Source: Thermodesulfobacteriota bacterium (GTDB lineage: Bacteria > Desulfobacterota_D > UBA1144 > Nemesobacterales > Mycalebacteriaceae). From it: a DNA stretch of 64,000 nucleotides. Position 1 is the stretch's first letter. The number at the start of each line of letters is the position of its first letter. The stretch lies in assembly GCA_965226585.1 (NCBI GenBank), contig OZ245366.1, positions 1,344,001-1,408,000 on the forward strand, written 5' to 3'. Shown piece after piece: positions 1 to 64,000 of this stretch. Made by a program: the position numbers and the translations under genes. The notes under the pieces were generated by a model. It ran no database searches, was not told where the DNA came from, and was given only the letters and a program-made list of their open reading frames with translations.

Positions 1-3000
1 TGACCGTTCCCGAAGCTCCCGCAGAAACCGCAGAACTGCCCGTGCCTTCCGCCCAAACCTTTCCTTCGTTTGAAACATTCAAAGTTGCCGTAACTATAGA
101 ACTGCTTGTCGCCCCGTTGCTCCACACTTTCGCGCCATTGACTGTTACGGAGGTTGTTGCCGTAACTGTGTTGCTTGTTACGCCGTTTGACCAAACATCT
201 GCGCCGTTCCAAATGCTGACAGTTGGCGCAACTATGGTGTCGGTTGTGTTGCCTTCCGTCCAGACCTGAGTGCCCGTACTGTTGACTGTTGCTGTTGTTC
301 TCGCCGAAACCGCCTGACTTCCCGCGCCGTTTGCCCACACTTTCACACCGTCATTGATAAATGCCGATGATGCGTCTTTTACTGTTGAAACGCCGTCAAC
401 TGTTGTCCAAACCTGTCCGTCTCCGTCTGCTGATACGATGTTGGCATTTATTCTGCTTCTCGCCGCAACCGCCGAACTTGTCGCGCCTTCCGCCCAAACC
501 TTTCCACCGCCGGAAATATTCAAAGTTGCGGCAACTATCGTGTTGCTTGTCGCGCCGTTGCTCCACACATTCGCGTTATTGACTGTTACGGTGGTTGTTG
601 CCCTAACCGCGTTACTTGTTACGCCGTTTGACCACACATTCGCGCCGTTCCAAATATTGGTACGCGAAGCCGATACGGCGTCGCTTGTGTCGCCTTCCGC
701 CCAGACCTGAGTGCCTGTGCCGTTGACTGTTGCTGCTACAGACGGTAGTGCTGACGTCGTTACCGACGCAACCGCCGCACTGCCCGCGCCGTTTGCCCAC
801 ACTTTCACGCCGTCATTAATAAATACCTCTGCTCCTTCTACTGTGTGAACTCCGCCAACCGTTGTCCAAACCTGTCCCGTTGCGTCATCCGCCACTATGT
901 TGACCGTTCCCGAAGTTCCCGCAGCAACCGCCCCGCTTTCCGTGCCTACCGCCCAAACCTTTCCTTCATTTGAAACATTCAAAGTTGCCGTAACTACCGT
1001 GTTGCTTGATGCTCCGTTGCTCCAAACCTGCGCGTCATTAACTGTTACGGTTGTTGCCGCAACCGCTCTGCTTGTTACGCCGTTTGCCCAAACATCTGCT
1101 TTGTTCCAGATATTGACGGTTGTCGCAAGGATGGTGTCGGCTGTGCCGCCTTCGCTTGTCCAGACTTGGGTGCCCATGCCGTTGACTGTTGCCGTTGTCG
1201 CCGCAACCGCCTGACTTCCCGCTCCGTTTGCCCAAACTTTTACGCCGTCATTGATATGTGCCGTTGTCGCTTTTACTGTCGGAACGCCGCCAACCGTTGT
1301 CCAAACCTGTCCCGTTGCGTCATCCGCCACTATGTTGACCGTCCCTGAAGTTCCCGCAGAAACCGCAGAACTTGTCGTGCCTTCCGCCCAAACCTTTCCT
1401 TCATTTGAAACATTCAAAGTTTCCGTAACTATAGAGTTGCTTGTCGCCCCGTTGCTCCACACTTTCGCGTTATTAACTGTTACAGAAGTTGTTGCCGTAA
1501 CCGCATTGCTTGTTACGCCGTTTGCCCATACATCTGCGCCGTTCCAAATGCTGACAGTTGGAGCAACGATGGTGTCGGTTGTGTTGCCTTCCGTCCAGAC
1601 CTGAGTGTCTGTACTGTTGACTGTTGCCGTTGTCGCCGCAACCGCCTGACTTTCCGCTCCGTTTGCCCATACTTTTACGCCGTCATTGATATATGCCGTT
1701 GTCGCTTTTACTGTTGAAACGCCGCCAACCGTTGTCCAAACCTGTCCCGTTGCGTCATCCGCCACTATGTTGACCGTCCCTGAAGTTCCCGCAGAAACCG
1801 CAGAACTTGTCGCGCCTTCCGCCCAAACCTTTCCTTCATTTGAAACATTCAAAGTTTCCGTAACTATAGAGTTGCTTGTCGCTCCGTTGCTCCACACTTT
1901 CGCGCCATTGACTGTTACGGTTGTTGCCGTAACTGTGTTGCTTGTTACGCCGTTTGCCCAAACATCTGCTTCGTTCCAAATGTTCACAGTTGTCGCAACT
2001 ATGGTGTCGGCTGTGCCGCCTTCGCTTGTCCAGACCTGAGTGCCCGTGCCGTTGACTGTTGCCGTTGTCGCCGAAGCCGCCTGACTTCCCGCTCCATTTG
2101 CCCACACTTTCACGCCGTCATTGATATATGCCGTTGTCGCTTTTACTGTCGGAACGCCGCCAACCGTTGTCCAAACCTGTCCCGTTGCGTCATCCGCCAC
2201 TATGTTGACCGTTCCCGAAGCTCCCGCAGAAACCGCAGAACTTGTCGCGCCTTCCGCCCAAACCTTTCCTTCGTTTGAAACATTCAAAGTTGCCGTAACT
2301 ACCGTGTTGCTTGTCGCTCCGTTGCTCCACACTTTCGCGCCATTGACTGTTACGGAGGTTGTTGCCGTAACTGCGTTGCTTGTTACGCCGTTTGCCCAAA
2401 CATCTGCGCCGTTCCAAATGTTCACAGTTGGCGCAACGATGGTGTCGGTTGTGTTGCCTTCCGTCCAGACCTGAGTGTCCGTACTGTTGACTGTTGCCGT
2501 TGTTCTCGCCGCAACCGCCTGACTTCCCGCTCCGTTTGCCCACACTTTCACGCCGTCATTGATATATGCTAATGATGCTCCTCCTACTGTTGAAACACCG
2601 TTAACTGTTGTCCAAACCTGTCCGTCTCCGTCTGCTGATACGATGTTGGCCGTTATGCTACCTCTCGCATAAACCGCAGAACTGCCCGTGCCTTCCGCCC
2701 AAACCTTTCCACCGCCGGAAATATTCAAAGTTGTCGTAATTACCGTGTTGCTTGTCGCCCCGTTGCTCCACACATTCGCGTCATTAACTGTTACGGTGGC
2801 TGTTGCCCTAACCGCATTGCTTGTGTCGCCGTTAGCCCAAACATTCGCGCCGTTCCAAATGTTGACGGTTGACGCCCCGGAGATGGTGACGGTTGTGTCG
2901 CCTTCCGTCCAGACCTGAGTGCCTGCGCCGTTGACTGTTGCTGTTGTTACCTCAACCGCCCGAGTTCTCGCCCCGTTTGCCCAAACTTTCACACCGTCAT

Positions 3001-3600
3001 TGATATACGCCGTTGTCGCTACTACTGTCGGAAAGCCGCCAACCGCCCAAACCTCTCCCGTTGCGTCATCCGCCACTATGTTGACCGTTCCCGAACTTCC
3101 CGCAGAAACCGCCGCACTGCCCGTGCCGTTTGCCCAAACCTTTCCCTGGTTTGAAACATTCAAAGTTTCTGTAACTACCGTGTTGCTTGTCGCTCCGCTG
3201 CTCCACACTTTCGCGCCATTGACTGTTACGGTTGTTGCCTTAACCGCATTGCTTGTCGCGCCGTTTGACCAAACATTCGCTTCGTTCCAAATGTTCACAG
3301 TTGTCGCAACTATGGTGTCGGCTGTGCCGCCTTCGCTTGTCCAGACTTGGGTGCCCATGCCGTTGACTGTTGCTGTTGTCGCCGAAACCGCCTGACTTCC
3401 CGCTCCGTTTGCCCAAACTTTTACGCCGTCATTGATATATGCCGTTGTCGCTTTTACTGTTGAAGCGCCGCCAACCGTTGTCCAAACCTCTCCCGTTGCG
3501 TCATCCGCCACTATGTTGACCGTTCCTGAATCTCCCGCAGAAACCGCAGAACTTCCCGCGCCGTTTGCCCAAACCTTTCCACCGTTTGAAACATTCAAAG
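1..3600 (-). repeat. Intragenic tandem repeat, ~435-bp (145-aa) super-unit made of six ~24-aa VW rungs
   Basis: Near-identical blocks recur every 435 bp (antisense ORFs at 1251, 1686 and 2121 are near copies). The unit reads VWANG…/VWTEG…/VWANG…/VWSNG…/VWAEG…/VWTTVGG…. Confidence 0.9.
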
Positions 3601-4990
3601 TTTCCGTAACTATAGAGTTGCTTGTGTCGCCTTCCGTCCACACTTCAGAGCCGTTGACCACAACAGTTGTTGCTGAAATGGCGTTGGCTGTCGCTCCGGT
3701 AGCCCGCACTTTTGAGGCGTTCCACACATTCACCGCGCCAGTTGTTGAGATTGTGGTGGCTTCCGTTTTGTTCGTCCATACATCCGCGCCGCTGACATCA
3801 ACATCACCGGTCGCCAAAATCGCGAAATCCGAACCATTGCCGCCGACATCTGCGCCCACAATATTCACCGTTGACGCATTAATTGCCGCAAATCCGCCTT
3901 CCGTCCAGACGGAAAGACCGTCCGCTTCTCCCGCCACTACTGACAGGGTTCCCGTGGTTGAAGCTTCAATGGCAATACTTCCGGCTCCATCCGCAAAGAT
4001 AACTGAACCGCCGTTTCCGCCTATGTTTATGTCTCCGCCGCTTGTGGATGTTGCTATAATGCCGTTCCCGCCTGTGAGGGTTGAGCCTTTTCCGCCTCTT
4101 CCATAGACGACTCCGTTCGTGAGAGCGAGGTCAATGTTTCCGCTAACCGTGTTGGCTATGATGCCGTCTTTACCAAGTATGCAGGCGGTGTCGTTCATAA
4201 GTACCATGCTTATGGATCCCGTGCCTGCGGTGGATGCCGCCAAGCCGTAAGACTCTCCCACGGATGAGGCGATTATTGCCGCGCTGTCTATAAGTTCAAC
4301 TGTTATGTCTCCGCTTGCGGATGTGAGTGTCGCGCCTCTGGTGTCTTCAACTGTGTCTTCCTTGCCTGTGCCGCTTCTGGCTCCATACAGGTGGATTGCC
4401 GAATATATCCCGCTAAATGAAAGTTCAATATCTCCGCCTACTGTGTTTGCTATAAGACCGTTTGTGCCTTGTTTGTCTGAAACGATTATTCCCTGATTGG
4501 AGAAGTCCGCGACCACTTTTCCGCCTGTGGATGTTGCTATAATGCCGTTTCCGCCGGTTCCCCCGATTTTAACTTCTGTGACGTTGTGAATGTCTATATC
4601 CACATTGCCCGTTCCGGCTGTGATGGTAACAACGTTTCCATCGCTTCCGCCTTTGGTGGTGGACGACTTATCATCGGTTCGGAAGGTAGCGTCAATCGCG
4701 CCGCCGATAACTACTGTGTCTCCACCTGTTTGGGTTGTTGTGATAGTTGAGTTGTAAGAGGTAAGGGTGGCAGACCCTGTGGTGGAGTTGACTGTAACAA
4801 CGGGGTTGTCCGTAACAGAGTCAGGCACCCCGCCTGAGATGTTAAGCGCGGCGTCTCCTGTTGTGGAGGTACAATCAAACGCGGTTGCGGTTGTTGGGGT
4901 TACATCGCCGCAATCTGTTTGTGCATAAGCGGGCGGCGCAAAAGCAAATAGAACTGCGAACATAGAGATGATGGTTAATTTTCTGTGCAT
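1..4990 (-). CDS. AT1: large repetitive beta-helix adhesin/autotransporter passenger, 3' end beyond the window edge
   Basis: Not in the ORF track because it runs off the edge. ATG at 4990 gives MHRKLTIISMFAVLFAFAPPAYAQTDCGDV, a signal peptide paralogous to AT4/AT3. The frame at base 2 (…VWAEGTGSSAVSAGASGTV) is in phase with 4990 (4989 nt). It has the same VW-repeat passenger as AT3/AT4; the barrel is not visible in the window. Confidence 0.85.
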   Translation of the reverse strand, partial: MHRKLTIISMFAVLFAFAPPAYAQTDCGDVTPTTATAFDCTSTTGDAALNISGGVPDSVTDNPVVTVNSTTGSATLTSYNSTITTTQTGGDTVVIGGAIDATFRTDDKSSTTKGGSDGNVVTITAGTGNVDIDIHNVTEVKIGGTGGNGIIATSTGGKVVADFSNQGIIVSDKQGTNGLIANTVGGDIELSFSGIYSAIHLYGARSGTGKEDTVEDTRGATLTSASGDITVELIDSAAIIASSVGESYGLAASTAGTGSISMVLMNDTACILGKDGIIANTVSGNIDLALTNGVVYGRGGKGSTLTGGNGIIATSTSGGDINIGGNGGSVIFADGAGSIAIEASTTGTLSVVAGEADGLSVWTEGGFAAINASTVNIVGADVGGNGSDFAILATGDVDVSGADVWTNKTEATTISTTGAVNVWNASKVRATGATANAISATTVVVNGSEVWTEGDTSNSIVTETLNVSNGGKVWANGAGSSAVSAGDSGTVNIVADDATGEVWTTVGGASTVKATTAYINDGVKVWANGAGSQAVSATTATVNGMGTQVWTSEGGTADTIVATTVNIWNEANVWSNGATSNAVKATTVTVNGAKVWSSGATSNTVVTETLNVSNQGKVWANGTGSAAVSAGSSGTVNIVADDATGEVWAVGGFPTVVATTAYINDGVKVWANGARTRAVEVTTATVNGAGTQVWTEGDTTVTISGASTVNIWNGANVWANGDTSNAVRATATVTVNDANVWSNGATSNTVITTTLNISGGGKVWAEGTGSSAVYARGSITANIVSADGDGQVWTTVNGVSTVGGASLAYINDGVKVWANGAGSQAVAARTTATVNSTDTQVWTEGNTTDTIVAPTVNIWNGADVWANGVTSNAVTATTSVTVNGAKVWSNGATSNTVVTATLNVSNEGKVWAEGATSSAVSAGASGTVNIVADDATGQVWTTVGGVPTVKATTAYINDGVKVWANGAGSQAASATTATVNGTGTQVWTSEGGTADTIVATTVNIWNEADVWANGVTSNTVTATTVTVNGAKVWSNGATSNSIVTETLNVSNEGKVWAEGATSSAVSAGTSGTVNIVADDATGQVWTTVGGVSTVKATTAYINDGVKVWANGAESQAVAATTATVNSTDTQVWTEGNTTDTIVAPTVSIWNGADVWANGVTSNAVTATTSVTVNNAKVWSNGATSNSIVTETLNVSNEGKVWAEGTTSSAVSAGTSGTVNIVADDATGQVWTTVGGVPTVKATTAHINDGVKVWANGAGSQAVAATTATVNGMGTQVWTSEGGTADTILATTVNIWNKADVWANGVTSRAVAATTVTVNDAQVWSNGASSNTVVTATLNVSNEGKVWAVGTESGAVAAGTSGTVNIVADDATGQVWTTVGGVHTVEGAEVFINDGVKVWANGAGSAAVASVTTSALPSVAATVNGTGTQVWAEGDTSDAVSASRTNIWNGANVWSNGVTSNAVRATTTVTVNNANVWSNGATSNTIVAATLNISGGGKVWAEGATSSAVAARSRINANIVSADGDGQVWTTVDGVSTVKDASSAFINDGVKVWANGAGSQAVSARTTATVNSTGTQVWTEGNTTDTIVAPTVSIWNGADVWSNGVTSNTVTATTSVTVNGAKVWSNGATSSSIVTATLNVSNEGKVWAEGTGSSAVSAGASGTV

Positions 4991-5036
4991 AAGGGTTCCC
5001 CTCGGAGGGTTAAATTGGATTGACTAATCTTCGGAA

Positions 5037-5065
5037 AAGATATAGTTCAACGGAAGTTGTGTCAA
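5037..5065 (-). promoter_or_regulatory. Sigma70-like promoter for AT1
   Basis: Minus strand TTGACA (5065-5060), 17 bp, TATCTT (5042-5037). A homologous promoter precedes AT4. Confidence 0.7.
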
Positions 5066-5096
5066 GAGTTGAAAAGGGAGACAGGAAAAAAATTTT

Positions 5097-6120
5097 TCAT
5101 TCCTGCGGAGGCAGGAATCCGGCATTGGTTTAGCCGGTTGAATACCAGTTGAATACTGGATTCCGTGTCAGGCACGGAATGACGGGAGGGGGAAAAAGGC
5201 ACGGAATGGCACACTTTCCCGTCATTCCTGCGGAAGCAGGAATCCAGTATTGGTTAGCCAGCTGAATACTGGATTCCGTGTCAGGCACGGAATGACGGGA
5301 TGGGGAAAAAGGCACGGAATGGCACACTTTCCCGTCATTCCTGCGAAAGCAGGAATCCAGTATTGGTTTAGCCATGTTGAATACTGGATTCCGTGTCAGG
5401 CACGGAATGACGGAAAGGAAAAAAGGCGCGGAATGACACACTTTCCCGTCATTCCTGCGAAAGCAGGAATCCAGTATTGGTTAGCCAGTTGAATACTGGA
5501 TTCCGTGTCAAGCACGGAATGACGGGATGGGGAAAAAGGCACGGAATGGCACACTTTCCCGTCATTCCTGCGGAAGCAGGAATCCAGTATTGGTTTAGCC
5601 CAGTTGAATACTGGATTCCGTGTCAGGCACGGAATGACGGGATGGGGAAAAAGGCACGGAATGACACACTTTCCCGTCATTCCTGCGGAAGCAGGAATCC
5701 AGTATTGGTTAGCCAACTGAATACTGGATTCCGTGTCAGGCACGGAATGACGGGAGGGGAAAAAGGCACGGAATGACACACTTTCCCGTCATTCCTGCGG
5801 AAGCAGGAATCCAGTATTGGTTAGCCAGCTGAATACTGGATTCCGTGTCAGGCACGGAATGACGGGATGGGGAAAAAGGCACGGAATGGCACTTCCCCGT
5901 CATTCCTGCGGAAGCAGGAATCCAGTATTGGTTAACCAGTTGAATACTGGATTCCGTGTCAGGCACGGAATGACGGGATGGGGAAAAAGGCACGGAATGG
6001 CACACTTTCCCGTCATTCCTGCGGAAGCAGGAATCCAGTATTGGTTAACCAGTTGAATACTGGATTCCGTGTCAAGCACGGAATGACGGAAAGGAAAAAA
6101 AGGCACGGAATGACGGGATG
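5097..6120. repeat. Tandem array of 9 palindromic composite units (~113 bp), BIME/NIME-like, CGTC-type REP
   Basis: Units start at ~5097 (degenerate), 5221, 5334, 5448, 5561, 5676, 5788, 5899 and 6012. Each is GTCATTCCTGCG(G/A)AAGCAGGAATCCAG + TATTGGTTAGCCAGTTGAATA + CTGGATTCCGTGTCAGGCACGGAATGAC + a purine-rich linker carrying a partial repeat end. There are no unique spacers. Confidence 0.95.
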
Positions 6121-6122
6121 GG

Positions 6123-9100
6123 TCAAAAACTGTAATTAACCCCGCCTCTGAACTCTTGCACAAAAGTATCAAAACTCGCGCTCATTCCGCCATCGTAATC
6201 AATCCTTACACTCAATTCCCGCAGAGGAGCATAAGGCGTGTATTCAAAACCCGCGCCGTAGTTGAACATTATCCGGTCCTGCCCGCCGCTTCGGGGAACA
6301 TTACCGTCAGCAAGAGTCGCCTCAAGTTCCGCCTCAGGGTTCAAGATGTGTATGTCCGCACCTGCGCGAATTCTCATATTTACCGTCTCACTCAAAGGCG
6401 AACGCGCCTCAAATGACGGACTTACATATACCAGTATCTCGCTTGTGTCTTTTACTTTGAAAGCGTCAGCTATTGCCTCAGGAGTGTTTGTTAAGGAAGT
6501 CTCATCAAACGCCCCCGCTGTTACATAAGACGCTCCAATCTCTATACGGGGAAACAACGCAAAAGTGCCGGACAAAAACGGCATTGCCGCGCCAAGCGCG
6601 CCGCCGAATACTGTTGCGTTTGTGTCCGCAGTGTAACGGTTATCTCCCGCAGTGCGGGTTGATTCCCAACTCGTAGAAACATACTGAAACCTGCCGTCAA
6701 CCATGTATCTGTCCACTATTGTGGAAGCGAAAATGCCGCCCATAAATCTTGTTGCCTCTCCGCTTGCGTCTGCTCTGCCTTCATCAGTCATCACATCCAT
6801 ATCAAGGTTTGATATTTCATAACCGCCAGCCACCGAAACAAGAATGCTGTTAAACGGCGCGGAAACGCCGCCGGTGAAGGTATAGACATCTTCGTCATAG
6901 TTAATCGCTGAAGAATAACGTGTGTACCTTCCGCCCGATGTTGCCCACACGCAACCAGTCCAGAAATCTCCGTCTATTTCATCACTTGCCGCAGAGCCGT
7001 AACCGCAACCGCTTGAAAGTTTTGTGGCAAAACTCCTGTCTGCGCGGTAAGCGGATTGTATGAGAGAATCATAAATATCTAAACTGGCATCTTTCAGCGA
7101 CATTGCCGTCAGGAAAAGGTTGCCGTCTCCATCAGTCTGAACACTTCCCCTTTCGCCTATTCCCGCATTCAGACGCTCTACAACTTCCTGCCTTTCTTCG
7201 CCTTCGGGCAGGTCGTCCGCTTCAAAAATTGTGTATTCCGTTATATGCGCTCCGGGAACATCAACTTCAACATTGAAACCTTTTACATCTTCCGCAGTTA
7301 TCTCGCCTTCAATATCTATGAGCGGTTTGCCTGTCATCTCTTCGGGGTCTGCCAAGACAACAAGGGTTGAATTTTCTCCAAAGGTTATTTTTTCCAGTCC
7401 CGCAAATCCGCCTGTGTCTTGAATTACGATTGTGCCTTCGTTTATGAAATGGTCATCGCCATCGCCAAAGTTAATGGTTGCCCGTTCCGGCTCCCGCTCA
7501 GGCGCGGCGGCGGATAGGCGGAAGCGGCTGTCGCCGCTTGCTGACCCCTCCCCCGTCATTCCTGCCTCCCCCGTCATTCCTGCGGAAGCAGGAATCCAGT
7601 ATTGGTTAGCCAGTTGAATACTGGATTCCGTGTCAGGCACGGAATGACGGGAGGGCGCGGAATGACGGGAAGGGGAGGATGCGGAATGACGGGAAGGCGC
7701 GGACGAATGACGGGCGGGCGTAGAAAGCCCCTCAACTTCGTCATCGTCACCGTATATGACCATACCCGCGCCGTTTATTATGCCGGAGTTCTCGACAATA
7801 TCATCGCCGTCTCCCGTGTCAAAATCGCCGGTAAGCGTCATAACTCCCGTTTCTTCGTTGTAGAGTTCGTCATTGCCATCGCCCATGGTGCCGCTTCCGG
7901 TGAATATGCCTCTGTTCTCGAAAAAGTCATCGCCGTCTCCCATGTCAAAAGAGCCGCCGGTAGTTGTGATAACTCCCGATTCTTTGTTGCTAACAATATC
8001 GTGAGAATCGCTCAGTTGAATATTTCCGACTATCGTTCCCATATTGTTCAGAGTAGCGTGTAAGTCCTTCCTACCTAAACTGCTCCCGTCATCGTCTAAA
8101 CGCAAGGCATCCACCCTGTTCGCGGCTGTAACCACACACTCGTTACGAAATTCCACGCCGCCGCACAAAAGACCGCCCTCATAAATTTCCACAACAGTTC
8201 CCTGATAAGACGAACTGCCGCTTCTCAAATATGCCGCCACAGAGTTCATCCCGGAGGCATACACACTCGCGCTTCTGTGGATGTAGAGTGTTGCATTGCC
8301 CGTGCCGCTGGAAGATTCTCCCTTGGAAAGCAGGATGGTTGTGCTGTCCGCTCCGGTTGTGTACACACGCGATTCGGCTATGTTCGCAACAGAAGCTCTC
8401 TTGGGCGCGTTAATATTCACCGCCACACTGTTCACACCATTTGTGAACACACCAGACGAACTGCTAATAGAAACAGTTGAGTTCGCGCTTTCCGCGCTCC
8501 CTTCCCCTATCCATATCGCGTGGCTGTCATTTGCCGCCGTGTACACCCGCGCCCCGGCGGATACTTGTATGTAGGAATCCCCGGTAGTGCTGTTAAAAGA
8601 TATGGCGTTGCTTTCCGCCCCGTTCGCAAACACTCTGGAAAAATCGTGAACCGTTATATGTCCAACCGCCTCCGTATCTACGATTATGGCACTGCCCGCT
8701 TTTGTGGTGAACACGGTTGATGACTGGTTGACTATTATTTGCGTTTTATCGTTGTTTATTCTGTCGTCAAGGTAGCTCAAATAAGGACGCTCTTCCAGAC
8801 CGTTTGCGTAGATTGCCGCGCTTCCCGCGCCGTTTGCCCACACATGAGACTGATTACCGACAGTTATAAGTTGGTCTCTGCTACTAACATTGCCGTAGAT
8901 TGTGCGCGACCCGTCTCCCTGCGACCACACGTTTGAGCCGTTGATTTCAATTCCCACAAACCGGTGGGAATCCCCCCACAGCGCGCGTCCGTCTTGCCCC
9001 GTTGCCCAAACCCTTGAGCCGTTGGCAATCACAATATAAGAATCGGTTGTTAATGATGATGTTGTCTTTGTCCTTATGCCGTATCCGTCTCTGCCCGTAG

Positions 9101-9986
9101 TTTTGATGTTTGAACCGCTGACAACAACATTGCCTCCTCCCGCTCCCAGCATATTCATAAAGACTGCCGATGAACGTGTAGGCGAGGTAGTTCGTGTGGA
9201 ATTTTCAAAGATGTCTGAATCGCTAATTTCCACATAGGTTCTGCCAGCCCCCGTTGTCCGCGTCCTGATGGTGTTTGAGTCCCGGCTTGAACTTCGTTCG
9301 CCAGTCCACATTTTTGACGAGCTGACCTTCAAGGTAATCGCGTTGGCTCCGGCGTCTGAGTTTGACGAGAAGGCAAAAATTGCCGAACTGTCGGACTTTC
9401 CCGCCCATATTGTTGAGCCGTTTATGCTGACCGCAACACTGCCGCCTCCGGCATTGGCAACAACCGCGTTTGAGTCCGCCCCGTCCGCCCATATATGCGA
9501 GCCGTTTATTTCAATGTCTATATTCTCGCTGTCGCCCGCGCTGCTGAAATGAGCGATGTTCGCATATCTGGGTACTATGCGCGCGCCTATTTGCGAGTTG
9601 TGAATGGCAACAGACATTGCCGCAGGGGTCGCCGTTTCCGCCCACACCGCGCCCGCTCTCTGTCCGCCGTTTGCCCACACATTCAGGTTGCGGAGTTCAA
9701 GCGCGGGGCTGTCTGTCCTGATAGTGTTGACACTGCCGCCAACAGACCATATTTCCATCGTCTCGCCTTCCGCCGCGAGGATTGAGAGTTTGTCGGCGCC
9801 TTCAGACCATATTGCCGAACTGCTCGCCCCGCTTGCCCATATTTTTGAGGGACCCCGCACGATGAAAGAAACATTGCCGCCCGTGCTTTCCAAGCCAATC
9901 GTTATGCTTTGCGCGTAAGAGTCGCCCGGCGCGGGGAGGGCGAAAAGAAGAGCCAACAGAATAATGGCGATTGATTTTTTAGGCAT
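6123..9986 (-). CDS. AT2: autotransporter-like outer-membrane protein (beta-helix passenger, GDGDD repeats, C-terminal barrel)
   Basis: 1299-aa ORF. The likely start is MPKKSIAIILLALLFALPAPGDSYA (signal peptide) at 9986; the track ATG at 10022 lies inside a repeat remnant. The last ~300 aa are amphipathic beta-strands ending in GGVNYSF (terminal Phe beta-signal). Confidence 0.85.
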   Translation of the reverse strand: MPKKSIAIILLALLFALPAPGDSYAQSITIGLESTGGNVSFIVRGPSKIWASGASSSAIWSEGADKLSILAAEGETMEIWSVGGSVNTIRTDSPALELRNLNVWANGGQRAGAVWAETATPAAMSVAIHNSQIGARIVPRYANIAHFSSAGDSENIDIEINGSHIWADGADSNAVVANAGGGSVAVSINGSTIWAGKSDSSAIFAFSSNSDAGANAITLKVSSSKMWTGERSSSRDSNTIRTRTTGAGRTYVEISDSDIFENSTRTTSPTRSSAVFMNMLGAGGGNVVVSGSNIKTTGRDGYGIRTKTTSSLTTDSYIVIANGSRVWATGQDGRALWGDSHRFVGIEINGSNVWSQGDGSRTIYGNVSSRDQLITVGNQSHVWANGAGSAAIYANGLEERPYLSYLDDRINNDKTQIIVNQSSTVFTTKAGSAIIVDTEAVGHITVHDFSRVFANGAESNAISFNSTTGDSYIQVSAGARVYTAANDSHAIWIGEGSAESANSTVSISSSSGVFTNGVNSVAVNINAPKRASVANIAESRVYTTGADSTTILLSKGESSSGTGNATLYIHRSASVYASGMNSVAAYLRSGSSSYQGTVVEIYEGGLLCGGVEFRNECVVTAANRVDALRLDDDGSSLGRKDLHATLNNMGTIVGNIQLSDSHDIVSNKESGVITTTGGSFDMGDGDDFFENRGIFTGSGTMGDGNDELYNEETGVMTLTGDFDTGDGDDIVENSGIINGAGMVIYGDDDEVEGLSTPARHSSAPSRHSASSPSRHSAPSRHSVPDTESSIQLANQYWIPASAGMTGEAGMTGEGSASGDSRFRLSAAAPEREPERATINFGDGDDHFINEGTIVIQDTGGFAGLEKITFGENSTLVVLADPEEMTGKPLIDIEGEITAEDVKGFNVEVDVPGAHITEYTIFEADDLPEGEERQEVVERLNAGIGERGSVQTDGDGNLFLTAMSLKDASLDIYDSLIQSAYRADRSFATKLSSGCGYGSAASDEIDGDFWTGCVWATSGGRYTRYSSAINYDEDVYTFTGGVSAPFNSILVSVAGGYEISNLDMDVMTDEGRADASGEATRFMGGIFASTIVDRYMVDGRFQYVSTSWESTRTAGDNRYTADTNATVFGGALGAAMPFLSGTFALFPRIEIGASYVTAGAFDETSLTNTPEAIADAFKVKDTSEILVYVSPSFEARSPLSETVNMRIRAGADIHILNPEAELEATLADGNVPRSGGQDRIMFNYGAGFEYTPYAPLRELSVRIDYDGGMSASFDTFVQEFRGGVNYSF
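7551..7715. repeat. In-frame copy of the palindromic unit inside AT2
   Basis: One full unit (7572-7649), a partial head and three GAATGACGGG tails. It translates as PARHSSAPSRHSASSPSRHSAPSRHSVPDTESSIQLANQYWIPASAGMTGEAGMTGEG. Confidence 0.95.
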
Positions 9987-10016
9987 TTTTTCAGTTGGCG
10001 CACAATGTTTTTTGTC

Positions 10017-10077
10017 CGTCATTCCAATACTGGATTCCTGCTTCCGCAGGAATGACGGGAAAAGGCAATGGAATGAC
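10017..10077. repeat. Solo, rearranged palindromic repeat between AT3 and AT2
   Basis: CGTCATTCC-AATA-CTGGATTCCTGCTTCCGCAGGAATGACG (the GCGGAAGC hairpin inverted relative to the arrays), followed by another GGAATGAC end. Confidence 0.9.
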
Positions 10078-10084
10078 AGGGCAC

Positions 10085-13000
10085 CTAAAACGCCAATCCA
10101 AATCTTGCGCTGAACCTTTGTGTCAATGTATCAAGCCCCGCGCCAACACCTCCGCCATACTCAACCCGCAAACTGACACCGCTTCCGGGCGTAACCTCAA
10201 GCCCCGCGCCGTATTTAACCATCACCCGCTCAAAATTGCCGTCAGCAAAAACAGGGTCGGGGTCTGCGGGGGTGCTTTCGGGGGAACCGCCGCTCCACTT
10301 TGTTTCAGGGTCTGTAATGTGCGCTTCCGCTCCCAAACTCATCCAAATATTTACCGAATCCCCCGCCGGAGCATACGCCTTTACGGACGGGCTTATGACT
10401 AAATATGTCTCCCCCGCCTTGTCAACCGAAATGGCGGAATCTCCCGCGCTTTTCTCACCGAAACTGTCAGCAGACACCCGTGTAACCGCCGCTTCAACTC
10501 TGGGGACAACCATAAACACGCCGCCGGGAACAATCGGCATTTCCGCCCCCACAGCCGCAGACCATGTTGATATGTCGGTTTTCGCGTTGTAGAAAGCGGA
10601 CGACCTTACCGCAGTTGACTCCCATACCGCTTTGGCAAACTGCGTTCTCGCGTCCGTAATAATTCCGTCCCAAATCTCACCCGCCACCGCGATACCCGCC
10701 ATAAACCGCTCGGCAACGGCGTTTGTGTCCGCCCCGATTTCAAAATCCGATGTCTCATATCCCGCCGCTATTGAAATGGCGGACTTTCCGGAGGGTATTG
10801 TGAAACCGCCTGAAAATACATAAGCGTCTTCGCCGTATTTGGCGTTGTCTGCGTTTTGGCGTGTGTATCTGCCGTCTGTGTCCGCCCACACACAGCCGCC
10901 GCTCAAGTCCTGAGTTTCCGCCCCGCCGCCGCCGTAGCAACCGCCGCGCAGTTTTTCAGAGAAGGCATTGTCCGCATAATAGGCGGATTGCAGTATCGCG
11001 TCATAGTTTCGCAGGTAATCCATGTGTTCCCGTGTTACAAGGGTGATGAATATATTGCCGTCCGCAGACATCCGGGCGTTTTCGCCTTCGCCGAGCCCTT
11101 CTCTTATCATGCCGAGAATGGCTTGCCTTTCCGCTTCGCCATCGGGAATGGCGTTTTCGCTGAACATGGCGAATTCGGCGGAATGTCTTGCGGGGTTGTC
11201 AAACTCTATGCTTATGCCTTTTATGTCTTCCGCCGTTATCTCGCCTTCAAGGTTGATGAGGGGTTTGTCGTTCATTTCCCCGGGGCTTGCGGAGACAACA
11301 AGGGTTGAGTTTTCGCCGAAAGTTATTGTGTCCAGTCCGTTAAAGCCGCCCGCGCTTGTGATGGTTATTGTGCCGTTGTTTATAAAGTGGTCTGTGCCGG
11401 AGCCGAAGTCTATACCCGTGGTTGGCGCGGGTGGAGGCGAGGCGGAAAGGCGGAAACGGCTGTCGCCGCTTGCTGACGGGGTAATACTGGATTCCGTGTC
11501 AGGCACGGAATGACGGGAGGGGGAGGATGCGGATGCGATACGCATGGAGCCGCCGCCGTCTCCCTCTGTTGATACCGTGCCTCCAAGTATTTGCGAGCTG
11601 TCATAGGTTACGCTCGCGCCGTCTTTGTTGACGAAAGTGTCATCACCGGCTCCCATGTCAAAATCTCCGGTGAGGGTGAAGGTTCCTTTGTTTTCAACTC
11701 TGTCATCGCCGCCGCCGGTTGTGCCGCTTCCGGTGAATGTGCCGTTGTTGTAGAAAACATCGCGGGTTTCTGAAAGCGAAATTTTCCCCACGATACTGCC
11801 GCCGGTGGATCTGGTTGTTATCTTTGTGCTGGCGGTCGCCCCGTCTGCCGTCTCAAAACGCACGGCGTACACATCCGCGCCGCCCTCGGTGCAGGTTGCT
11901 CCCGCAAATACGCCGCCGCACACGGTCGCGTCTCTGGCAACGGTTAGAGCCATTGAGCCGTTGATGTTTTTGAAAGACACCGCCGAACTGTTTGAGCCGT
12001 TCACCCACGCCTTTGAGCCGGCCGAGGCTAACTCAAAATCCACATATCCGTCCACATCCGCTTTCACCGCCGTGCTGTTCGCCTCCTCAGCCCAGAAAGT
12101 TGATACGCCGTTTGATATAAAGATTATGTTTGTCCCCTCAATCGCGGAAAACGCCGCGCTGTTCACGCCCTTTGTGAAAATCTCAGAAACAGCCGGGACC
12201 CCGTCCGCTTGAGTGAGGGAAATCAGAGTCGTGCTGTTCACGCCGCCAGTTACAAGCGGAACCTCATCTGTTTGGGAGTAGGAAATCAGAATCGCGCTGT
12301 TCACGCCGTTAATCCCAATCGCCGTGCTGTCCGCCCCTTCCGTCCACACCTTCGCGCCACTTACAGCCGCCGTCAGTGTCAACCCCGAAACCGAAATCGC
12401 CGTGCTGTTCGCGCCGTTCGTGAAAACGGACGAACCCATATACATAGCCCCTTCACCGCCGATGGACATACGCACCGCCGTGCTGTTTGCCCCTTCCGTG
12501 TAAATGCTTGAGTTTTGACTGAGAGTCGCGCTTACAAAACTGCCGAATTCCGAAGATGAGACCGAAACTGCCGTGCTGTCCGCGCCGTTTGTGAAAACCG
12601 TTCCGCCGTACCAAATGTCCACTCTTGCCGTTCCGCTATCCGTTTCCGCCAGAATCGCCGCCCCGTTATCCCCGTCTGTCCACACAGTCGCGTAGTCCGG
12701 GAAAAACCGCCAAAAAAGCCCCTGCCCGTCTATGGGGAAGTTTATTACAACTTGCGCGTTTCCTTCACCAGACCGCGCCTTTGCCGCCGAACTGTCCGCG
12801 CCGTTTGCCCATACTTCGGCGGTAACGGTGTAACCGAGAATATTGATGAACGCGTTTTCGTCCCCCGCCACATCAATAGTCGCGGTGTTATCGCCTTCCG
12901 ACCACACTGTTGCGAATGTGCTGACAATCGCATTGGCATCTCCCGCGTCCGCCCTTGCGTGGATAACGGGGGAGTTGGGCGCGTTTGTCCACACCTGCCC

Positions 13001-15829
13001 CACAGAACCGCTGAGCGTTATGTTTCCCCGCGCGCTTTTTGCCCTTATTGCGGGGCTGTTATCGCCGTCCGTCCAAATGCTGATTCCAAAGGATATTTCT
13101 ATGTCTCCCGATACGCTGTTTGCCGTTATTATCGGGCTGTCCGCTCCGTTTGCAGATGCGATTGCGGCGTTTATGAATATGTCTCCGCTTCCGCTGTTTG
13201 CCACTATCGCGGAGGTGCCCGCGCCATTTGCCCGGACTTCGCCGCTGCTAATGAGGTCGCCAAATCTGCTTGTTTCAGCAAGAATGTCCAGAACAGTTTT
13301 GCCGCTTCCGCCTTCCAGAGAGATGGCTCTGCCGCCGGGTGTGTCCGCCCGGACGATGGCGTTATCAATCTGAACGGTTATGCCGCCGCTTTGCGATCTT
13401 GCCTCAATCGCTGAACTTCCCGCGCCGTTTGCCCACACACTCGCGCCGTCATTGATATAGACCGTTGTTCCTTTTACTGTTGAAGAGCTGTCACCTGTTG
13501 TCCAAACCTGTCCACCGCCGGAAATATTCAAAGTTGCCGTAACTATCGCGCTGCTTGTCGCCCCGTTGCTCCACACTTTCGCGCCATTGACTGTTACGGA
13601 GGTTGTTGCCGTAACTGTGTTGCTTGTGTCGCCGCTAGACCACACATTCGCGCCGTTCCAGATATTGACAACCGGAGCCACTACGGTGTCGCTTGTGCCG
13701 CCTTCCGTCCAGACTTGAGTGTTTGTACTGTTGACTTCTGCTCTTATTCTCGCAGTAACCACCTGACTTCCCGCTCCGTTTGCCCAAACTTTCACGCCGT
13801 CATTGATATATGCCAGTGCTCCGTCTTTTACTGTTTGAACGCCGCCAACTGTTGTCCAAACCTCTCCGTCGCCATCCGCTGATGTGATGTTGGCAATTAT
13901 TCTGCTTCTCGCCGCAACCGCCGAACTGCCCGCGCCTTCCGCCCAAACCTTTCCACCGCCGGAAATATTCAAAGTTTCCATAACTATTGCGTTGCTTGTA
14001 GCGCCGTTGCTCCAGACATTCGCGCCATTGACTGTTACGAAGGTTATTGCCCTAATCGCGTTGCTTGTGTCGCCGTTAGCCCAAACATTCGCGCCGTTCC
14101 AAATATTGGCAATCTGACCACCATCTATGGTGGTTCCTGTGTCGCCTTCCGTCCAGACCTGAGTGCCTGTGCCGTTGACTGTTGCTGCTACAGCCGGTAC
14201 TCCTGGCATCGTTATCACCGCAACCGCCAAACTTCCCGCGCCGTTTGCCCACACTTTCACGCCGTCATTAATAAGTACCTCTGTTCCTTCTACTGTGTGA
14301 ACTCCGGTGAGCGTTGTCCAAACCTGTCCCGTTGCGTCATCCGCCACTATGTTGACCGTTCCCGAAACTCCCGCAGAAAGCGCCTGACTTCTCGCGCCGT
14401 TTGCCCAAACTTTTCCACCGCCGGAAACATTCAAAGTTTCCGTAACTATAGAGTTGCTTGTGTCGCCTTCCGTCCACACTTCAGAGCCGTTGACCACAAC
14501 AGTTGTTGCTGAAATGGCGTTGGCTGTCGCTCCGGTAGCACGCACTTTTGAGGCGTTCCACACATTCACCGCGCCAGTTGTTGCTGAGATTGTGGCGGCT
14601 CCCGTTTTGTTCGTCCACACATCCGCGCCGCTGACATCAACATCACCGGTCGCCAAAATCGCGAAATCCGAATCATTGCCGCCAATATCTGCGCCCACAA
14701 CATTCACCGTTGACGCATTAATTGCCGCAAATCCGCCTTCCGTCCAGACGGAAAGACCGTTATCTTCTCCCGCCACTACTGACAGGATTCCCGTGGTTGA
14801 CGCTTCAATGGCAATACTTCCGGCTTCATCCGCCCACAAAACTGAACCGCCGTTTCCGCCTATGTTTATGTCTCCGCCGCTTGTGGATGTTGCTATAATG
14901 CCGTTTCCACCTTCACGGGTCTCGCCCTTTCCGCCTCTCCCATAGACGACTCCGTTTGCGAGAGCGAGGTCAATATTTCCGCTAACCGTGTTGGCTATGA
15001 TGCCGTCTTTACCGACTATACAGGAGACGGCGTTCGCAACTGTTATGTCTATGCCTGCCGAACCTCCCGTTTCTGCCGCCAAACCGTAAGAGGCTCCCAC
15101 GGATGAGGCGATTATTGCCGCGCTGTCTGTAATTTCAACTGTTATGGCGCCGCTTGTGGATGTGAGTGTCGCGCCTCTTGTGTCTGAAAGTTCGTCCCGC
15201 TTTGCCCTATAGGTAATCATGTGAATGAACGTATTTTCGCCTGCAAGCGTAAGGTCAATGCTTCCGCTTGTTGTGTTTGCTATAAGGCCGTTCGTGCCGT
15301 TTTGATCTGAAAGGAGTAATCCGCCAGTGGATAAGTTCACGTTCACGCTTCCGCTTGCGGATGTTGCTATAATGCCGTTTCCGCCGGTTCCCCCGATTTT
15401 AACTCTTGAGATGTTGTGAATGTCTATATCCACATCGCCCGTTCCGGCTGTGATGGTAACAACGTTTCCATCGCTTCCGCTTTTGGTGGTGTACGACTCA
15501 TCATCGGTTCGGAAGGTAGCGTCAGTCGCGCCGCCGATAACTACTGTGTCTCCGCCTGTTTGGGTTGTTGTAACATTTGCACCGTAAGAGGTAAGGGTGG
15601 CAGACCCTGCGGTGGAGTTGACTGTAACAACGGGGTTGTTCGTAACCACGGAAGGCACACCTGCTGAGATGTTAAGCGCGGCGTCTTCTGTTGCGGAGGT
15701 ACAATCAATTGCGGTTGCGGTTGCCGGGTTCACATCGCCGCAACTCGTTTGCGCATGGGAGTCTTGCGGCGCAAAAGCAAATAGAATTGCGAACAAAAAG
15801 ATGAGGGTTAGTTTTCTATTATTGGGCAT
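10085..15829 (-). CDS. AT3: autotransporter-like adhesin, 1914 aa
   Basis: Signal peptide (MPNNRKLTLIFLFAILFAFAPQDSHA), VW beta-helix repeats, DMGAGDD repeats, and a C-terminal barrel ending RFGLAF. Starts 12 bp after the AT4 stop. Confidence 0.9.
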   Translation of the reverse strand: MPNNRKLTLIFLFAILFAFAPQDSHAQTSCGDVNPATATAIDCTSATEDAALNISAGVPSVVTNNPVVTVNSTAGSATLTSYGANVTTTQTGGDTVVIGGATDATFRTDDESYTTKSGSDGNVVTITAGTGDVDIDIHNISRVKIGGTGGNGIIATSASGSVNVNLSTGGLLLSDQNGTNGLIANTTSGSIDLTLAGENTFIHMITYRAKRDELSDTRGATLTSTSGAITVEITDSAAIIASSVGASYGLAAETGGSAGIDITVANAVSCIVGKDGIIANTVSGNIDLALANGVVYGRGGKGETREGGNGIIATSTSGGDINIGGNGGSVLWADEAGSIAIEASTTGILSVVAGEDNGLSVWTEGGFAAINASTVNVVGADIGGNDSDFAILATGDVDVSGADVWTNKTGAATISATTGAVNVWNASKVRATGATANAISATTVVVNGSEVWTEGDTSNSIVTETLNVSGGGKVWANGARSQALSAGVSGTVNIVADDATGQVWTTLTGVHTVEGTEVLINDGVKVWANGAGSLAVAVITMPGVPAVAATVNGTGTQVWTEGDTGTTIDGGQIANIWNGANVWANGDTSNAIRAITFVTVNGANVWSNGATSNAIVMETLNISGGGKVWAEGAGSSAVAARSRIIANITSADGDGEVWTTVGGVQTVKDGALAYINDGVKVWANGAGSQVVTARIRAEVNSTNTQVWTEGGTSDTVVAPVVNIWNGANVWSSGDTSNTVTATTSVTVNGAKVWSNGATSSAIVTATLNISGGGQVWTTGDSSSTVKGTTVYINDGASVWANGAGSSAIEARSQSGGITVQIDNAIVRADTPGGRAISLEGGSGKTVLDILAETSRFGDLISSGEVRANGAGTSAIVANSGSGDIFINAAIASANGADSPIITANSVSGDIEISFGISIWTDGDNSPAIRAKSARGNITLSGSVGQVWTNAPNSPVIHARADAGDANAIVSTFATVWSEGDNTATIDVAGDENAFINILGYTVTAEVWANGADSSAAKARSGEGNAQVVINFPIDGQGLFWRFFPDYATVWTDGDNGAAILAETDSGTARVDIWYGGTVFTNGADSTAVSVSSSEFGSFVSATLSQNSSIYTEGANSTAVRMSIGGEGAMYMGSSVFTNGANSTAISVSGLTLTAAVSGAKVWTEGADSTAIGINGVNSAILISYSQTDEVPLVTGGVNSTTLISLTQADGVPAVSEIFTKGVNSAAFSAIEGTNIIFISNGVSTFWAEEANSTAVKADVDGYVDFELASAGSKAWVNGSNSSAVSFKNINGSMALTVARDATVCGGVFAGATCTEGGADVYAVRFETADGATASTKITTRSTGGSIVGKISLSETRDVFYNNGTFTGSGTTGGGDDRVENKGTFTLTGDFDMGAGDDTFVNKDGASVTYDSSQILGGTVSTEGDGGGSMRIASASSPSRHSVPDTESSITPSASGDSRFRLSASPPPAPTTGIDFGSGTDHFINNGTITITSAGGFNGLDTITFGENSTLVVSASPGEMNDKPLINLEGEITAEDIKGISIEFDNPARHSAEFAMFSENAIPDGEAERQAILGMIREGLGEGENARMSADGNIFITLVTREHMDYLRNYDAILQSAYYADNAFSEKLRGGCYGGGGAETQDLSGGCVWADTDGRYTRQNADNAKYGEDAYVFSGGFTIPSGKSAISIAAGYETSDFEIGADTNAVAERFMAGIAVAGEIWDGIITDARTQFAKAVWESTAVRSSAFYNAKTDISTWSAAVGAEMPIVPGGVFMVVPRVEAAVTRVSADSFGEKSAGDSAISVDKAGETYLVISPSVKAYAPAGDSVNIWMSLGAEAHITDPETKWSGGSPESTPADPDPVFADGNFERVMVKYGAGLEVTPGSGVSLRVEYGGGVGAGLDTLTQRFSARFGLAF
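11483..11517. repeat. In-frame half unit (CACGG-type hairpin only) inside AT3
   Basis: AATACTGGATTCCGTGTCAGGCACGGAATGACGGG, encoding PSRHSVPDTESSI. Confidence 0.9.
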
Positions 15830-15841
15830 AACTTGGAGTTG

Positions 15842-18800
15842 TTAGAACGCCACGTTAAGCCTGCCGGTTACGGCGTGGGTAACTGTGTCAAATCCCGCGC
15901 TCGCGCCGCCATCGTAGTTCAGGGTGAAGGTTACGCTCTCAGTAGGTGTTATCTCCGCGCCGGCTCCTACTTTTATGTTTATCCGCTCAAGTGTGCCGGT
16001 TGTGTTCACAGGCTCGTCATCACCTATTGTCGCCTTAATGTCTGACTCAGGGTTGAGTATGTGCGCGTCAACTCCAAGAGTCGCGCTCAAAGTCAATGTG
16101 TCGTTAGAGGAGTAAAGCGCGCTGACTGACGGAGTCGCGTATATGAGAATGTCGTCAAACTGATTTACGGTTAGTTTGTTGTCCTCTTCACCAGTGTTTG
16201 TTGTGTCAGTACCTTGACCAAGGAAGCTTTCCACAAACTGTTCCGTCTCAATGTATGTTATGCCCGTCTCAATCCTCGGTATGACCGTGAACTCACCGTA
16301 ATCAAACGACATCTCCGCTCCGGCGGCTCCGCCGTAGGTTCTCGCGTCTGTTTTCGCGCCAAATCTGCCGTCAAACCTGCTGTCGTCGTTGGGGTCAGTA
16401 GGGGTGGTGTTGACATCAATCGTCTTCATATCCGTTCTTGAAGAAGACCAGTCGCCCTGAGCGAACTCAAACCGTCCGTCTATCTGAACCTTTTCAAATA
16501 TCGTTTTGGAAGCGAACAGTCCGAACATGAACCTTTCAAAGTCCGCATCCGCAACTCCGCCGCTGTTTTCTTCAGTTACGTCAAACGATGACGCCTCGTA
16601 TCCAAATCCGAGAGATGTCGCTATACCCGCAAACGGCATTGAAACACCGCCAACAAATGAGTAGGCAGTCTCGTCAAACTCAAAGTCCGGCGAGTGGCGG
16701 GTGAACCTTCCGCCGGAAAGCGCCCATACGCATCCGCCGCTCACAACTCCCTCTCCGTCAACAGACGCTCCGCCGCCGCATCCTTTACGCAGATGAGAAC
16801 CAAAGTATCTGTCTGAGTAGTACGCAGACTGAATAAGGGCGTCATATACCTGCAAGTTCAATTCGTTATTCGCGGCAAGTGTGACAAACCCATTTTCATC
16901 CGCTCCCAACCGCTCATAAATCTCAGCCGGATTCTCAGGCAGGTCTTCAGAGGCGAAAATCACGTATTCGCCGTGATTCAGCCCGGCTCCGAGTCTGATG
17001 TTAAAGTCTTCGGGAAGGTCCTCGGCGGTTATTGTGCCTTCAATGTCTATAAGCGGTTTGTCCGCCATCTCGCCGGAACTCGCCGAGACAACAAGAGTCG
17101 CGCCTTCGCCGAACTTTATACTCTCAAGCCCGGTAAATCCGTCCGCGCCCTCAATCACTGTTGTGCCGTTGCTTATGAAGCGGTCATTACCGCCTTCGCC
17201 AAAGTCTATGCTCGCGTGTGTGTCCTCAGAAGCGGGGTCTATTGCAGAAAGACTGAAACGCGCCCCGCCGCCTGATGCCGGTGAAGATTGCGCCCCGGAT
17301 GAAAGACGGAAACGTCCGGTTCCGCCGGCAGACGGAGTGGTTTCCGCATTCTCAAACATGAAAGAACCCACAGTAAGCGTTGAACCCGTTTCAGTCGTAA
17401 CGGTGTCTCCATCGCCCGCGCCGAGGTCAAGGTTGCCCGTAAGCGTGAATGTGGAACCGCTCTTAATGGTAATCGTGTCGTTACCGCCTCCGGTGTCTCC
17501 CGAACCCGTGAAATCTCCCTCGTTGATGAAGGTATCCGCGCCACCGGCAAGTTGTATTCTGCCGGTTATGTTGCCGTCTGAGTGGGTTGTTATTCCTATC
17601 CCCGCAGTGCTTCCGGAATCAATTGAAAAGTGAACCGCATTCACAGCCGCCGTCTCCGTGCAGGTTGTGCCTGAAAGCACACCGCCGCAAACTATCGCGC
17701 CATTTCCAACTTGAAGTTGCTGATCAAGCGCTGCCGCGACTATCTTTACCGTGTTTCCGCCCGAACTGTTTGACCACACTCTCGCATCTTCAAGAACAAG
17801 ACCCGAAAGCCATGTGTGGATGGCTGAAGATGAAAGCCCCTCAGCCCATACTTGCGCCGTTTCTCCGTCCGGTGCGGAGAACTTAACTTCCGTTGGGGCG
17901 CCCACATCTACCGTCGGGAATCCGGAGAAATGCTGTATCCTGTTGGAAGAGTCATGGGAAGAAGAGCGAGGGACAGAAGAGGAAGCCGCGGCAACCCTTC
18001 TTACGCTTATGGTGGCGGTGTCTGAGCCGTTTGACCATATCTGCGCTCCGGTTTCAAGCGAAACCTCTCCGCTTACCGTCTCTATCCTGATAGCGCCGGA
18101 ATCAACCCCTTCAGACCAAACCTGTCTTGGGTCAAAGTAAGTGCCCACTGCCGCCGGGTCGGCTGAAGAATGCGCGAAGTCAAAGGCAACCGCGTTTTCT
18201 CCGGTTGTCCAAACCCTGTCTATCTCTGTTATCCCTATGTTGGATTTGCCTGAAATCGTAAAGTCTCTAATTTTTACTGTCGCGTCTGATGTTTCAACAC
18301 TTGCTGAGAACAGAGGTCCAGTTACGGAATCTCCCGACCTGAACGATGAGTTGGTTGATGTAACGGTTATGTCGTCATCTGAACCTGCTATTTTGAGTAT
18401 CTCGCCGTCTTGAGAATTGATGCCGACCACCGAGTTGTGAACCGCAAGTTCCACGCCGTAGCCCGCGCCCGCCGTCAAATCAAACACCACAGAGTTGTCG
18501 CCCTCCACCCAAACTTCCGTTCCGTTGTCTATGTTGATGACAATGGGACCCTCTCCCGCGTCTGCTTCAAACACAGTGGAATTGGCTCCGTTTGTCCACG
18601 CCTGTGATGCGTCAAACCGCGTAATTGCCGTTGAAAACTGAGTTTCGGTATTTTCCCCGTCAACGGTTGACAGTTTTACCGCCGAAGAGTTGGCTCCGGT
18701 TGTCCAAATTGCGGCTCCCTCTCTCACACTCAGGGTTGAAATGCCGCCGTCCATTGTTGAAACATCAGCCGCTACGGAGTTGAGTCCGCGGGCAGAAACA

Positions 18801-21800
18801 TTCGCGCCGTTCACCACTTCCGCAGAAGTTACACCGCTGTCAACAACCAGACGGGTTTCGCCCAGTTCAATGCCGAAGAGAACTGATAACGTAGTTGAGT
18901 TTTCAATTTTTAAGTTGAAGGTGCCGTTGGCTTCAAGGTCAAACAAGTCGGTTCCGTTAAACCGCGCGAGACCTGTGATAGCATCCTCTCCGAGTGTCTC
19001 GCCCGCGTGTTCCGTGAGAAGGGAGATTGCCGCCGAGTTTACTCCCATGGCTGTAACATTTGAGCCGTTGACGCTCACAAACGGGCTTCCGCCCAGTTCG
19101 GCATGAGCGAATATGCCTTTAGAGTCGGCTCCCAGGGCAATTATGTCTGTTCCGTTTGCTATTTCCGCGCTCGCGTTTCCGCCGTTGTATGTTGCCACCT
19201 CAACCGCCGTGCCTTCGCCGAGCGTTACAGTTACCGTGGAACTGTTGATGTGCAGGTTGGTAATGCCTCTGTCCGCCGCGCGCGCGTCCGTCAGGTTTGC
19301 CACCAGAGACGCATTTGTCGCCCTCTTTGTGGCGGAAGCGTAGATTGCCGTTGCTCCCGCGCTGTTTGAAAACACATTTGAGTCTCTCACCGTCATGTCG
19401 GCAACTCCGCCGCTTTCGCTGTTCACGCTGATTGCCGTGGGGGAAAAGTCATCCGCGTCTCCCGCCCATACATTTGAGTCGGTAACGTTGACAGTGGAAA
19501 CACCGTTCCAGAAGGCGATTGTGCTGATGGCGATGGGGTTATATCCACTTGCCGCAGGAGTTGGCGTGTAGAACGCCGATACATTTGAAGACACCACATC
19601 CATTCCGATTGCTCCGTCAAGCGTATACGCAGAAATTGCCGCTGAGCCGTCTCCCGCGCTGTTAGTCCACACATTTGAACTGGCTATATCAATGTCAGCG
19701 GTTGTGCCCGCTTCGTAAAATGAAATTGTTGTCGCGCCGGGTCCGTTAGTCCAAACATCCGAGCCTCTCAAATTAAGGAGTATTTCCGTGCTGTCCGCAT
19801 CCAGTTGGACAAGGGCGATTGCCTCGCTGTCTCCCAAAGTTGTTTCAGCCCACAATTCCGTGCCGTTGCTGATATCCGCCGATTGCGTTTCAACCGTTAC
19901 GCTTCCCCCAAGGGATTGCGTCCATATTTTCGCGCCGTTGGCTTGCAGGAGTGGCGAGATAACCGCTCTGCCGCCCGCGCCGTTAGCCCACACCTGCGCA
20001 TCCGCCTCAACGGTTACCAGTTGGTCGCTCACTATCGCGGCGCTTATTTCGCCTTCTGTTGTAAAAGTTAAAAGCCCGTCACTCGCAAAGTCTGCCACGG
20101 TGCCGGTTACGTCCGCTTCCGCCCACACTTGAGTGCCCGCGCCGTTGACGGTTACGACTGTTGTAGCCCTAACCGCGTTGCTTGCCGCTCCGTTTGCCCA
20201 AACTTTCGCGCCGTTCCAAATGCTGATAGCTGCAGACGCTATGGTGTCGGTTGTGTTGCCTTCCGTCCAGACCTGAGTGTCCGTGCCGTTGACTGTCGCG
20301 CTTGATCCCGCAGAAACCGCCCGGCTTTCCGCGCCGTTTGCCCAAACTTTCACGCCGTCATTGATATATGCCGCTGTTGCTTTTACTGTTCGCGCGCCGC
20401 CGAGTGTTGTCCAAATCTGTCCCGTTGCGTCATCCGCCACGATGCTGACCGTTCCGGAAGCTCCCGCAGAAACCGCCGAACTGGTGCTCGCCCCGCTTGC
20501 CCAAACCTTTCCTTCGTTTGAAACATTCAAAGTTGCCGTAACTATTGCGTTGCTTGTCGCCCCGTTGCTCCAGACACTTGCGCCATTGACAGTTACAGAG
20601 GTTGTTGCCGAAGCCGCGTTGCTTGTCGCTCCGTTTGCCCAAACCTTCGCGCTGTTCCAGATAGTAACAGTCGGAGCCGTTATGGTGTCGGTTGTGTCGC
20701 CTTCCGTCCACACTTCAGTTTCCGCGCTGTTGACTGTTACGGTTGTTGCCGAAGCCGCCCGGCTTCCCGTGCCATTTGCCCAAACTTTCACGCCGTCATT
20801 AATATATGCCGTTGTCGCTTTTACTGTTGAAACGCCGCCAACTGTTGTCCAAACTTCTCCGCCGCCATCCACTGATATGATGTTGACCGTTGTTCCGTCT
20901 TTCGCCGCAACCGCCGAACTGTCCACTCCGTTTGCCCAAACCCTTCCGCCGCCCGAAACATTTACCGTTGCGGCAACTATCGTGTTGGCGTCAGATCCCT
21001 GCGTTGTCCAAACCTCAGAGTTGTCAACCAAAACGGTTGTCCCTTCAACCGCGTTGCTTGTTGAGCCGTTTGCCCAAACCTTCGCCCTGTTCCAGATGTT
21101 CACAGTTGGAGCCTTGATGGTGTCGGTTGTGTCGCCTTCCGTCCACACTTCAGTGCGAAAGCTGTTGACTGTTGCTATTGTTGTAGCCGAAACCGCCTGA
21201 CTTCCCGTGCCGTTTGCCCAAACTTTCACACCGTCATTAATATATGCCGTTGTCGCTTTTACTGTTTGAACGCCGCCAACCGTTGTCCAAACCTTTCCCG
21301 TTGCGTCATCCGCCACTATGTTGACCGTTCCCGAAACTCCCGCAGAAACCGCAGAACTGCCCGTGCCTTCCGCCCAAACCTTTCCTTCATTTGAAACATT
21401 CAAAGTTGCCGTAACTACCGTGTTGCTTGTCGCCCCGTTGCTCCACACTTTCGCGTTATTGACTGTTACGGAGGTTGTTGCCGTAACTGTGTTGCTTGTT
21501 ACGCCGTTTGCCCAAACATCTGCTTCGTTCCAAATGTTCACAGTTGGCGCAACGATGGTGTCGGTTGTGTTGCCTTCCGTCCAGACTTGGGTGTTTGTGC
21601 TATTGACTGTTGCTGTTGTTGTAGCCGAAACCGCCTGACTTCCCGCGCCGTTTGCCCACACTTTCACGCCGTCATTAATATATGCCGTTGCTCCTTTTAC
21701 TGTCTGAACGCCGCCAACTGTTGTCCAAACCTGTCCGTCTCCATCTGTTGATACGATGTTGACCGTTCCCGTTCTCGCCGCAACCGCCGAACTTGTCGTG

Positions 21801-24800
21801 CCGTTAGCCCAGACCTTTCCGCCGCCGGAAACATTCACCGTGCCTGCGACTATCGCGTTGCTTGCGGTTGCCGTTGTCTCCGTCCAAACTTCAGAGTTGT
21901 TGACTGCCACGGTTGCCGAGACAATCGCGTTGCTTGTTGCTCCGTTAGACCATATCTTGGATTCGTTGAAAATATCCGCATGACTGCCGGTTGCGTATAT
22001 TGTGCTTGCGCCCGCGCCTTGCGACCACACCTGCGAGCCGTTGACGGTTATCCCGCCTCCGCCCTGAGTTATGCTAATGGCTCTGCCGCTCACACCGTTA
22101 GACCAAACTTTCGCTTCGTTTTCTATAGCCACACTCGCGCCTAATGTTGTTTGAATTGCGCTGCTAACCGCGCCGCTTCTGCTTCCTTCTTCCCACACTT
22201 CCGCATTGTTGACTTTTATGGATGACCCGCTTCCGGTCGCGGCAAGGGTTTCGCTTCTTCCTCCGTTAGACCAAACTTTCGCTTCGTTTTCTACGAACAT
22301 CTCGCGGTTGTCTCTTACAAATATTGTTTGCGAGTCATCACTTAGCGTCCACACTTTCGTGCTACTGCCGTTGACTCTTACACTTGCGCCGCCGCGCCCT
22401 TGAATTGCTTTACTGCCTGAGCCGTTAGTCCACACTGAGCCGCCATACACATTCACTATGCCGCGACTGCCCGTCGCAACGATTGCGTCACCGGCAGGTC
22501 CCTCCGCCCAAACCTCTGTGCCGCTGCCGTTGACTGTTACGGTTCTGGCGTTAATGGTTTCCGTTGTTCCGCCGCCGTTAGACCAGACTTTTGAACTGCC
22601 GTACACACCAACTGTTCCTGCGGCTGAAATAATTGTCTGAGAGCCGCCGCCAATCGTCCACACACTTGACGCGCCGTTGACCGTTACGGCTGTTGCCGCC
22701 GCAACTGCGTTGCTTCCCGCGCCGTTTGCCCACACGCTTACGCCGTCATTAATATATGCCGTTGTTCCTTTTACTGTTGAAACGCCGCCAACCATTGTCC
22801 AAATCTCTCCGTCTCCGTCTCTTGATATGATGTTGACCGTTGTGCCGTCTTTCGCCGCAACCGCCGAACTGTCCACTCCGTTTGCCCAAACCTTTCCGCC
22901 GCCCGAAACATTTACCGTCGCGGCAACTATCGTGTTGGCGTCAATTCCCTGCGTTGTCCAAACCTCAGAGTTGTCAACCAAAACGGTTGTCCCTTCAACG
23001 GCGTTGCTTGTTGAGCCGTTTGCCCAAACCTTCGCTCTGTTCCAAATGTTCACAGTTGGAGCCTGTATCGTGTCGCTGTCGCTGCCTTCCGTCCACACTT
23101 GCGCGCCGTTGACTGTTGCCGTTGCCGCCGTAACCGCCTGACTTGCTGAGCCGTTTGCCCACACTTTCAGGTCGTTGATTTCCGCCGTTGTTGTTGCTTT
23201 TACTGTCGGAACTCCTCTGAGCGTTGTCCAAATCTCTCCCGTTCCGTCTGCTGATACGATGGTAACCCCTCCGCCCGTTTCCGCAGAAACCGCCGAACTG
23301 TCTGTGCCGCTTGCCCATACCTTGCCCAGATTTGAAACGTTGACTGTTGTGCCAACTATCGCGTTGCTTGTGGCTCCGTTAGCCCAAACGTGGGTGTCTG
23401 TGCCGTTGACTATAACGGTTGCCGCCTTTACCGTGTTGCTTGTCGCTCCGTTTGACCACACTTTCGCGCCGTTCCAGATGTTTGCCGTGCCTGTTGCAAC
23501 TATGGTGTTGCTTGTGTCGCCGTTTGCCCACACTTCCGCTGTGCCGTTGATTGTTACGGTTGCCGCCGTAACCGCCTGACTTGTTACGCCGTTAGACCAC
23601 ACTTTCAAGCCGTGAATGCCTGCCGTTGTTGTTGCCTTTACCGTTGAACTTCCCGAAGCGTTAGACCACACTTCTCCCTTCCCGTCTCTTGATACGACCG
23701 TAACCCCTCCGCCGGCTTTCGCTGAAATTGCCGAACTTCCGGAAGCGTTAGACCACACTTTCGCGTCATTTGAAGCGTTGACCGTGTCGGCAACTATAGA
23801 GTTGCTTGTGCCGCCCGTTGTCCACACTTCAGAGCCGTTGACCACAACAGTTGTTGCTGAAATGGCGTTGGCTGTCGCTCCGGTAGCCCGCACTTTTGAG
23901 GCGTTCCACACATTCGCGCCAGCTGCTGAGATTGTGGTGGCTCCCGTTTTGTTCGTCCACACATCCGCGCCGCTGACATCAACATCACCGGTCGCCAAAA
24001 TCGCGAAATCCGAACCGTTGCCGCCAATATCTGCGTCCACAACATTCACCGTTGACGCATTAATTGCCGCAAATCCGCCTTCCGTCCAGACGGAAAGACC
24101 GTTATCTTGTCCCGCCACTACTGACAGGGTTCCCGTGCCCGTGGTTGACGCTTCAATGGCAATACTTCCGGCTCCATCCGCCCACAAAACTGAACCGCCG
24201 TTTCCGCCTATGTTTATGTCTCCGCCGCTTGTGGATTTTGCTATAATGCCGTTCCCGCCTGTGGGGATTGAGCCTTTTCCGCCTCTTCCATAGACGATTC
24301 CGTTTGCGAGAGCAAGGTTAATATCTCCGATAGCCGTGCTGGCTATGATGCCGTCTTTACCAACTATGCAGGCGGTGTCGTTCGCAAGTACCATGCTTAT
24401 GGATCCCGTGCCTCCGGTGGTTGCCGCCAAGCCGTAAGAGTTTCCTACGGATGAGGCAACTATTGCCGCGCTGTTTGTAATTTCAACTGTTATGGCTCCG
24501 CCTGCGGATGTGAGTGTCGCGCCTCTTGTGTCTAAAAGTTCGTCCCGCCTTGTCGAGTCCCGCGTTGCCGCATTGATAACCATGTGGATGTACGATTTTT
24601 CGTCTGCAAGCGTAAAGTCAATATCTCCGCTTGTTGTGTTTGCTATCAGGCCGTTCGTGCCGCTTTGATCCGAAAAGATTAATCCCTTAGTGGAGATGTC
24701 CACGTCCACTTTTCCGACTGTGGATGTTGCTATAATGCCGTTTCCGCCGGTTCCCCCGATTTTAACTCTTGTGGTGTTGTGAATATCTACATTCACAACG

Positions 24801-25186
24801 CCCGTTCCGGCTGTGATGGTAGCAACGTTTCCATCGCTTCCGTTTTTGACGGTGAACGAGCCGTTATCGCCTCTGAAGGTAGCGTCAGTCGCGCCGCCGA
24901 TAACTACTGCGTCTCCGTCTGTCCGGGTTGTTGTGGTTGTTGCATTGGAAGAGGTAAGGTTGGCAGACCCTGTGGCGGAGTTGACTGTAACAACGGGACC
25001 ATCCGTAACCACGGAAGGCAAACCGTCTGTGATGTTAAGCGTGGCGTCTCCTGTTGTGGAAGTACAATCAATTGCGGTTGCGGTATCCGGGTTCACATCG
25101 CCGCAAGTCCTTTGCGCATGGGAGTTTTGCGGCGCAAAAGCAAATAGAATTGCGAACAGAGAGATAATGGTTAATTTTCTGTGCAT
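15842..25186 (-). CDS. AT4: giant autotransporter-like adhesin, 3114 aa
   Basis: Signal peptide MHRKLTIISLFAILFAFAPQNSHA, a long VW-repeat passenger with internal duplications, an acidic C-proximal passenger region, and a barrel ending RLNVAF. Confidence 0.9.
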   Translation of the reverse strand: MHRKLTIISLFAILFAFAPQNSHAQRTCGDVNPDTATAIDCTSTTGDATLNITDGLPSVVTDGPVVTVNSATGSANLTSSNATTTTTRTDGDAVVIGGATDATFRGDNGSFTVKNGSDGNVATITAGTGVVNVDIHNTTRVKIGGTGGNGIIATSTVGKVDVDISTKGLIFSDQSGTNGLIANTTSGDIDFTLADEKSYIHMVINAATRDSTRRDELLDTRGATLTSAGGAITVEITNSAAIVASSVGNSYGLAATTGGTGSISMVLANDTACIVGKDGIIASTAIGDINLALANGIVYGRGGKGSIPTGGNGIIAKSTSGGDINIGGNGGSVLWADGAGSIAIEASTTGTGTLSVVAGQDNGLSVWTEGGFAAINASTVNVVDADIGGNGSDFAILATGDVDVSGADVWTNKTGATTISAAGANVWNASKVRATGATANAISATTVVVNGSEVWTTGGTSNSIVADTVNASNDAKVWSNASGSSAISAKAGGGVTVVSRDGKGEVWSNASGSSTVKATTTAGIHGLKVWSNGVTSQAVTAATVTINGTAEVWANGDTSNTIVATGTANIWNGAKVWSNGATSNTVKAATVIVNGTDTHVWANGATSNAIVGTTVNVSNLGKVWASGTDSSAVSAETGGGVTIVSADGTGEIWTTLRGVPTVKATTTAEINDLKVWANGSASQAVTAATATVNGAQVWTEGSDSDTIQAPTVNIWNRAKVWANGSTSNAVEGTTVLVDNSEVWTTQGIDANTIVAATVNVSGGGKVWANGVDSSAVAAKDGTTVNIISRDGDGEIWTMVGGVSTVKGTTAYINDGVSVWANGAGSNAVAAATAVTVNGASSVWTIGGGSQTIISAAGTVGVYGSSKVWSNGGGTTETINARTVTVNGSGTEVWAEGPAGDAIVATGSRGIVNVYGGSVWTNGSGSKAIQGRGGASVRVNGSSTKVWTLSDDSQTIFVRDNREMFVENEAKVWSNGGRSETLAATGSGSSIKVNNAEVWEEGSRSGAVSSAIQTTLGASVAIENEAKVWSNGVSGRAISITQGGGGITVNGSQVWSQGAGASTIYATGSHADIFNESKIWSNGATSNAIVSATVAVNNSEVWTETTATASNAIVAGTVNVSGGGKVWANGTTSSAVAARTGTVNIVSTDGDGQVWTTVGGVQTVKGATAYINDGVKVWANGAGSQAVSATTTATVNSTNTQVWTEGNTTDTIVAPTVNIWNEADVWANGVTSNTVTATTSVTVNNAKVWSNGATSNTVVTATLNVSNEGKVWAEGTGSSAVSAGVSGTVNIVADDATGKVWTTVGGVQTVKATTAYINDGVKVWANGTGSQAVSATTIATVNSFRTEVWTEGDTTDTIKAPTVNIWNRAKVWANGSTSNAVEGTTVLVDNSEVWTTQGSDANTIVAATVNVSGGGRVWANGVDSSAVAAKDGTTVNIISVDGGGEVWTTVGGVSTVKATTAYINDGVKVWANGTGSRAASATTVTVNSAETEVWTEGDTTDTITAPTVTIWNSAKVWANGATSNAASATTSVTVNGASVWSNGATSNAIVTATLNVSNEGKVWASGASTSSAVSAGASGTVSIVADDATGQIWTTLGGARTVKATAAYINDGVKVWANGAESRAVSAGSSATVNGTDTQVWTEGNTTDTIASAAISIWNGAKVWANGAASNAVRATTVVTVNGAGTQVWAEADVTGTVADFASDGLLTFTTEGEISAAIVSDQLVTVEADAQVWANGAGGRAVISPLLQANGAKIWTQSLGGSVTVETQSADISNGTELWAETTLGDSEAIALVQLDADSTEILLNLRGSDVWTNGPGATTISFYEAGTTADIDIASSNVWTNSAGDGSAAISAYTLDGAIGMDVVSSNVSAFYTPTPAASGYNPIAISTIAFWNGVSTVNVTDSNVWAGDADDFSPTAISVNSESGGVADMTVRDSNVFSNSAGATAIYASATKRATNASLVANLTDARAADRGITNLHINSSTVTVTLGEGTAVEVATYNGGNASAEIANGTDIIALGADSKGIFAHAELGGSPFVSVNGSNVTAMGVNSAAISLLTEHAGETLGEDAITGLARFNGTDLFDLEANGTFNLKIENSTTLSVLFGIELGETRLVVDSGVTSAEVVNGANVSARGLNSVAADVSTMDGGISTLSVREGAAIWTTGANSSAVKLSTVDGENTETQFSTAITRFDASQAWTNGANSTVFEADAGEGPIVINIDNGTEVWVEGDNSVVFDLTAGAGYGVELAVHNSVVGINSQDGEILKIAGSDDDITVTSTNSSFRSGDSVTGPLFSASVETSDATVKIRDFTISGKSNIGITEIDRVWTTGENAVAFDFAHSSADPAAVGTYFDPRQVWSEGVDSGAIRIETVSGEVSLETGAQIWSNGSDTATISVRRVAAASSSVPRSSSHDSSNRIQHFSGFPTVDVGAPTEVKFSAPDGETAQVWAEGLSSSAIHTWLSGLVLEDARVWSNSSGGNTVKIVAAALDQQLQVGNGAIVCGGVLSGTTCTETAAVNAVHFSIDSGSTAGIGITTHSDGNITGRIQLAGGADTFINEGDFTGSGDTGGGNDTITIKSGSTFTLTGNLDLGAGDGDTVTTETGSTLTVGSFMFENAETTPSAGGTGRFRLSSGAQSSPASGGGARFSLSAIDPASEDTHASIDFGEGGNDRFISNGTTVIEGADGFTGLESIKFGEGATLVVSASSGEMADKPLIDIEGTITAEDLPEDFNIRLGAGLNHGEYVIFASEDLPENPAEIYERLGADENGFVTLAANNELNLQVYDALIQSAYYSDRYFGSHLRKGCGGGASVDGEGVVSGGCVWALSGGRFTRHSPDFEFDETAYSFVGGVSMPFAGIATSLGFGYEASSFDVTEENSGGVADADFERFMFGLFASKTIFEKVQIDGRFEFAQGDWSSSRTDMKTIDVNTTPTDPNDDSRFDGRFGAKTDARTYGGAAGAEMSFDYGEFTVIPRIETGITYIETEQFVESFLGQGTDTTNTGEEDNKLTVNQFDDILIYATPSVSALYSSNDTLTLSATLGVDAHILNPESDIKATIGDDEPVNTTGTLERINIKVGAGAEITPTESVTFTLNYDGGASAGFDTVTHAVTGRLNVAF

Positions 25187-25229
25187 TAAGGGTTCCCTAG
25201 AGGGGTAACTGGGTTAACTAATCTTGGAG

Positions 25230-25258
25230 AATGTATAGTTGAACGGGGGTTGTGTCAA
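25230..25258 (-). promoter_or_regulatory. Sigma70-like promoter for AT4(-AT3)
   Basis: Minus strand TTGACA (25258-25253), 17 bp, TACATT (25235-25230); homologous to 5037-5065. Confidence 0.7.
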
Positions 25259-25287
25259 GAATTAAAAGGGGGGGGCAGGAAAAAATT

Positions 25288-25870
25288 TTCACTCCTGCGG
25301 AGGCAAGAATCCGGTAGTTAGCCCAGTTGAATACTGGATTCCGTGTCAGGCACGGAATGACGGAAAGAAAAAAAGGCGCGGAATGGCACACTTTCCCGTC
25401 ATTCCTGCGAAAGCAGGAATCCAGTATTGGTTAGCCCAGTTGAATACTGGATTCCGTGTCAGGCACGGAATGACGGAAAGGAAAAAGGCACGGAATGACA
25501 CACTTTCCCGTCATTCCTGCGAAAGCAGGAATCCAGTATTGGTTAGCCCAGTTGAATACTGGATTCCGTGTCAGGCACGGAATGACGGGAAGGAAAAAGG
25601 CACGGAATGGCACACTTCCCCGTCATTCCTGCGGAAGCAGGAATCCAGTATTGGTTAGCCCAGCTGAATACTGGATTCCGTGTCAGGCACGGAATGACGG
25701 AAAGGGGAAAAAGGCACGGAATGACGGGAAGGAAAAAAGGCACGGAATGGCACACTTCCCCGTCATTCCTGCGGAAGCAGGAATCCAGTATTGGTTAGCC
25801 AGCTGAATACTGGATTCCGTGTCAGGCACGGAATGACGGAAAGGAAAAAAGGCGCGGAATGACGGGATGG
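25288..25870. repeat. Second tandem array of the same palindromic unit, 5 units
   Basis: Units at ~25288 (degenerate), 25398, 25510, 25622 and 25762, with the same consensus as 5097-6120. Confidence 0.95.
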
Positions 25871-25872
25871 GG

Positions 25873-28800
25873 TCAAAAACTGTAATTAACCCCGCCTCTG
25901 AACTCTTGCACAAAAGTATCAAAACTCGCGCTCATTCCGCCATCGTAGTCAATCCTTACACTCAATTCACGCAAGGGAGCATAAGGCGTGTACTCAAAAC
26001 CCGCGCCGTAGTTGAACATTATCCTGTCCTGCCCGCCGCTTCGGGGAACATTACCGCCATCAAGGGTCGCCTCAAGTTCCGCCTCAGGGTTCAAGATGTG
26101 TATATCCGCCCCCACGCGAATTCTCATATTTACCGTCTCACTCAAAGGTGAACGCGCCTCAAATGAGGGGCTTACATATACCAGTATCTCACTTGTGTCT
26201 TTTACCTTGAAAGCATCAGCCCTTGCCTCAGGAGTGTTTGTTAAGGAAGTCTCATCAAACGCCCCCGCTGTTACATAAGACGCTCCAATCTCTATACGGG
26301 GAAACAACGCAAAACTCCCCGATAAAAACGGCATTGCCGCGCCAAGCGCGCCGCCGAATACTGTCGCGTTTGTATCCGCAGTGTATCTATTATCTCCCGC
26401 AGTGCGGGTTGACTCCCAACTTGTGGAAACATACTGAAACCTGCCGTCAACCATATATCTGTCAACTATTGTGGAGGCAAAAATGCCTCCCATAAATCTC
26501 GTTGCTTCTCCGCTTGCGTCTGCCCTGCCTTCATCGGTCATCACATCCATATCAAGGTTTGATATCTCATAACCGCCTGCCACCGAAACAAGAATGCTGT
26601 TAAACGGGGCTGATACTCCGCCGGTGAAGGTATAGACATCTTCATCATAGTTAATCGCTGAAGAATAACGTGTGTACCTTCCTCCCGATGTTGCCCATAC
26701 GCATCCAGTCCAGAAATCTCCGGCTATCTCATCACTTGCCGCAGAGCCGTAACCGCAACCGCTTGAAAGTTTTGTGGCAAAACTCCTGTCTGCGCGGTAA
26801 GCGGATTGTATGAGAGAATCATAAATATCCAGACTGGCGTCTTTCAGCGACATTGCCGTCAAAAACAGGTTGCCGTCTCCGTCTGTCTCAACACTCACTC
26901 TTTCACCCGCCGCCGCGCTCAGACGCTCTACAACTTCCTGCCTTTCTTCGCCTTCGGGCAGGTCGTCCGCTTCAAAAATTGTGTACTCGTTTATATGCGT
27001 TCCGGGAACATCAACCCTGACTCTAAAACCTTCAATATCTTCCGCAGTTATCTCGCCTTCAATATCTATGAGCGGTTTGTCATTCATTTCTTCAGGGTCT
27101 GCCGAGACAACAAGGGTTGAATTCGCGCCGAAAGTTATTTTGTCCAAGCCGTTAAAACCGCCCGCGCCGGCAAGAACTATTGTGCCTTCATTTATGAAAT
27201 GGTCATCGCCTTCGCCAAAGTTAATGGTTGCCCGTTCCGGCTCCCGTTCAGGCGTGGAAGAAAGACGGAAACGGCTGTCGCCGCTTGCTGACCCCTCCCC
27301 CGTCATTCCTGCCTCCCCCGTCATTCCTGCGGAAGCAGGAATCCAGTATTGATTAGCCAGTTGAATACTGGATTCCGTGTCAGGCACGGAATGACGGGAG
27401 GGCGCGGACGAATGACGGGAAGGGGAGGATGCGGAATGACGGGAGGGCGATGATTGCGCGCCTGAACTTGCCGGCGTAGGAGTAGTCGGTGTAGGCGTTA
27501 TCGTGTGCGTGTCATCGCCTGCTACTGTGCCGCCGTCCAAATTCACAAAAGTGTCATCACCGGCTCCCATGTCAAAATCTCCGGTGAGGGTGAAGGTTCC
27601 CCTGTTGTTCACTACGTCATCACCGGCTCCCATGCTGCCGCTTCCGGTGAATGAGCCGTTGTTTTCAAAAGTCTCCGCACGCCCGGAAGTCTGCAGAATT
27701 CCCGTTATGCTTCCCGCGTCCAAAGCAGTTCCCCCGGCGGTGGTTTCAGCCGCATGAGTTACAATCTTTATCACCCCTCCCGTACTGTCCGCCGCAATAT
27801 CGCCCGCCGCAATTGTTACCGCGTTTCCGGCGGTCGCGTTCACAACCGAACCCGCGCTCACATCAACCGTTACAGCTCCGGTGGTGGTGGAAACAGAAAT
27901 TGTATCGGCATCAGCCGCTACCGTGTGCGCGGCGGAAAACGGACGCATATAGACTTGCGCGTGTCCACTTGCGGTTGTCGCGATAATCGCCCTTCCACCC
28001 GCGCCGCCCGCTCTGACTGCGGCGCCGTCTCTTACATAGATAATGGATTGTCCCCCTCCGGTAACTCGCGCGTTAAGCCCGATTCCGCCCATGCCGTCTG
28101 CGGTTATCTCCCGCTTAATTCCCCCCGCATCATCCGCGCTTCCGTTACTCCATGCCGCGTTGATAATCGCGTGAGCATCCCGCGAGACGGCATCAACAAC
28201 CGTGCTTCCCACGCCGTTTGCGAATATGCTGTTTCCCGGACCCCCAAGCCAAATCTCTGAATTTTGCCTTAGTGAAACTGTTTCTATCACCTTACTGCCA
28301 TCGCCGTTTGCGAATATCGCGCCGTTTGCGTGAACAATCGTCTTCTGAGCGTCCGTGTTTGCAAAGACTGTTTTACTGCGGTCGCCGTCAGACCACACTT
28401 CCGCGCCTGACTCAACGACAAATGTCGTCGGTCTTCTGTTTCCCGACTGCATTCTTACAGTTGCGCTGTCCACGCCGTTTGTCCAGATTTTTGAGGTTCC
28501 CTCGGCACTGGCGCGCGCAGAGGCGTCTTTGGCGTGAACACGCAGACCTATGCTTGAATCCCCATGCGCGAACACCTGCGCGGAGCCTATAACCCGAACA
28601 TTCATATCTCCGTGCCTTTGGTTGATGTCGTGTCTGGCAAGGGGTCCCGGGTCGGAGGAAGCGAAAATGGCGTTACTGTTCCCCTCCGTTACTCCAACGC
28701 TTGCCGTGTCAGAGATTGTTATTATTGACGGGGCTTGGAGACCTATTGCCCTGATTGCCGTGCTTCCCGCGCCGTTTGCGCGCACTGTTGCCCTGCCGCG

Positions 28801-31290
28801 TATGTTGGCAATAACTCCATCCATGACATGTGGACTCACGGCTAACCCGCCCGCGTTAATGGCGTAACTGCCGTCTCCCACCGAAAAAATTTCTGCGTCA
28901 TCCTTGATGTCCAGAACCGTTTTTGTTGAACTCGCACCGCGTGTCGGGCTACTCGGGTTAAATCCCGCATTCGCTCTAATTGCGGTTGATGAATCGCCGT
29001 ATGAATACACTTTTGAGTGTCCGTTGATTATGATGGAAGGGGGTTTTTCAGCACCTTCCACCGATATCGCCGCGCTCCGGACGCCGCTGGAGTGGATTTG
29101 CGGGGAATCCCCACCTCTGCCGATATACATTCTAAGTGTTCCCTGAGTACCGCTTATAAAGTTGACCGCCGCGCTTCTGTCCCCTACTGAGAAAACTTCC
29201 ACGCTGTCATAAATTCTCAACTCCGCGGTTCCTGCCTGAGAGTTAATCCTAACCCCGCTTCCGTCCGCGCCGTTTGCCCACACTTTCGCGCTATCCATTA
29301 AGGTTATGAGTTGAAAGGTGGTGCCGCCTGAATCCATAAGCAGTCCTGTTCCCCCGCCGTTGGTGAAAACCCGGGAAGAGTCGAAAATACGAGCATTTAC
29401 CCACTTTGTTGATGTTCCGGCTCCGCGAACGCGCGCGGCATATCCACTGCCGAGTGTATAGACTTGCGAACTTCCTTGTATATCAAGGCGCGCCCTTGCT
29501 TTGCTGTAAATATCCAAGCCGTCTGTTCCCGCTCCGTCCGCCGTTACTTTTGCGGAGCCCTTCACATTGAACCAGATTTCCCCGTCGGTTGACCTTGTGT
29601 TGTCCACTAAAGCCGCAATTCCGCCGTCTCCGTTAGCGGAAAGCACCGATGAGCCGTCCAAGCTGACAACAATTTTGCCCTGTGACGGATTGATAAGAAG
29701 TCCGCGACCTCCGCTCCGTCCGCTTACTTCCGCGCTGCCGCTCATTTCAAATGTTTTTGTCCCGCCTGTGTCTTGACTCAAATCAACCGCGATTCCGCCG
29801 CCGTTTGCCGTTACCCGCGAGTCGCCTGAAACCACAACACGCCCCAATCCCCTGACTGCCGTGCCGGTCGCGCCTTGTGTCCACACCCGCGCCTTGCCTG
29901 AAATATCCACCCTTCCGGTTGTTGTTATCGCGTTGCTGTCTGCGCCGTTAGCCCATATTTTCGCGCCGCCTGAAACGGCTACTGTTCCAGTCGCCCTTAC
30001 GGTTGAAGCCTCATCTGCGGCTGTCCAAATCCCTCCCGTTTCGTCAAGTGTGATTGTTAAGGTTCCCGCAGTTTTGGCATTGATGGCGACACCGCCCCTG
30101 CCGTTGGCATAGATTACTGAACCGGTGTCTCCGGTGATGTTTATGTCGCCGTTTATTGATGTTGCATCAACACCTATCCCGGCTTGGTCAGCTATGGAAG
30201 TACTAATTCCGTAGGCTTCCGTATAGGCTGAATTCAGTTGACCTCTTCCCCTTCCCTCAATTAGCCCACTTGAGAGTGTAATATCAATATCTCCGTCAAC
30301 CGTGTTTGCTATAACTCCGTTTCTGCCGACTATGGTGGATACACCGTTCAACAAATTTATCTCTATGCTTCCGGCACCTCCGGTAACCGCCGCCAAACCG
30401 TAGGAGTCTCCCACGGATGAAGCCACGATTTCCGCCTGATCCGTCAGGTTGACCGTTATGTCGCCGCTTGCGCTTGTGGCTGTCGCGGCTTTGGTGTCAG
30501 ACGCCAAATCCCGCATTCCGCCCACATAAGAATAGATTCCCGAATAGATGCCCAAAAACGAAAGTTCAATGTCTCCGGCTTGCGTCTCCATCTCAATGCC
30601 TTTTGTCTCGCCCGCCACTCTAAAGTCGTAGTCATAAATCTCAACCTTCTCTACTTCAATCACTGTGCCGGTCAAAATATTATAAGGAACTTGCACGCCG
30701 TCTCTGATTGTAGAATGCTCATATATGGGTATAGGCAGTATGTCAGCCGCATCCGGCAGTGGGTACACCTCAATTCTGCTTTTTCCGCTGAACTCCGCCA
30801 CCGCTTTCCCGCTCTGGCTTGATATGTAAATGCCGTTGCCGGTGCCAACTCCGTCAATGTTAATAACTGAACCGTTGTGAATCCCCACCACCGCGTCTCC
30901 GGTGCCGGCTTTTACAACGGCAACGGTGCCTCTTCTTCCGTCTTTGTCTGCGCGCGCCGCGCCGTCAAGTATAAAGGTCGCGCCCCGCGCACCGCCAACA
31001 TCTATGGTGGAACCGCCGGTTGCGGTTGTTTTTATAACCGAGCCGGTTGCGGAAAAAGCGGCGTCCGCTCCCGCCGCTGTGGTGTTGACCGTAACGGCGG
31101 TTGCGTCTGTAACTTTAGTTGGTGAACCGTCTGTGATTGTTAATGTGGCATCTCCCGATGATTTGGTACAGGAAAGAGCGCCGCCCGCGGGCGTTACCGC
31201 GCCGCAGTCTGCCTGAGCATACGATTGATGGTGTGGTGTAAAAGCGAATAAAAGGGCGAGCAGAGAAAAGACTGTTAGTTGTTTGCGCAT
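25873..31290 (-). CDS. AT5: autotransporter-like adhesin, 1805 aa
   Basis: Signal peptide MRKQLTVFSLLALLFAFTPHHQSYA and a beta-helix passenger. The last ~500 aa are nearly identical to AT2 and end GGVNYSF. Confidence 0.9.
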   Translation of the reverse strand: MRKQLTVFSLLALLFAFTPHHQSYAQADCGAVTPAGGALSCTKSSGDATLTITDGSPTKVTDATAVTVNTTAAGADAAFSATGSVIKTTATGGSTIDVGGARGATFILDGAARADKDGRRGTVAVVKAGTGDAVVGIHNGSVINIDGVGTGNGIYISSQSGKAVAEFSGKSRIEVYPLPDAADILPIPIYEHSTIRDGVQVPYNILTGTVIEVEKVEIYDYDFRVAGETKGIEMETQAGDIELSFLGIYSGIYSYVGGMRDLASDTKAATATSASGDITVNLTDQAEIVASSVGDSYGLAAVTGGAGSIEINLLNGVSTIVGRNGVIANTVDGDIDITLSSGLIEGRGRGQLNSAYTEAYGISTSIADQAGIGVDATSINGDINITGDTGSVIYANGRGGVAINAKTAGTLTITLDETGGIWTAADEASTVRATGTVAVSGGAKIWANGADSNAITTTGRVDISGKARVWTQGATGTAVRGLGRVVVSGDSRVTANGGGIAVDLSQDTGGTKTFEMSGSAEVSGRSGGRGLLINPSQGKIVVSLDGSSVLSANGDGGIAALVDNTRSTDGEIWFNVKGSAKVTADGAGTDGLDIYSKARARLDIQGSSQVYTLGSGYAARVRGAGTSTKWVNARIFDSSRVFTNGGGTGLLMDSGGTTFQLITLMDSAKVWANGADGSGVRINSQAGTAELRIYDSVEVFSVGDRSAAVNFISGTQGTLRMYIGRGGDSPQIHSSGVRSAAISVEGAEKPPSIIINGHSKVYSYGDSSTAIRANAGFNPSSPTRGASSTKTVLDIKDDAEIFSVGDGSYAINAGGLAVSPHVMDGVIANIRGRATVRANGAGSTAIRAIGLQAPSIITISDTASVGVTEGNSNAIFASSDPGPLARHDINQRHGDMNVRVIGSAQVFAHGDSSIGLRVHAKDASARASAEGTSKIWTNGVDSATVRMQSGNRRPTTFVVESGAEVWSDGDRSKTVFANTDAQKTIVHANGAIFANGDGSKVIETVSLRQNSEIWLGGPGNSIFANGVGSTVVDAVSRDAHAIINAAWSNGSADDAGGIKREITADGMGGIGLNARVTGGGQSIIYVRDGAAVRAGGAGGRAIIATTASGHAQVYMRPFSAAHTVAADADTISVSTTTGAVTVDVSAGSVVNATAGNAVTIAAGDIAADSTGGVIKIVTHAAETTAGGTALDAGSITGILQTSGRAETFENNGSFTGSGSMGAGDDVVNNRGTFTLTGDFDMGAGDDTFVNLDGGTVAGDDTHTITPTPTTPTPASSGAQSSPSRHSASSPSRHSSAPSRHSVPDTESSIQLANQYWIPASAGMTGEAGMTGEGSASGDSRFRLSSTPEREPERATINFGEGDDHFINEGTIVLAGAGGFNGLDKITFGANSTLVVSADPEEMNDKPLIDIEGEITAEDIEGFRVRVDVPGTHINEYTIFEADDLPEGEERQEVVERLSAAAGERVSVETDGDGNLFLTAMSLKDASLDIYDSLIQSAYRADRSFATKLSSGCGYGSAASDEIAGDFWTGCVWATSGGRYTRYSSAINYDEDVYTFTGGVSAPFNSILVSVAGGYEISNLDMDVMTDEGRADASGEATRFMGGIFASTIVDRYMVDGRFQYVSTSWESTRTAGDNRYTADTNATVFGGALGAAMPFLSGSFALFPRIEIGASYVTAGAFDETSLTNTPEARADAFKVKDTSEILVYVSPSFEARSPLSETVNMRIRVGADIHILNPEAELEATLDGGNVPRSGGQDRIMFNYGAGFEYTPYAPLRELSVRIDYDGGMSASFDTFVQEFRGGVNYSF
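27301..27443. repeat. In-frame copy of the palindromic unit inside AT5
   Basis: Partial head, full unit and two tails; encodes PSRHSASSPSRHSSAPSRHSVPDTESSIQLANQYWIPASAGMTGEAGMT. Confidence 0.95.
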
Positions 31291-31359
31291 GGTTTATCTT
31301 GCGGGATTAAACTGTTTGGTTAGTTACGGCGGGAAATCTAAATGTAAATTGGCTTGTTT

Positions 31360-32271
31360 TCAACCAACCTTTTCTCCCGCCTCCACTTTCACCCCTCTGA
31401 GAAAATCCCCCGCAGGCATGGATTTTCTGCCTTCAAGTTGCAACTCCTCCACCTCAATCGCGCCTTCTCCGGCGGCAATAATCAGCCGGTCGCGGCAAAT
31501 GAGAACCTCTCCGGGCTTTCCGCTTCCGCCCGACAAAACGGCGCGCTTTATCTTTAGCATCTTTCCGCCCAAAACGGTGAACGCGCCGGGCCACGGAAAT
31601 GTTCCCCTTATCAAATTGCGTATCTCCTCAGGCGGTTTTGCCCAGTCTATCCTTCCGTCCTCTTTTTTCAGAACAGGGGCGTATGTCGCAAGCGAATCAT
31701 CTTGCGGCTCAGGGCGGGCGGTTCCGCTTTCCACGGATGAAAGAGTCTCAGCCATAAGCCGCGCCCCCTCTCCCGCAAGACGGCGCGCCAGTTGCTCAGA
31801 GTTTTCATCATCGCCAATCGCAACCTCTCTTTTCAGCAGAATATCGCCCGAATCCAGTTTGTCGTTTATCAGCATTGTTGTAACGCCGGTTTTCCTGTCG
31901 CCCGCCATCACGGCGCGGTTTATCGGAGACGCGCCCCGGTAGCGCGGAAGCAGAGAGGCGTGAAGGTTGATAAACCTTCCGGGCGCAGTCGCAAGAAGGT
32001 CGCGGGGAATAATTTTTCCGTAGGCAACAACACAAACCGCATCGGGCTTTATCCGCTTAAACTCTTCGTTGAGTTCACCCGGAGATTCAGGCTGAAAAAC
32101 GGGAATTGATAAATCCAGAGCAAGTTTTTTGACGGCGGAAGGCGACACGCGCCCTCCCCGCCCCGCAGGTTTGTCCGGCATTGAAACGACTGCGGAAACT
32201 TTGCGGTTTTCCGCAAGCAGACGCAGAGAGACCGCCGCGAATTCCGGTGTTCCCATAAATATGATGTTCAT
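31360..32271 (-). CDS. fmt: Methionyl-tRNA formyltransferase
   Basis: MNIIFMGTPEFA start; VVAYGKI, NLHASLLPRYRGASPI, LDSGDI and FPWPGA motifs. Confidence 0.97.
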   Translation of the reverse strand: MNIIFMGTPEFAAVSLRLLAENRKVSAVVSMPDKPAGRGGRVSPSAVKKLALDLSIPVFQPESPGELNEEFKRIKPDAVCVVAYGKIIPRDLLATAPGRFINLHASLLPRYRGASPINRAVMAGDRKTGVTTMLINDKLDSGDILLKREVAIGDDENSEQLARRLAGEGARLMAETLSSVESGTARPEPQDDSLATYAPVLKKEDGRIDWAKPPEEIRNLIRGTFPWPGAFTVLGGKMLKIKRAVLSGGSGKPGEVLICRDRLIIAAGEGAIEVEELQLEGRKSMPAGDFLRGVKVEAGEKVG

Positions 32272-32289
32272 ACGGCTTTCAAACGGCTT

Positions 32290-34062
32290 CTAAACTTCAA
32301 CCTTTCTGAGCCCCAGTTCCGCCATCTGTTCGGAATCTATCTCTGACGGCGCGCCCGTGAGCGGGCAGGCTCCCTTCTGCGTTTTTGGAAACGCCGTAAC
32401 CTCTCTTATCGTATTGCGCCCCGCAACCATCATCACAATTCTGTCAAGCCCCAAAGCCACGCCGCCGTGCGGAGGCGCGCCGTATTCAAGCGCCCTGAGG
32501 AAAAACCCGAACTGCTCATTCACCGCGCCCGAATCCATTCCTATCGCCTTCAAAACGGTCTCCTGAAGCTCCTTTCTATGTATCCTGATACTGCCGCCGC
32601 CCAGTTCCACACCGTTCAAAACTATGTCGTAAGCGCGTGAAAATGCTTCCAATGGATTAGTCTCTATCTTCTCCCCGCTTCCGGGGGCGGGAGCCGTGAA
32701 CGGATGGTGAACCGCCTTGAGCCGCCCTCCGGGTTCACGCTCAAACATGGGGAAATTCTCAACCCACACAAACTTGTATTGCCCGTCTTTTATAAGCCCA
32801 AGCCGCCCGGCGGCGGAAATCCTGACGGCGGAAAGAACAGCGTTGACGGTCTCAGCGTCTCCCGCCCCGAAAAATATAAGCCCTTCGCCTTTGCCCGCAA
32901 GCCCCGTCTTTTCAAGCAGACTTGACTTTTCGGTCTCAGAGAGAAACTTTGCCACCGGAGACTGCCACTGCCCGTCTGCGGTTATCCGTATCCACGCAAG
33001 CCCTCCCGCGCCCATTGCTATCGCCTCTTCGGTCATCTCGTCTATGTCTTTGCGGGCAATGGCGGAAGAGTTTTCCGCAACCGCAAACGCCTTCACAATT
33101 CCGCCCTTTTTGAGAGCGGAGGAGAAAACCTTAAATTCCGAGTTTTCAAACACGGCGGACACATCGCGCAGTTCAAGGGCGAATCTCATGTCGGGATGGT
33201 CGTTTCCGTAACGTTCCATCGCGTCTGTATAGTCAATCCTCTCAAACGGCGTGTCCGCCGTTATCCCGCCCGCAGAGAAGCACTCTTTTATAAGCCCCTC
33301 CACAACGCCCATAATTTCCGCCTCGTCTGCAAACGCCATCTCCATATCTATCTGCGAAAACTCCGGCTGTCTGTCGGCGCGAAGGTCTTCATCTCTGAAA
33401 CAGCGCGCCACCTGATAATAGCGGTTGAAGCCCGAAGCCATCAGTATCTGTTTTAGTATCTGGGGAGACTGCGGAAGGGCGTAGAACTGCCCCCCGGTTT
33501 GGCGGCAGGGAACAACAAAATCTCTCGCGCCTTCGGGAGTGGCTTTTGTCAGCAGAGGGGTTTCAATCTCAGCAAAACCGGATTTTTCAAGATAAGACCG
33601 CGCGGCGGAAACCACCTTGTGGCGCAAAACAATGGCGTCTTTCATCACGGGGCGGCGAAGGTCGAGAAACCTGTATTTCATCCTCACGGGCTCATCGGCG
33701 CGCGCCTCATTGTCAACCGGAAAAGGCAGTTCGGGGCAGGTATTGAACACTTCCGCGTCTGAGGCAACTATCTCTATCTCCCCGGTCGGCATGGATTCGT
33801 TCACCATCGCGGATTCCCTCGCCACAACCTTGCCCTTTACCGCTATCACCCATTCGCTTCTGAAACTGTCGGCAAGAGAGTGAGGTCCCCCTCTTGACGG
33901 GTCAAAAACCGCCTGCACAATGCCGCCGTGGTCGCGTATGTCTATGAATATCACCCCGCCGTGGTCGCGGCTTGACTGAACCCAGCCCATAACCGTAACC
34001 TCGCGCCCCTCATCGGAAGCGCGCAAATCGCCGCAAACATCTGTTCTTTTCCACTCTTTCAT
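32290..34062 (-). CDS. aspS: Aspartate--tRNA ligase (probably non-discriminating Asp/Asn type)
   Basis: RDHGGVIFID, PEGARDF, FRDEDLRADRQPEF, GGGSIRIH and YGAPPHGG motifs. Confidence 0.97.
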   Translation of the reverse strand: MKEWKRTDVCGDLRASDEGREVTVMGWVQSSRDHGGVIFIDIRDHGGIVQAVFDPSRGGPHSLADSFRSEWVIAVKGKVVARESAMVNESMPTGEIEIVASDAEVFNTCPELPFPVDNEARADEPVRMKYRFLDLRRPVMKDAIVLRHKVVSAARSYLEKSGFAEIETPLLTKATPEGARDFVVPCRQTGGQFYALPQSPQILKQILMASGFNRYYQVARCFRDEDLRADRQPEFSQIDMEMAFADEAEIMGVVEGLIKECFSAGGITADTPFERIDYTDAMERYGNDHPDMRFALELRDVSAVFENSEFKVFSSALKKGGIVKAFAVAENSSAIARKDIDEMTEEAIAMGAGGLAWIRITADGQWQSPVAKFLSETEKSSLLEKTGLAGKGEGLIFFGAGDAETVNAVLSAVRISAAGRLGLIKDGQYKFVWVENFPMFEREPGGRLKAVHHPFTAPAPGSGEKIETNPLEAFSRAYDIVLNGVELGGGSIRIHRKELQETVLKAIGMDSGAVNEQFGFFLRALEYGAPPHGGVALGLDRIVMMVAGRNTIREVTAFPKTQKGACPLTGAPSEIDSEQMAELGLRKVEV

Positions 34063-34074
34063 TGGATAACCGCC

Positions 34075-34740
34075 TTACGGATTTTTCTTTTTCTCTCCGG
34101 AGCCCGGAACACCGAACCTTCTTTCAAGTTCCCTGTCTATGTCGGACGGCGAAAGCCCCTGCTCCGCCAGCAGAACAAGGCAGTGAAACCAAAGGTCTGC
34201 CGTCTCAGACACAAGTTCCTCAGGGTCTGAATTTTTTGCCGCGATAACGGTTTCGCCCGCTTCTTCGGCTATTTTTCTCGCTATCCTGTCCGTTCCGCCC
34301 TCAAAAAGAGCGTTTGTGTACGAGCCCTCTTTCGGGTTCCGTTTTCTGTCTTCAACCGTGCGGAAAACCTTGCCGAGTGTCGCCATCGCGCCTTTTTCAA
34401 AAGCCGGAGCCAAACTTCTTTTGCCGTTACCGGCGGTGTAAAAACAGGTTTCCTCTCCCGTGTGGCACGAGGGTCCGGTCGGTTCCACAAGCACCAGAAC
34501 ACAGTCGCGGTCGCAGTCAAACAGTATCTCTTTCACTTTTTGAAAATTGCCGGACTCTTCGCCCTTGTTCCACAGTTTTTTGCGCGAGCGGCTCCAGAAA
34601 TGTGTTGTTCCGGTCTCGCGGGTTTTTTTAAGCGCGTCTTCATTTGCCCACGCCATCATAAGCACCCTTCCGTTTTCGCAGTCTTGCACTATCACGGGAA
34701 CAAGCCCGTCATTTCCGAACTTTATTGTTTTTGTGTCCAT
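34075..34740 (-). CDS. hisIE: Bifunctional phosphoribosyl-AMP cyclohydrolase / phosphoribosyl-ATP pyrophosphatase
   Basis: FWSRSR…[36 protein letters not shown] and ADLWFH motifs. Start placed at MDTKT. Confidence 0.95.
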
Positions 34741-34820
34741 TGCCGTCTTTCCAATCAACGCGATTGTGCTATATTACACGCACAAGCGGCTTATCAACAG
34801 TCGCGCCCGGAGGGGAAAAA

Positions 34821-35123
34821 ATGGCAAGAGTTACAATAGAAGACTGCATGGAGGTTGTGGGCAACAGGTTCGCGCTTTCCGTGGTGGCGATGAAAAGAGC
34901 CAAACAGATTGTTATGAAAAAAGCGGGAATTCTTGAAAAAGAGAAAAAACTCGCGGAAGTGGATACCGATGTCGCGGCAACCGATGAGATTCCGGCGGCT
35001 GAGGTTGTTGAGAGAAACATAGACAAAAGTTCCGCCATTCAGGAAGAGCACAAACCCGTGCTGAGCGCTCTCAAGGAGATAGCGGAGAAAAACCTGAATT
35101 TTCACCGCCCGGACGGAAAATAG
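34821..35123 (+). CDS. rpoZ: RNA polymerase omega subunit
   Basis: MARVTIEDC…NRFAL…KRAKQ…KPVLSALKEIAE; GGAGGGG ribosome-binding site upstream. Confidence 0.92.
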   Translation: MARVTIEDCMEVVGNRFALSVVAMKRAKQIVMKKAGILEKEKKLAEVDTDVAATDEIPAAEVVERNIDKSSAIQEEHKPVLSALKEIAEKNLNFHRPDGK

Positions 35124-35148
35124 AGACTGATCCGCGCGCGCGCCGCCA

Positions 35149-37104
35149 ATGAGCTCCGCCCTTAAAATAGGAGTTGATGTCGGTGGCACTTTCACCGACA
35201 TTGTTCTGTTTGACCGCAATGCGGTAAAAATCCATAAAATCCCGTCCACGCCCTCAGACCCTTCGGTTGCCGTTACCGAAGGCGTGATGTTCTTCACCGG
35301 AGGCAGTCCGCGGGGGGCGGAAGTTATTCACGGCACAACGGTCGCCACAAACACCCTTCTTGAAAGAAAAGGCGCGAAAACCGCCCTTGTAACAACACGC
35401 GGTTTTGAAGACGCAATAGAGATAGGCAGACAAAACCGGGAAAAACTTTACGACCTTTTCTGGGAAAAAAGCCCCGGTCTTGTGCCTTCCCGCCTGCGTG
35501 TGGGGGTTGCGGAAAGAATGGATTTCGGCGGCGCGGTTATTGAGAAACTTTCAAAAAAAGAAGCCGCGAGAATTGCCGGGAAGATAAAAAAACTTGGCGC
35601 GGAATCGGTTGCGGTCTGTTTTCTTCACTCCTACGCGAACCCGTCTCATGAGCAAGCCGCCGGAAAGGAACTTGAAAAACTGGGCATTCCCGTCTCCCTT
35701 TCGTCTGTTGTGTCTCCCGAATTCAGGGAGTTTGAGCGGGCTTCCACAACCTCGGCAAACGCCTACCTTATTCCGAAAGTTTCAAACTACATAAAATCGC
35801 TTTCGTCATCCCTTGCGGGGGCAAAGGTGTCTATCGTGCAATCAAGCGGGGGCGTAACATCTCCCGAAAAAGTTGCGGCTGAACCCGTAAGAATAGCCAC
35901 TTCGGGACCCGCCGCCGGTGTTGCCGGGGCTTTCAAGATAGCAAAACAGATGGGCGAAAAAAAGATTATCACCCTCGACATGGGCGGCACTTCAACAGAC
36001 GTCTCAATATGTGACGGCGCGCCGGCGTTTTCATCGGGAGGCAATGTGGGGGGAATTCCGCTCAGAACCCCTTGCATAGACATCTCCACCGTGGGGGCGG
36101 GCGGCGGCTCCATAGCGCGGATGGATTCGGGCGGAATTTTGAAAACCGGACCCCAAAGCGCGGGCGCGGAGCCCGGACCCGCCTGCTACGGAAAGGGGAA
36201 ACTGCCAACCGTAACAGACGCGAATGTTGTTCTCGGAAGGATTGAGCCGTCCCGTTTTCTTGGCGGAAGAAAAAAGATATTCCCCGAAAAAGCGGTTGCC
36301 GCGATTGAAACGCTCAAAGGCGGAAAAAAAACAGACGCGCGCGAAAAGGCGGATGCGGTTGTGAGGGTGGTCAACTCGTCTATGGAGAGGCTGATAAGGG
36401 TGATGGCGGCGGAAAGGGGCGTTGACCCCAGAGAGTTTGCGCTGTTCGGATTCGGAGGCGCGGCGGGGCTTCACTGTTGCGACCTCGCCCTTGAAACCGG
36501 AATGGAAAAGGTGATATTCCCCGCCTGCCCCGCCGCCCTCTCCGCTCTCGGAATGTTGCTGTCAGACATTTACCGCGATTATGTAAAAAGCTGTTTCGCC
36601 CGCCTTCCGGGGCAAACGCGCCTGATAAAAAAAACGCTCGCAGAACTTGAAAAAACCGCCCGCAAAGAGCACGGCGGCGGAAAGGGAGAGGCGGAGGTTT
36701 TTGTTGACGCGAGATACGGGGGGCAGTCGCACGAGATAACCGTTCCGTTTTCAAGCGGAGCGGCGGATGATTTTCACCGCCTTCACAACAAAATGTTCGG
36801 CTACGCGATGAAAGACAGACCCGTTGAAACAACCGCCGCCCGCGTCCGCTTTCACGGCGAAAAAAGCCGGATACAACTTCCCGAAATCGCAAAGGGCGGA
36901 AAGAAACCGTCTGCCGGAAAAAAAGATATATGGACACTCGGCGGGTGGCGGAAATTCAAAGTGTACGAGCGCGGAGAGATAGGCGGCGGCTTCAGGTTTG
37001 ACGGTCCCGCCCTTGTGCTTGAAGACAGCACCGTTTTGATGATAACGCCTGAATTTGCCTGCGAAACGGACAGGCGCGGAAACATAACCGGGAGAAGAAA
37101 ATGA
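35149..37104 (+). CDS. Hydantoinase/oxoprolinase family protein (A subunit)
   Basis: IGVDVGGTFTD, HGTTVATNTLLER, DMGGTSTDVS, GAGGGSIA, GPQSAGAEPGPACYG and TVTDAN motifs. Confidence 0.92.
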   Translation: MSSALKIGVDVGGTFTDIVLFDRNAVKIHKIPSTPSDPSVAVTEGVMFFTGGSPRGAEVIHGTTVATNTLLERKGAKTALVTTRGFEDAIEIGRQNREKLYDLFWEKSPGLVPSRLRVGVAERMDFGGAVIEKLSKKEAARIAGKIKKLGAESVAVCFLHSYANPSHEQAAGKELEKLGIPVSLSSVVSPEFREFERASTTSANAYLIPKVSNYIKSLSSSLAGAKVSIVQSSGGVTSPEKVAAEPVRIATSGPAAGVAGAFKIAKQMGEKKIITLDMGGTSTDVSICDGAPAFSSGGNVGGIPLRTPCIDISTVGAGGGSIARMDSGGILKTGPQSAGAEPGPACYGKGKLPTVTDANVVLGRIEPSRFLGGRKKIFPEKAVAAIETLKGGKKTDAREKADAVVRVVNSSMERLIRVMAAERGVDPREFALFGFGGAAGLHCCDLALETGMEKVIFPACPAALSALGMLLSDIYRDYVKSCFARLPGQTRLIKKTLAELEKTARKEHGGGKGEAEVFVDARYGGQSHEITVPFSSGAADDFHRLHNKMFGYAMKDRPVETTAARVRFHGEKSRIQLPEIAKGGKKPSAGKKDIWTLGGWRKFKVYERGEIGGGFRFDGPALVLEDSTVLMITPEFACETDRRGNITGRRK

Positions 37105-37697
37105 CCGGCGGACAAATGGACTCTCTGTTTATAGACGCGCTGGAAAAAAACATATCCGCCCAAACCCCGCGCGCGATTGAAATACCTGCGGACACGCTTC
37201 AGGCGGCGGTGATGGCAATCCTCAAAAACGGACGGGGCGGTGTGGAACTGTGCTTCATAAAACGCTCCGTTCACCCGCTTGACAGATTTTCGGGACACAT
37301 GGCTTTTCCCGGCGGAACAAGGGAAACAAACGACCGCGACATACTCGCCACCGCCGTCAGGGAAACACGCGAGGAGATAGGGCTGGACATAGAAAAAAAC
37401 GCGAGAATCGCGGGCAGGCTTGATGACGAGATGCCCCGCCCGGCTCCGGCGGACAAAACGGGAAGGTCTTACGTTGTAACGCCTTTTGTGTGCGCCCTTA
37501 CCGCAAGCGGGGCGGAAAAAGCGGCAACGCACGACAGGGGCGAAGTTGAGCGGGTGTTCTGGATGCCGGTGGATGAACTCAAGAAAACGGACGGCGGGTC
37601 TTCGTCACCTTCGTCACCTGAATTTTTCTGCAGAGAGCAGAGGATATGGGGAATGACGGCGAGAATAGTGGACAACCTTCTTAAATTTCTGCCGTGA
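37101..37697 (+). CDS. Nudix hydrolase, CoA pyrophosphatase-like
   Basis: SGHMAFPGG…AVRETREEIGL Nudix box; IWGMTA. Confidence 0.88.
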   Translation: MTGGQMDSLFIDALEKNISAQTPRAIEIPADTLQAAVMAILKNGRGGVELCFIKRSVHPLDRFSGHMAFPGGTRETNDRDILATAVRETREEIGLDIEKNARIAGRLDDEMPRPAPADKTGRSYVVTPFVCALTASGAEKAATHDRGEVERVFWMPVDELKKTDGGSSSPSSPEFFCREQRIWGMTARIVDNLLKFLP

Positions 37698-37713
37698 AAA
37701 CCGCTCGCAAGTA

Positions 37714-37742
37714 TTGGAACTGTCCGCCCGTGCGTATACAAT
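37714..37742 (+). promoter_or_regulatory. Possible sigma70 promoter for ssb
   Basis: TTGGAA, 17 bp, TACAAT; GGAGG ribosome-binding site before the ATG at 37780. Confidence 0.45.
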
Positions 37743-37779
37743 CAAATGACATCAAAAAAAACCGCGTTTTGGAGGAACT

Positions 37780-38217
37780 ATGAGAGGCGTCAACAAAGTA
37801 ACAATAATAGGAAACGTTGGAAGCGACCCTGAGATGAAGCACACCGCTTCGGGACAGGCGGTCGCCAATTTTTCAGTTGCCACAAACGAATCGTGGACAA
37901 ACAAAGAGGGAGAAAAGCAGGAGAGAACCGAATGGCACAGAATTGTCGCCTGGGGCCGTCTTGCGGAGATATGCGGACAGTATCTGTCAAAAGGAACTCC
38001 CGTCTACCTTGAAGGCTCAATACGCACAAGGTCATGGGAAGACAGAGACGGAAACACAAAATACACAACCGAGGTTCACGCAAAAGATATGCAGTTTCTC
38101 GGTTCCGCGCGTGATTCGGGCGGCGGCGCGGGCGGAGGGGCTGAAAAGTCTTCAGGCGAAAACAGCCCTCCCCTTGATATTCCCGAAAACAACATGGATG
38201 ACGACATCCCGTTTTAG
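37780..38217 (+). CDS. ssb: Single-stranded DNA-binding protein
   Basis: [18 protein letters not shown], Gly-rich tail ending DDDIPF. Confidence 0.97.
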
Positions 38218-38251
38218 CGCGGGTGTTGTTGTTCCTGCCGGACTTTAGAAT

Positions 38252-39637
38252 TTGTCTTTATATGCCGTAATTCTGTGCGCGGGAAAGGGCTCCAGAATGG
38301 GAACGGAGCGTCAGAAGACGCTGTTTCCGGTTCTGGGAACACCTATGGCGGCGCACGTTGCGGCGGCTGTTGCCAAAACAAAACCTTCACTCACAGTCGC
38401 GGTTGTCGGGTTTGACTCGGAACAAACCGCCGGAGAACTTTCGCGCTTCGGGGGACAGATGGAGTTTGCCGTTCAGAAAGAGCTTTCGGGAACGGGAAGC
38501 GCGCTTCGGGCGGCGTTTGAAAAAATCCCGTCATCACGGGGCGACCTGCTCGCGGTGAACGGCGATATGCCCGCCGTTACCGGCTCTCTGATAAAAAAAC
38601 TTGTCTCAACCCACAAAAAAACCGGCGCGGCTCTCTCGTTTGTAACGGCGGTTGTGGAAAACGCGGGCGGATACGGGCGAGTGGAGAGAGGAAGCGGCGG
38701 AGAGGTTGAGAGGATAGTTGAACATTCTGACGCGAACGCGGAGCAGAAAAAAATCCGCGAAGTGAACGCCGGAATATACTGCTTCAAAATCCCCTTTGTA
38801 AAAAAAGCCCTCGCGGAATTGGGAAGAAAAAACTCTGCGGGCGAACACTACATAACAGACCTTGTTGAAGCCGCCCTGAGAGAAGGCAAAAAAGTTTCAA
38901 CCGTCAGGGCGGCGGATTCCTGCGAGGTGGCGGGAGTGAACACGCCTGAGGAACTGGCGCAGGCGGCAAAGATTATGAGGGAGAGAACAAACGCCCGTCT
39001 TATGCGCGGCGGCGTGGTGATTCTCGACCCCGCGACCTGCCACATCTGCCCTGAAACAAAGATAGGAAAGGGAACCGTGGTACATCCGTGCTGTTTTATA
39101 AACCGCAGTGTTATCGGGGCAAACTGCGTAATAGAGCCGTGCTCGCAGATAAAAAACAGCCGCCTTTCGGCGGATTGCCGTGTGGAGTTTTCATCCGTGC
39201 TTGACGGATGTTTTATGAGCCGGGGGGCACAGGCGGGCCCGTTCACAAGGATACGCCCCGAAACGGTTTTGAAGGAGAAAGCGAAAGCGGGTTCATTTGT
39301 TGAGATAAAAAAATCATCAATCGGACGCGGGTCAAAAGTGCCTCATCTTTCGTATGTTGGAGACACCCTTATAGGGGCGGAGGTCAACATAGGGGCGGGA
39401 ACAATCACCTGCAATTATGACGGGGAGAAGAAGCACCGGACGGAGATAGCGGACGGGGTTTTCATCGGAAGCGACACCATGCTTGTTGCTCCCGTGAAGG
39501 TTGGAAAAAGCGCGGCAACGGCGGCGGGTTCGGTGATAACAAAGGATGTGCCGCCCGGCGCTCTCGCCATTGGAAGAAGCAAGCAGAAAAATGCCGGACG
39601 CTGGAAAGGCGGCGGGAAAAAGAGGGGGAAAACCTGA
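38252..39637 (+). CDS. glmU: Bifunctional UDP-GlcNAc pyrophosphorylase / glucosamine-1-phosphate acetyltransferase
   Basis: LCAGKGSRM, GYGRV, EVNAGIY, HLSYVGD and GAGTITCNYDG motifs with hexapeptide repeats; TTG start. Confidence 0.96.
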   Translation: MSLYAVILCAGKGSRMGTERQKTLFPVLGTPMAAHVAAAVAKTKPSLTVAVVGFDSEQTAGELSRFGGQMEFAVQKELSGTGSALRAAFEKIPSSRGDLLAVNGDMPAVTGSLIKKLVSTHKKTGAALSFVTAVVENAGGYGRVERGSGGEVERIVEHSDANAEQKKIREVNAGIYCFKIPFVKKALAELGRKNSAGEHYITDLVEAALREGKKVSTVRAADSCEVAGVNTPEELAQAAKIMRERTNARLMRGGVVILDPATCHICPETKIGKGTVVHPCCFINRSVIGANCVIEPCSQIKNSRLSADCRVEFSSVLDGCFMSRGAQAGPFTRIRPETVLKEKAKAGSFVEIKKSSIGRGSKVPHLSYVGDTLIGAEVNIGAGTITCNYDGEKKHRTEIADGVFIGSDTMLVAPVKVGKSAATAAGSVITKDVPPGALAIGRSKQKNAGRWKGGGKKRGKT

Positions 39638-41472
39638 TGTGCGGAATAGTGGGCTATGTGGGTTTTGCGGACAAGACCTGCGGCGTTGTGTGCGGCGGTC
39701 TGGAGAAACTTGACAGCCGGGGCTACGACTCTGCGGGAATATGTCTAATGAGCGAAAAAGGCGCGTCTGTTTTCAGAAGTCCGGGAAAGCTGGAGCGGCT
39801 CGCGGAAAAAATCGGCTCCGTTCCCCCTTCGGGCACAGTTGGGATAGGGCACACACGCTGGGCAACACAGGGAGACCCGGAGAGTTGTTCAAACGCGCAT
39901 CCGCAAACGGCGGGAGCGGTAAGTGTTGTTCACAACGGGGTTGTTGAGAACTGGAGGGAACTGCGCGCCGAGATTGAAGCGGAGGGAAGGGAGTTTCTTT
40001 CGGGCACCGATACTGAGGTTATCTCCCATCTGGTTGACCGTTTTCATTCCGGGGGAGACAGTTTGCTTGACGCGGTGAGAAAAAGTTTTGAGAAAATAAA
40101 CGGCTGTTCGGCGGTTGCGGTGGTTTCAGAAAAAGAGCCGGACACAATAGTTGTTGCCAAGCGGTTTTCTCCCATAGTGCTTGCGGACACGGGCGATGAG
40201 AAGTTTATCGCGTCTGATGTTCCCGCTCTTGCCGAGTGGTGCAAAGAGGTAACGTTGATGAGAGACGGTGATTTCGCGGTGGTAAAGCCTGAGGGAATCA
40301 CAATAACGGATTCAGAGGGAAACGTTGTGGAGCGTCCGGCGAGGGCGATAGACAAGAGCGGTTATTTTGATTCAGACAAGGGCGGATTTTCGCATTACAT
40401 GATAAAGGAAATATATGACCAGCCGCACGCGGTTGCGGACGCGCTGAGGGGCAGGATAGACGGCGGCGGCGCGGCGGACGCGCTTGGTGGGCTGGACAAG
40501 GATTTTGCCCGTGAGGTGGAGAGGGTTGTGTTTGTGGGTTGCGGCACTTCGCATCATGCGGGGATAGCGGGGCGGTATTTGGTTGAGTCCATGGGCGGGA
40601 TTTTCGCGGACGCGGAGATTGCTTCAGAGTTTTGCTACCGCGAGACGGTTTTCGGGCGTGAGACGCTTGTGGTTGCCGTGTCTCAATCGGGTGAAACGGC
40701 AGACACTTCCCACGCGCTTGCGAAGGCGAAACGGCTTGGGGCGAGAACGGTTGTGGTAACGAACAATCCGTTTGGCAAGATGGTTGACGAGGCGGACGGC
40801 GTTATTCTCACCAGAGCCGGAAGGGAGTTTTCTGTGGCGTCAACAAAAACCTTCACATCTCAGGTGGCGGTTTTCTGCGCCCTCGCGCTGTTTTTCGGAA
40901 GGTCTCGCGGGGGGCTTGGAAGTGAGGCGTTAAAACTGGAAAAGGATTTGCGCGGAGTTGCGGAGTTTCAGGCAAAGTGTCTTGCCCTTGATGATGAGAT
41001 AGCGGAGATAGCGGCGGAGTTTGCGGGGTATTCGCATATGCTGTATTTGGGCAGGGGGCTTGGGTATCCGGTCGCCCTTGAGGGCGCGTTAAAGTTGAAA
41101 GAGGTTTCATACATACACGCAGAAGGCGCGGCGGCGGGCGAGATGAAGCACGGACCCATAGCGATGATTGACGAAAAAGTTCCGGTGGTGTTCATTTTCC
41201 CGTCCCGCGATGAGCCGTCTTTTGAGAAGACGCTTTCAAACATGGCGGAAGTAAAAGCGCGGCGCGGAAGAGTGCTTGCGGTAACATCAAGCGAAGATGT
41301 GCCTCATCTTGACGAAAACGACAGGATAATACGAGTTCCCGAATGCGGATTGATAACAAACCCGCTTGTTTCCGTGATAGCCCTCCAGTTGTTCGCCTAC
41401 CACACAGCCCGCGCTCTTGGAAAAGATGTTGACCAGCCAAGAAATTTGGCGAAAGTTGTAACGGTGGAGTAG
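39637..41472 (+). CDS. glmS: Glutamine--fructose-6-phosphate aminotransferase
   Basis: MCGIVG, RGYDSAG, GHTRWAT, SQSGETADT, EMKHGP; C-terminus DQPRNLAKVVTVE. Confidence 0.97.
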   Translation: MCGIVGYVGFADKTCGVVCGGLEKLDSRGYDSAGICLMSEKGASVFRSPGKLERLAEKIGSVPPSGTVGIGHTRWATQGDPESCSNAHPQTAGAVSVVHNGVVENWRELRAEIEAEGREFLSGTDTEVISHLVDRFHSGGDSLLDAVRKSFEKINGCSAVAVVSEKEPDTIVVAKRFSPIVLADTGDEKFIASDVPALAEWCKEVTLMRDGDFAVVKPEGITITDSEGNVVERPARAIDKSGYFDSDKGGFSHYMIKEIYDQPHAVADALRGRIDGGGAADALGGLDKDFAREVERVVFVGCGTSHHAGIAGRYLVESMGGIFADAEIASEFCYRETVFGRETLVVAVSQSGETADTSHALAKAKRLGARTVVVTNNPFGKMVDEADGVILTRAGREFSVASTKTFTSQVAVFCALALFFGRSRGGLGSEALKLEKDLRGVAEFQAKCLALDDEIAEIAAEFAGYSHMLYLGRGLGYPVALEGALKLKEVSYIHAEGAAAGEMKHGPIAMIDEKVPVVFIFPSRDEPSFEKTLSNMAEVKARRGRVLAVTSSEDVPHLDENDRIIRVPECGLITNPLVSVIALQLFAYHTARALGKDVDQPRNLAKVVTVE

Positions 41473-41503
41473 GTTAATTGACGAAATTATTGGAGGTAGC
41501 GAG

Positions 41504-42228
41504 ATGAGCGAAAGTTGGCAGTGTCCATATTGTTTGAACTATGCAACACTTACAGAGTCTGAAGGAGGACGCTCGGATAAGCGTTTAGAAGATTTTTTGC
41601 TGGCACGTGGAGAACATATGCTTTCTGTGGTGTCTGTACTATGCCCAAATCCAAATTGTACACAATTGACGCTCTCCGCCGAATTGAAGGACAAGTTATA
41701 CGTAGAAAATACTCGTTTGTGGGCAACAATCCAAAAATGGCAACTCCTGCCAGAATCAAATGCCAAGCCTTTTCCCGATTATATCCCAGAGCCCATCCGC
41801 AAAGATTATGCTGAGGCTTGTCGTATTAAGGACTTAAGCCCCAATGCCGCCGCGACTTTGGCACGTCGTTGTTTGCAAGGCATGGTGCGCAATTTTCATA
41901 AGGTCGAAAAATCGTCTCTCCAACAAGAATTTGAAGAGATTAAGAAAAAGGTAACACCACAAGTTTGGCACGCTATTGAGGGAGTGCGCAAAATTGGGGC
42001 GATAGGCGCCCATATGGAAGAAAACGTAAATGTCATGGTGGATGTAGAACCGGAAGAAAAGCAAGTAAACTCATCTGGCTCATCGAATTTTTGTTAGAAA
42101 AATGGTATGTGGATGAGCACGAAACCGAAAAACAACTGGAGCAAATAGGCGGAGTTACTGAGAAAAAAGAACAACAACAAGTAGCCGCGAAAACTGCCAC
42201 GCAGAATAACGGGAACAGCGATGAGTGA
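41504..42228 (+). pseudogene. DUF4145 (HEPN-like) protein with N-terminal zinc-binding motifs, frameshifted
   Basis: WQCPYC…CPNPNC and DYAEAC…SPNAAATLARRCLQGM…RKIGAIGAH. The expected C-terminus (ASKLIWLIEFLLEKWYV…) continues in another frame after GAAGAAAA at 42053-42060, to TGA at 42226-42228. Confidence 0.7.
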
Positions 42229-42296
42229 ATCTCACCTTAAAGAAATAAACATACTCACCCGCATAAGAGTCAGGTTGGAAAAATTTATGGTATGCC

Positions 42297-44105
42297 ATGA
42301 TTAACAAAGTAAGAATACGAAGATTTCGCTCTATTGATGACCTAACTGTTGAGTGCGATAGAATCACAATGATTGTTGGTCCGAATGATGCAGGAAAGTC
42401 TAATGTCGTCCGCGCACTAAACTTATTCTTTAACGGCGAAACTGACAATGGAGAAAAGTTCGAATTTGAGAAAGACTTCAACAAGTTCTCAAATGTCCCC
42501 ATAAAAAAAGCTCCTCAAATTGAAATTGAAATGACATTTGATCTTCCCAAAAGTTTTATAAGCAGGAATAGAAGTCGTGTAACTTGGAAGAAAGCGTGGC
42601 GTCGAGAGGGTGAGATTTCTGTTGCAAACCCGATACGTTTTTCGGATGGCAATCATTTACCACCACGAAGCAAAACACCAAAACATGTGCAAAGACATCT
42701 TCTTGAATATGTTCCCGCCATTAAAGATCAGGGGTTTTTTGCCAACCTGCTCGGCAAAATTTATGACTACCTTTCGCAAAAAGCTTCAAGTGTTATGGTT
42801 GGTGACGACTTACTCAGAAACACAGCTGACTTGGTGGGTGATCTGAATCAACATCTAGACAACAAGTTTGAAATAAGCCTTCCAGATAATTTACGCCCAA
42901 TTTTTGAAAACCTGACAATTAAAAATGAAGATGGAATACCCCTCTCCCGGCGTGGTGACGGCATAAAGATTCGTCATATTCCGGAACTTCTTAAGTTCAT
43001 CACGGAACTTGCTGATAAACAGGTAGGAATACCAAATGCTGTTAAGCCTTCACACATCTGGGTATTTGAAGAACCTGAGAACAACCTAGAAATAAATTCA
43101 GCTTTTAAAATGGTTGAAAGGTTAAATCAAATAATGGTTAAAATTCCCAACCTTCAAATATTCATCACAACCCACTCCCCAATATTTTACGGTATAAATA
43201 GAGATGTGAAGGGACAATCAAACTTAATTCGGCATTTTGTTGACATTAATGGCAATTTTTCTTTCATCAAAAAGATAGATGAAAATCAAATTAACGAAAA
43301 GATGGGTTTGATGAGCTTGGTATCTGATACAGTTAATAAGTATAGAAAAAAACTTAAAGAATCAAGCGAAAGAATTAAGTCAATGGAAGATAATGGCATT
43401 GATTTTTCGAAGCCACACCTTTTCGTTGAAGGGGAAGATGACAAACGAGTCTTTCAAAGAGCATTAGAACTCTACCTCCCGAAATTCAAAAACAAACTGA
43501 ATATTGTGTGTACTGAGAATGGCAGTGCCAATTCGGTTATTAACTACTTGCACGCATGGCAACTCCAACAACAACACAGAAAAACTAACCAAGCAAAAGC
43601 TTATGGGTTGTTGGATAATGATCAAGGGGCAGAGGACGCAATAAAGAATCTACCATCAGAATTGGACAGGAAATTTATAAGGCATAAAAAACTTGATTTT
43701 GTCGGCACTACCTTGGACATGATCAAAGAACAGTACAAAGTCACGAAAGACTTAGAATCGCTTTACTCAGATAACTTTTGGCAAAAAGCTCAAAGTAAGG
43801 AGTGGCTTGAGTTAATCTCCCCCTCCGAGTTGGTAGACAAGAGGCTACCGACTAAAATTGCAGAGGCAATCAAATCCCGCAACGAAGGCGACCCAGAGGT
43901 AAAAAGATGGGAAACACTAAGCAGTGTGCAACGCTTGAGAGTTGAACACAAATTTACTCTCGATGGCAAGAAACGTGCCTCAAAATATCTTTCAACCTGT
44001 GATAAAAAAGAGGCTGAAAAAGCATTGAAAAATGTGGAAAATGAGTTGGAAGGCGCAATCAAATGGCTGTTTAGTGAAAACAACCAAGAAGAACTCCAGA
44101 TATAA
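42297..44105 (+). CDS. OLD-like ABC-ATPase + TOPRIM nuclease
   Basis: IRRFRSI, Walker A GPNDAGKS, Walker B/D-loop WVFEEPENNL, H-loop ITTHSP, then TOPRIM-like LFVEGEDD and LLDND. Confidence 0.8.
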   Translation: MINKVRIRRFRSIDDLTVECDRITMIVGPNDAGKSNVVRALNLFFNGETDNGEKFEFEKDFNKFSNVPIKKAPQIEIEMTFDLPKSFISRNRSRVTWKKAWRREGEISVANPIRFSDGNHLPPRSKTPKHVQRHLLEYVPAIKDQGFFANLLGKIYDYLSQKASSVMVGDDLLRNTADLVGDLNQHLDNKFEISLPDNLRPIFENLTIKNEDGIPLSRRGDGIKIRHIPELLKFITELADKQVGIPNAVKPSHIWVFEEPENNLEINSAFKMVERLNQIMVKIPNLQIFITTHSPIFYGINRDVKGQSNLIRHFVDINGNFSFIKKIDENQINEKMGLMSLVSDTVNKYRKKLKESSERIKSMEDNGIDFSKPHLFVEGEDDKRVFQRALELYLPKFKNKLNIVCTENGSANSVINYLHAWQLQQQHRKTNQAKAYGLLDNDQGAEDAIKNLPSELDRKFIRHKKLDFVGTTLDMIKEQYKVTKDLESLYSDNFWQKAQSKEWLELISPSELVDKRLPTKIAEAIKSRNEGDPEVKRWETLSSVQRLRVEHKFTLDGKKRASKYLSTCDKKEAEKALKNVENELEGAIKWLFSENNQEELQI

Positions 44106-44162
44106 TGATAAGAAGATCGGGCAAAAAACGAAATAGCACTTTGTAGATTGACTTTAAAAATA

Positions 44163-45431
44163 TTAAGTAAGTTGCACTTGGTAACTTGAATCCACACTTT
44201 CATATTCAATACCGGCAAAAGTTTTCAGGATTGCTTTGAGAATGATTTGCACTCCCTTAACAGGCACTGCCATACCAATCTGTCTCCTGATACTTTCCTT
44301 GCTTCCCAAGAAGGTGAAATTATCAGGAAAGGTTTGTAAACGTGCCCGTTCTCGATTAGTTAGAGCGCGAGGCTCATCCCAGTGATACATATGAGTACCA
44401 CCACCCCCGGAACCTGTAACAGTATAAGCAGGTTTGGCTGGATCCAGTCTTTTATAAATCATTGAGAGTTTTGCGCCCTTTACATTCAGTTTGAGGTGGT
44501 CAGGCAAATCTGCAGTCCATGCGTTTTCTCCCGGGCGGATATGTTCAAGTCGCTCCACGACCTGAGACGACTGTCTAGTCGCCTCTTGGTTGTCGCAATT
44601 AGATGGAATGGGAGGCATAGTCAATGCCTCTCTCGAAGAAACCTTCTTAAGATTGGGGGCGGGAACCTTAAATTTCAGACCTAAATCTCGCCTGAATCCG
44701 ACAATAATAATACGATGCCTCGCTTGCGGCACTCCGTACTCTTCAAACTTGTATAGATGTGTAGTTAGGGAATATCCGTGTTCACCCGCACTCTCCAAAT
44801 CTGAGAGAATCTTTCTAAACGCATAACCTTCATTCGCATTGGATAACCCTGATACATTTTCTGCAAGAATGAACTTGGGGTTTGCTTCATTGACATATTT
44901 AACCCCATAACTGTAAAGGGGGCCATACTCTCCCTGTAGTCCTCTACTTTCCCCTACATTACTAAAGTCATTGCAGGGAAACCCGTAAAGAAATCCATCT
45001 ACGGGTGGCAATTTACGAAGGTTTATCTGGCGAACATCCTGACAAATTACCTTTGGTGAGTTTTCCTCTCCAAAAATGTTATGAGCAAAAGTTCTACAAG
45101 TATCAGGGTGATTATCCGTTGCCCACACATGATCAAATGAGAGATGCTTTCCTTTGGTTTGCAATGAAGTTTGACTTGCGGCCAAACCTATGCCGCCCGG
45201 ACCGCAATACATTTCTCCAATTGATAAAGCCTCACCCATAGAATTGCGAGAAGTAGGTTGGTCATTATGAACTGCATATACATCCGAGGAATTATCCGAA
45301 TAGTTTTTCATCAAACTCCGCAAAACCTCAGAAGGTTTGACCTGCTTCTTTTTACATGCTACCTTGAAACCCTCTAATGCCCCTTCGGAAACACGAAATT
45401 GAAATGATTTTGAGTTGCTTGTTTTGTCCAT
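44163..45431 (-). CDS. DNA (cytosine-5) methyltransferase with N-terminal ribbon-helix-helix-like extension
   Basis: Motifs I (YCGPGG), IV (GFPCNDFS), VI (ENV), VIII (QARHR), IX (RERARLQTFPD) and X (QIGMAVP). Start placed at MDKTS (45431). Confidence 0.93.
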   Translation of the reverse strand: MDKTSNSKSFQFRVSEGALEGFKVACKKKQVKPSEVLRSLMKNYSDNSSDVYAVHNDQPTSRNSMGEALSIGEMYCGPGGIGLAASQTSLQTKGKHLSFDHVWATDNHPDTCRTFAHNIFGEENSPKVICQDVRQINLRKLPPVDGFLYGFPCNDFSNVGESRGLQGEYGPLYSYGVKYVNEANPKFILAENVSGLSNANEGYAFRKILSDLESAGEHGYSLTTHLYKFEEYGVPQARHRIIIVGFRRDLGLKFKVPAPNLKKVSSREALTMPPIPSNCDNQEATRQSSQVVERLEHIRPGENAWTADLPDHLKLNVKGAKLSMIYKRLDPAKPAYTVTGSGGGGTHMYHWDEPRALTNRERARLQTFPDNFTFLGSKESIRRQIGMAVPVKGVQIILKAILKTFAGIEYESVDSSYQVQLT

Positions 45432-45473
45432 ACAATGTAGGCAACCACAATTTGTGAGTAAAATCAAGAAATA

Positions 45474-46121
45474 ATGTGGAAACAAACAAAAAATTTAGTT
45501 GGCATGCCTGATGGCAGTTTTCGCAGTCTGCTCGGATATGCCGGTGAGTCTCTTGCCATAGGAAGGGCATTAGTCTGCGGATACAATGTCTTTTTCAAAG
45601 CATGGAGAGATGCCAAATACGATGCGGTGCTTGATTTCAACAAAGTTTTATTTCGAGTAGAAATAAAGCAGACAAGTGGAAGTCAACAACTATCAGTCAC
45701 AGCGGGGGGAAGATCAGGACGACAAATCAGTAGAAGTGCAGAATCCAGAGAACAAGTTCTGTCAACCGAAGATTGTGATTTTGTAATTGGAGTTCATTCA
45801 CTGAAAGGCACTTGCTGGATAATACCCGTAGAGTTCATAGAGATACTTGGCAGGAAAAATTTGAATATGTTTTTGCTTAAACATTTCGAAGAAAAGTGGA
45901 AAATTTTTCAAACAAATGTCTCTATAATCACCCCCGAAATTTTACGAGACGGACTCAGGAATTTGTCGAGTGTGAAGATAGACAAGATATTAAAAGACCT
46001 TGGAATAAAAAACCTGAATGGTACTTCTATTGAAACGAGTTCAAGGACTAAAAAATATCTTTCACCCTCAGATTTTAAGGTTGCAATGATATGGATTACA
46101 ATAGCGAAGAAGTTCGGTTAG
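45474..46121 (+). CDS. PD-(D/E)xK nuclease, putative type II restriction endonuclease
   Basis: G-x-x-GE helix, YD…VEIK catalytic-type motif and DFVIGV; divergent from the methyltransferase across 42 bp. Confidence 0.65.
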   Translation: MWKQTKNLVGMPDGSFRSLLGYAGESLAIGRALVCGYNVFFKAWRDAKYDAVLDFNKVLFRVEIKQTSGSQQLSVTAGGRSGRQISRSAESREQVLSTEDCDFVIGVHSLKGTCWIIPVEFIEILGRKNLNMFLLKHFEEKWKIFQTNVSIITPEILRDGLRNLSSVKIDKILKDLGIKNLNGTSIETSSRTKKYLSPSDFKVAMIWITIAKKFG

Positions 46122-46148
46122 GTTTTATTAACCATATAAGCCACTCCC

Positions 46149-47402
46149 CTACTCCCATAACGCACTAAAAGGCACCAAATAAACATTCGCGCCGTAGTTA
46201 ATAACGCGGGGCGTATTGCAGAGGACAATTCCGCAATGAAAATCCTTTCCTGTGGCGGCTTGCAGTTCTCTTATACCCGCCAAATCCTTGCCGGTGATGT
46301 TCTCCGAATGTTTAACCTCAATCGCCACAAGTTTGCCCTGATTCTCCAATATAAAATCAATCTCCCTGCCGTCATTTGTGCGGTAGAAACTGACAGACAC
46401 CTTCTCGCCTGTGGCAAAATTGCTCTTGCACAACTCGGAAAGCACAAAGTTTTCCAATATATGACCAAAACGCCCGGGGTCATTCTTTGCCAAATCCTCA
46501 GGCGAACTTCCAAGCAAATAACAAAGCAACATCGTGTCGTGAAAAAATATCTTGCCGGATTTCACAAACCGCTTTGCGATGTTCCGGTGCCAAGGGCTTA
46601 AAGTGTTGGTAACAAATGTGCCGTTCAAAATGCCGCGATAACTGCGGGTGGTTACCGTGTTCAATCCAATCTCACGCCCTATACTCGCATCATTGACAAG
46701 ACTTCCCGCGCGAGCCGCGAGGGATTTCAACAGCGCGGGCATAAAATCCGCCTTTTCCAGATTGTAAATGTGGCGCGGGTCTTCAAGCGTAACCTTCTGT
46801 ATGTAGTTCTTAAACCAACTGTCCGTCATGGAATCCGGCATCTTTATCAGTTCAGGATACGTTGCCGCCCGGATAAAATCCGTCAGTCTCGTGTCGCCGA
46901 TATTTATCCCTGAGAAATCCCTTGAAAAACACCTCTCAATAAATCCCGGCTTCGTGTTCTGAACCTCCGCCACACTCAAAGGCAGTAACGTTAGCGTTGC
47001 CATGCGGCCAACCATGGCGTCAGCCAGTTCGGGGATAACACGCAAATTCGCGGAACCCGTCATCAAATAACGCCCGTTTGCGTCCGCTCCGCCGCTCAAC
47101 TCCTTACTCCTCTGCTCATCAATCAGCATCTTTAAGGGTCTGAAAATTTCCGAAGCCATCTGCACCTCATCAATAATCAGCGGCGAGCCGGACTCACGCA
47201 TATAACCCAGAGGATTGCTCTGCGCCGCCGCGCGCTCCAGCGCGTCATCAAAGGTTATGAACTTTGCCTTGAAATCCTTCGCAAGCAGTTCGCGGACAAG
47301 TGTTGTCTTGCCTGCCTGCCTCGGCCCGTTGATATAAACAGCCGGAAAAGACTTGAGAGAGTCCAGAATAAGCGGTTGCAACAGGCGTTTAACTGCCTTC
47401 AT
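46149..47402 (-). CDS. AAA+ ATPase with DUF4143 C-terminal domain
   Basis: GPRQAGKTT, IIDEVQ, LMTGSA, ENFV, FYRTNDGREIDFI and IEVK motifs. Confidence 0.9.
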   Translation of the reverse strand: MKAVKRLLQPLILDSLKSFPAVYINGPRQAGKTTLVRELLAKDFKAKFITFDDALERAAAQSNPLGYMRESGSPLIIDEVQMASEIFRPLKMLIDEQRSKELSGGADANGRYLMTGSANLRVIPELADAMVGRMATLTLLPLSVAEVQNTKPGFIERCFSRDFSGINIGDTRLTDFIRAATYPELIKMPDSMTDSWFKNYIQKVTLEDPRHIYNLEKADFMPALLKSLAARAGSLVNDASIGREIGLNTVTTRSYRGILNGTFVTNTLSPWHRNIAKRFVKSGKIFFHDTMLLCYLLGSSPEDLAKNDPGRFGHILENFVLSELCKSNFATGEKVSVSFYRTNDGREIDFILENQGKLVAIEVKHSENITGKDLAGIRELQAATGKDFHCGIVLCNTPRVINYGANVYLVPFSALWE

Positions 47403-47497
47403 AGTTCACCTCACACGTTCGCAAAAGAGATTATATGACTTCTCAAAATGAAAAGCAACTTTCAATATTTGAAAAGCAAATGACGGATTTGAGAAAT

Positions 47498-47545
47498 TAT
47501 GCGGTGATTAGACCCCTTAATCACCGCAAAATATGCGGTGATTAG
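47498..47545. repeat. Three alternating copies of TGCGGTGATTA (direct-inverted-direct)
   Basis: TATGCGGTGATTAG at 47498-47511, TAATCACCGCA at 47518-47528, TATGCGGTGATTAG at 47532-47545. Confidence 0.85.
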
Positions 47546-47606
47546 CGGAAATCTCCGTTCCAATTCAATTGAATCAGAATCCATATCGTATAAATTGCTC
47601 CCTGAA

Positions 47607-48902
47607 ATGAAGGTTCTTGTTATAGGCGGCGGGGGACGGGAAGACGCGCTTTGCTGGAAAATCAACGCCAGCCCTCTTGTCTCTGAAGTAATCTGCGCTC
47701 CGGGAAACGCCGGAATAGCAAAACGGGCGCGCTGTGTTCCCGTCAGCACAGATGACATTGACGGACTGGTCAACCTCGCCATTGCAGAAAACCCCGACCT
47801 TACGGTTGTGGGTCCCGAAGTTCCCCTTGCTCTTGGTCTTGCCGACCGTCTGGAAGAAAAGGGAATAAAGGTTTTCGGTCCCTCGAAAACTGCGGCGGAA
47901 CTGGAGGGAAGCAAAATTTTCTCCAAACAGTTTATGGTGAAACACGGCATACCAACCGCCGAATTCAAATCGTTTGATAACATCAATGAAGCAACCCTTG
48001 AAGTGGAACAGACAAAGAACTTTCCCGTTGTTATAAAAGCGGACGGTCTTGCGGCGGGTAAAGGGGTTTTTATCTGCAACTCGCAAACGGACGCGGAAAA
48101 CGCGCTTTCTTCCATCATGCGGGACAAAATGTTCGGAGAATCAGGAAACCGGATAGTGATGGAGGAGTTTCTCAAAGGCGAGGAAGTTTCATTTTTCGCC
48201 ATATCAGACGGCAAAACCATTGTGCCGCTTGAACCGTCGCAAGACCATAAACGCCTGCTTGACGGCGACAAGGGACCAAACACCGGCGGAATGGGAGCGT
48301 ACACACCCGCCCCGCTTGCGGACAAATCACTCTGCGACAGAATAATGGAAGAGATTATGAAGCCGGTAGTAAAAGGTATGAGTGATGAGGGAAGACCTTA
48401 TAAAGGGGTTCTGTATGCCGGGCTTATGGTTGACGGGGACGACATCAAAGTACTTGAATTCAACTGCCGTTTCGGTGACCCGGAAACACAGCCCCTGCTT
48501 ATGAGAATGAAATCCGACATCGTTCCCCTGCTCACTGCGGCGGCTGAGGGAAAACTTGAAAACACCGCGCCTCCCGTGTGGAGCGAACTCGCAGCGGCTT
48601 GTGTTATAATGGCTTCAAACGGTTATCCGGGCGGCTACGACAAGGGCAAAGAGTTGAAAGGAATTGCCGGAGATGAGGCGGGCGCGGTTGTATTTCACTG
48701 CGGAACCGCAGAGAAAGACGGAAAACTGGTTACCAACGGAGGAAGAGTTCTTGCCGTTACCGCCCTTGGCGGCACGATAAAGGAAGCCGCCAATAGGGCT
48801 TACGGGAAAGTGGAGCGGATTGAAAAGGAAACGGGCGAAGATGTGCTGGTTTATAGAAAAGACATAGGAGACAAAGCAAGGGAGGCAAACGAAAATGGCT
48901 GA
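47607..48902 (+). CDS. purD: Phosphoribosylamine--glycine ligase
   Basis: MKVLVIGGGGRE, APGNAG, VVIKADGLAAGKGV, QDHKR…GPNTGGMGAY and EFNCRFGDPETQ motifs. Confidence 0.97.
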   Translation: MKVLVIGGGGREDALCWKINASPLVSEVICAPGNAGIAKRARCVPVSTDDIDGLVNLAIAENPDLTVVGPEVPLALGLADRLEEKGIKVFGPSKTAAELEGSKIFSKQFMVKHGIPTAEFKSFDNINEATLEVEQTKNFPVVIKADGLAAGKGVFICNSQTDAENALSSIMRDKMFGESGNRIVMEEFLKGEEVSFFAISDGKTIVPLEPSQDHKRLLDGDKGPNTGGMGAYTPAPLADKSLCDRIMEEIMKPVVKGMSDEGRPYKGVLYAGLMVDGDDIKVLEFNCRFGDPETQPLLMRMKSDIVPLLTAAAEGKLENTAPPVWSELAAACVIMASNGYPGGYDKGKELKGIAGDEAGAVVFHCGTAEKDGKLVTNGGRVLAVTALGGTIKEAANRAYGKVERIEKETGEDVLVYRKDIGDKAREANENG

Positions 48903-49254
48903 TATTTTTTACTTCTCAGTTGAAGACAAAGAGGCGGCGGACGATAAAAGGATGTTTCAAATTCCCCTTAAAGACTGCGTTCACCTTTTTGATATGAGAC
49001 CCTGGCAGAGAGAATGCGCGGGTGATGAGTTTCCCAACCTTAAAACCGGCGACCCGCTGGTTGATTCAAGCGGCTACATACACGTGCTGATGAGAATCTC
49101 ATCAAAAGAGATTGAAGAAAGCGGCGAAGGAAGCTTTGATGAGGGCTGGTATAAAATGAATATGACCGTTATTGAAGTCCAATCCATCATTGGCAAAGCG
49201 GCGCAAAAGAAAGACGCGAAACAACCCGCGCCCGAAAAACCCCGCGAAAAGTAA
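48895..49254 (+). CDS. Hypothetical protein, 119 aa
   Basis: Overlaps the purD stop, has a GGAGG ribosome-binding site and genome-typical codon usage; no recognised motif. Confidence 0.7.
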   Translation: MADIFYFSVEDKEAADDKRMFQIPLKDCVHLFDMRPWQRECAGDEFPNLKTGDPLVDSSGYIHVLMRISSKEIEESGEGSFDEGWYKMNMTVIEVQSIIGKAAQKKDAKQPAPEKPREK

Positions 49255-49273
49255 CGAAAACAAGGGTCAGGTC

Positions 49274-49303
49274 TTGACCTTTTGATTTCCAAAGTCTTAT
49301 AAT
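49274..49303 (+). promoter_or_regulatory. Sigma70-like promoter of the RAYT-like gene
   Basis: TTGACC, 18 bp, TATAAT, ending 10 nt before the ATG at 49314. Confidence 0.65.
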
Positions 49304-49313
49304 TGCCCCCGTA

Positions 49314-50138
49314 ATGGCTCGTCCACTCAGAATAGAATTTCCCGGCGCGTGCTACTTTGTTACCTCACGCGGCAACGCCTCAGAACGCGTGTTTCTTGAC
49401 TCCGATGACGGAAAACTGTGGATGGACACTTTTGAGTCCGTCTGCTCGCGGTTCGGGTGGATATGCTACGCCTACTGCCTGATGGACAACCACTACCACA
49501 TCGTTGTTGAAACCACCAGACCCAACCTCTCCGCCGGAATGAGACAGTTAAACGGCGTCTTTACACAGGCGTTTAACAGAAGACACAAACGCGGCGGACA
49601 TGTTTTTATGGGCAGATTTAAGGCAATCATATTCCAGAAAGAGAAATACCTGAAACCGCTTATAAAACACGTTGTTTCAAACCCCGTGAGAAAAGGGCTT
49701 ATCACCTCACCCGCCCAATGGAAATGGAGCAGTTGCCGCGCCTCTTGCGGCGGTGATGAAAATGTGCCGTTTATAGACACAAAAGCGGTTGCCGGAATAT
49801 TCGGGGGAGTTGACGGCTTTAAAAGTTTTGTTTCTGACGGAAATTATGACGATATACGCTCGAACGTGAAACGGCAGATATATCTGGGCGATGAGATATT
49901 TGTTGAAAAAACCGCCGCCCTCGCCTCTTCGAATTCAAAAGAAATACCGCTTAAACAGAGAACCGACATCAAACCCTCTCGCGGCGCAGACAGAAACGAA
50001 GCCATTATCAACGCCTTCCTCTCAGGCTCTTACTCTATGAAGGAAGTATCCGACCTGTTCGGAGTCCACTACTCAACGGTAAGCAGAATTTTGAGCGAAA
50101 ACGAAAGCCCGCCCATAAAATTGAAAAAAACCGGATAA
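49314..50138 (+). CDS. RAYT/Y1 HUH transposase-like protein with C-terminal HTH
   Basis: MARPLRIEFPGA, TSRGN, YCLMDNHYH (HUH), GHVFMGRF, NPVRKG and WKWSS motifs; C-terminal YSMKEVSDLFGVHYSTVSR HTH. Confidence 0.9.
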   Translation: MARPLRIEFPGACYFVTSRGNASERVFLDSDDGKLWMDTFESVCSRFGWICYAYCLMDNHYHIVVETTRPNLSAGMRQLNGVFTQAFNRRHKRGGHVFMGRFKAIIFQKEKYLKPLIKHVVSNPVRKGLITSPAQWKWSSCRASCGGDENVPFIDTKAVAGIFGGVDGFKSFVSDGNYDDIRSNVKRQIYLGDEIFVEKTAALASSNSKEIPLKQRTDIKPSRGADRNEAIINAFLSGSYSMKEVSDLFGVHYSTVSRILSENESPPIKLKKTG

Positions 50139-50141
50139 CTC

Positions 50142-50795
50142 TCAGCCCAAGCGTCTCTTCAAAACCTCAATCTTCTCCCGCTTGCGCAAAATAATCACGA
50201 ACAGCAAAATAAACGCGGCGATGCTGACCATCATCGTGTGCATCATCTCAGGGGCTATCCCCTCTCCGCCCGGACCGAAAACCACGGGAGAAATGTCTCT
50301 CTTAACAACACGGGCGGACACATAAACCCACGGCAGGTCTATAAACGCCAGACACGCGAAAACCGCAGAGAGCACCGAACTTTTCTCGCCCGGAGGAAGC
50401 GCCCTTCTGAGCAGTACGTAACCGGAGTAGAGAAGAAACAGAATAAAAGTGGCTTGCAGTTGCGCGTCCCACCAAACCCACCACGTTCCCCACGACGACT
50501 TTGCCCATATCGCACCCGTGAGAATGGTTATGAGGGTGAAAACAACACCCGCCTCTGCGGACGAAACGGCGCGTATATCCCATTTCTGTTTCCTTGTGCG
50601 CAGAAAGGCGACGCTTGATATAAACACGATTATAAAAGCAACCGTCATCGCGGCAACCGCTCCCATGTGAAAGTAGAAAATTCTCTGCGCGTGCCCCATA
50701 AGTTTCTCCGTGGGCGCGTAAAAGACAGACATCCACATCGCCGCCGCCATCGCGACAACAGCGGAAACAAAAACTGCTTTTCTCAAAATGCTCAA
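50142..50795 (-). CDS. ccmC: Cytochrome c maturation heme exporter C
   Basis: RIFYFH and Trp-rich TGAIWAKSSWGTWWVWWD; multiple transmembrane segments; adjacent to ccmB/ccmA. Confidence 0.9.
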   Translation of the reverse strand: MSILRKAVFVSAVVAMAAAMWMSVFYAPTEKLMGHAQRIFYFHMGAVAAMTVAFIIVFISSVAFLRTRKQKWDIRAVSSAEAGVVFTLITILTGAIWAKSSWGTWWVWWDAQLQATFILFLLYSGYVLLRRALPPGEKSSVLSAVFACLAFIDLPWVYVSARVVKRDISPVVFGPGGEGIAPEMMHTMMVSIAAFILLFVIILRKREKIEVLKRRLG

Positions 50796-50807
50796 AATTC
50801 TCTCCTC

Positions 50808-51485
50808 CTAAATCTCCTCAATGATATACCCGTAAATGAGAGTTCCCGCCGCGATAAACGCGAGGTCGAAACTGACGAGAACCTTTATGTGCCTTGCGAA
50901 ATCATGCTCAACACCGCCTCCGAGAGCGGCGGATACGCCAAGAGACGCGCTTATCAAAACCGGAATCAAAAGCGGAAACAGCAAAACGGGAAACACAACC
51001 CCTTTCATATCCGTCTGGGCGGAAAGAGCGGAAAGCAGAGTTCCCACGGCGGCAATTCCCACAGTCGCGGCAAATACTATAGAGAGGAAAGGAAGGGCTG
51101 AGGAAAAAGCGTCAAGGCGGAAAAACAGGGCAAAAACCGGAATGAAAACCGCCTCAACCGCAACAAGAAGCGTAAGATTGGCAAGCATCTTTCCGATAAA
51201 AACCGCGCCCCTGTCAACCGGAGACATGAGTATTGAGCGCAGGGCTTGTGATTTTCTCTCAACCTCAAATGAACGTTCAAACCCCACTGTGGCGGCAAAC
51301 AGAATGCATATCCAGAACACCGCCGGAGCCGCCTGCGTAACAGTGGCGGGCGATGAGGGAAAGATGTCTGTAAAATGCAGAACGGACGCGAGCACAACGG
51401 CAAACGCCGCAACGGCGGGGAAAATCCCGCCGCCCGAAGTTTCAATGGAAATATCTTTCAAAAATATCGTTACGATGTCTCTCAT
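50808..51485 (-). CDS. ccmB: Heme exporter membrane subunit
   Basis: KDISIE, FERSFEVE, IGK and PVLLFPLLIPVL motifs; about 6 transmembrane segments. Confidence 0.88.
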   Translation of the reverse strand: MRDIVTIFLKDISIETSGGGIFPAVAAFAVVLASVLHFTDIFPSSPATVTQAAPAVFWICILFAATVGFERSFEVERKSQALRSILMSPVDRGAVFIGKMLANLTLLVAVEAVFIPVFALFFRLDAFSSALPFLSIVFAATVGIAAVGTLLSALSAQTDMKGVVFPVLLFPLLIPVLISASLGVSAALGGGVEHDFARHIKVLVSFDLAFIAAGTLIYGYIIEEI

Positions 51486-52198
51486 TCCGCGCTCCCGTGA
51501 GGTTTTGAAACCATCTCCTCAAGTTCGCCCGCGCTCATTCCGCGCGAGTTTTCGTAAAACGCTATGCGCCCGCCCAAAAGCAGGGCGGCAAAGTCAGCCA
51601 GTTCCGCCGCCCGCGCCGTGAGATGGGTGGAAAAAAGCACTGCGGCTCCGCCGTCTCTCAGGCGGATTATAAGGTCTGAAAGAATCGCGCCCCCTTTGCG
51701 GTCAAGCCCTGAAAACGGCTCGTCCATAACAATCACCTCAGGATTGTGAGACACGGCGCGGGCAATGGAAACGCGCTTCTTCATTCCGGCGGAAAGAGAG
51801 CCGCACGGAGCGGATGACCGGGCGATTTCAAATCTGTCAACCAGTTCGCGCGCCCTGCCCTCAGGGTCTGAAACCCCGTGAAGACGGCAGAAAAAACTCA
51901 AATTTCCCTCCGCGCTCAGCCTGTCGTAAAGGCAGTCTTCGTGAGAGACAAGACCGATTTTTCCCCGCGCCTCTTTTGCGGATGTTGAAGTGTCAAAACC
52001 CGCCACCGTTACACTGCCGGATGAAGGAGGCGAGAGAGATGACGCTATTTTCAAAAGAGAGGTTTTGCCTGAGCCGTTTTCACCGAAAAGGGAAACGGCT
52101 TTGCCCCTTTCCACTTTCATATCAACACCGCTGAGAACCGGGCGCGAGGCGTAGTTCTTGCCAACTTTTTCCATCAGTATCGCGTATGGCGGGGGCAT
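51482..52198 (-). CDS. ccmA: Heme exporter ABC ATPase
   Basis: GENGSGKTS, LSAGMKKR, VMDEPFSGLD and STH motifs; first gene of ccmABC; start placed at MPPPY. Confidence 0.85.
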   Translation of the reverse strand: MPPPYAILMEKVGKNYASRPVLSGVDMKVERGKAVSLFGENGSGKTSLLKIASSLSPPSSGSVTVAGFDTSTSAKEARGKIGLVSHEDCLYDRLSAEGNLSFFCRLHGVSDPEGRARELVDRFEIARSSAPCGSLSAGMKKRVSIARAVSHNPEVIVMDEPFSGLDRKGGAILSDLIIRLRDGGAAVLFSTHLTARAAELADFAALLLGGRIAFYENSRGMSAGELEEMVSKPHGSAE

Positions 52199-52273
52199 GT
52201 GAAGTTCCACAAAGTTGCAGAATATATGAGGCGGCGGATACAGGCAATAAATCACGGAGCGGTAAAAGAGCCG

Positions 52274-52302
52274 TTGACAACTTACCGTCAAACTTCTACC
52301 TT
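52274..52302 (+). promoter_or_regulatory. Sigma70-like promoter for the epimerase gene
   Basis: TTGACA, 17 bp, TACCTT; AGGAGGAG ribosome-binding site at 52309-52316. Confidence 0.7.
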
Positions 52303-52323
52303 CTAATCAGGAGGAGCAAAACT

Positions 52324-53313
52324 ATGGCGGTTTTAGTAACGGGGGCAACCGGTTTTATCGGCTCTCACATTGTAAAAAAACTTAAAAACAAGGGCGAAGA
52401 CGTTCGCGTTCTTGTGCGCGAGACAAGCAAAACCGGGGAGATAGACCGGCTCGGCATCACGAAAAAAATTGGCGACATCACTAACGCCGCCTCGGTGCGA
52501 AGCGCGCTTGAAGACTGCGACACTCTCTACCACTGCGCGGGTTTTGTCTCTTTCAGAAAAAGCGACTACAAAAAAATGGTTGAGATAAATGTTGAGGGCT
52601 CAAAAAATGTTCTCTCCTCCGCCCTTGACGCGGGCGTGAAAAGGGTTGTTTTCACAAGCAGTGTGGCGGCTCTGGGTCCCGCCCTCAAAGGGGTGCTGAT
52701 AACGGAAGACACCCCGGCCGACCCGCGTTTTGCGGGCTCCAACATCGGGTATATGAATGTGAAACGTTCAGCCGAAGCCACAGCCCTTGATTTCTGCGGC
52801 AAGGGGCTTGACGTGGTCATCACAAATCCGTCCGTTGTTGTGGGCGCGGGCGATGTTCATCTGTCAAGCGCGGGCTCTGTTCTGTGGTATTGCAAAAGGC
52901 GTTTTCCGGGATACATGGACGGCACTCTCAACCTTGTGGATGTTGAGGATGTGGCGGAGGGGCATCTGCTTGCGGCGGAAAAAGGGCGCGCCGGAGAACG
53001 CTACATTTTGAGCAACACCAACCTGACGGTGATTGAGTATTTCAGTCTGCTTGAAAAGGTTACCGGCGTTCCCGCCCCGAAGATTAAAATCCCCTATGCG
53101 GCGGCATACGCAACCGCGTTTCTGACCGAAAGGGTTTTGGGCTTCGCGTTTCCGAACTACTCAACAATGGATTTGGACTCTGTAAAACTGTCGCGCTACA
53201 ACTGGCATGTTGACTGCTCAAAAGCGGAGCGCGAACTGGGATACAAAAAGAGTTCCATAGAGGAAAGCCTCAGAGCCACCGTTGACTGGTTCAAATCCGA
53301 AGGGCTTTTGTAG
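52324..53313 (+). CDS. Extended SDR NAD-dependent epimerase/dehydratase (HpnA / dihydroflavonol reductase-like)
   Basis: VLVTGATGFIG, TSSVAA, YxxxK (YMNVK), NPSVVVG and VDVEDVAEGH…GERYIL motifs. Confidence 0.88.
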   Translation: MAVLVTGATGFIGSHIVKKLKNKGEDVRVLVRETSKTGEIDRLGITKKIGDITNAASVRSALEDCDTLYHCAGFVSFRKSDYKKMVEINVEGSKNVLSSALDAGVKRVVFTSSVAALGPALKGVLITEDTPADPRFAGSNIGYMNVKRSAEATALDFCGKGLDVVITNPSVVVGAGDVHLSSAGSVLWYCKRRFPGYMDGTLNLVDVEDVAEGHLLAAEKGRAGERYILSNTNLTVIEYFSLLEKVTGVPAPKIKIPYAAAYATAFLTERVLGFAFPNYSTMDLDSVKLSRYNWHVDCSKAERELGYKKSSIEESLRATVDWFKSEGLL

Positions 53314-53346
53314 AAACGGGCGCGCGGTAGCGGGTATCATATCCAA

Positions 53347-54417
53347 ATGGCCGGAAACACATTCGGAACAGTTTTCAGAATAACCACATGGGGAGAGTCT
53401 CACGGCAGGGCGGTGGGCGTTGTGCTGGACGGCTGTCCGGCGGGGCTCGCGCTTTCGGCGGGCGATATTCAGACCGAACTTGACCGCCGCCGCCCGGGGC
53501 AGAGCAAGGTTACCACTCAGCGCAAAGAGGCGGACACGGTTGAAATTCTGTCGGGGGTATTCAAAGGGAAAACACTCGGCACACCGGTATCAATGCTTGT
53601 GCAAAACACAGACGTTATCTCCGCATCTTATGAGAAGATAAAAGACATCTACCGCCCCGGACACGCTGATTTTACATACGATGAAAAATACGGACTGAGA
53701 GACCACAGGGGCGGCGGCAGGGCTTCGGCAAGGGAAACAGTCGGGCGCGTGGCGGCGGGAGCGGTGGCGAAAAAACTGCTCAAAAAACACGGAATTAAAA
53801 CGCGCGGATTTGTTAGAAGCGTGGGCGATATAACGGCGGAAAAGGTGAACTTCAGTCAGGTGGAGAAAAACCCCGTGCGCTGTCCCGACCCGGCAAAAGC
53901 GCGGGAGATGTTTGACCTGATAGACAAGGTGAGAAGGCGGGGCGATTCCATCGGCGGAACGGTGGAGGTGATAACAAGCGGACTTCCGGCGGGGCTTGGC
54001 GAGCCGGTGTTTCATAAACTGGACGCAGACCTTGCGTCCGCCCTTATGAGCATAGGGGGAATCAGGGGCTTTGAGGTTGGAAGAGGTTTTGAGGTTGCGA
54101 AGATGAAAGGGTCTGAAGCAAACGACCTGATGATAAAACGCCCGGACGGTTCGCTCGGTTTCAAAACAAACAATGCGGGCGGTTTGCTCGGCGGCATAAC
54201 AAACGGCGAAGACCTTGTTGTGAGAATCGCCATAAAACCCACATCGTCAATATCACAAACGCAGAAAACGGTTGATAAAAAAGGCGCGGCGAAAAACCTT
54301 GTCGTCAAAGGAAGGCACGACCCGTGCCTGTGTCCCAGAGCCGTTCCAATCGCCGAAGCGATGGTGAACCTTGTGCTGGCAGACCATCTCCTTATGCGCG
54401 AGGTTTCAAAGCTGTGA
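53347..54417 (+). CDS. aroC: Chorismate synthase
   Basis: [40 protein letters not shown] and GRHDPC motifs. Confidence 0.97.
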
Positions 54418-54767
54418 CGGCGCGCGAGTTCGGTGTTTATCTGTCGTCAGGCGAGCGCGTCTACCGGGGAGATTTCAGCGAAGTTCCGGAGCCGTACAGA
54501 AAAACCCTTGTTGAAGCGATAGACCAGTGGGGAGACGTGATGGTGGGATGGGGGCTGAACGAGTTAATTTACTCCCTTATGTGCTGGCACGAGGAAACGG
54601 TTTTTGAGTGCGGGCATTGCGAGTTTGTTTCGGAAGTGTCAGACAGTTGCGAAAAATGCGCGAAACCGCTTGAGCCGAAACGGAAATACGAAAGGAGCGA
54701 AAAAATCTCGCGCCTTTTGATGTGCGTGGGCTCCATAAACAGAATCACGGTTGAAAACGGCGGATGA
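54414..54767 (+). CDS. Hypothetical protein with CxxC…CxxC zinc ribbon
   Basis: GTG start overlapping the aroC stop (GTGA); CGHC…CEKC. Confidence 0.65.
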
Positions 54768-54805
54768 ATACCCTCTTGTCCGCAAGCATTTTCCGGCGGA
54801 AAACG

Positions 54806-56872
54806 CTACATAAAAACGCTCATTGAAAGCAGAACGCCGAGGTCTTTTTCGGGCTTGAGTTCGTAGGATGTGTTTTGCACCTTTATGCCGCCCGAAAGCC
54901 CTGAGCTGTATCTCATTTGCAGGCGAGTCTCAAAACTGTTTTTCCTTCTCACAAGTTCCACCTGAGCGGTTTCCGCCCTTCCCCGCGCGGATTTTACAAG
55001 CGAGATGCCGGGGTTCATTCCGCCGTATGCGGCGGCGGCTTTAACTCCAATTCCGTATGTTCCGTTCAGGTCAAACTGTCTGTCAAAAGACGCCACAACC
55101 TTGTCCGTGTCTCCGAAACTGAATGAGCCGCTTCCCGCGCTTCCGAAAAACGCGTCTGACTCGCGCTCATAGGCGAGAGAGAAACCGCTTGAATGCGCTA
55201 TTCCCATTCCGCCCGCAGAGTGTTTACCGCTCAGGAAAACGGACAGGTTTTGAAAAACCGTGAACAGCCGCGCCGCATGTGTGGAAACCCTTCCGGGGCG
55301 CGAGAACCGCCTTGAGAGTCTGCTCCACGATACCGCCGGTTCAATCAGAAGCGGAGAGGCGGATGACAGAACGGAAACCGGAACGGCATAGCCGCGCCGG
55401 AACTCGTTGTTTTCATATCCCGTAACATTTATGCCTTGCGGAATGGACGCCCCGGAAATGCTGACGCCGCCTGAAGTAACTGAAAGCGAGAATGTGGTCA
55501 GTGGGTCAGCCACAAGCTCTCCGGTCGGCTGCCAGATTTGTGAAACTGAGAACATTCCGCATCCGTAAATATCGTCAACTCCCGCCGTTCCGAGATCCAC
55601 CGCGGTTGCGCAGGAGAGTTTTACAAGTTGCTCGTTTGTCAGGTGGGGCCACACATATCGCAAATTCGCGAGTGTTCCCGCAACCATCGGGGCGGCATAA
55701 CTTGTTCCGCGTCTGGAATAGACATATGCGCCGTCAGATTCATCCCTAACTTCCGTAAATATCGTATAGGGAGCCAGCACACAGTAATCTTTTGCGTAGC
55801 CGCAGTGGTTTGAATTATCATCTATTTTAAGACTGCTTTCCTCTATTATTGTAGAACTGCCTGCGAAACTGTCTACTCTCCACTCTTTGTGAAAGCCGCC
55901 TTTGCTTTCCCCGTTGTTTTCCCTTGTTTCAAGAATGGGAAAATAATAGCCTTCCGTATTGCCATGCGCCAGCCCGGCAACCATAAGGATTGATTTTGTC
56001 CGGTTGTGTATCGCCTCAACCGCCGCCCGGTTGTGCGCGGGATGGTCGGGGTCAACCGAGAGCGCGTACGGTTGTCCCCTGTTTATAATGACCGTGCCCA
56101 CGGCGTTCGTGCCGTAGTTTGCCGTGGGGGCAACCATCAGACTTTTGGAATCCGCTACGTCTTGAGGCCTTATAAGGTCGTTTGCTGAAACCCCGGTTGA
56201 CGCATCAGTTCCGAAAAGATTGGACTGCGATATGCTGATTATGAAACCTGTATCCACCTGATTCCCCTCTATTGTCGCACTCGGAATGTCGTTTCTGTCT
56301 TTTATGTCTCTGTACGCAGTTACGGTGTCGCGCTTCAAACTTCCTGTCGCAACATATCTGTAAAGGTCCGACACAGTGGAAATATTCGCCGTTGCCACAA
56401 CCCTGTCCCCGTGAGTGCCGCCGTCTATGACAATCAACAGAGGGTTCACAGTTACGTTGTTGTTAATTGCCTGCGCGATATTCGCGCTGACCATATCGTA
56501 AAGAGGGGTCAGTCCGGGAACACGCGCCCGGTTGCAATTTATAATCGGCGTACCCCTTGTATTAAAGTCATCCTCGCAGGGATTACTCTCCGCAGAAGTG
56601 TTTGCGGGCGGCGGGTCGGGGTTATCACCGCCGGAGTCGCCGGGGTCCGGCTCCTCCAAAGTGGGAACAAAGATGGCGGAAACCCCAGTTTCAGGCGGAA
56701 TGGTACGGTCGGTCGGCGGGTCCGGGGGGGTATTGTCTGGCGGGTCTGGCATACTTACGGGAGCGGGAGCGGAGCCGCCTCCGCCTCCACCGCCTATACA
56801 GCCGCCCAATACAACTGACATGGCAATTGCCAGAGTAAAAAGCGCGTTGTTTATGGCTCTTCTATCCGTCAT
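54806..56872 (-). CDS. Lipoprotein subtilisin-like (S8) serine protease with C-terminal beta-rich domain
   Basis: Lipobox VLGGC, Gly/Pro-rich tether, CGYAKDYCVLAP, catalytic-Ser motif GTSYAAPMVAG, TAVDLG…DDIYGCG, and an amphipathic beta-strand C-terminus. Confidence 0.8.
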   Translation of the reverse strand: MTDRRAINNALFTLAIAMSVVLGGCIGGGGGGGSAPAPVSMPDPPDNTPPDPPTDRTIPPETGVSAIFVPTLEEPDPGDSGGDNPDPPPANTSAESNPCEDDFNTRGTPIINCNRARVPGLTPLYDMVSANIAQAINNNVTVNPLLIVIDGGTHGDRVVATANISTVSDLYRYVATGSLKRDTVTAYRDIKDRNDIPSATIEGNQVDTGFIISISQSNLFGTDASTGVSANDLIRPQDVADSKSLMVAPTANYGTNAVGTVIINRGQPYALSVDPDHPAHNRAAVEAIHNRTKSILMVAGLAHGNTEGYYFPILETRENNGESKGGFHKEWRVDSFAGSSTIIEESSLKIDDNSNHCGYAKDYCVLAPYTIFTEVRDESDGAYVYSRRGTSYAAPMVAGTLANLRYVWPHLTNEQLVKLSCATAVDLGTAGVDDIYGCGMFSVSQIWQPTGELVADPLTTFSLSVTSGGVSISGASIPQGINVTGYENNEFRRGYAVPVSVLSSASPLLIEPAVSWSRLSRRFSRPGRVSTHAARLFTVFQNLSVFLSGKHSAGGMGIAHSSGFSLAYERESDAFFGSAGSGSFSFGDTDKVVASFDRQFDLNGTYGIGVKAAAAYGGMNPGISLVKSARGRAETAQVELVRRKNSFETRLQMRYSSGLSGGIKVQNTSYELKPEKDLGVLLSMSVFM

Positions 56873-58001
56873 TCAATATCTCAGCCGCTTTCTCCATACC
56901 GGCTCCAAAGTCAAAATTGTGTCCCATTTTCGCGAGAACCTGCTCAACTGCGGAAATTACGGCAATTGTGTCTGACTTGTCTATGTAGCCTATGTGAGAA
57001 ACCCTGAATATCTTTCCCTTCGCCTGATCCTGCCCTCCGGCAACCGTCATTTTGAAGTCGTCTTTAAGCGCTTTTATAACCGGACCCGCGCCAATTTCAG
57101 GCGGGGCTATCGCAACCGACAAAGCCGGGCTTGGCTCATCTTTTGTGAACAGTTCCATGTTCATCGCCTCAAACGCGCTTCTTGTCGCAAGAGAGAAAAC
57201 CCGGTGGCGGTTGTGCATATTTTCAAGCCCTTCGGAAACAAACATCTTCAACACCTCAGACAGCCCGCGTATAAGACTTACCGCCGGTGTCCACGGGGTT
57301 GTGTTCTTGTCCGCGCTCTTGAGGGCGGCGGCAAAATCAAAGTAAAACTTCGGAAGATCTGAACGTTTGTTGAACTCCCACGCCTTGCCGCTCATCGCGG
57401 CAAACGCAAGACCGGGGGGAAGCATAAACGCCTTCTGCGAGCCCGCCACAAGCACATCTATGCCAAGTTCGTCAAAAGGAAGCGGAAAAGCGCCGACCGC
57501 CGTTATGCCGTCCACTATCAGAATCACATCATCTCTTTCGCGTGTAATTGCGGCTATCTCCGCCGTGGGGTTTTTAATGCCGGTTGAAGTTTCGCTCGCC
57601 TGCATCAAAACGGCGCGGACGGACGGGTCTTTCTCCAATTTTTCGCGTATAAGCGCGGGGTCTGCCGCCCTTCCCCATTCAACCTCTATCTCATCGCACT
57701 CTATACCGAAAGCGCGGCAAATTTTTCCCCATCTTTCGCCGAATTTTCCGCTGTTGACGACTATGGCTTTGTCTCCCCGGCAAAGCGTGTTGGAAACCGC
57801 CGCCTCCATCGCCCCCGTTCCGGAAGACGCGAGAATCATAACCTCGCGTGATGTGCAGAATATGTATTTCAGGTCGCTTCTGACCTTCTCCATTATCGCC
57901 TCAAATTCGGCGGTTCTGTGGTGGATGATGGGTCTTGCCATCTCAATCAGAGCACCGCTTGGCACGGGCACGGGACCGGGTGTAAAAACGTAGTCTTTCA
58001 A
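56862..58001 (-). CDS. Class V PLP aminotransferase (alanine-glyoxylate / serine-pyruvate family)
   Basis: FTPGPVP, HHRT, SSGTGAMEAA, GKFGERW, ETSTG and GSQKAFMLPPG motifs; TTG start after AGGAGAGG. Confidence 0.92.
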   Translation of the reverse strand: MKDYVFTPGPVPVPSGALIEMARPIIHHRTAEFEAIMEKVRSDLKYIFCTSREVMILASSGTGAMEAAVSNTLCRGDKAIVVNSGKFGERWGKICRAFGIECDEIEVEWGRAADPALIREKLEKDPSVRAVLMQASETSTGIKNPTAEIAAITRERDDVILIVDGITAVGAFPLPFDELGIDVLVAGSQKAFMLPPGLAFAAMSGKAWEFNKRSDLPKFYFDFAAALKSADKNTTPWTPAVSLIRGLSEVLKMFVSEGLENMHNRHRVFSLATRSAFEAMNMELFTKDEPSPALSVAIAPPEIGAGPVIKALKDDFKMTVAGGQDQAKGKIFRVSHIGYIDKSDTIAVISAVEQVLAKMGHNFDFGAGMEKAAEILNDG

Positions 58002-58149
58002 ATTCCTCTCCTTGTTTTCATGCGGCAAAACCGCGCGGAAATTTCACAATCAGTATTTTAACAGACAAGTTGCGGTTTCCAATTGCCCGCGCGCGGTTGC
58101 GCTTTGGGGCTTAATTCGCCATTCTTGTTGCGGCGGAACGCTCCGGAAA

Positions 58150-59043
58150 ATGACGGAAGACGGGAAAAAATATAAATTCGGTTTCGTATCGGTTGTCGGC
58201 GGAACAAATGTGGGAAAATCCACCCTTGTCAACACCCTCGTGGGGCGCAAGGTTTGCGCCACTTCGCCCAAACCCAACACAACGCGAAGCCGCATAAACG
58301 GGATATTCACGGACTCTGAAGCGCAGATAGTTTTTACCGACACTCCCGGAATTGTGCGCCCTGTGGGGCGGCTGAGGCAGAGGATGACGGCTGAGGGGCT
58401 GAGCGCGCTTGAAAACGGGGTTACCCTTGTGGTTACGGACGCCACATCGCCTTTCGGCGGCGGAGAGGTGAAGGCGATTTCAGAGTCGTCCCGTCCGGTA
58501 ACGGTCGCGATTAACAAAACAGACATTGCGGGGGCAAAGGCGGTGCTTGAAACGATAAAAGCGGGCGAAAAGTTCGGGGATAAAATTGCCGAACTTGTTC
58601 CCGTTTCCGCCCTCAAGGATGACGGCATGGACACGCTTCTGCGGGTTCTCAAAAAATATCTGCCCGAAGGCGGGAAGAAATTTCCCGAAGGCGAAACCAC
58701 AGACCAGACCGAAAAGTTTGCCGCCTCTGAGTTTGTGAGGGAAAAAATCTTCCGCCTCACTCACGGCGAAGTGCCGTATGAATCCGCCGTTGCCGTCAGG
58801 GAAATACGCAGGGGCAGGGGAGGCAAAGGGCTCTACATAAACGCGGAAGTGTTTCTTGAAAAGGAGTCTCACAGGAAAATAGTGCTGGGGAAAAACGGGG
58901 CTATGATAAAGAAAATCGGCTCCCGCGCGCGGGAAGACATAGAGGAGTTTCTGGGAACAAAGGTTTTTCTTGAACTGAAAGTGCTGGTTAAGCCGGGATG
59001 GAGCAAAGACGGCGAGTTTCTGGACGAGATGTACGGCGGCTGA
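58150..59043 (+). CDS. era: GTPase Era
   Basis: GFVSVVGGTNVGKSTL, TTR, DTPG, NKTD, EVPY and a KH domain (VLGKNGAMIKKIG). Confidence 0.95.
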   Translation: MTEDGKKYKFGFVSVVGGTNVGKSTLVNTLVGRKVCATSPKPNTTRSRINGIFTDSEAQIVFTDTPGIVRPVGRLRQRMTAEGLSALENGVTLVVTDATSPFGGGEVKAISESSRPVTVAINKTDIAGAKAVLETIKAGEKFGDKIAELVPVSALKDDGMDTLLRVLKKYLPEGGKKFPEGETTDQTEKFAASEFVREKIFRLTHGEVPYESAVAVREIRRGRGGKGLYINAEVFLEKESHRKIVLGKNGAMIKKIGSRAREDIEEFLGTKVFLELKVLVKPGWSKDGEFLDEMYGG

Positions 59044-59060
59044 CAAACCGGCGGCGAATG

Positions 59061-59867
59061 CTACCGCCCTTTGAAAACGGGCTTTCTTTTTTCTGACACG
59101 GATGCGATACCCTCTTTGAAATCATCGCTTGCCTGCGCTTTCTCAAGGGCTTTCTTCACCGCTTTTTCATCAGACGGGAGCAGATTTTGCGAACGCGAAA
59201 GAGCGTTCAGCCCCAGTTTCGCGGCTTCCGTTGAAAGCGGCGCGCCTTCCGCTATGCGGCGCGCAGTCTCAAAGGTTTTTTCTTTTAGAGATTCCGAAGA
59301 GACAACCTCGCTCACAAGCCCCGTTTCAAAAGCCTCCTGCGCCGTAACGGGCTGAGCCGTAAAGAGCATCCTCTTCGCGTTTGAAACCCCGGCGGCGCGG
59401 GCAATCCTCTCAAGCCCCGAAAGCGGATACGCTATGCCCAGTTTCGCGGGAGGCATGGAAAATGTGGAGTCGGCAGAGCAGATTATGAAATCACATGCGG
59501 CGGCAAGCTCAAGCCCTCCGCCCACGGCATAGCCCTCCACCATCGCCACCACCGGACGCGGAAACCGCTCTATCGCATCGCAAGCGGCGGCAAGGGGATG
59601 CGCGGGAGCAACGTAGTCTCTAACCATGTCGCGCTCTCCTATGAAGGAAAAATCGTAGCCCGATGAAAACGCCTTTCCTCCCCTTCCCGACAGCACAACA
59701 CAGCGGACTGCGCCATCTTTCTCAAACTTCTTGAGCGCGCTTACTATACCGCCAAGCAAGCCGGGGCTGAGCGAGTTTCTTTTTTCCGATCTGTTGATTT
59801 CAACCGACGCCACCGCGCCTGACACCTCAACAACCAGTCCGGGGCTTTTTTTCTGCTGTAAATTCAA
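59061..59867 (-). CDS. Enoyl-CoA hydratase/isomerase family protein
   Basis: INRSEKRNSL, AFSSGYD, GYAVGGGLELA and DFKEG…EKRKPVFKGR motifs. Confidence 0.92.
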   Translation of the reverse strand: MNLQQKKSPGLVVEVSGAVASVEINRSEKRNSLSPGLLGGIVSALKKFEKDGAVRCVVLSGRGGKAFSSGYDFSFIGERDMVRDYVAPAHPLAAACDAIERFPRPVVAMVEGYAVGGGLELAAACDFIICSADSTFSMPPAKLGIAYPLSGLERIARAAGVSNAKRMLFTAQPVTAQEAFETGLVSEVVSSESLKEKTFETARRIAEGAPLSTEAAKLGLNALSRSQNLLPSDEKAVKKALEKAQASDDFKEGIASVSEKRKPVFKGR

Positions 59868-59920
59868 AGTGATACCCTTTCAAAAACGGCAAATATGTGT
59901 AAAAATAGCCGAGCACTATT

Positions 59921-60412
59921 ATGCCTATTTACGAATATGAATGCGAAGAGTGCGCCGACAGGTTCAACAAGGATATTTCAAGACTTGTTGAAGGGCTGAA
60001 CAAAAAAAACGCCTCATCCATAGCAAAGGAAAACCCCGGCTTTCTCTACATAGAGGTTACGAAAGAGAAAACGGGAAACGAAGTTTTCACCATCGGTGAG
60101 AAAACCCGCTCGCGCCTGCGCCGCAGATTCAGATACTCGGTTGACGGCGGAAAGGTGCTGTATCTGGAACTGAGAGACTTCAAATTCAGCGAACTTATGA
60201 GTCCCGGAGACCCCAACCCGGACTGCCCCGCTTGCGACAACGGAAAGGTGCGGAGAGTTCTTTCAACCTTCAAGGCGATATTTGACAAAAGAGACAGAGA
60301 GCCGGGTCCCGGAGACGATTTCGGGTGGCACAAAGACTACAAAGTGCAGAAAGACGAGGAACAGCAGAACTGGGTCGGACAGGATAATCTGAACCAGTAT
60401 TTTAAGAATTAG
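59921..60412 (+). CDS. FmdB-like zinc-ribbon protein with large internal insertion
   Basis: MPIYEYECEEC, 90 aa, CPACDNGKVRRVLS. Confidence 0.75.
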   Translation: MPIYEYECEECADRFNKDISRLVEGLNKKNASSIAKENPGFLYIEVTKEKTGNEVFTIGEKTRSRLRRRFRYSVDGGKVLYLELRDFKFSELMSPGDPNPDCPACDNGKVRRVLSTFKAIFDKRDREPGPGDDFGWHKDYKVQKDEEQQNWVGQDNLNQYFKN

Positions 60413-60421
60413 GAGCAAGTT

Positions 60422-60901
60422 ATGCCGCTTTTTGAATACGAATGCTCACCCTGCGGAAACAGCGTTGAAAAGGCGCTGGGCAAGATTATGAAAGACGGCG
60501 GAAAGTCTTTGTCCTCTGTCGTGAAGAACACGGCGGCGGTTCACAGCGCGCAGGTGATAAACATTGAAAAGGGAAAAATAGAAGCCGAAACCGGAAAGCC
60601 GGACAAAAACGGATATGAAATTGTGCGCTACTCCGAAGACGGTTTGAAGATGTTTCTGATGAACACGGTCGCGTTCCGGTTTTCGGAACTGATATACGAA
60701 AAAGGCGATGAGAAAAAGGTGAAATGCCCTTCATGCGGCTCTGCGAAGGCGAAGAAGCTTGTTTCATCGTTCTCGTTCACAAGCGACCTTTCAACCGATA
60801 TGCCCAAACCGGACCTCAGCAACCTTCCGCCGGAGGTGCGTAGCAAGATGCAACTGACGGGATACGTAGAGGAAAAAGACAGACCCAAGAAAAACAGGTA
60901 G
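60422..60901 (+). CDS. FmdB-like zinc-ribbon protein with large internal insertion (paralog)
   Basis: MPLFEYECSPC, 90 aa, CPSCGSAKAKKLVS; AGGAG ribosome-binding site. Confidence 0.75.
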   Translation: MPLFEYECSPCGNSVEKALGKIMKDGGKSLSSVVKNTAAVHSAQVINIEKGKIEAETGKPDKNGYEIVRYSEDGLKMFLMNTVAFRFSELIYEKGDEKKVKCPSCGSAKAKKLVSSFSFTSDLSTDMPKPDLSNLPPEVRSKMQLTGYVEEKDRPKKNR

Positions 60902-61022
60902 GAAGACGGAAAATATACTGAAATTTGTTCGTAAGCGTGTTGTCTATGTCCAAAATCTGTAATATCATTGCTCTGCTTTTTACAAGCAAAAGAACGCCGC
61001 TCCGATTGGCAAGGCAACCCCG

Positions 61023-63887
61023 ATGATACTGGAAGACCTTTTTCACGGCCCCAACTCAGCTGTTGTGGTTGAACTTTACAACCGCTATCTGGAAGACCCC
61101 GGCTCAGTTGACCCTGAAACGCGCGCCCTGTTTGATGCGTGGTCTCCGCTCAGAAGCGGCTCGGCGGCAAACGGCTCATCCGCCCGGCCGGCACAGGCGG
61201 CGGAAGCGGGCGGCACAGAGGCGGCGGATTCATCAAGTATGGCGGGTGTGGCAAATCTCGCGCAGGCGATACGGCTCAACGGACACCTTGAAAGCAAAAT
61301 AGACCCTCTGGGAAATCCCCCCAAAGAAGACCGGCTTCTAAACCTTAAGTTTTACGGAGTTACGGAGAAACAGGCGGCCGCTCTTCCGGCGTCAATAATC
61401 AAAAGCCCGGCGGCGAGGGGATGCTCAAACGCCCTTCAGGTTATTGAAAAAATGAAAGAGATTTACTCCTCTTTTTCCGGCTACGATTTTCAGCACATCT
61501 ACTATTCGCAAGAGCGTCTGTGGATGATAAACGCCGTGGAATCGGGCAAGTTCAGACCCCCCGTCAGCCCGGTTGACATGAAGCACACTCTGGAACAACT
61601 GTCCAAAGTGGAAGCGCTTGAAAAGTTTCTGCACAAGGTGTTTCCGGGCAAATTCCGCTTCTCCATTGAAGGCGTGGATATGCTGGTGCCGATGCTCAAC
61701 GAGTTTATGCTTCTGGCGTCAAATTCGGGCGTTTATCACGTAACGATGGGAATGGCGCACAGGGGGCGGCTCAATGTGATGCACAACGTGATGGACAAGC
61801 CGTACGACCAGTCTCTTGTGAAGTTCAAAGACCCCGTGCACGAAAGAGATTTCAGAGACGACATGGGCTGGACGGGCGATGTGAAATACCACGAGGGGGC
61901 TACAAAACCGCTTAAACTCAACGGAAACGGCGCGGCGGCGTCTGAAGTGCTGGAGATAGTTCTGGCTCCAAACCCCAGCCACCTTGAATCGGTTAATCCG
62001 GTTATTCAGGGAATGGCGCGGGCATCCGGAACGGAATCATCATCCGCCGGCGCTCCGGAGTTTGACCTGAAATACTCCATGCCCGTTATCGTCCACGGAG
62101 ACGCCGCGTTTCCCGGACAGGGCATAAACGCCGAAACGCTCAACATGTCTCTCATTCCGGGATACAGAACGGGCGGAACTCTGCACATAATAACGAACAA
62201 CCAGATCGGCTACACCACCATTCCGTCTGACAGCAGAAGCACGCTCTATTCAAGCGACCTTGTGAAAGGGTTTGAGGTGCCGGTAATCCACGTCAACGCA
62301 GACCATCCGGAGGCGTGCGCCGAGGCGATAAGAATCGCGTTCGCCTACATAAGAGAGTTCAACAAGGATTTTCTGATAGACATCGTGGGATACCGCAGAC
62401 ACGGGCACAACGAGGGAGACGAGCCCGGTTTCACACAGCCCCTGCTTTACGACAACATCAGAAAGCACCCGACCGCAAGGGAAATTCTCGCCGCCCGGTG
62501 CGCGGAGGACGGAACGGTTGAAAAGGCGGATTCAGACAAGATGTTTGAAGACCAGATTGAAAGCCTGACACAGATATTTGAATCTCTTCCGGCAAGCATG
62601 GAAGAAGGAGACCGCAACATTGTGGTTCCCGAACAGGGGATTGCGAGGAAAGTCAAAACCGCGTTCTCTGCGGCAAAACTGAAAGAGATAAATAAGTCCC
62701 TTCTTGAGATGCCCGAAGGGTTCACGATGAACGGCAAGGTGCGCAAATCCCGCGAAAAACGGCTCACGGCTTTGAAAGACTCGCAAACCCCCTCGGTTGA
62801 CTGGGCAACGGGAGAGGAGATGTGCTACGCATCCATACTGGCGGACGGAATTCCCGTCAGGTTCACCGGGCAGGACTGCCAGAGGGGAACGTTCAGCCAT
62901 CGCCACGCCGTTCTTCACGATTCCGTTACGGGCAAAGAATTTGTGCCGCTTCAGGAAATTCCGCAGGCAAAAGCGTCTTTTGAGATTATCAACAGCCCGC
63001 TCACAGAAAACGCCTGCATCGGTTTTGAATACGGATACAGCATTCAGAGAACAGACACGCTTGTAATTTGGGAGGCGCAATACGGCGACTTCATAAACGG
63101 AGCGCAGCCGCTTATAGACGAATACGTTGTCTCCGCCCGTTCCAAGTGGGGGCAGTATCCTTCGCTTGTTCTGCTTCTGCCTCACGCCTACGAAGGGCAG
63201 GGACCCGACCACTCAAGCGCGCGGCTTGAAAGGTTTCTCGCAATGGCGGCGGAAAAAAACATGAGAATTGTGAACTGCACCACTTCCGCGCAGTTCTTTC
63301 ACGTTATGAGGAGGCAGGCGCTTCTGCTTGAAAAAGATCCGCTTCCGCTTGTCGTGATGACACCCAAGGGACTGCTGAGAAACCCGCTTGTGTCGTCATC
63401 GCTGAAAGAGTTTTCATCGGGCGGATTTATGCCCGTCATAGACGACCCGGTTGACGCGCGCGGAGCGAAGAAAGTCCGCAGGGTGGTTCTGTGCAGCGGA
63501 AAGGTGGCGGTAGACCTTGAGATGTCGGAACTGAGGAAGAAACACCCGGAAGTGGCGATAGTGAGAGTGGAGCAGCTTTACTATGCTCCGGTTGATGAAA
63601 TAGAGGCGGCGGTTGAGAGATACACGGGAGTAAAAGAACTGCTTTGGCTCCAGGAAGAGCCGGTAAACATGGGCGCGTGGGACTTTATGAGCCCAATTTT
63701 GCGCAAGATGGCGCACGCGAGAAAGATACCGCTCAGTTTCCTCGGGAGGCGGCGCAACTCAAGTCCGGCGGAAGGTTCGCTTTCCATGCACAAGGTTAAT
63801 CAGGCTATACTTATTGAACAGGCGTTCAAGACCGAGGAAAATGAGAACATAGAAAAAAGCGGAATTGTGATAGTAAATGATGTTTAA
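61023..63887 (+). CDS. sucA: 2-oxoglutarate dehydrogenase E1
   Basis: RFSIEG, GMAHRGRLN, GDVKYH, NPSHLE, HGDAAFPGQG, GHNEGDEP, WEAQYGDF and GQGPDHSSARLERFL motifs. Confidence 0.97.
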   Translation: MILEDLFHGPNSAVVVELYNRYLEDPGSVDPETRALFDAWSPLRSGSAANGSSARPAQAAEAGGTEAADSSSMAGVANLAQAIRLNGHLESKIDPLGNPPKEDRLLNLKFYGVTEKQAAALPASIIKSPAARGCSNALQVIEKMKEIYSSFSGYDFQHIYYSQERLWMINAVESGKFRPPVSPVDMKHTLEQLSKVEALEKFLHKVFPGKFRFSIEGVDMLVPMLNEFMLLASNSGVYHVTMGMAHRGRLNVMHNVMDKPYDQSLVKFKDPVHERDFRDDMGWTGDVKYHEGATKPLKLNGNGAAASEVLEIVLAPNPSHLESVNPVIQGMARASGTESSSAGAPEFDLKYSMPVIVHGDAAFPGQGINAETLNMSLIPGYRTGGTLHIITNNQIGYTTIPSDSRSTLYSSDLVKGFEVPVIHVNADHPEACAEAIRIAFAYIREFNKDFLIDIVGYRRHGHNEGDEPGFTQPLLYDNIRKHPTAREILAARCAEDGTVEKADSDKMFEDQIESLTQIFESLPASMEEGDRNIVVPEQGIARKVKTAFSAAKLKEINKSLLEMPEGFTMNGKVRKSREKRLTALKDSQTPSVDWATGEEMCYASILADGIPVRFTGQDCQRGTFSHRHAVLHDSVTGKEFVPLQEIPQAKASFEIINSPLTENACIGFEYGYSIQRTDTLVIWEAQYGDFINGAQPLIDEYVVSARSKWGQYPSLVLLLPHAYEGQGPDHSSARLERFLAMAAEKNMRIVNCTTSAQFFHVMRRQALLLEKDPLPLVVMTPKGLLRNPLVSSSLKEFSSGGFMPVIDDPVDARGAKKVRRVVLCSGKVAVDLEMSELRKKHPEVAIVRVEQLYYAPVDEIEAAVERYTGVKELLWLQEEPVNMGAWDFMSPILRKMAHARKIPLSFLGRRRNSSPAEGSLSMHKVNQAILIEQAFKTEENENIEKSGIVIVNDV

Positions 63888-63916
63888 TGACGGAGAAAAA
63901 AGAGGGAGGATATAGA

Positions 63917-64000
63917 ATGGCGACGGCAATTGTAGTTCCGGAACTTGGAGACTCAGTCATAGACGCAACTGTTGTGAAGTGGCTCAAACAAAAAGGTGAC
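63917..64000 (+). CDS. sucB: Dihydrolipoamide succinyltransferase E2, 5' end only
   Basis: MATAIVVPELGDSVIDATVVKWLKQKGD lipoyl-domain start, after a GGAGG site and directly downstream of sucA. Confidence 0.88.
   Translation, partial: MATAIVVPELGDSVIDATVVKWLKQKGD

Follow-up and report, generated by a model that had tools for sequence, protein, structure and literature searches.

In Neisseria meningitidis, NTS/SRM repeats with a CGTC tail, an ATTCC-GGAAT stem and a CCAG tail cluster at surface-protein genes in a host that carries competence genes, and a ~95-aa single-domain GIY-YIG nuclease, SsnA, is encoded between inverted copies (Chenal et al. 2025, PMC11893778). SsnA cleaves a few bases upstream of the NTS, and 2% of the copies are intragenic (PMC11893778). 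The dRS3/NIME arrays stand beside variable outer-membrane genes, including an autotransporter gene (Bentley et al. 2007, PMC1797815; PMC3723659), and deletion of the nalP autotransporter gene between dRS3 clusters has been described in Neisseria (PMC3723659). NIME arrays were proposed as recombination substrates and were stated to be unseen outside Neisseria (PMC1797815). That dRS3/NTS arrays cause surface-gene variation is a hypothesis (PMC1797815); PMC11893778 sets out two alternatives. Finally, the CGTC-1 and CGTC-2 REPs, the intragenic REPs and Rickettsia RPE-4 and RPE-6 share 8-bp stems and 4- or 5-nt loops; REPs of this kind occur as head-to-head dimers, frequently adjoin 3′ ends, and where in frame add 20-30 residues, maybe in flexible linkers (Di Nocera et al. 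2013, PMC3733652).

The locus studied here, within a stretch of 64,000 nucleotides (the window), resembles all of these systems in stem, loops, tails, dimers, nuclease gene, competence genes and arrays beside surface-protein genes. Unlike N. meningitidis NTS, it has two hairpin types whose stems are altered yet paired, one target family of 31 paralogs, two ssn copies inside autotransporter (AT) clusters, and ~10% intragenic copies (29/281), all at one site in one family; it also belongs to a distant lineage (homologs are labelled Thermodesulfobacteriota MAG). Whereas NIMEs are mosaics of many RS families, the arrays here are built of regular 113-bp dimer units, exchange is among paralogs and the element is also translated. 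The intragenic REPs of PMC3733652 are spread over unrelated genes, in contrast to the one homologous linker occupied here in 14 paralogs, apparently through conversion. A literature search found no paper on one repeat both between and inside autotransporter paralogs.

The repeat and its nuclease gene

The element was defined by the strict pattern CGTCATTCC-N10/11-GGAATCCAG. The window contained 32 matches, the last ending at 27396, and one decayed copy at 5095 (full span 5095-27396); all lay inside the AT cluster, as the sequence-only reading had stated, and 27397-64000 gave 0 strict matches. GGAATCCAG alone occurred 32 times in the window, against 0.37 expected from shuffled sequence, and a lone GTCATTCC at 37650 had no second arm downstream. 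The hairpins are of two types, with 4-nt and 5-nt loops (128 exact copies of type A and 125 of type B), stand head to head in pairs, and are predicted to fold strongly. They match the NTS definition, oriented, with a CGTC 5′ tail, ATTCC-GGAAT stem and CYRG 3′ tail (PMC11893778), and also the CGTC-1/CGTC-2 REPs in the 8-bp stem, 4- or 5-nt loop, CCA tail and head-to-head dimers. Judged by its sequence, the element is a CGTC-type REP and Ssn-related motif of the Neisseria dRS3/NTS family; stem, tails and nuclease gene all agree with the dRS3-like identity proposed earlier.

Two near-identical genes for a 96-aa Ssn-like GIY-YIG protein, 1 nt apart in sequence, were found at positions 1209374 and 1333306 of the genome (G000). 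Both lie outside the window in AT clusters, one of them 10 kb before the window start, and each forms the loop of a head-to-head hairpin pair, with the repeat on both sides in both copies. The spacer of the dimers matches the two joined flanks of this hairpin-ssn-hairpin cassette. The protein scored above the PF01541 cut-off and is 57% identical over 92 aa to an unannotated, NTS-flanked Neisseria gonorrhoeae homolog; its Y8, Y19 and E66 have the spacing of SsnA Y6, Y17 and E64 and are identical in the aligned gonococcal homolog. It is a predicted Ssn-type nuclease and likely the cutting enzyme of the hairpins. The ssn gene of the congener G001 is also repeat-flanked, with its own stem variant, and the competence genes comEC and dprA are present in the genome studied here. 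A RAYT was rejected as mobiliser, the only Y1 gene (window 49314-50138; NF047646, 76.3 bits against a cut-off of 80) not being REP-flanked and having no element within 21 kb. A scan of 31 window proteins revealed no site-specific recombinase.

The autotransporter family and the placement of the repeat

The features of the cluster within the window are as follows.

1..4990, minus strand: AT1, 5′ part of a gene for a 2735-aa autotransporter that the window edge truncates, with ~145-aa internal passenger repeats and without in-frame element
5037..5065, minus strand: sigma-70-like promoter site before AT1, right after the array, a consensus match only
5095..5122, plus strand: decayed type A hairpin at the array edge
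5156..6114, no strand: array of 17 alternating hairpins and half-sites, from the AT2 stop to the AT1 promoter
6123..10022, minus strand: AT2, 1299-aa ORF
7527..7712, minus strand: AT2 in-frame element block of 62 codons, with half-site repeats and two hairpins, then RFRLS (7526)
10018..10077, minus strand: single type A hairpin (10030-10057) and half-sites in the AT3/AT2 gap
10085..15829, minus strand: AT3, 1914 aa, C-terminal 459 aa modelled
11487..11515, minus strand: single in-frame type B hairpin in the AT3 linker, in the same form in P0011 and P0023 from other assemblies
15842..25186, minus strand: AT4, 3114 aa, PF03797 barrel, linker without element
25230..25258, minus strand: sigma-70-like promoter site before AT4, a consensus match only
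25291-25310: decayed hairpin near the AT4 promoter-like site
25334..25863, no strand: array of 9 hairpins (25334-25838) and half-sites, from the AT5 stop to the AT4 promoter
25873..31290, minus strand: AT5, 1805 aa, first cluster gene, adjoining fmt, with no element upstream
27274..27441, minus strand: AT5 in-frame element block of 56 codons, with half-sites and two hairpins, then RFRLS (27273)

The arrays at 5156-6088 and 25334-25838 accordingly stand after two stops and before two promoter-like sites, and one copy (10030-10057) lies between AT3 and AT2, as had been described. The hairpins of the AT2/AT1 array (5156-6088) form ~113-bp head-to-head dimer units. The AT4-to-AT3 joint is 13 nt long and without element. 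The first ATG of AT2 falls within an element half-site, and the likely start is 12 codons downstream. The count of five autotransporters fell short: the cluster comprises eight and reaches 25 kb beyond the window start.

Model building on the C-terminal 459 aa of AT3 gave a beta block, a helix and a 12-stranded barrel (pLDDT 71.8), with NalP, EstA and BrkA as best Foldseek matches; a single-sequence AT model (pLDDT 34) had no usable fold. PF03797 was above cut-off in AT3 and AT4, and AT2 and AT5 had no Pfam match, although the C-terminal block of AT2 shares 43-46% identity with those of AT3/AT4 and 94% with that of AT5. Pfam searches on the full-length proteins returned 0 families, and a PDB sequence search with the AT alignment gave no match. 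The proteins resemble type Va autotransporters (NalP 1uyn, EstA 3kvn, BrkA 3qq2, EspP 2qom) in their signal peptide, called here by eye, their long passenger, and a helix plus 12-stranded barrel ending in Phe. They differ in a lineage-specific barrel family, at 12-16% identity to solved structures, and in the element-derived linker. Pfam detected no catalytic domain in the ATs, and the family is known here as predicted surface proteins. None of the 40 relatives searched contained the AT C-terminal block, and collection scans gave 4 loci only, weak and unrelated-looking.

Genome-wide, 281 copies in 68 clusters were counted, which rules out an element restricted to the window locus. Copies within or next to the 31 AT genes or fragments, a paralog family taking up 10.7% of the 1.48-Mb genome, make up 69% of the total. 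On gene sets from a crude in-house ORF caller, the element follows 22/23 operon-terminal AT stops and 24/330 other genes, and its enrichment at AT genes (odds ratio ~90-280) excludes an even scatter and upholds the expected genome-wide enrichment near surface-protein genes. It lies upstream of 19/23 leading ATs, four being without, and at 0/8 short operon-internal AT-to-AT joints; arrays reach up to 18 hairpins. The terminal stops that carry the element span barrels down to 32-45% alike and several different junction sequences, and homology between paralogous units extends, at promoters as at stops, as far as the repeats and into them. Co-duplication alone is insufficient, because 22/23 terminal stops are occupied, the barrels are divergent and the junction sequences vary.

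In-frame copies and recombination breakpoints

The in-frame element was found in 14/23 ATs having the RFRLS linker, in a single orientation throughout. In the window it is a dimer in AT2 (type B 7621-7649, type A 7572-7599), a single hairpin in AT3 and a dimer in AT5 (27368-27396 and 27319-27346), each directly before RFRLS; AT1 and AT4 have none. The claim of in-frame copies at one linker of AT2, AT3 and AT5 therefore stood as regards the site. The linker is not the passenger/barrel border, however: its distance from the C-terminus is 450-490 residues, and ~140 residues predicted to form beta structure follow it; in the AT3 model this beta block separates it from helix and barrel.

On the barrel tree the in-frame state required 7 changes, at least 5 of them forced, and formed one group in 0/200 bootstrap trees, so that inheritance from a single ancestral AT was rejected; the copies are spread over at least five barrel clades. 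In the in-frame orientation 45/80 intergenic dimers contain a stop, whereas the reverse is open in 91/91 dimers; in-frame dimers of frame length were open in 11/11 cases. Independent insertion into each linker is disfavoured because the copies share a single orientation, the less permissive one. A single insertion that gene conversion then distributed is thus the likely source of the in-frame copies. One further insertion is evident from a decayed reverse copy in gene 27460 and in P0001.

Homologs from other assemblies displayed the linker in empty (P0012), single-hairpin and dimer states, P0011 and P0023 having the single hairpin where their orthologs in this genome have dimers. Two passengers were found on different barrels in other assemblies, in agreement with the proposed passenger/barrel recombination; together with the linker states, this indicates that the shuffling is real. 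Of these two barrel swaps, that of P0011 has a crossover window that takes in the element; in P0001 the linker has no intact repeat, and the barrel class switches 60-100 residues further downstream. In P0023, the AT5 ortholog, the pairing of passenger and post-linker region is unchanged. In runs X5 and X6, passengers were 4-9% different, against 2-3% for backbone genes.

Two side observations came from the read-derived contigs. A joint resembling the single-hairpin linker was present in X4, X5 and X6, a weak hint given its short side of 21 letters, and a loose end near 7811 in X6 carried a 21-nt piece without match in G000.

Paralog tract comparison confirmed that the genes are mosaic. Breakpoints were spread over ~300 nt on the upstream side of the element and ~350 nt on the downstream side, with a ~1.5-fold excess at it. 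Across the element the Spearman rho of pairwise identities among 14 genes was 0.49; it was 0.18 both at -294 to -144 and at +150 to +300, and 0.74-0.88 from +285 on. Tree discordance 150-300 nt on either side equalled or exceeded that at the element, and the repeat-less ATs likewise had their lowest rho at +150 to +213. Tract ends fell at the element in 16/93 cases, in 11% of the length (p = 0.04), or in 16/49 against the immediate flanks (p = 0.08), counts in which gene pairs are non-independent and block length variation inflates the number at the element.

Some ends are exact. Genes 445149 and 1189475 have 785 nt in common at 99.2%, ending at the element, and both diverge from the flank of the repeat-less 1340783 and 1359842 ~7 nt before CGTC; 771678 and 1189475 have a common tract beginning at the element. 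In genes 445149, 771678 and 1189475, A-class sequence spans the stretch between the element and +60-170 nt, beyond which other barrel classes take over. Of the breakpoint enrichment expected earlier at the repeats, a mild excess and some exact ends were seen, but most breakpoints are spread around. The stronger claim, that the element borders exchangeable promoter-plus-passenger and linker-plus-barrel cassettes, was not supported: breakpoints fall on both sides, which also speaks against a fixed crossover site of the programmed exchange or shufflon type, and no gene pair has a whole promoter-plus-passenger block in common. The longest tract between units was 1507 nt, and no two whole units were near-identical. 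No deletion product of repeat, RFRLS and barrel without passenger occurred among 30 matches; the two barrels without a passenger each have a signal peptide of their own, and the first 130 residues of the block are missing from them. An internal deletion at G000 686540 left a promoter and barrel stub with a joint without repeat.

Origin of the association

In the reading that we prefer, at a probability of roughly 0.58, an Ssn-type repeat accumulated at AT ends and in one flexible linker, and the family probably diversifies through ordinary homologous recombination and gene conversion, which take the repeat with them and sometimes cross over there. Since swap points are spread around the repeat and not fixed, the repeat likely rides along and does not direct recombination. 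The dimers would derive from the hairpin-ssn-hairpin unit by loss of the gene, and the Ssn nuclease would have aided their spread. One hairpin may have entered a Ser/Pro/Gly linker before RFRLS in frame, been copied to paralogs within conversion tracts a few hundred bases long and later become a dimer. The persistence of the repeats at AT loci would reflect how often duplications and single-stranded recombination intermediates arise there, and that insertions are tolerated or favoured.

A domesticated Ssn-hairpin system, in which single-strand cuts just 5′ of the hairpins start or trim AT exchange over tracts of some hundred bases and the repeats would so concentrate variation on surface genes, is possible though doubtful. 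The enrichment at ATs, a discordant zone centred on the linker beside a coherent barrel, the competence genes and the excess divergence of passengers in X5 and X6 would all fit, as would the divergence of 445149 and 1189475 just upstream of CGTC, SsnA cutting a few bases upstream (PMC11893778). The repeat-less ATs nevertheless have their lowest rho in the same zone, the P0001 swap and the 686540 deletion occurred without an intact repeat, and Neisseria SsnA decreased, not increased, integration of NTS-bearing DNA. Congeners with few repeats also still diversify their ATs: G001, G004 and G005 have 7, 9 and 10 PF03797 matches against 11, 3 and 1 strict repeats, and in G001 every one of these surrounds the ssn copies.

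Flanking arrays might instead recombine so that whole AT units duplicate or move, with the in-frame copies a by-product; such movement by the arrays would be the reason why units at about a dozen chromosomal sites are repeat-bounded at both ends. Homology that extends into the repeats, the repeat-free operon-internal joints beside 19/23 leading ATs with a copy upstream, and the nalP loss (PMC3723659) point this way, but without near-identical whole units, and with tracts of at most 1507 nt and four leading ATs lacking an upstream repeat, we consider it unlikely. Very unlikely is a role confined to RNA, the hairpins serving as terminators, insulators or mRNA stabilisers of long transcripts: it would suit their strong folding, their location just past stops and ahead of promoter-like sites, their absence from operon-internal joints and the frequency of REPs beside 3′ ends (PMC3733652), yet leaves in-frame copies and arrays of up to 18 hairpins unexplained and is at odds with just 24/330 other gene ends. 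As no X1, X4, X5 or X6 contig bridges an array or in-frame dimer, gene order across the repeats is unproven. An assembly chimera behind the cluster or the mosaics is nonetheless extremely improbable. Unique 0.5-2.5 kb passenger blocks recur in X1 (0 differences) and in X4 (0-1.1%), their depth close to that of the backbone; one X5 contig links the AT5 5′ end with fmt and aspS; and the orthologs P0023 and P0013, from other assemblies, track single genes over their full length.

The data describe a Neisseria-like pairing of repeat and surface genes in a distant lineage and give no support to the strict cassette model. Since the first meningococcal genomes it has been asked whether dRS3/NTS repeats cause variation at surface genes or simply gather beside them, and this is an independent, unusually clean case, with one repeat family, its nuclease gene and one 31-member paralog family. 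With one repeat, one nuclease, 22/23 stops and 14 linkers, breakpoints can be counted against the repeat, and the count favours collecting and riding along over defining cassettes, the mild excess remaining. In addition, a selfish repeat has spread in frame across the members of one gene family, apparently by conversion, and different assemblies have the linker empty, with a single hairpin or with a dimer. The outcome would be slow combinatorial surface variation between strains and no programmed switch. That Ssn cuts at the hairpins, at both unit ends and in the linker, start a conversion that reshuffles passengers and barrels among ~30 paralogs, in a pairing that arose independently of Neisseria, is a rather unlikely proposal; if true, surface variation would have a new source in such cuts.

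Autotransporter family and its setting

The genome is a single contig of 1.48 Mb (GC 51.6%); the window covers its positions 1344001–1408000, and positions 1–31290 of the window are occupied by five long open reading frames, AT1 to AT5, all on the minus strand. The cluster exceeds the window, with eight related genes over genome positions 1318889–1375290, and a profile search with the C-terminal 310 residues returned 31 related genes or fragments, amounting to 10.7% of the genome. The barrels of AT3 and AT4 passed the PF03797 cut-off; those of AT2 and AT5 fell below it and are tied to the family by 43–46% identity. The last 459 residues of AT3 were predicted from a 17-row alignment to form a short beta block, a long helix and 12 strands (pLDDT 71.8), and the top structural matches of this model were the NalP, EstA and BrkA translocators. 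The proteins are type Va autotransporters. A protein family scan found no catalytic family among those in the window, and a role in adhesion may be supposed. Homologues beyond this genome were few and were labelled Thermodesulfobacteriota MAG or unlabelled. Other features recorded were:

Window 42297–47402: low-GC island (39–41%) with genes for an AAA_15/OLD-like ATPase, a C5 methyltransferase, a PD-(D/E)XK nuclease and an AAA_14/DUF4143 ATPase, which probably serve in restriction or defence
Window 49314–50138, plus strand: RAYT-like Y1 transposase with a C-terminal HTH, slightly below the NCBIfam cut-off; no hairpin repeat nearby
Window 54806–56872, minus strand: subtilase-family protease; no evidence ties it to the conserved RFRLS motif of the autotransporter linkers
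Genome 453061–462063: 3000-residue autotransporter of a different family with the top PF03797 score; no hairpin repeat adjoining
Genome 1230245–1232363: two passenger-less autotransporter barrels in tandem, each with a signal peptide
Genome 1192985 region, autotransporter 1189475: run of eight C in the signal-peptide codons that throws the gene out of frame, which may reflect phase variation by strand slippage or an error in sequencing
Upstream of autotransporter 771678: run of nine C

The hairpin repeat and its nuclease gene

The repeat comprises two kinds of hairpin, each with an 8-bp stem and a loop of 4 or 5 nt, tailed by CGTC on the 5′ side and CCAG on the 3′ side; they occur in 128 and 125 exact copies, mostly paired head to head across a 21-nt spacer. 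It matches the definitions of the CGTC-1 and CGTC-2 REPs (PMC3733652) and of the NTS (PMC11893778). The window holds 32 strict copies and one decayed copy, all within 5095–27396 and none beyond, mainly in two arrays of 17 and 9 hairpins; 0.37 matches to a 9-base arm were expected by chance. The sequence-only reading had placed every copy in the autotransporter cluster, at module boundaries and in-frame linkers, and both statements held, the copies lying mostly in the arrays.

The genome-wide map proposed with it also revealed enrichment at autotransporter genes. A looser pattern gave 281 copies in 68 clusters, with 163 copies in gaps adjoining an autotransporter and 30 inside autotransporter reading frames (one of them in a miscalled 5′ extension), together 69%. 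Gaps of at least 60 nt carried the repeat in 25 of 29 cases beside an autotransporter versus 20 of 307 elsewhere. Of the 22 occupied gaps not next to an autotransporter, 11 lay within 10 kb of one. A copy was present within 200 nt of the stop codon of operon-ending autotransporters (22/23) versus other genes (24/330), and upstream of leading autotransporters (19/23) versus the comparison set (19/398); the upstream and 3′ counts are not independent, many copies being common to a neighbour's 3′ end. None of eight short joints between autotransporters contained it. Type and orientation vary among the 3′ junctions, which include barrels only 32–45% alike, so the repeat reached autotransporter ends after the family had diverged, and more than once. 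Loci outside the family include housekeeping genes (names read by eye) and a group containing genes for a phosphate porin and an outer-membrane efflux protein. An isoleucyl-tRNA synthetase-like gene of 954 residues (name by eye; genome 833076–835940, minus strand), whose last ~12 residues and stop are derived from the repeat, is the only non-autotransporter protein above 200 residues with such a peptide.

Two 96-residue GIY-YIG nuclease-like genes (ssn), one base apart in sequence, each lie in the loop of a head-to-head hairpin pair inside arrays in autotransporter clusters, one of them lying 10.4 kb ahead of the window. Their product shares 57% identity with an NTS-flanked Neisseria gonorrhoeae homologue, and its Tyr, Tyr and Glu residues are spaced as in SsnA. 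Because the dimer spacer equals the two flanks of the gene joined, the hairpin dimers are likely gene-less derivatives of the nuclease cassette.

The autotransporter family was not found in searches of five congener genomes (AspS 76–79% identical), which have 1–10 PF03797 matches of their own and 0–19 strict repeats. In one, G001, all 11 strict repeats surround two ssn copies; at 1389545–1390012 five tandem units, each of one hairpin and the first 60 bases of ssn, precede an intact ssn, a snapshot of array growth out of the cassette. In another, G002, one of 12 regions examined has a repeat after a 2746-residue autotransporter with a C terminus as in gene 46738 of the genome under study, and several adjoin another small paralogue family. 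The G002 copies beside several of these paralogues, and at some housekeeping loci also occupied in the genome under study, are of a stem variant of the repeat.

Copies in frame in the linker

An in-frame block of 19–90 codons, in a single orientation throughout, lies directly upstream of the RFRLS motif in 14 of the 23 autotransporters with this linker. In the orientation used, 45 of the 80 intergenic dimers contain a stop, versus 0 of 91 dimers in the reverse. Of the in-frame dimers, the 11 whose length preserves the frame are all open, and two that have a 22-nt spacer are compensated. On a barrel tree of 30 genes and P0001, a homologue from another assembly (an 88-residue stub excluded), the block takes seven changes, at least five of them forced; a single origin with spread by conversion fits best. 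Among further homologues, P0012 (closest to gene 1018407) has an empty linker, while P0011 and P0023, orthologues of 771678 and AT5, have a single hairpin where those genes have dimers; AT3 retains the single form. The linker states in other assemblies show the steps. Gene 27460 and P0001 have a decayed copy in the opposite orientation.

Exchange of passengers and barrels

Shuffling of passengers and barrels is real. Two of five homologues compared with this genome's set, P0011 and P0001, have a known passenger on a different barrel class; P0012, P0013 and P0023 (which stops shortly past the linker) showed no re-pairing. Some exchanges end at the repeat, among them a 785-nt tract common to 445149 and 1189475 (99.2%). 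The sequence-only reading, which divided the locus into exchangeable promoter–passenger and linker–barrel cassettes, was partly supported; its use of the repeat as the cassette border was not borne out. The P0011 switch falls in a span from the repeat to ~50 residues downstream, and that of P0001 lies 60–100 residues past the linker, which in P0001 holds no intact repeat. For the 14 genes that carry the repeat, pairwise identities had a rank correlation of 0.49 across the excised repeat, 0.18 at both −294 to −144 and +150 to +300, and 0.74–0.88 from +285 on; autotransporters with no repeat had their minimum at the same barrel-side place. No autotransporter pair in the genome had a whole promoter and passenger in common.

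A copying model placed eight donor switches in the repeat bin (range 1–9 over 29 bins). Tracts of at least 200 nt and 95% identity had 5.8 ends per kb at the repeat, against 4.1 and 3.2 per kb in its flanks; the barrel had 3.25 and the passenger 1.0. The excess at the repeat (p = 0.08 versus the flanks, 0.04 versus the whole C-terminal region) is inflated by variation in block length. The repeat sits inside a zone of recombination and is one of several crossover sites. At 686500–686811 of the genome an internal deletion has joined an autotransporter-type promoter straight to the final 88 codons of a barrel, and the joint has no repeat.

Four sequencing runs, in the form of contigs, were compared over two stretches. 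Run X4 differed at 87 of 10219 backbone bases and at 28 of 2507 bases of the AT5 passenger; for X5 and X6 the differences came to ~2–3% in the backbone, ~4–9% in the AT2 and AT5 passengers and ~3% in that of AT3, so passenger blocks persist across strains. In X5 the start of AT5 is linked to fmt and aspS on one contig. Support for the assembly is piecewise, and arrays and dimers were not crossed by any contig. X1 is possibly the source sample. The genome also has comEC and dprA.

Published work already describes arrays next to variable surface genes, with a recombination hypothesis (PMC1797815), dRS3 clusters flanking the nalP autotransporter with deletions between them (PMC3723659), and in-frame CGTC repeats (PMC3733652). 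No literature was found on one such repeat both between and inside autotransporter paralogues, in a search that covered few subscription journals. In a less probable reading, Ssn cuts would have an active role in the exchange; the Neisseria enzyme lowered integration of NTS-bearing DNA (PMC11893778). We favour, at a probability of roughly 0.58, a course in which an Ssn-type repeat colonised an expanding surface-protein family, inserted in frame at a single flexible linker, and is carried along by the conversion that diversifies the autotransporters.
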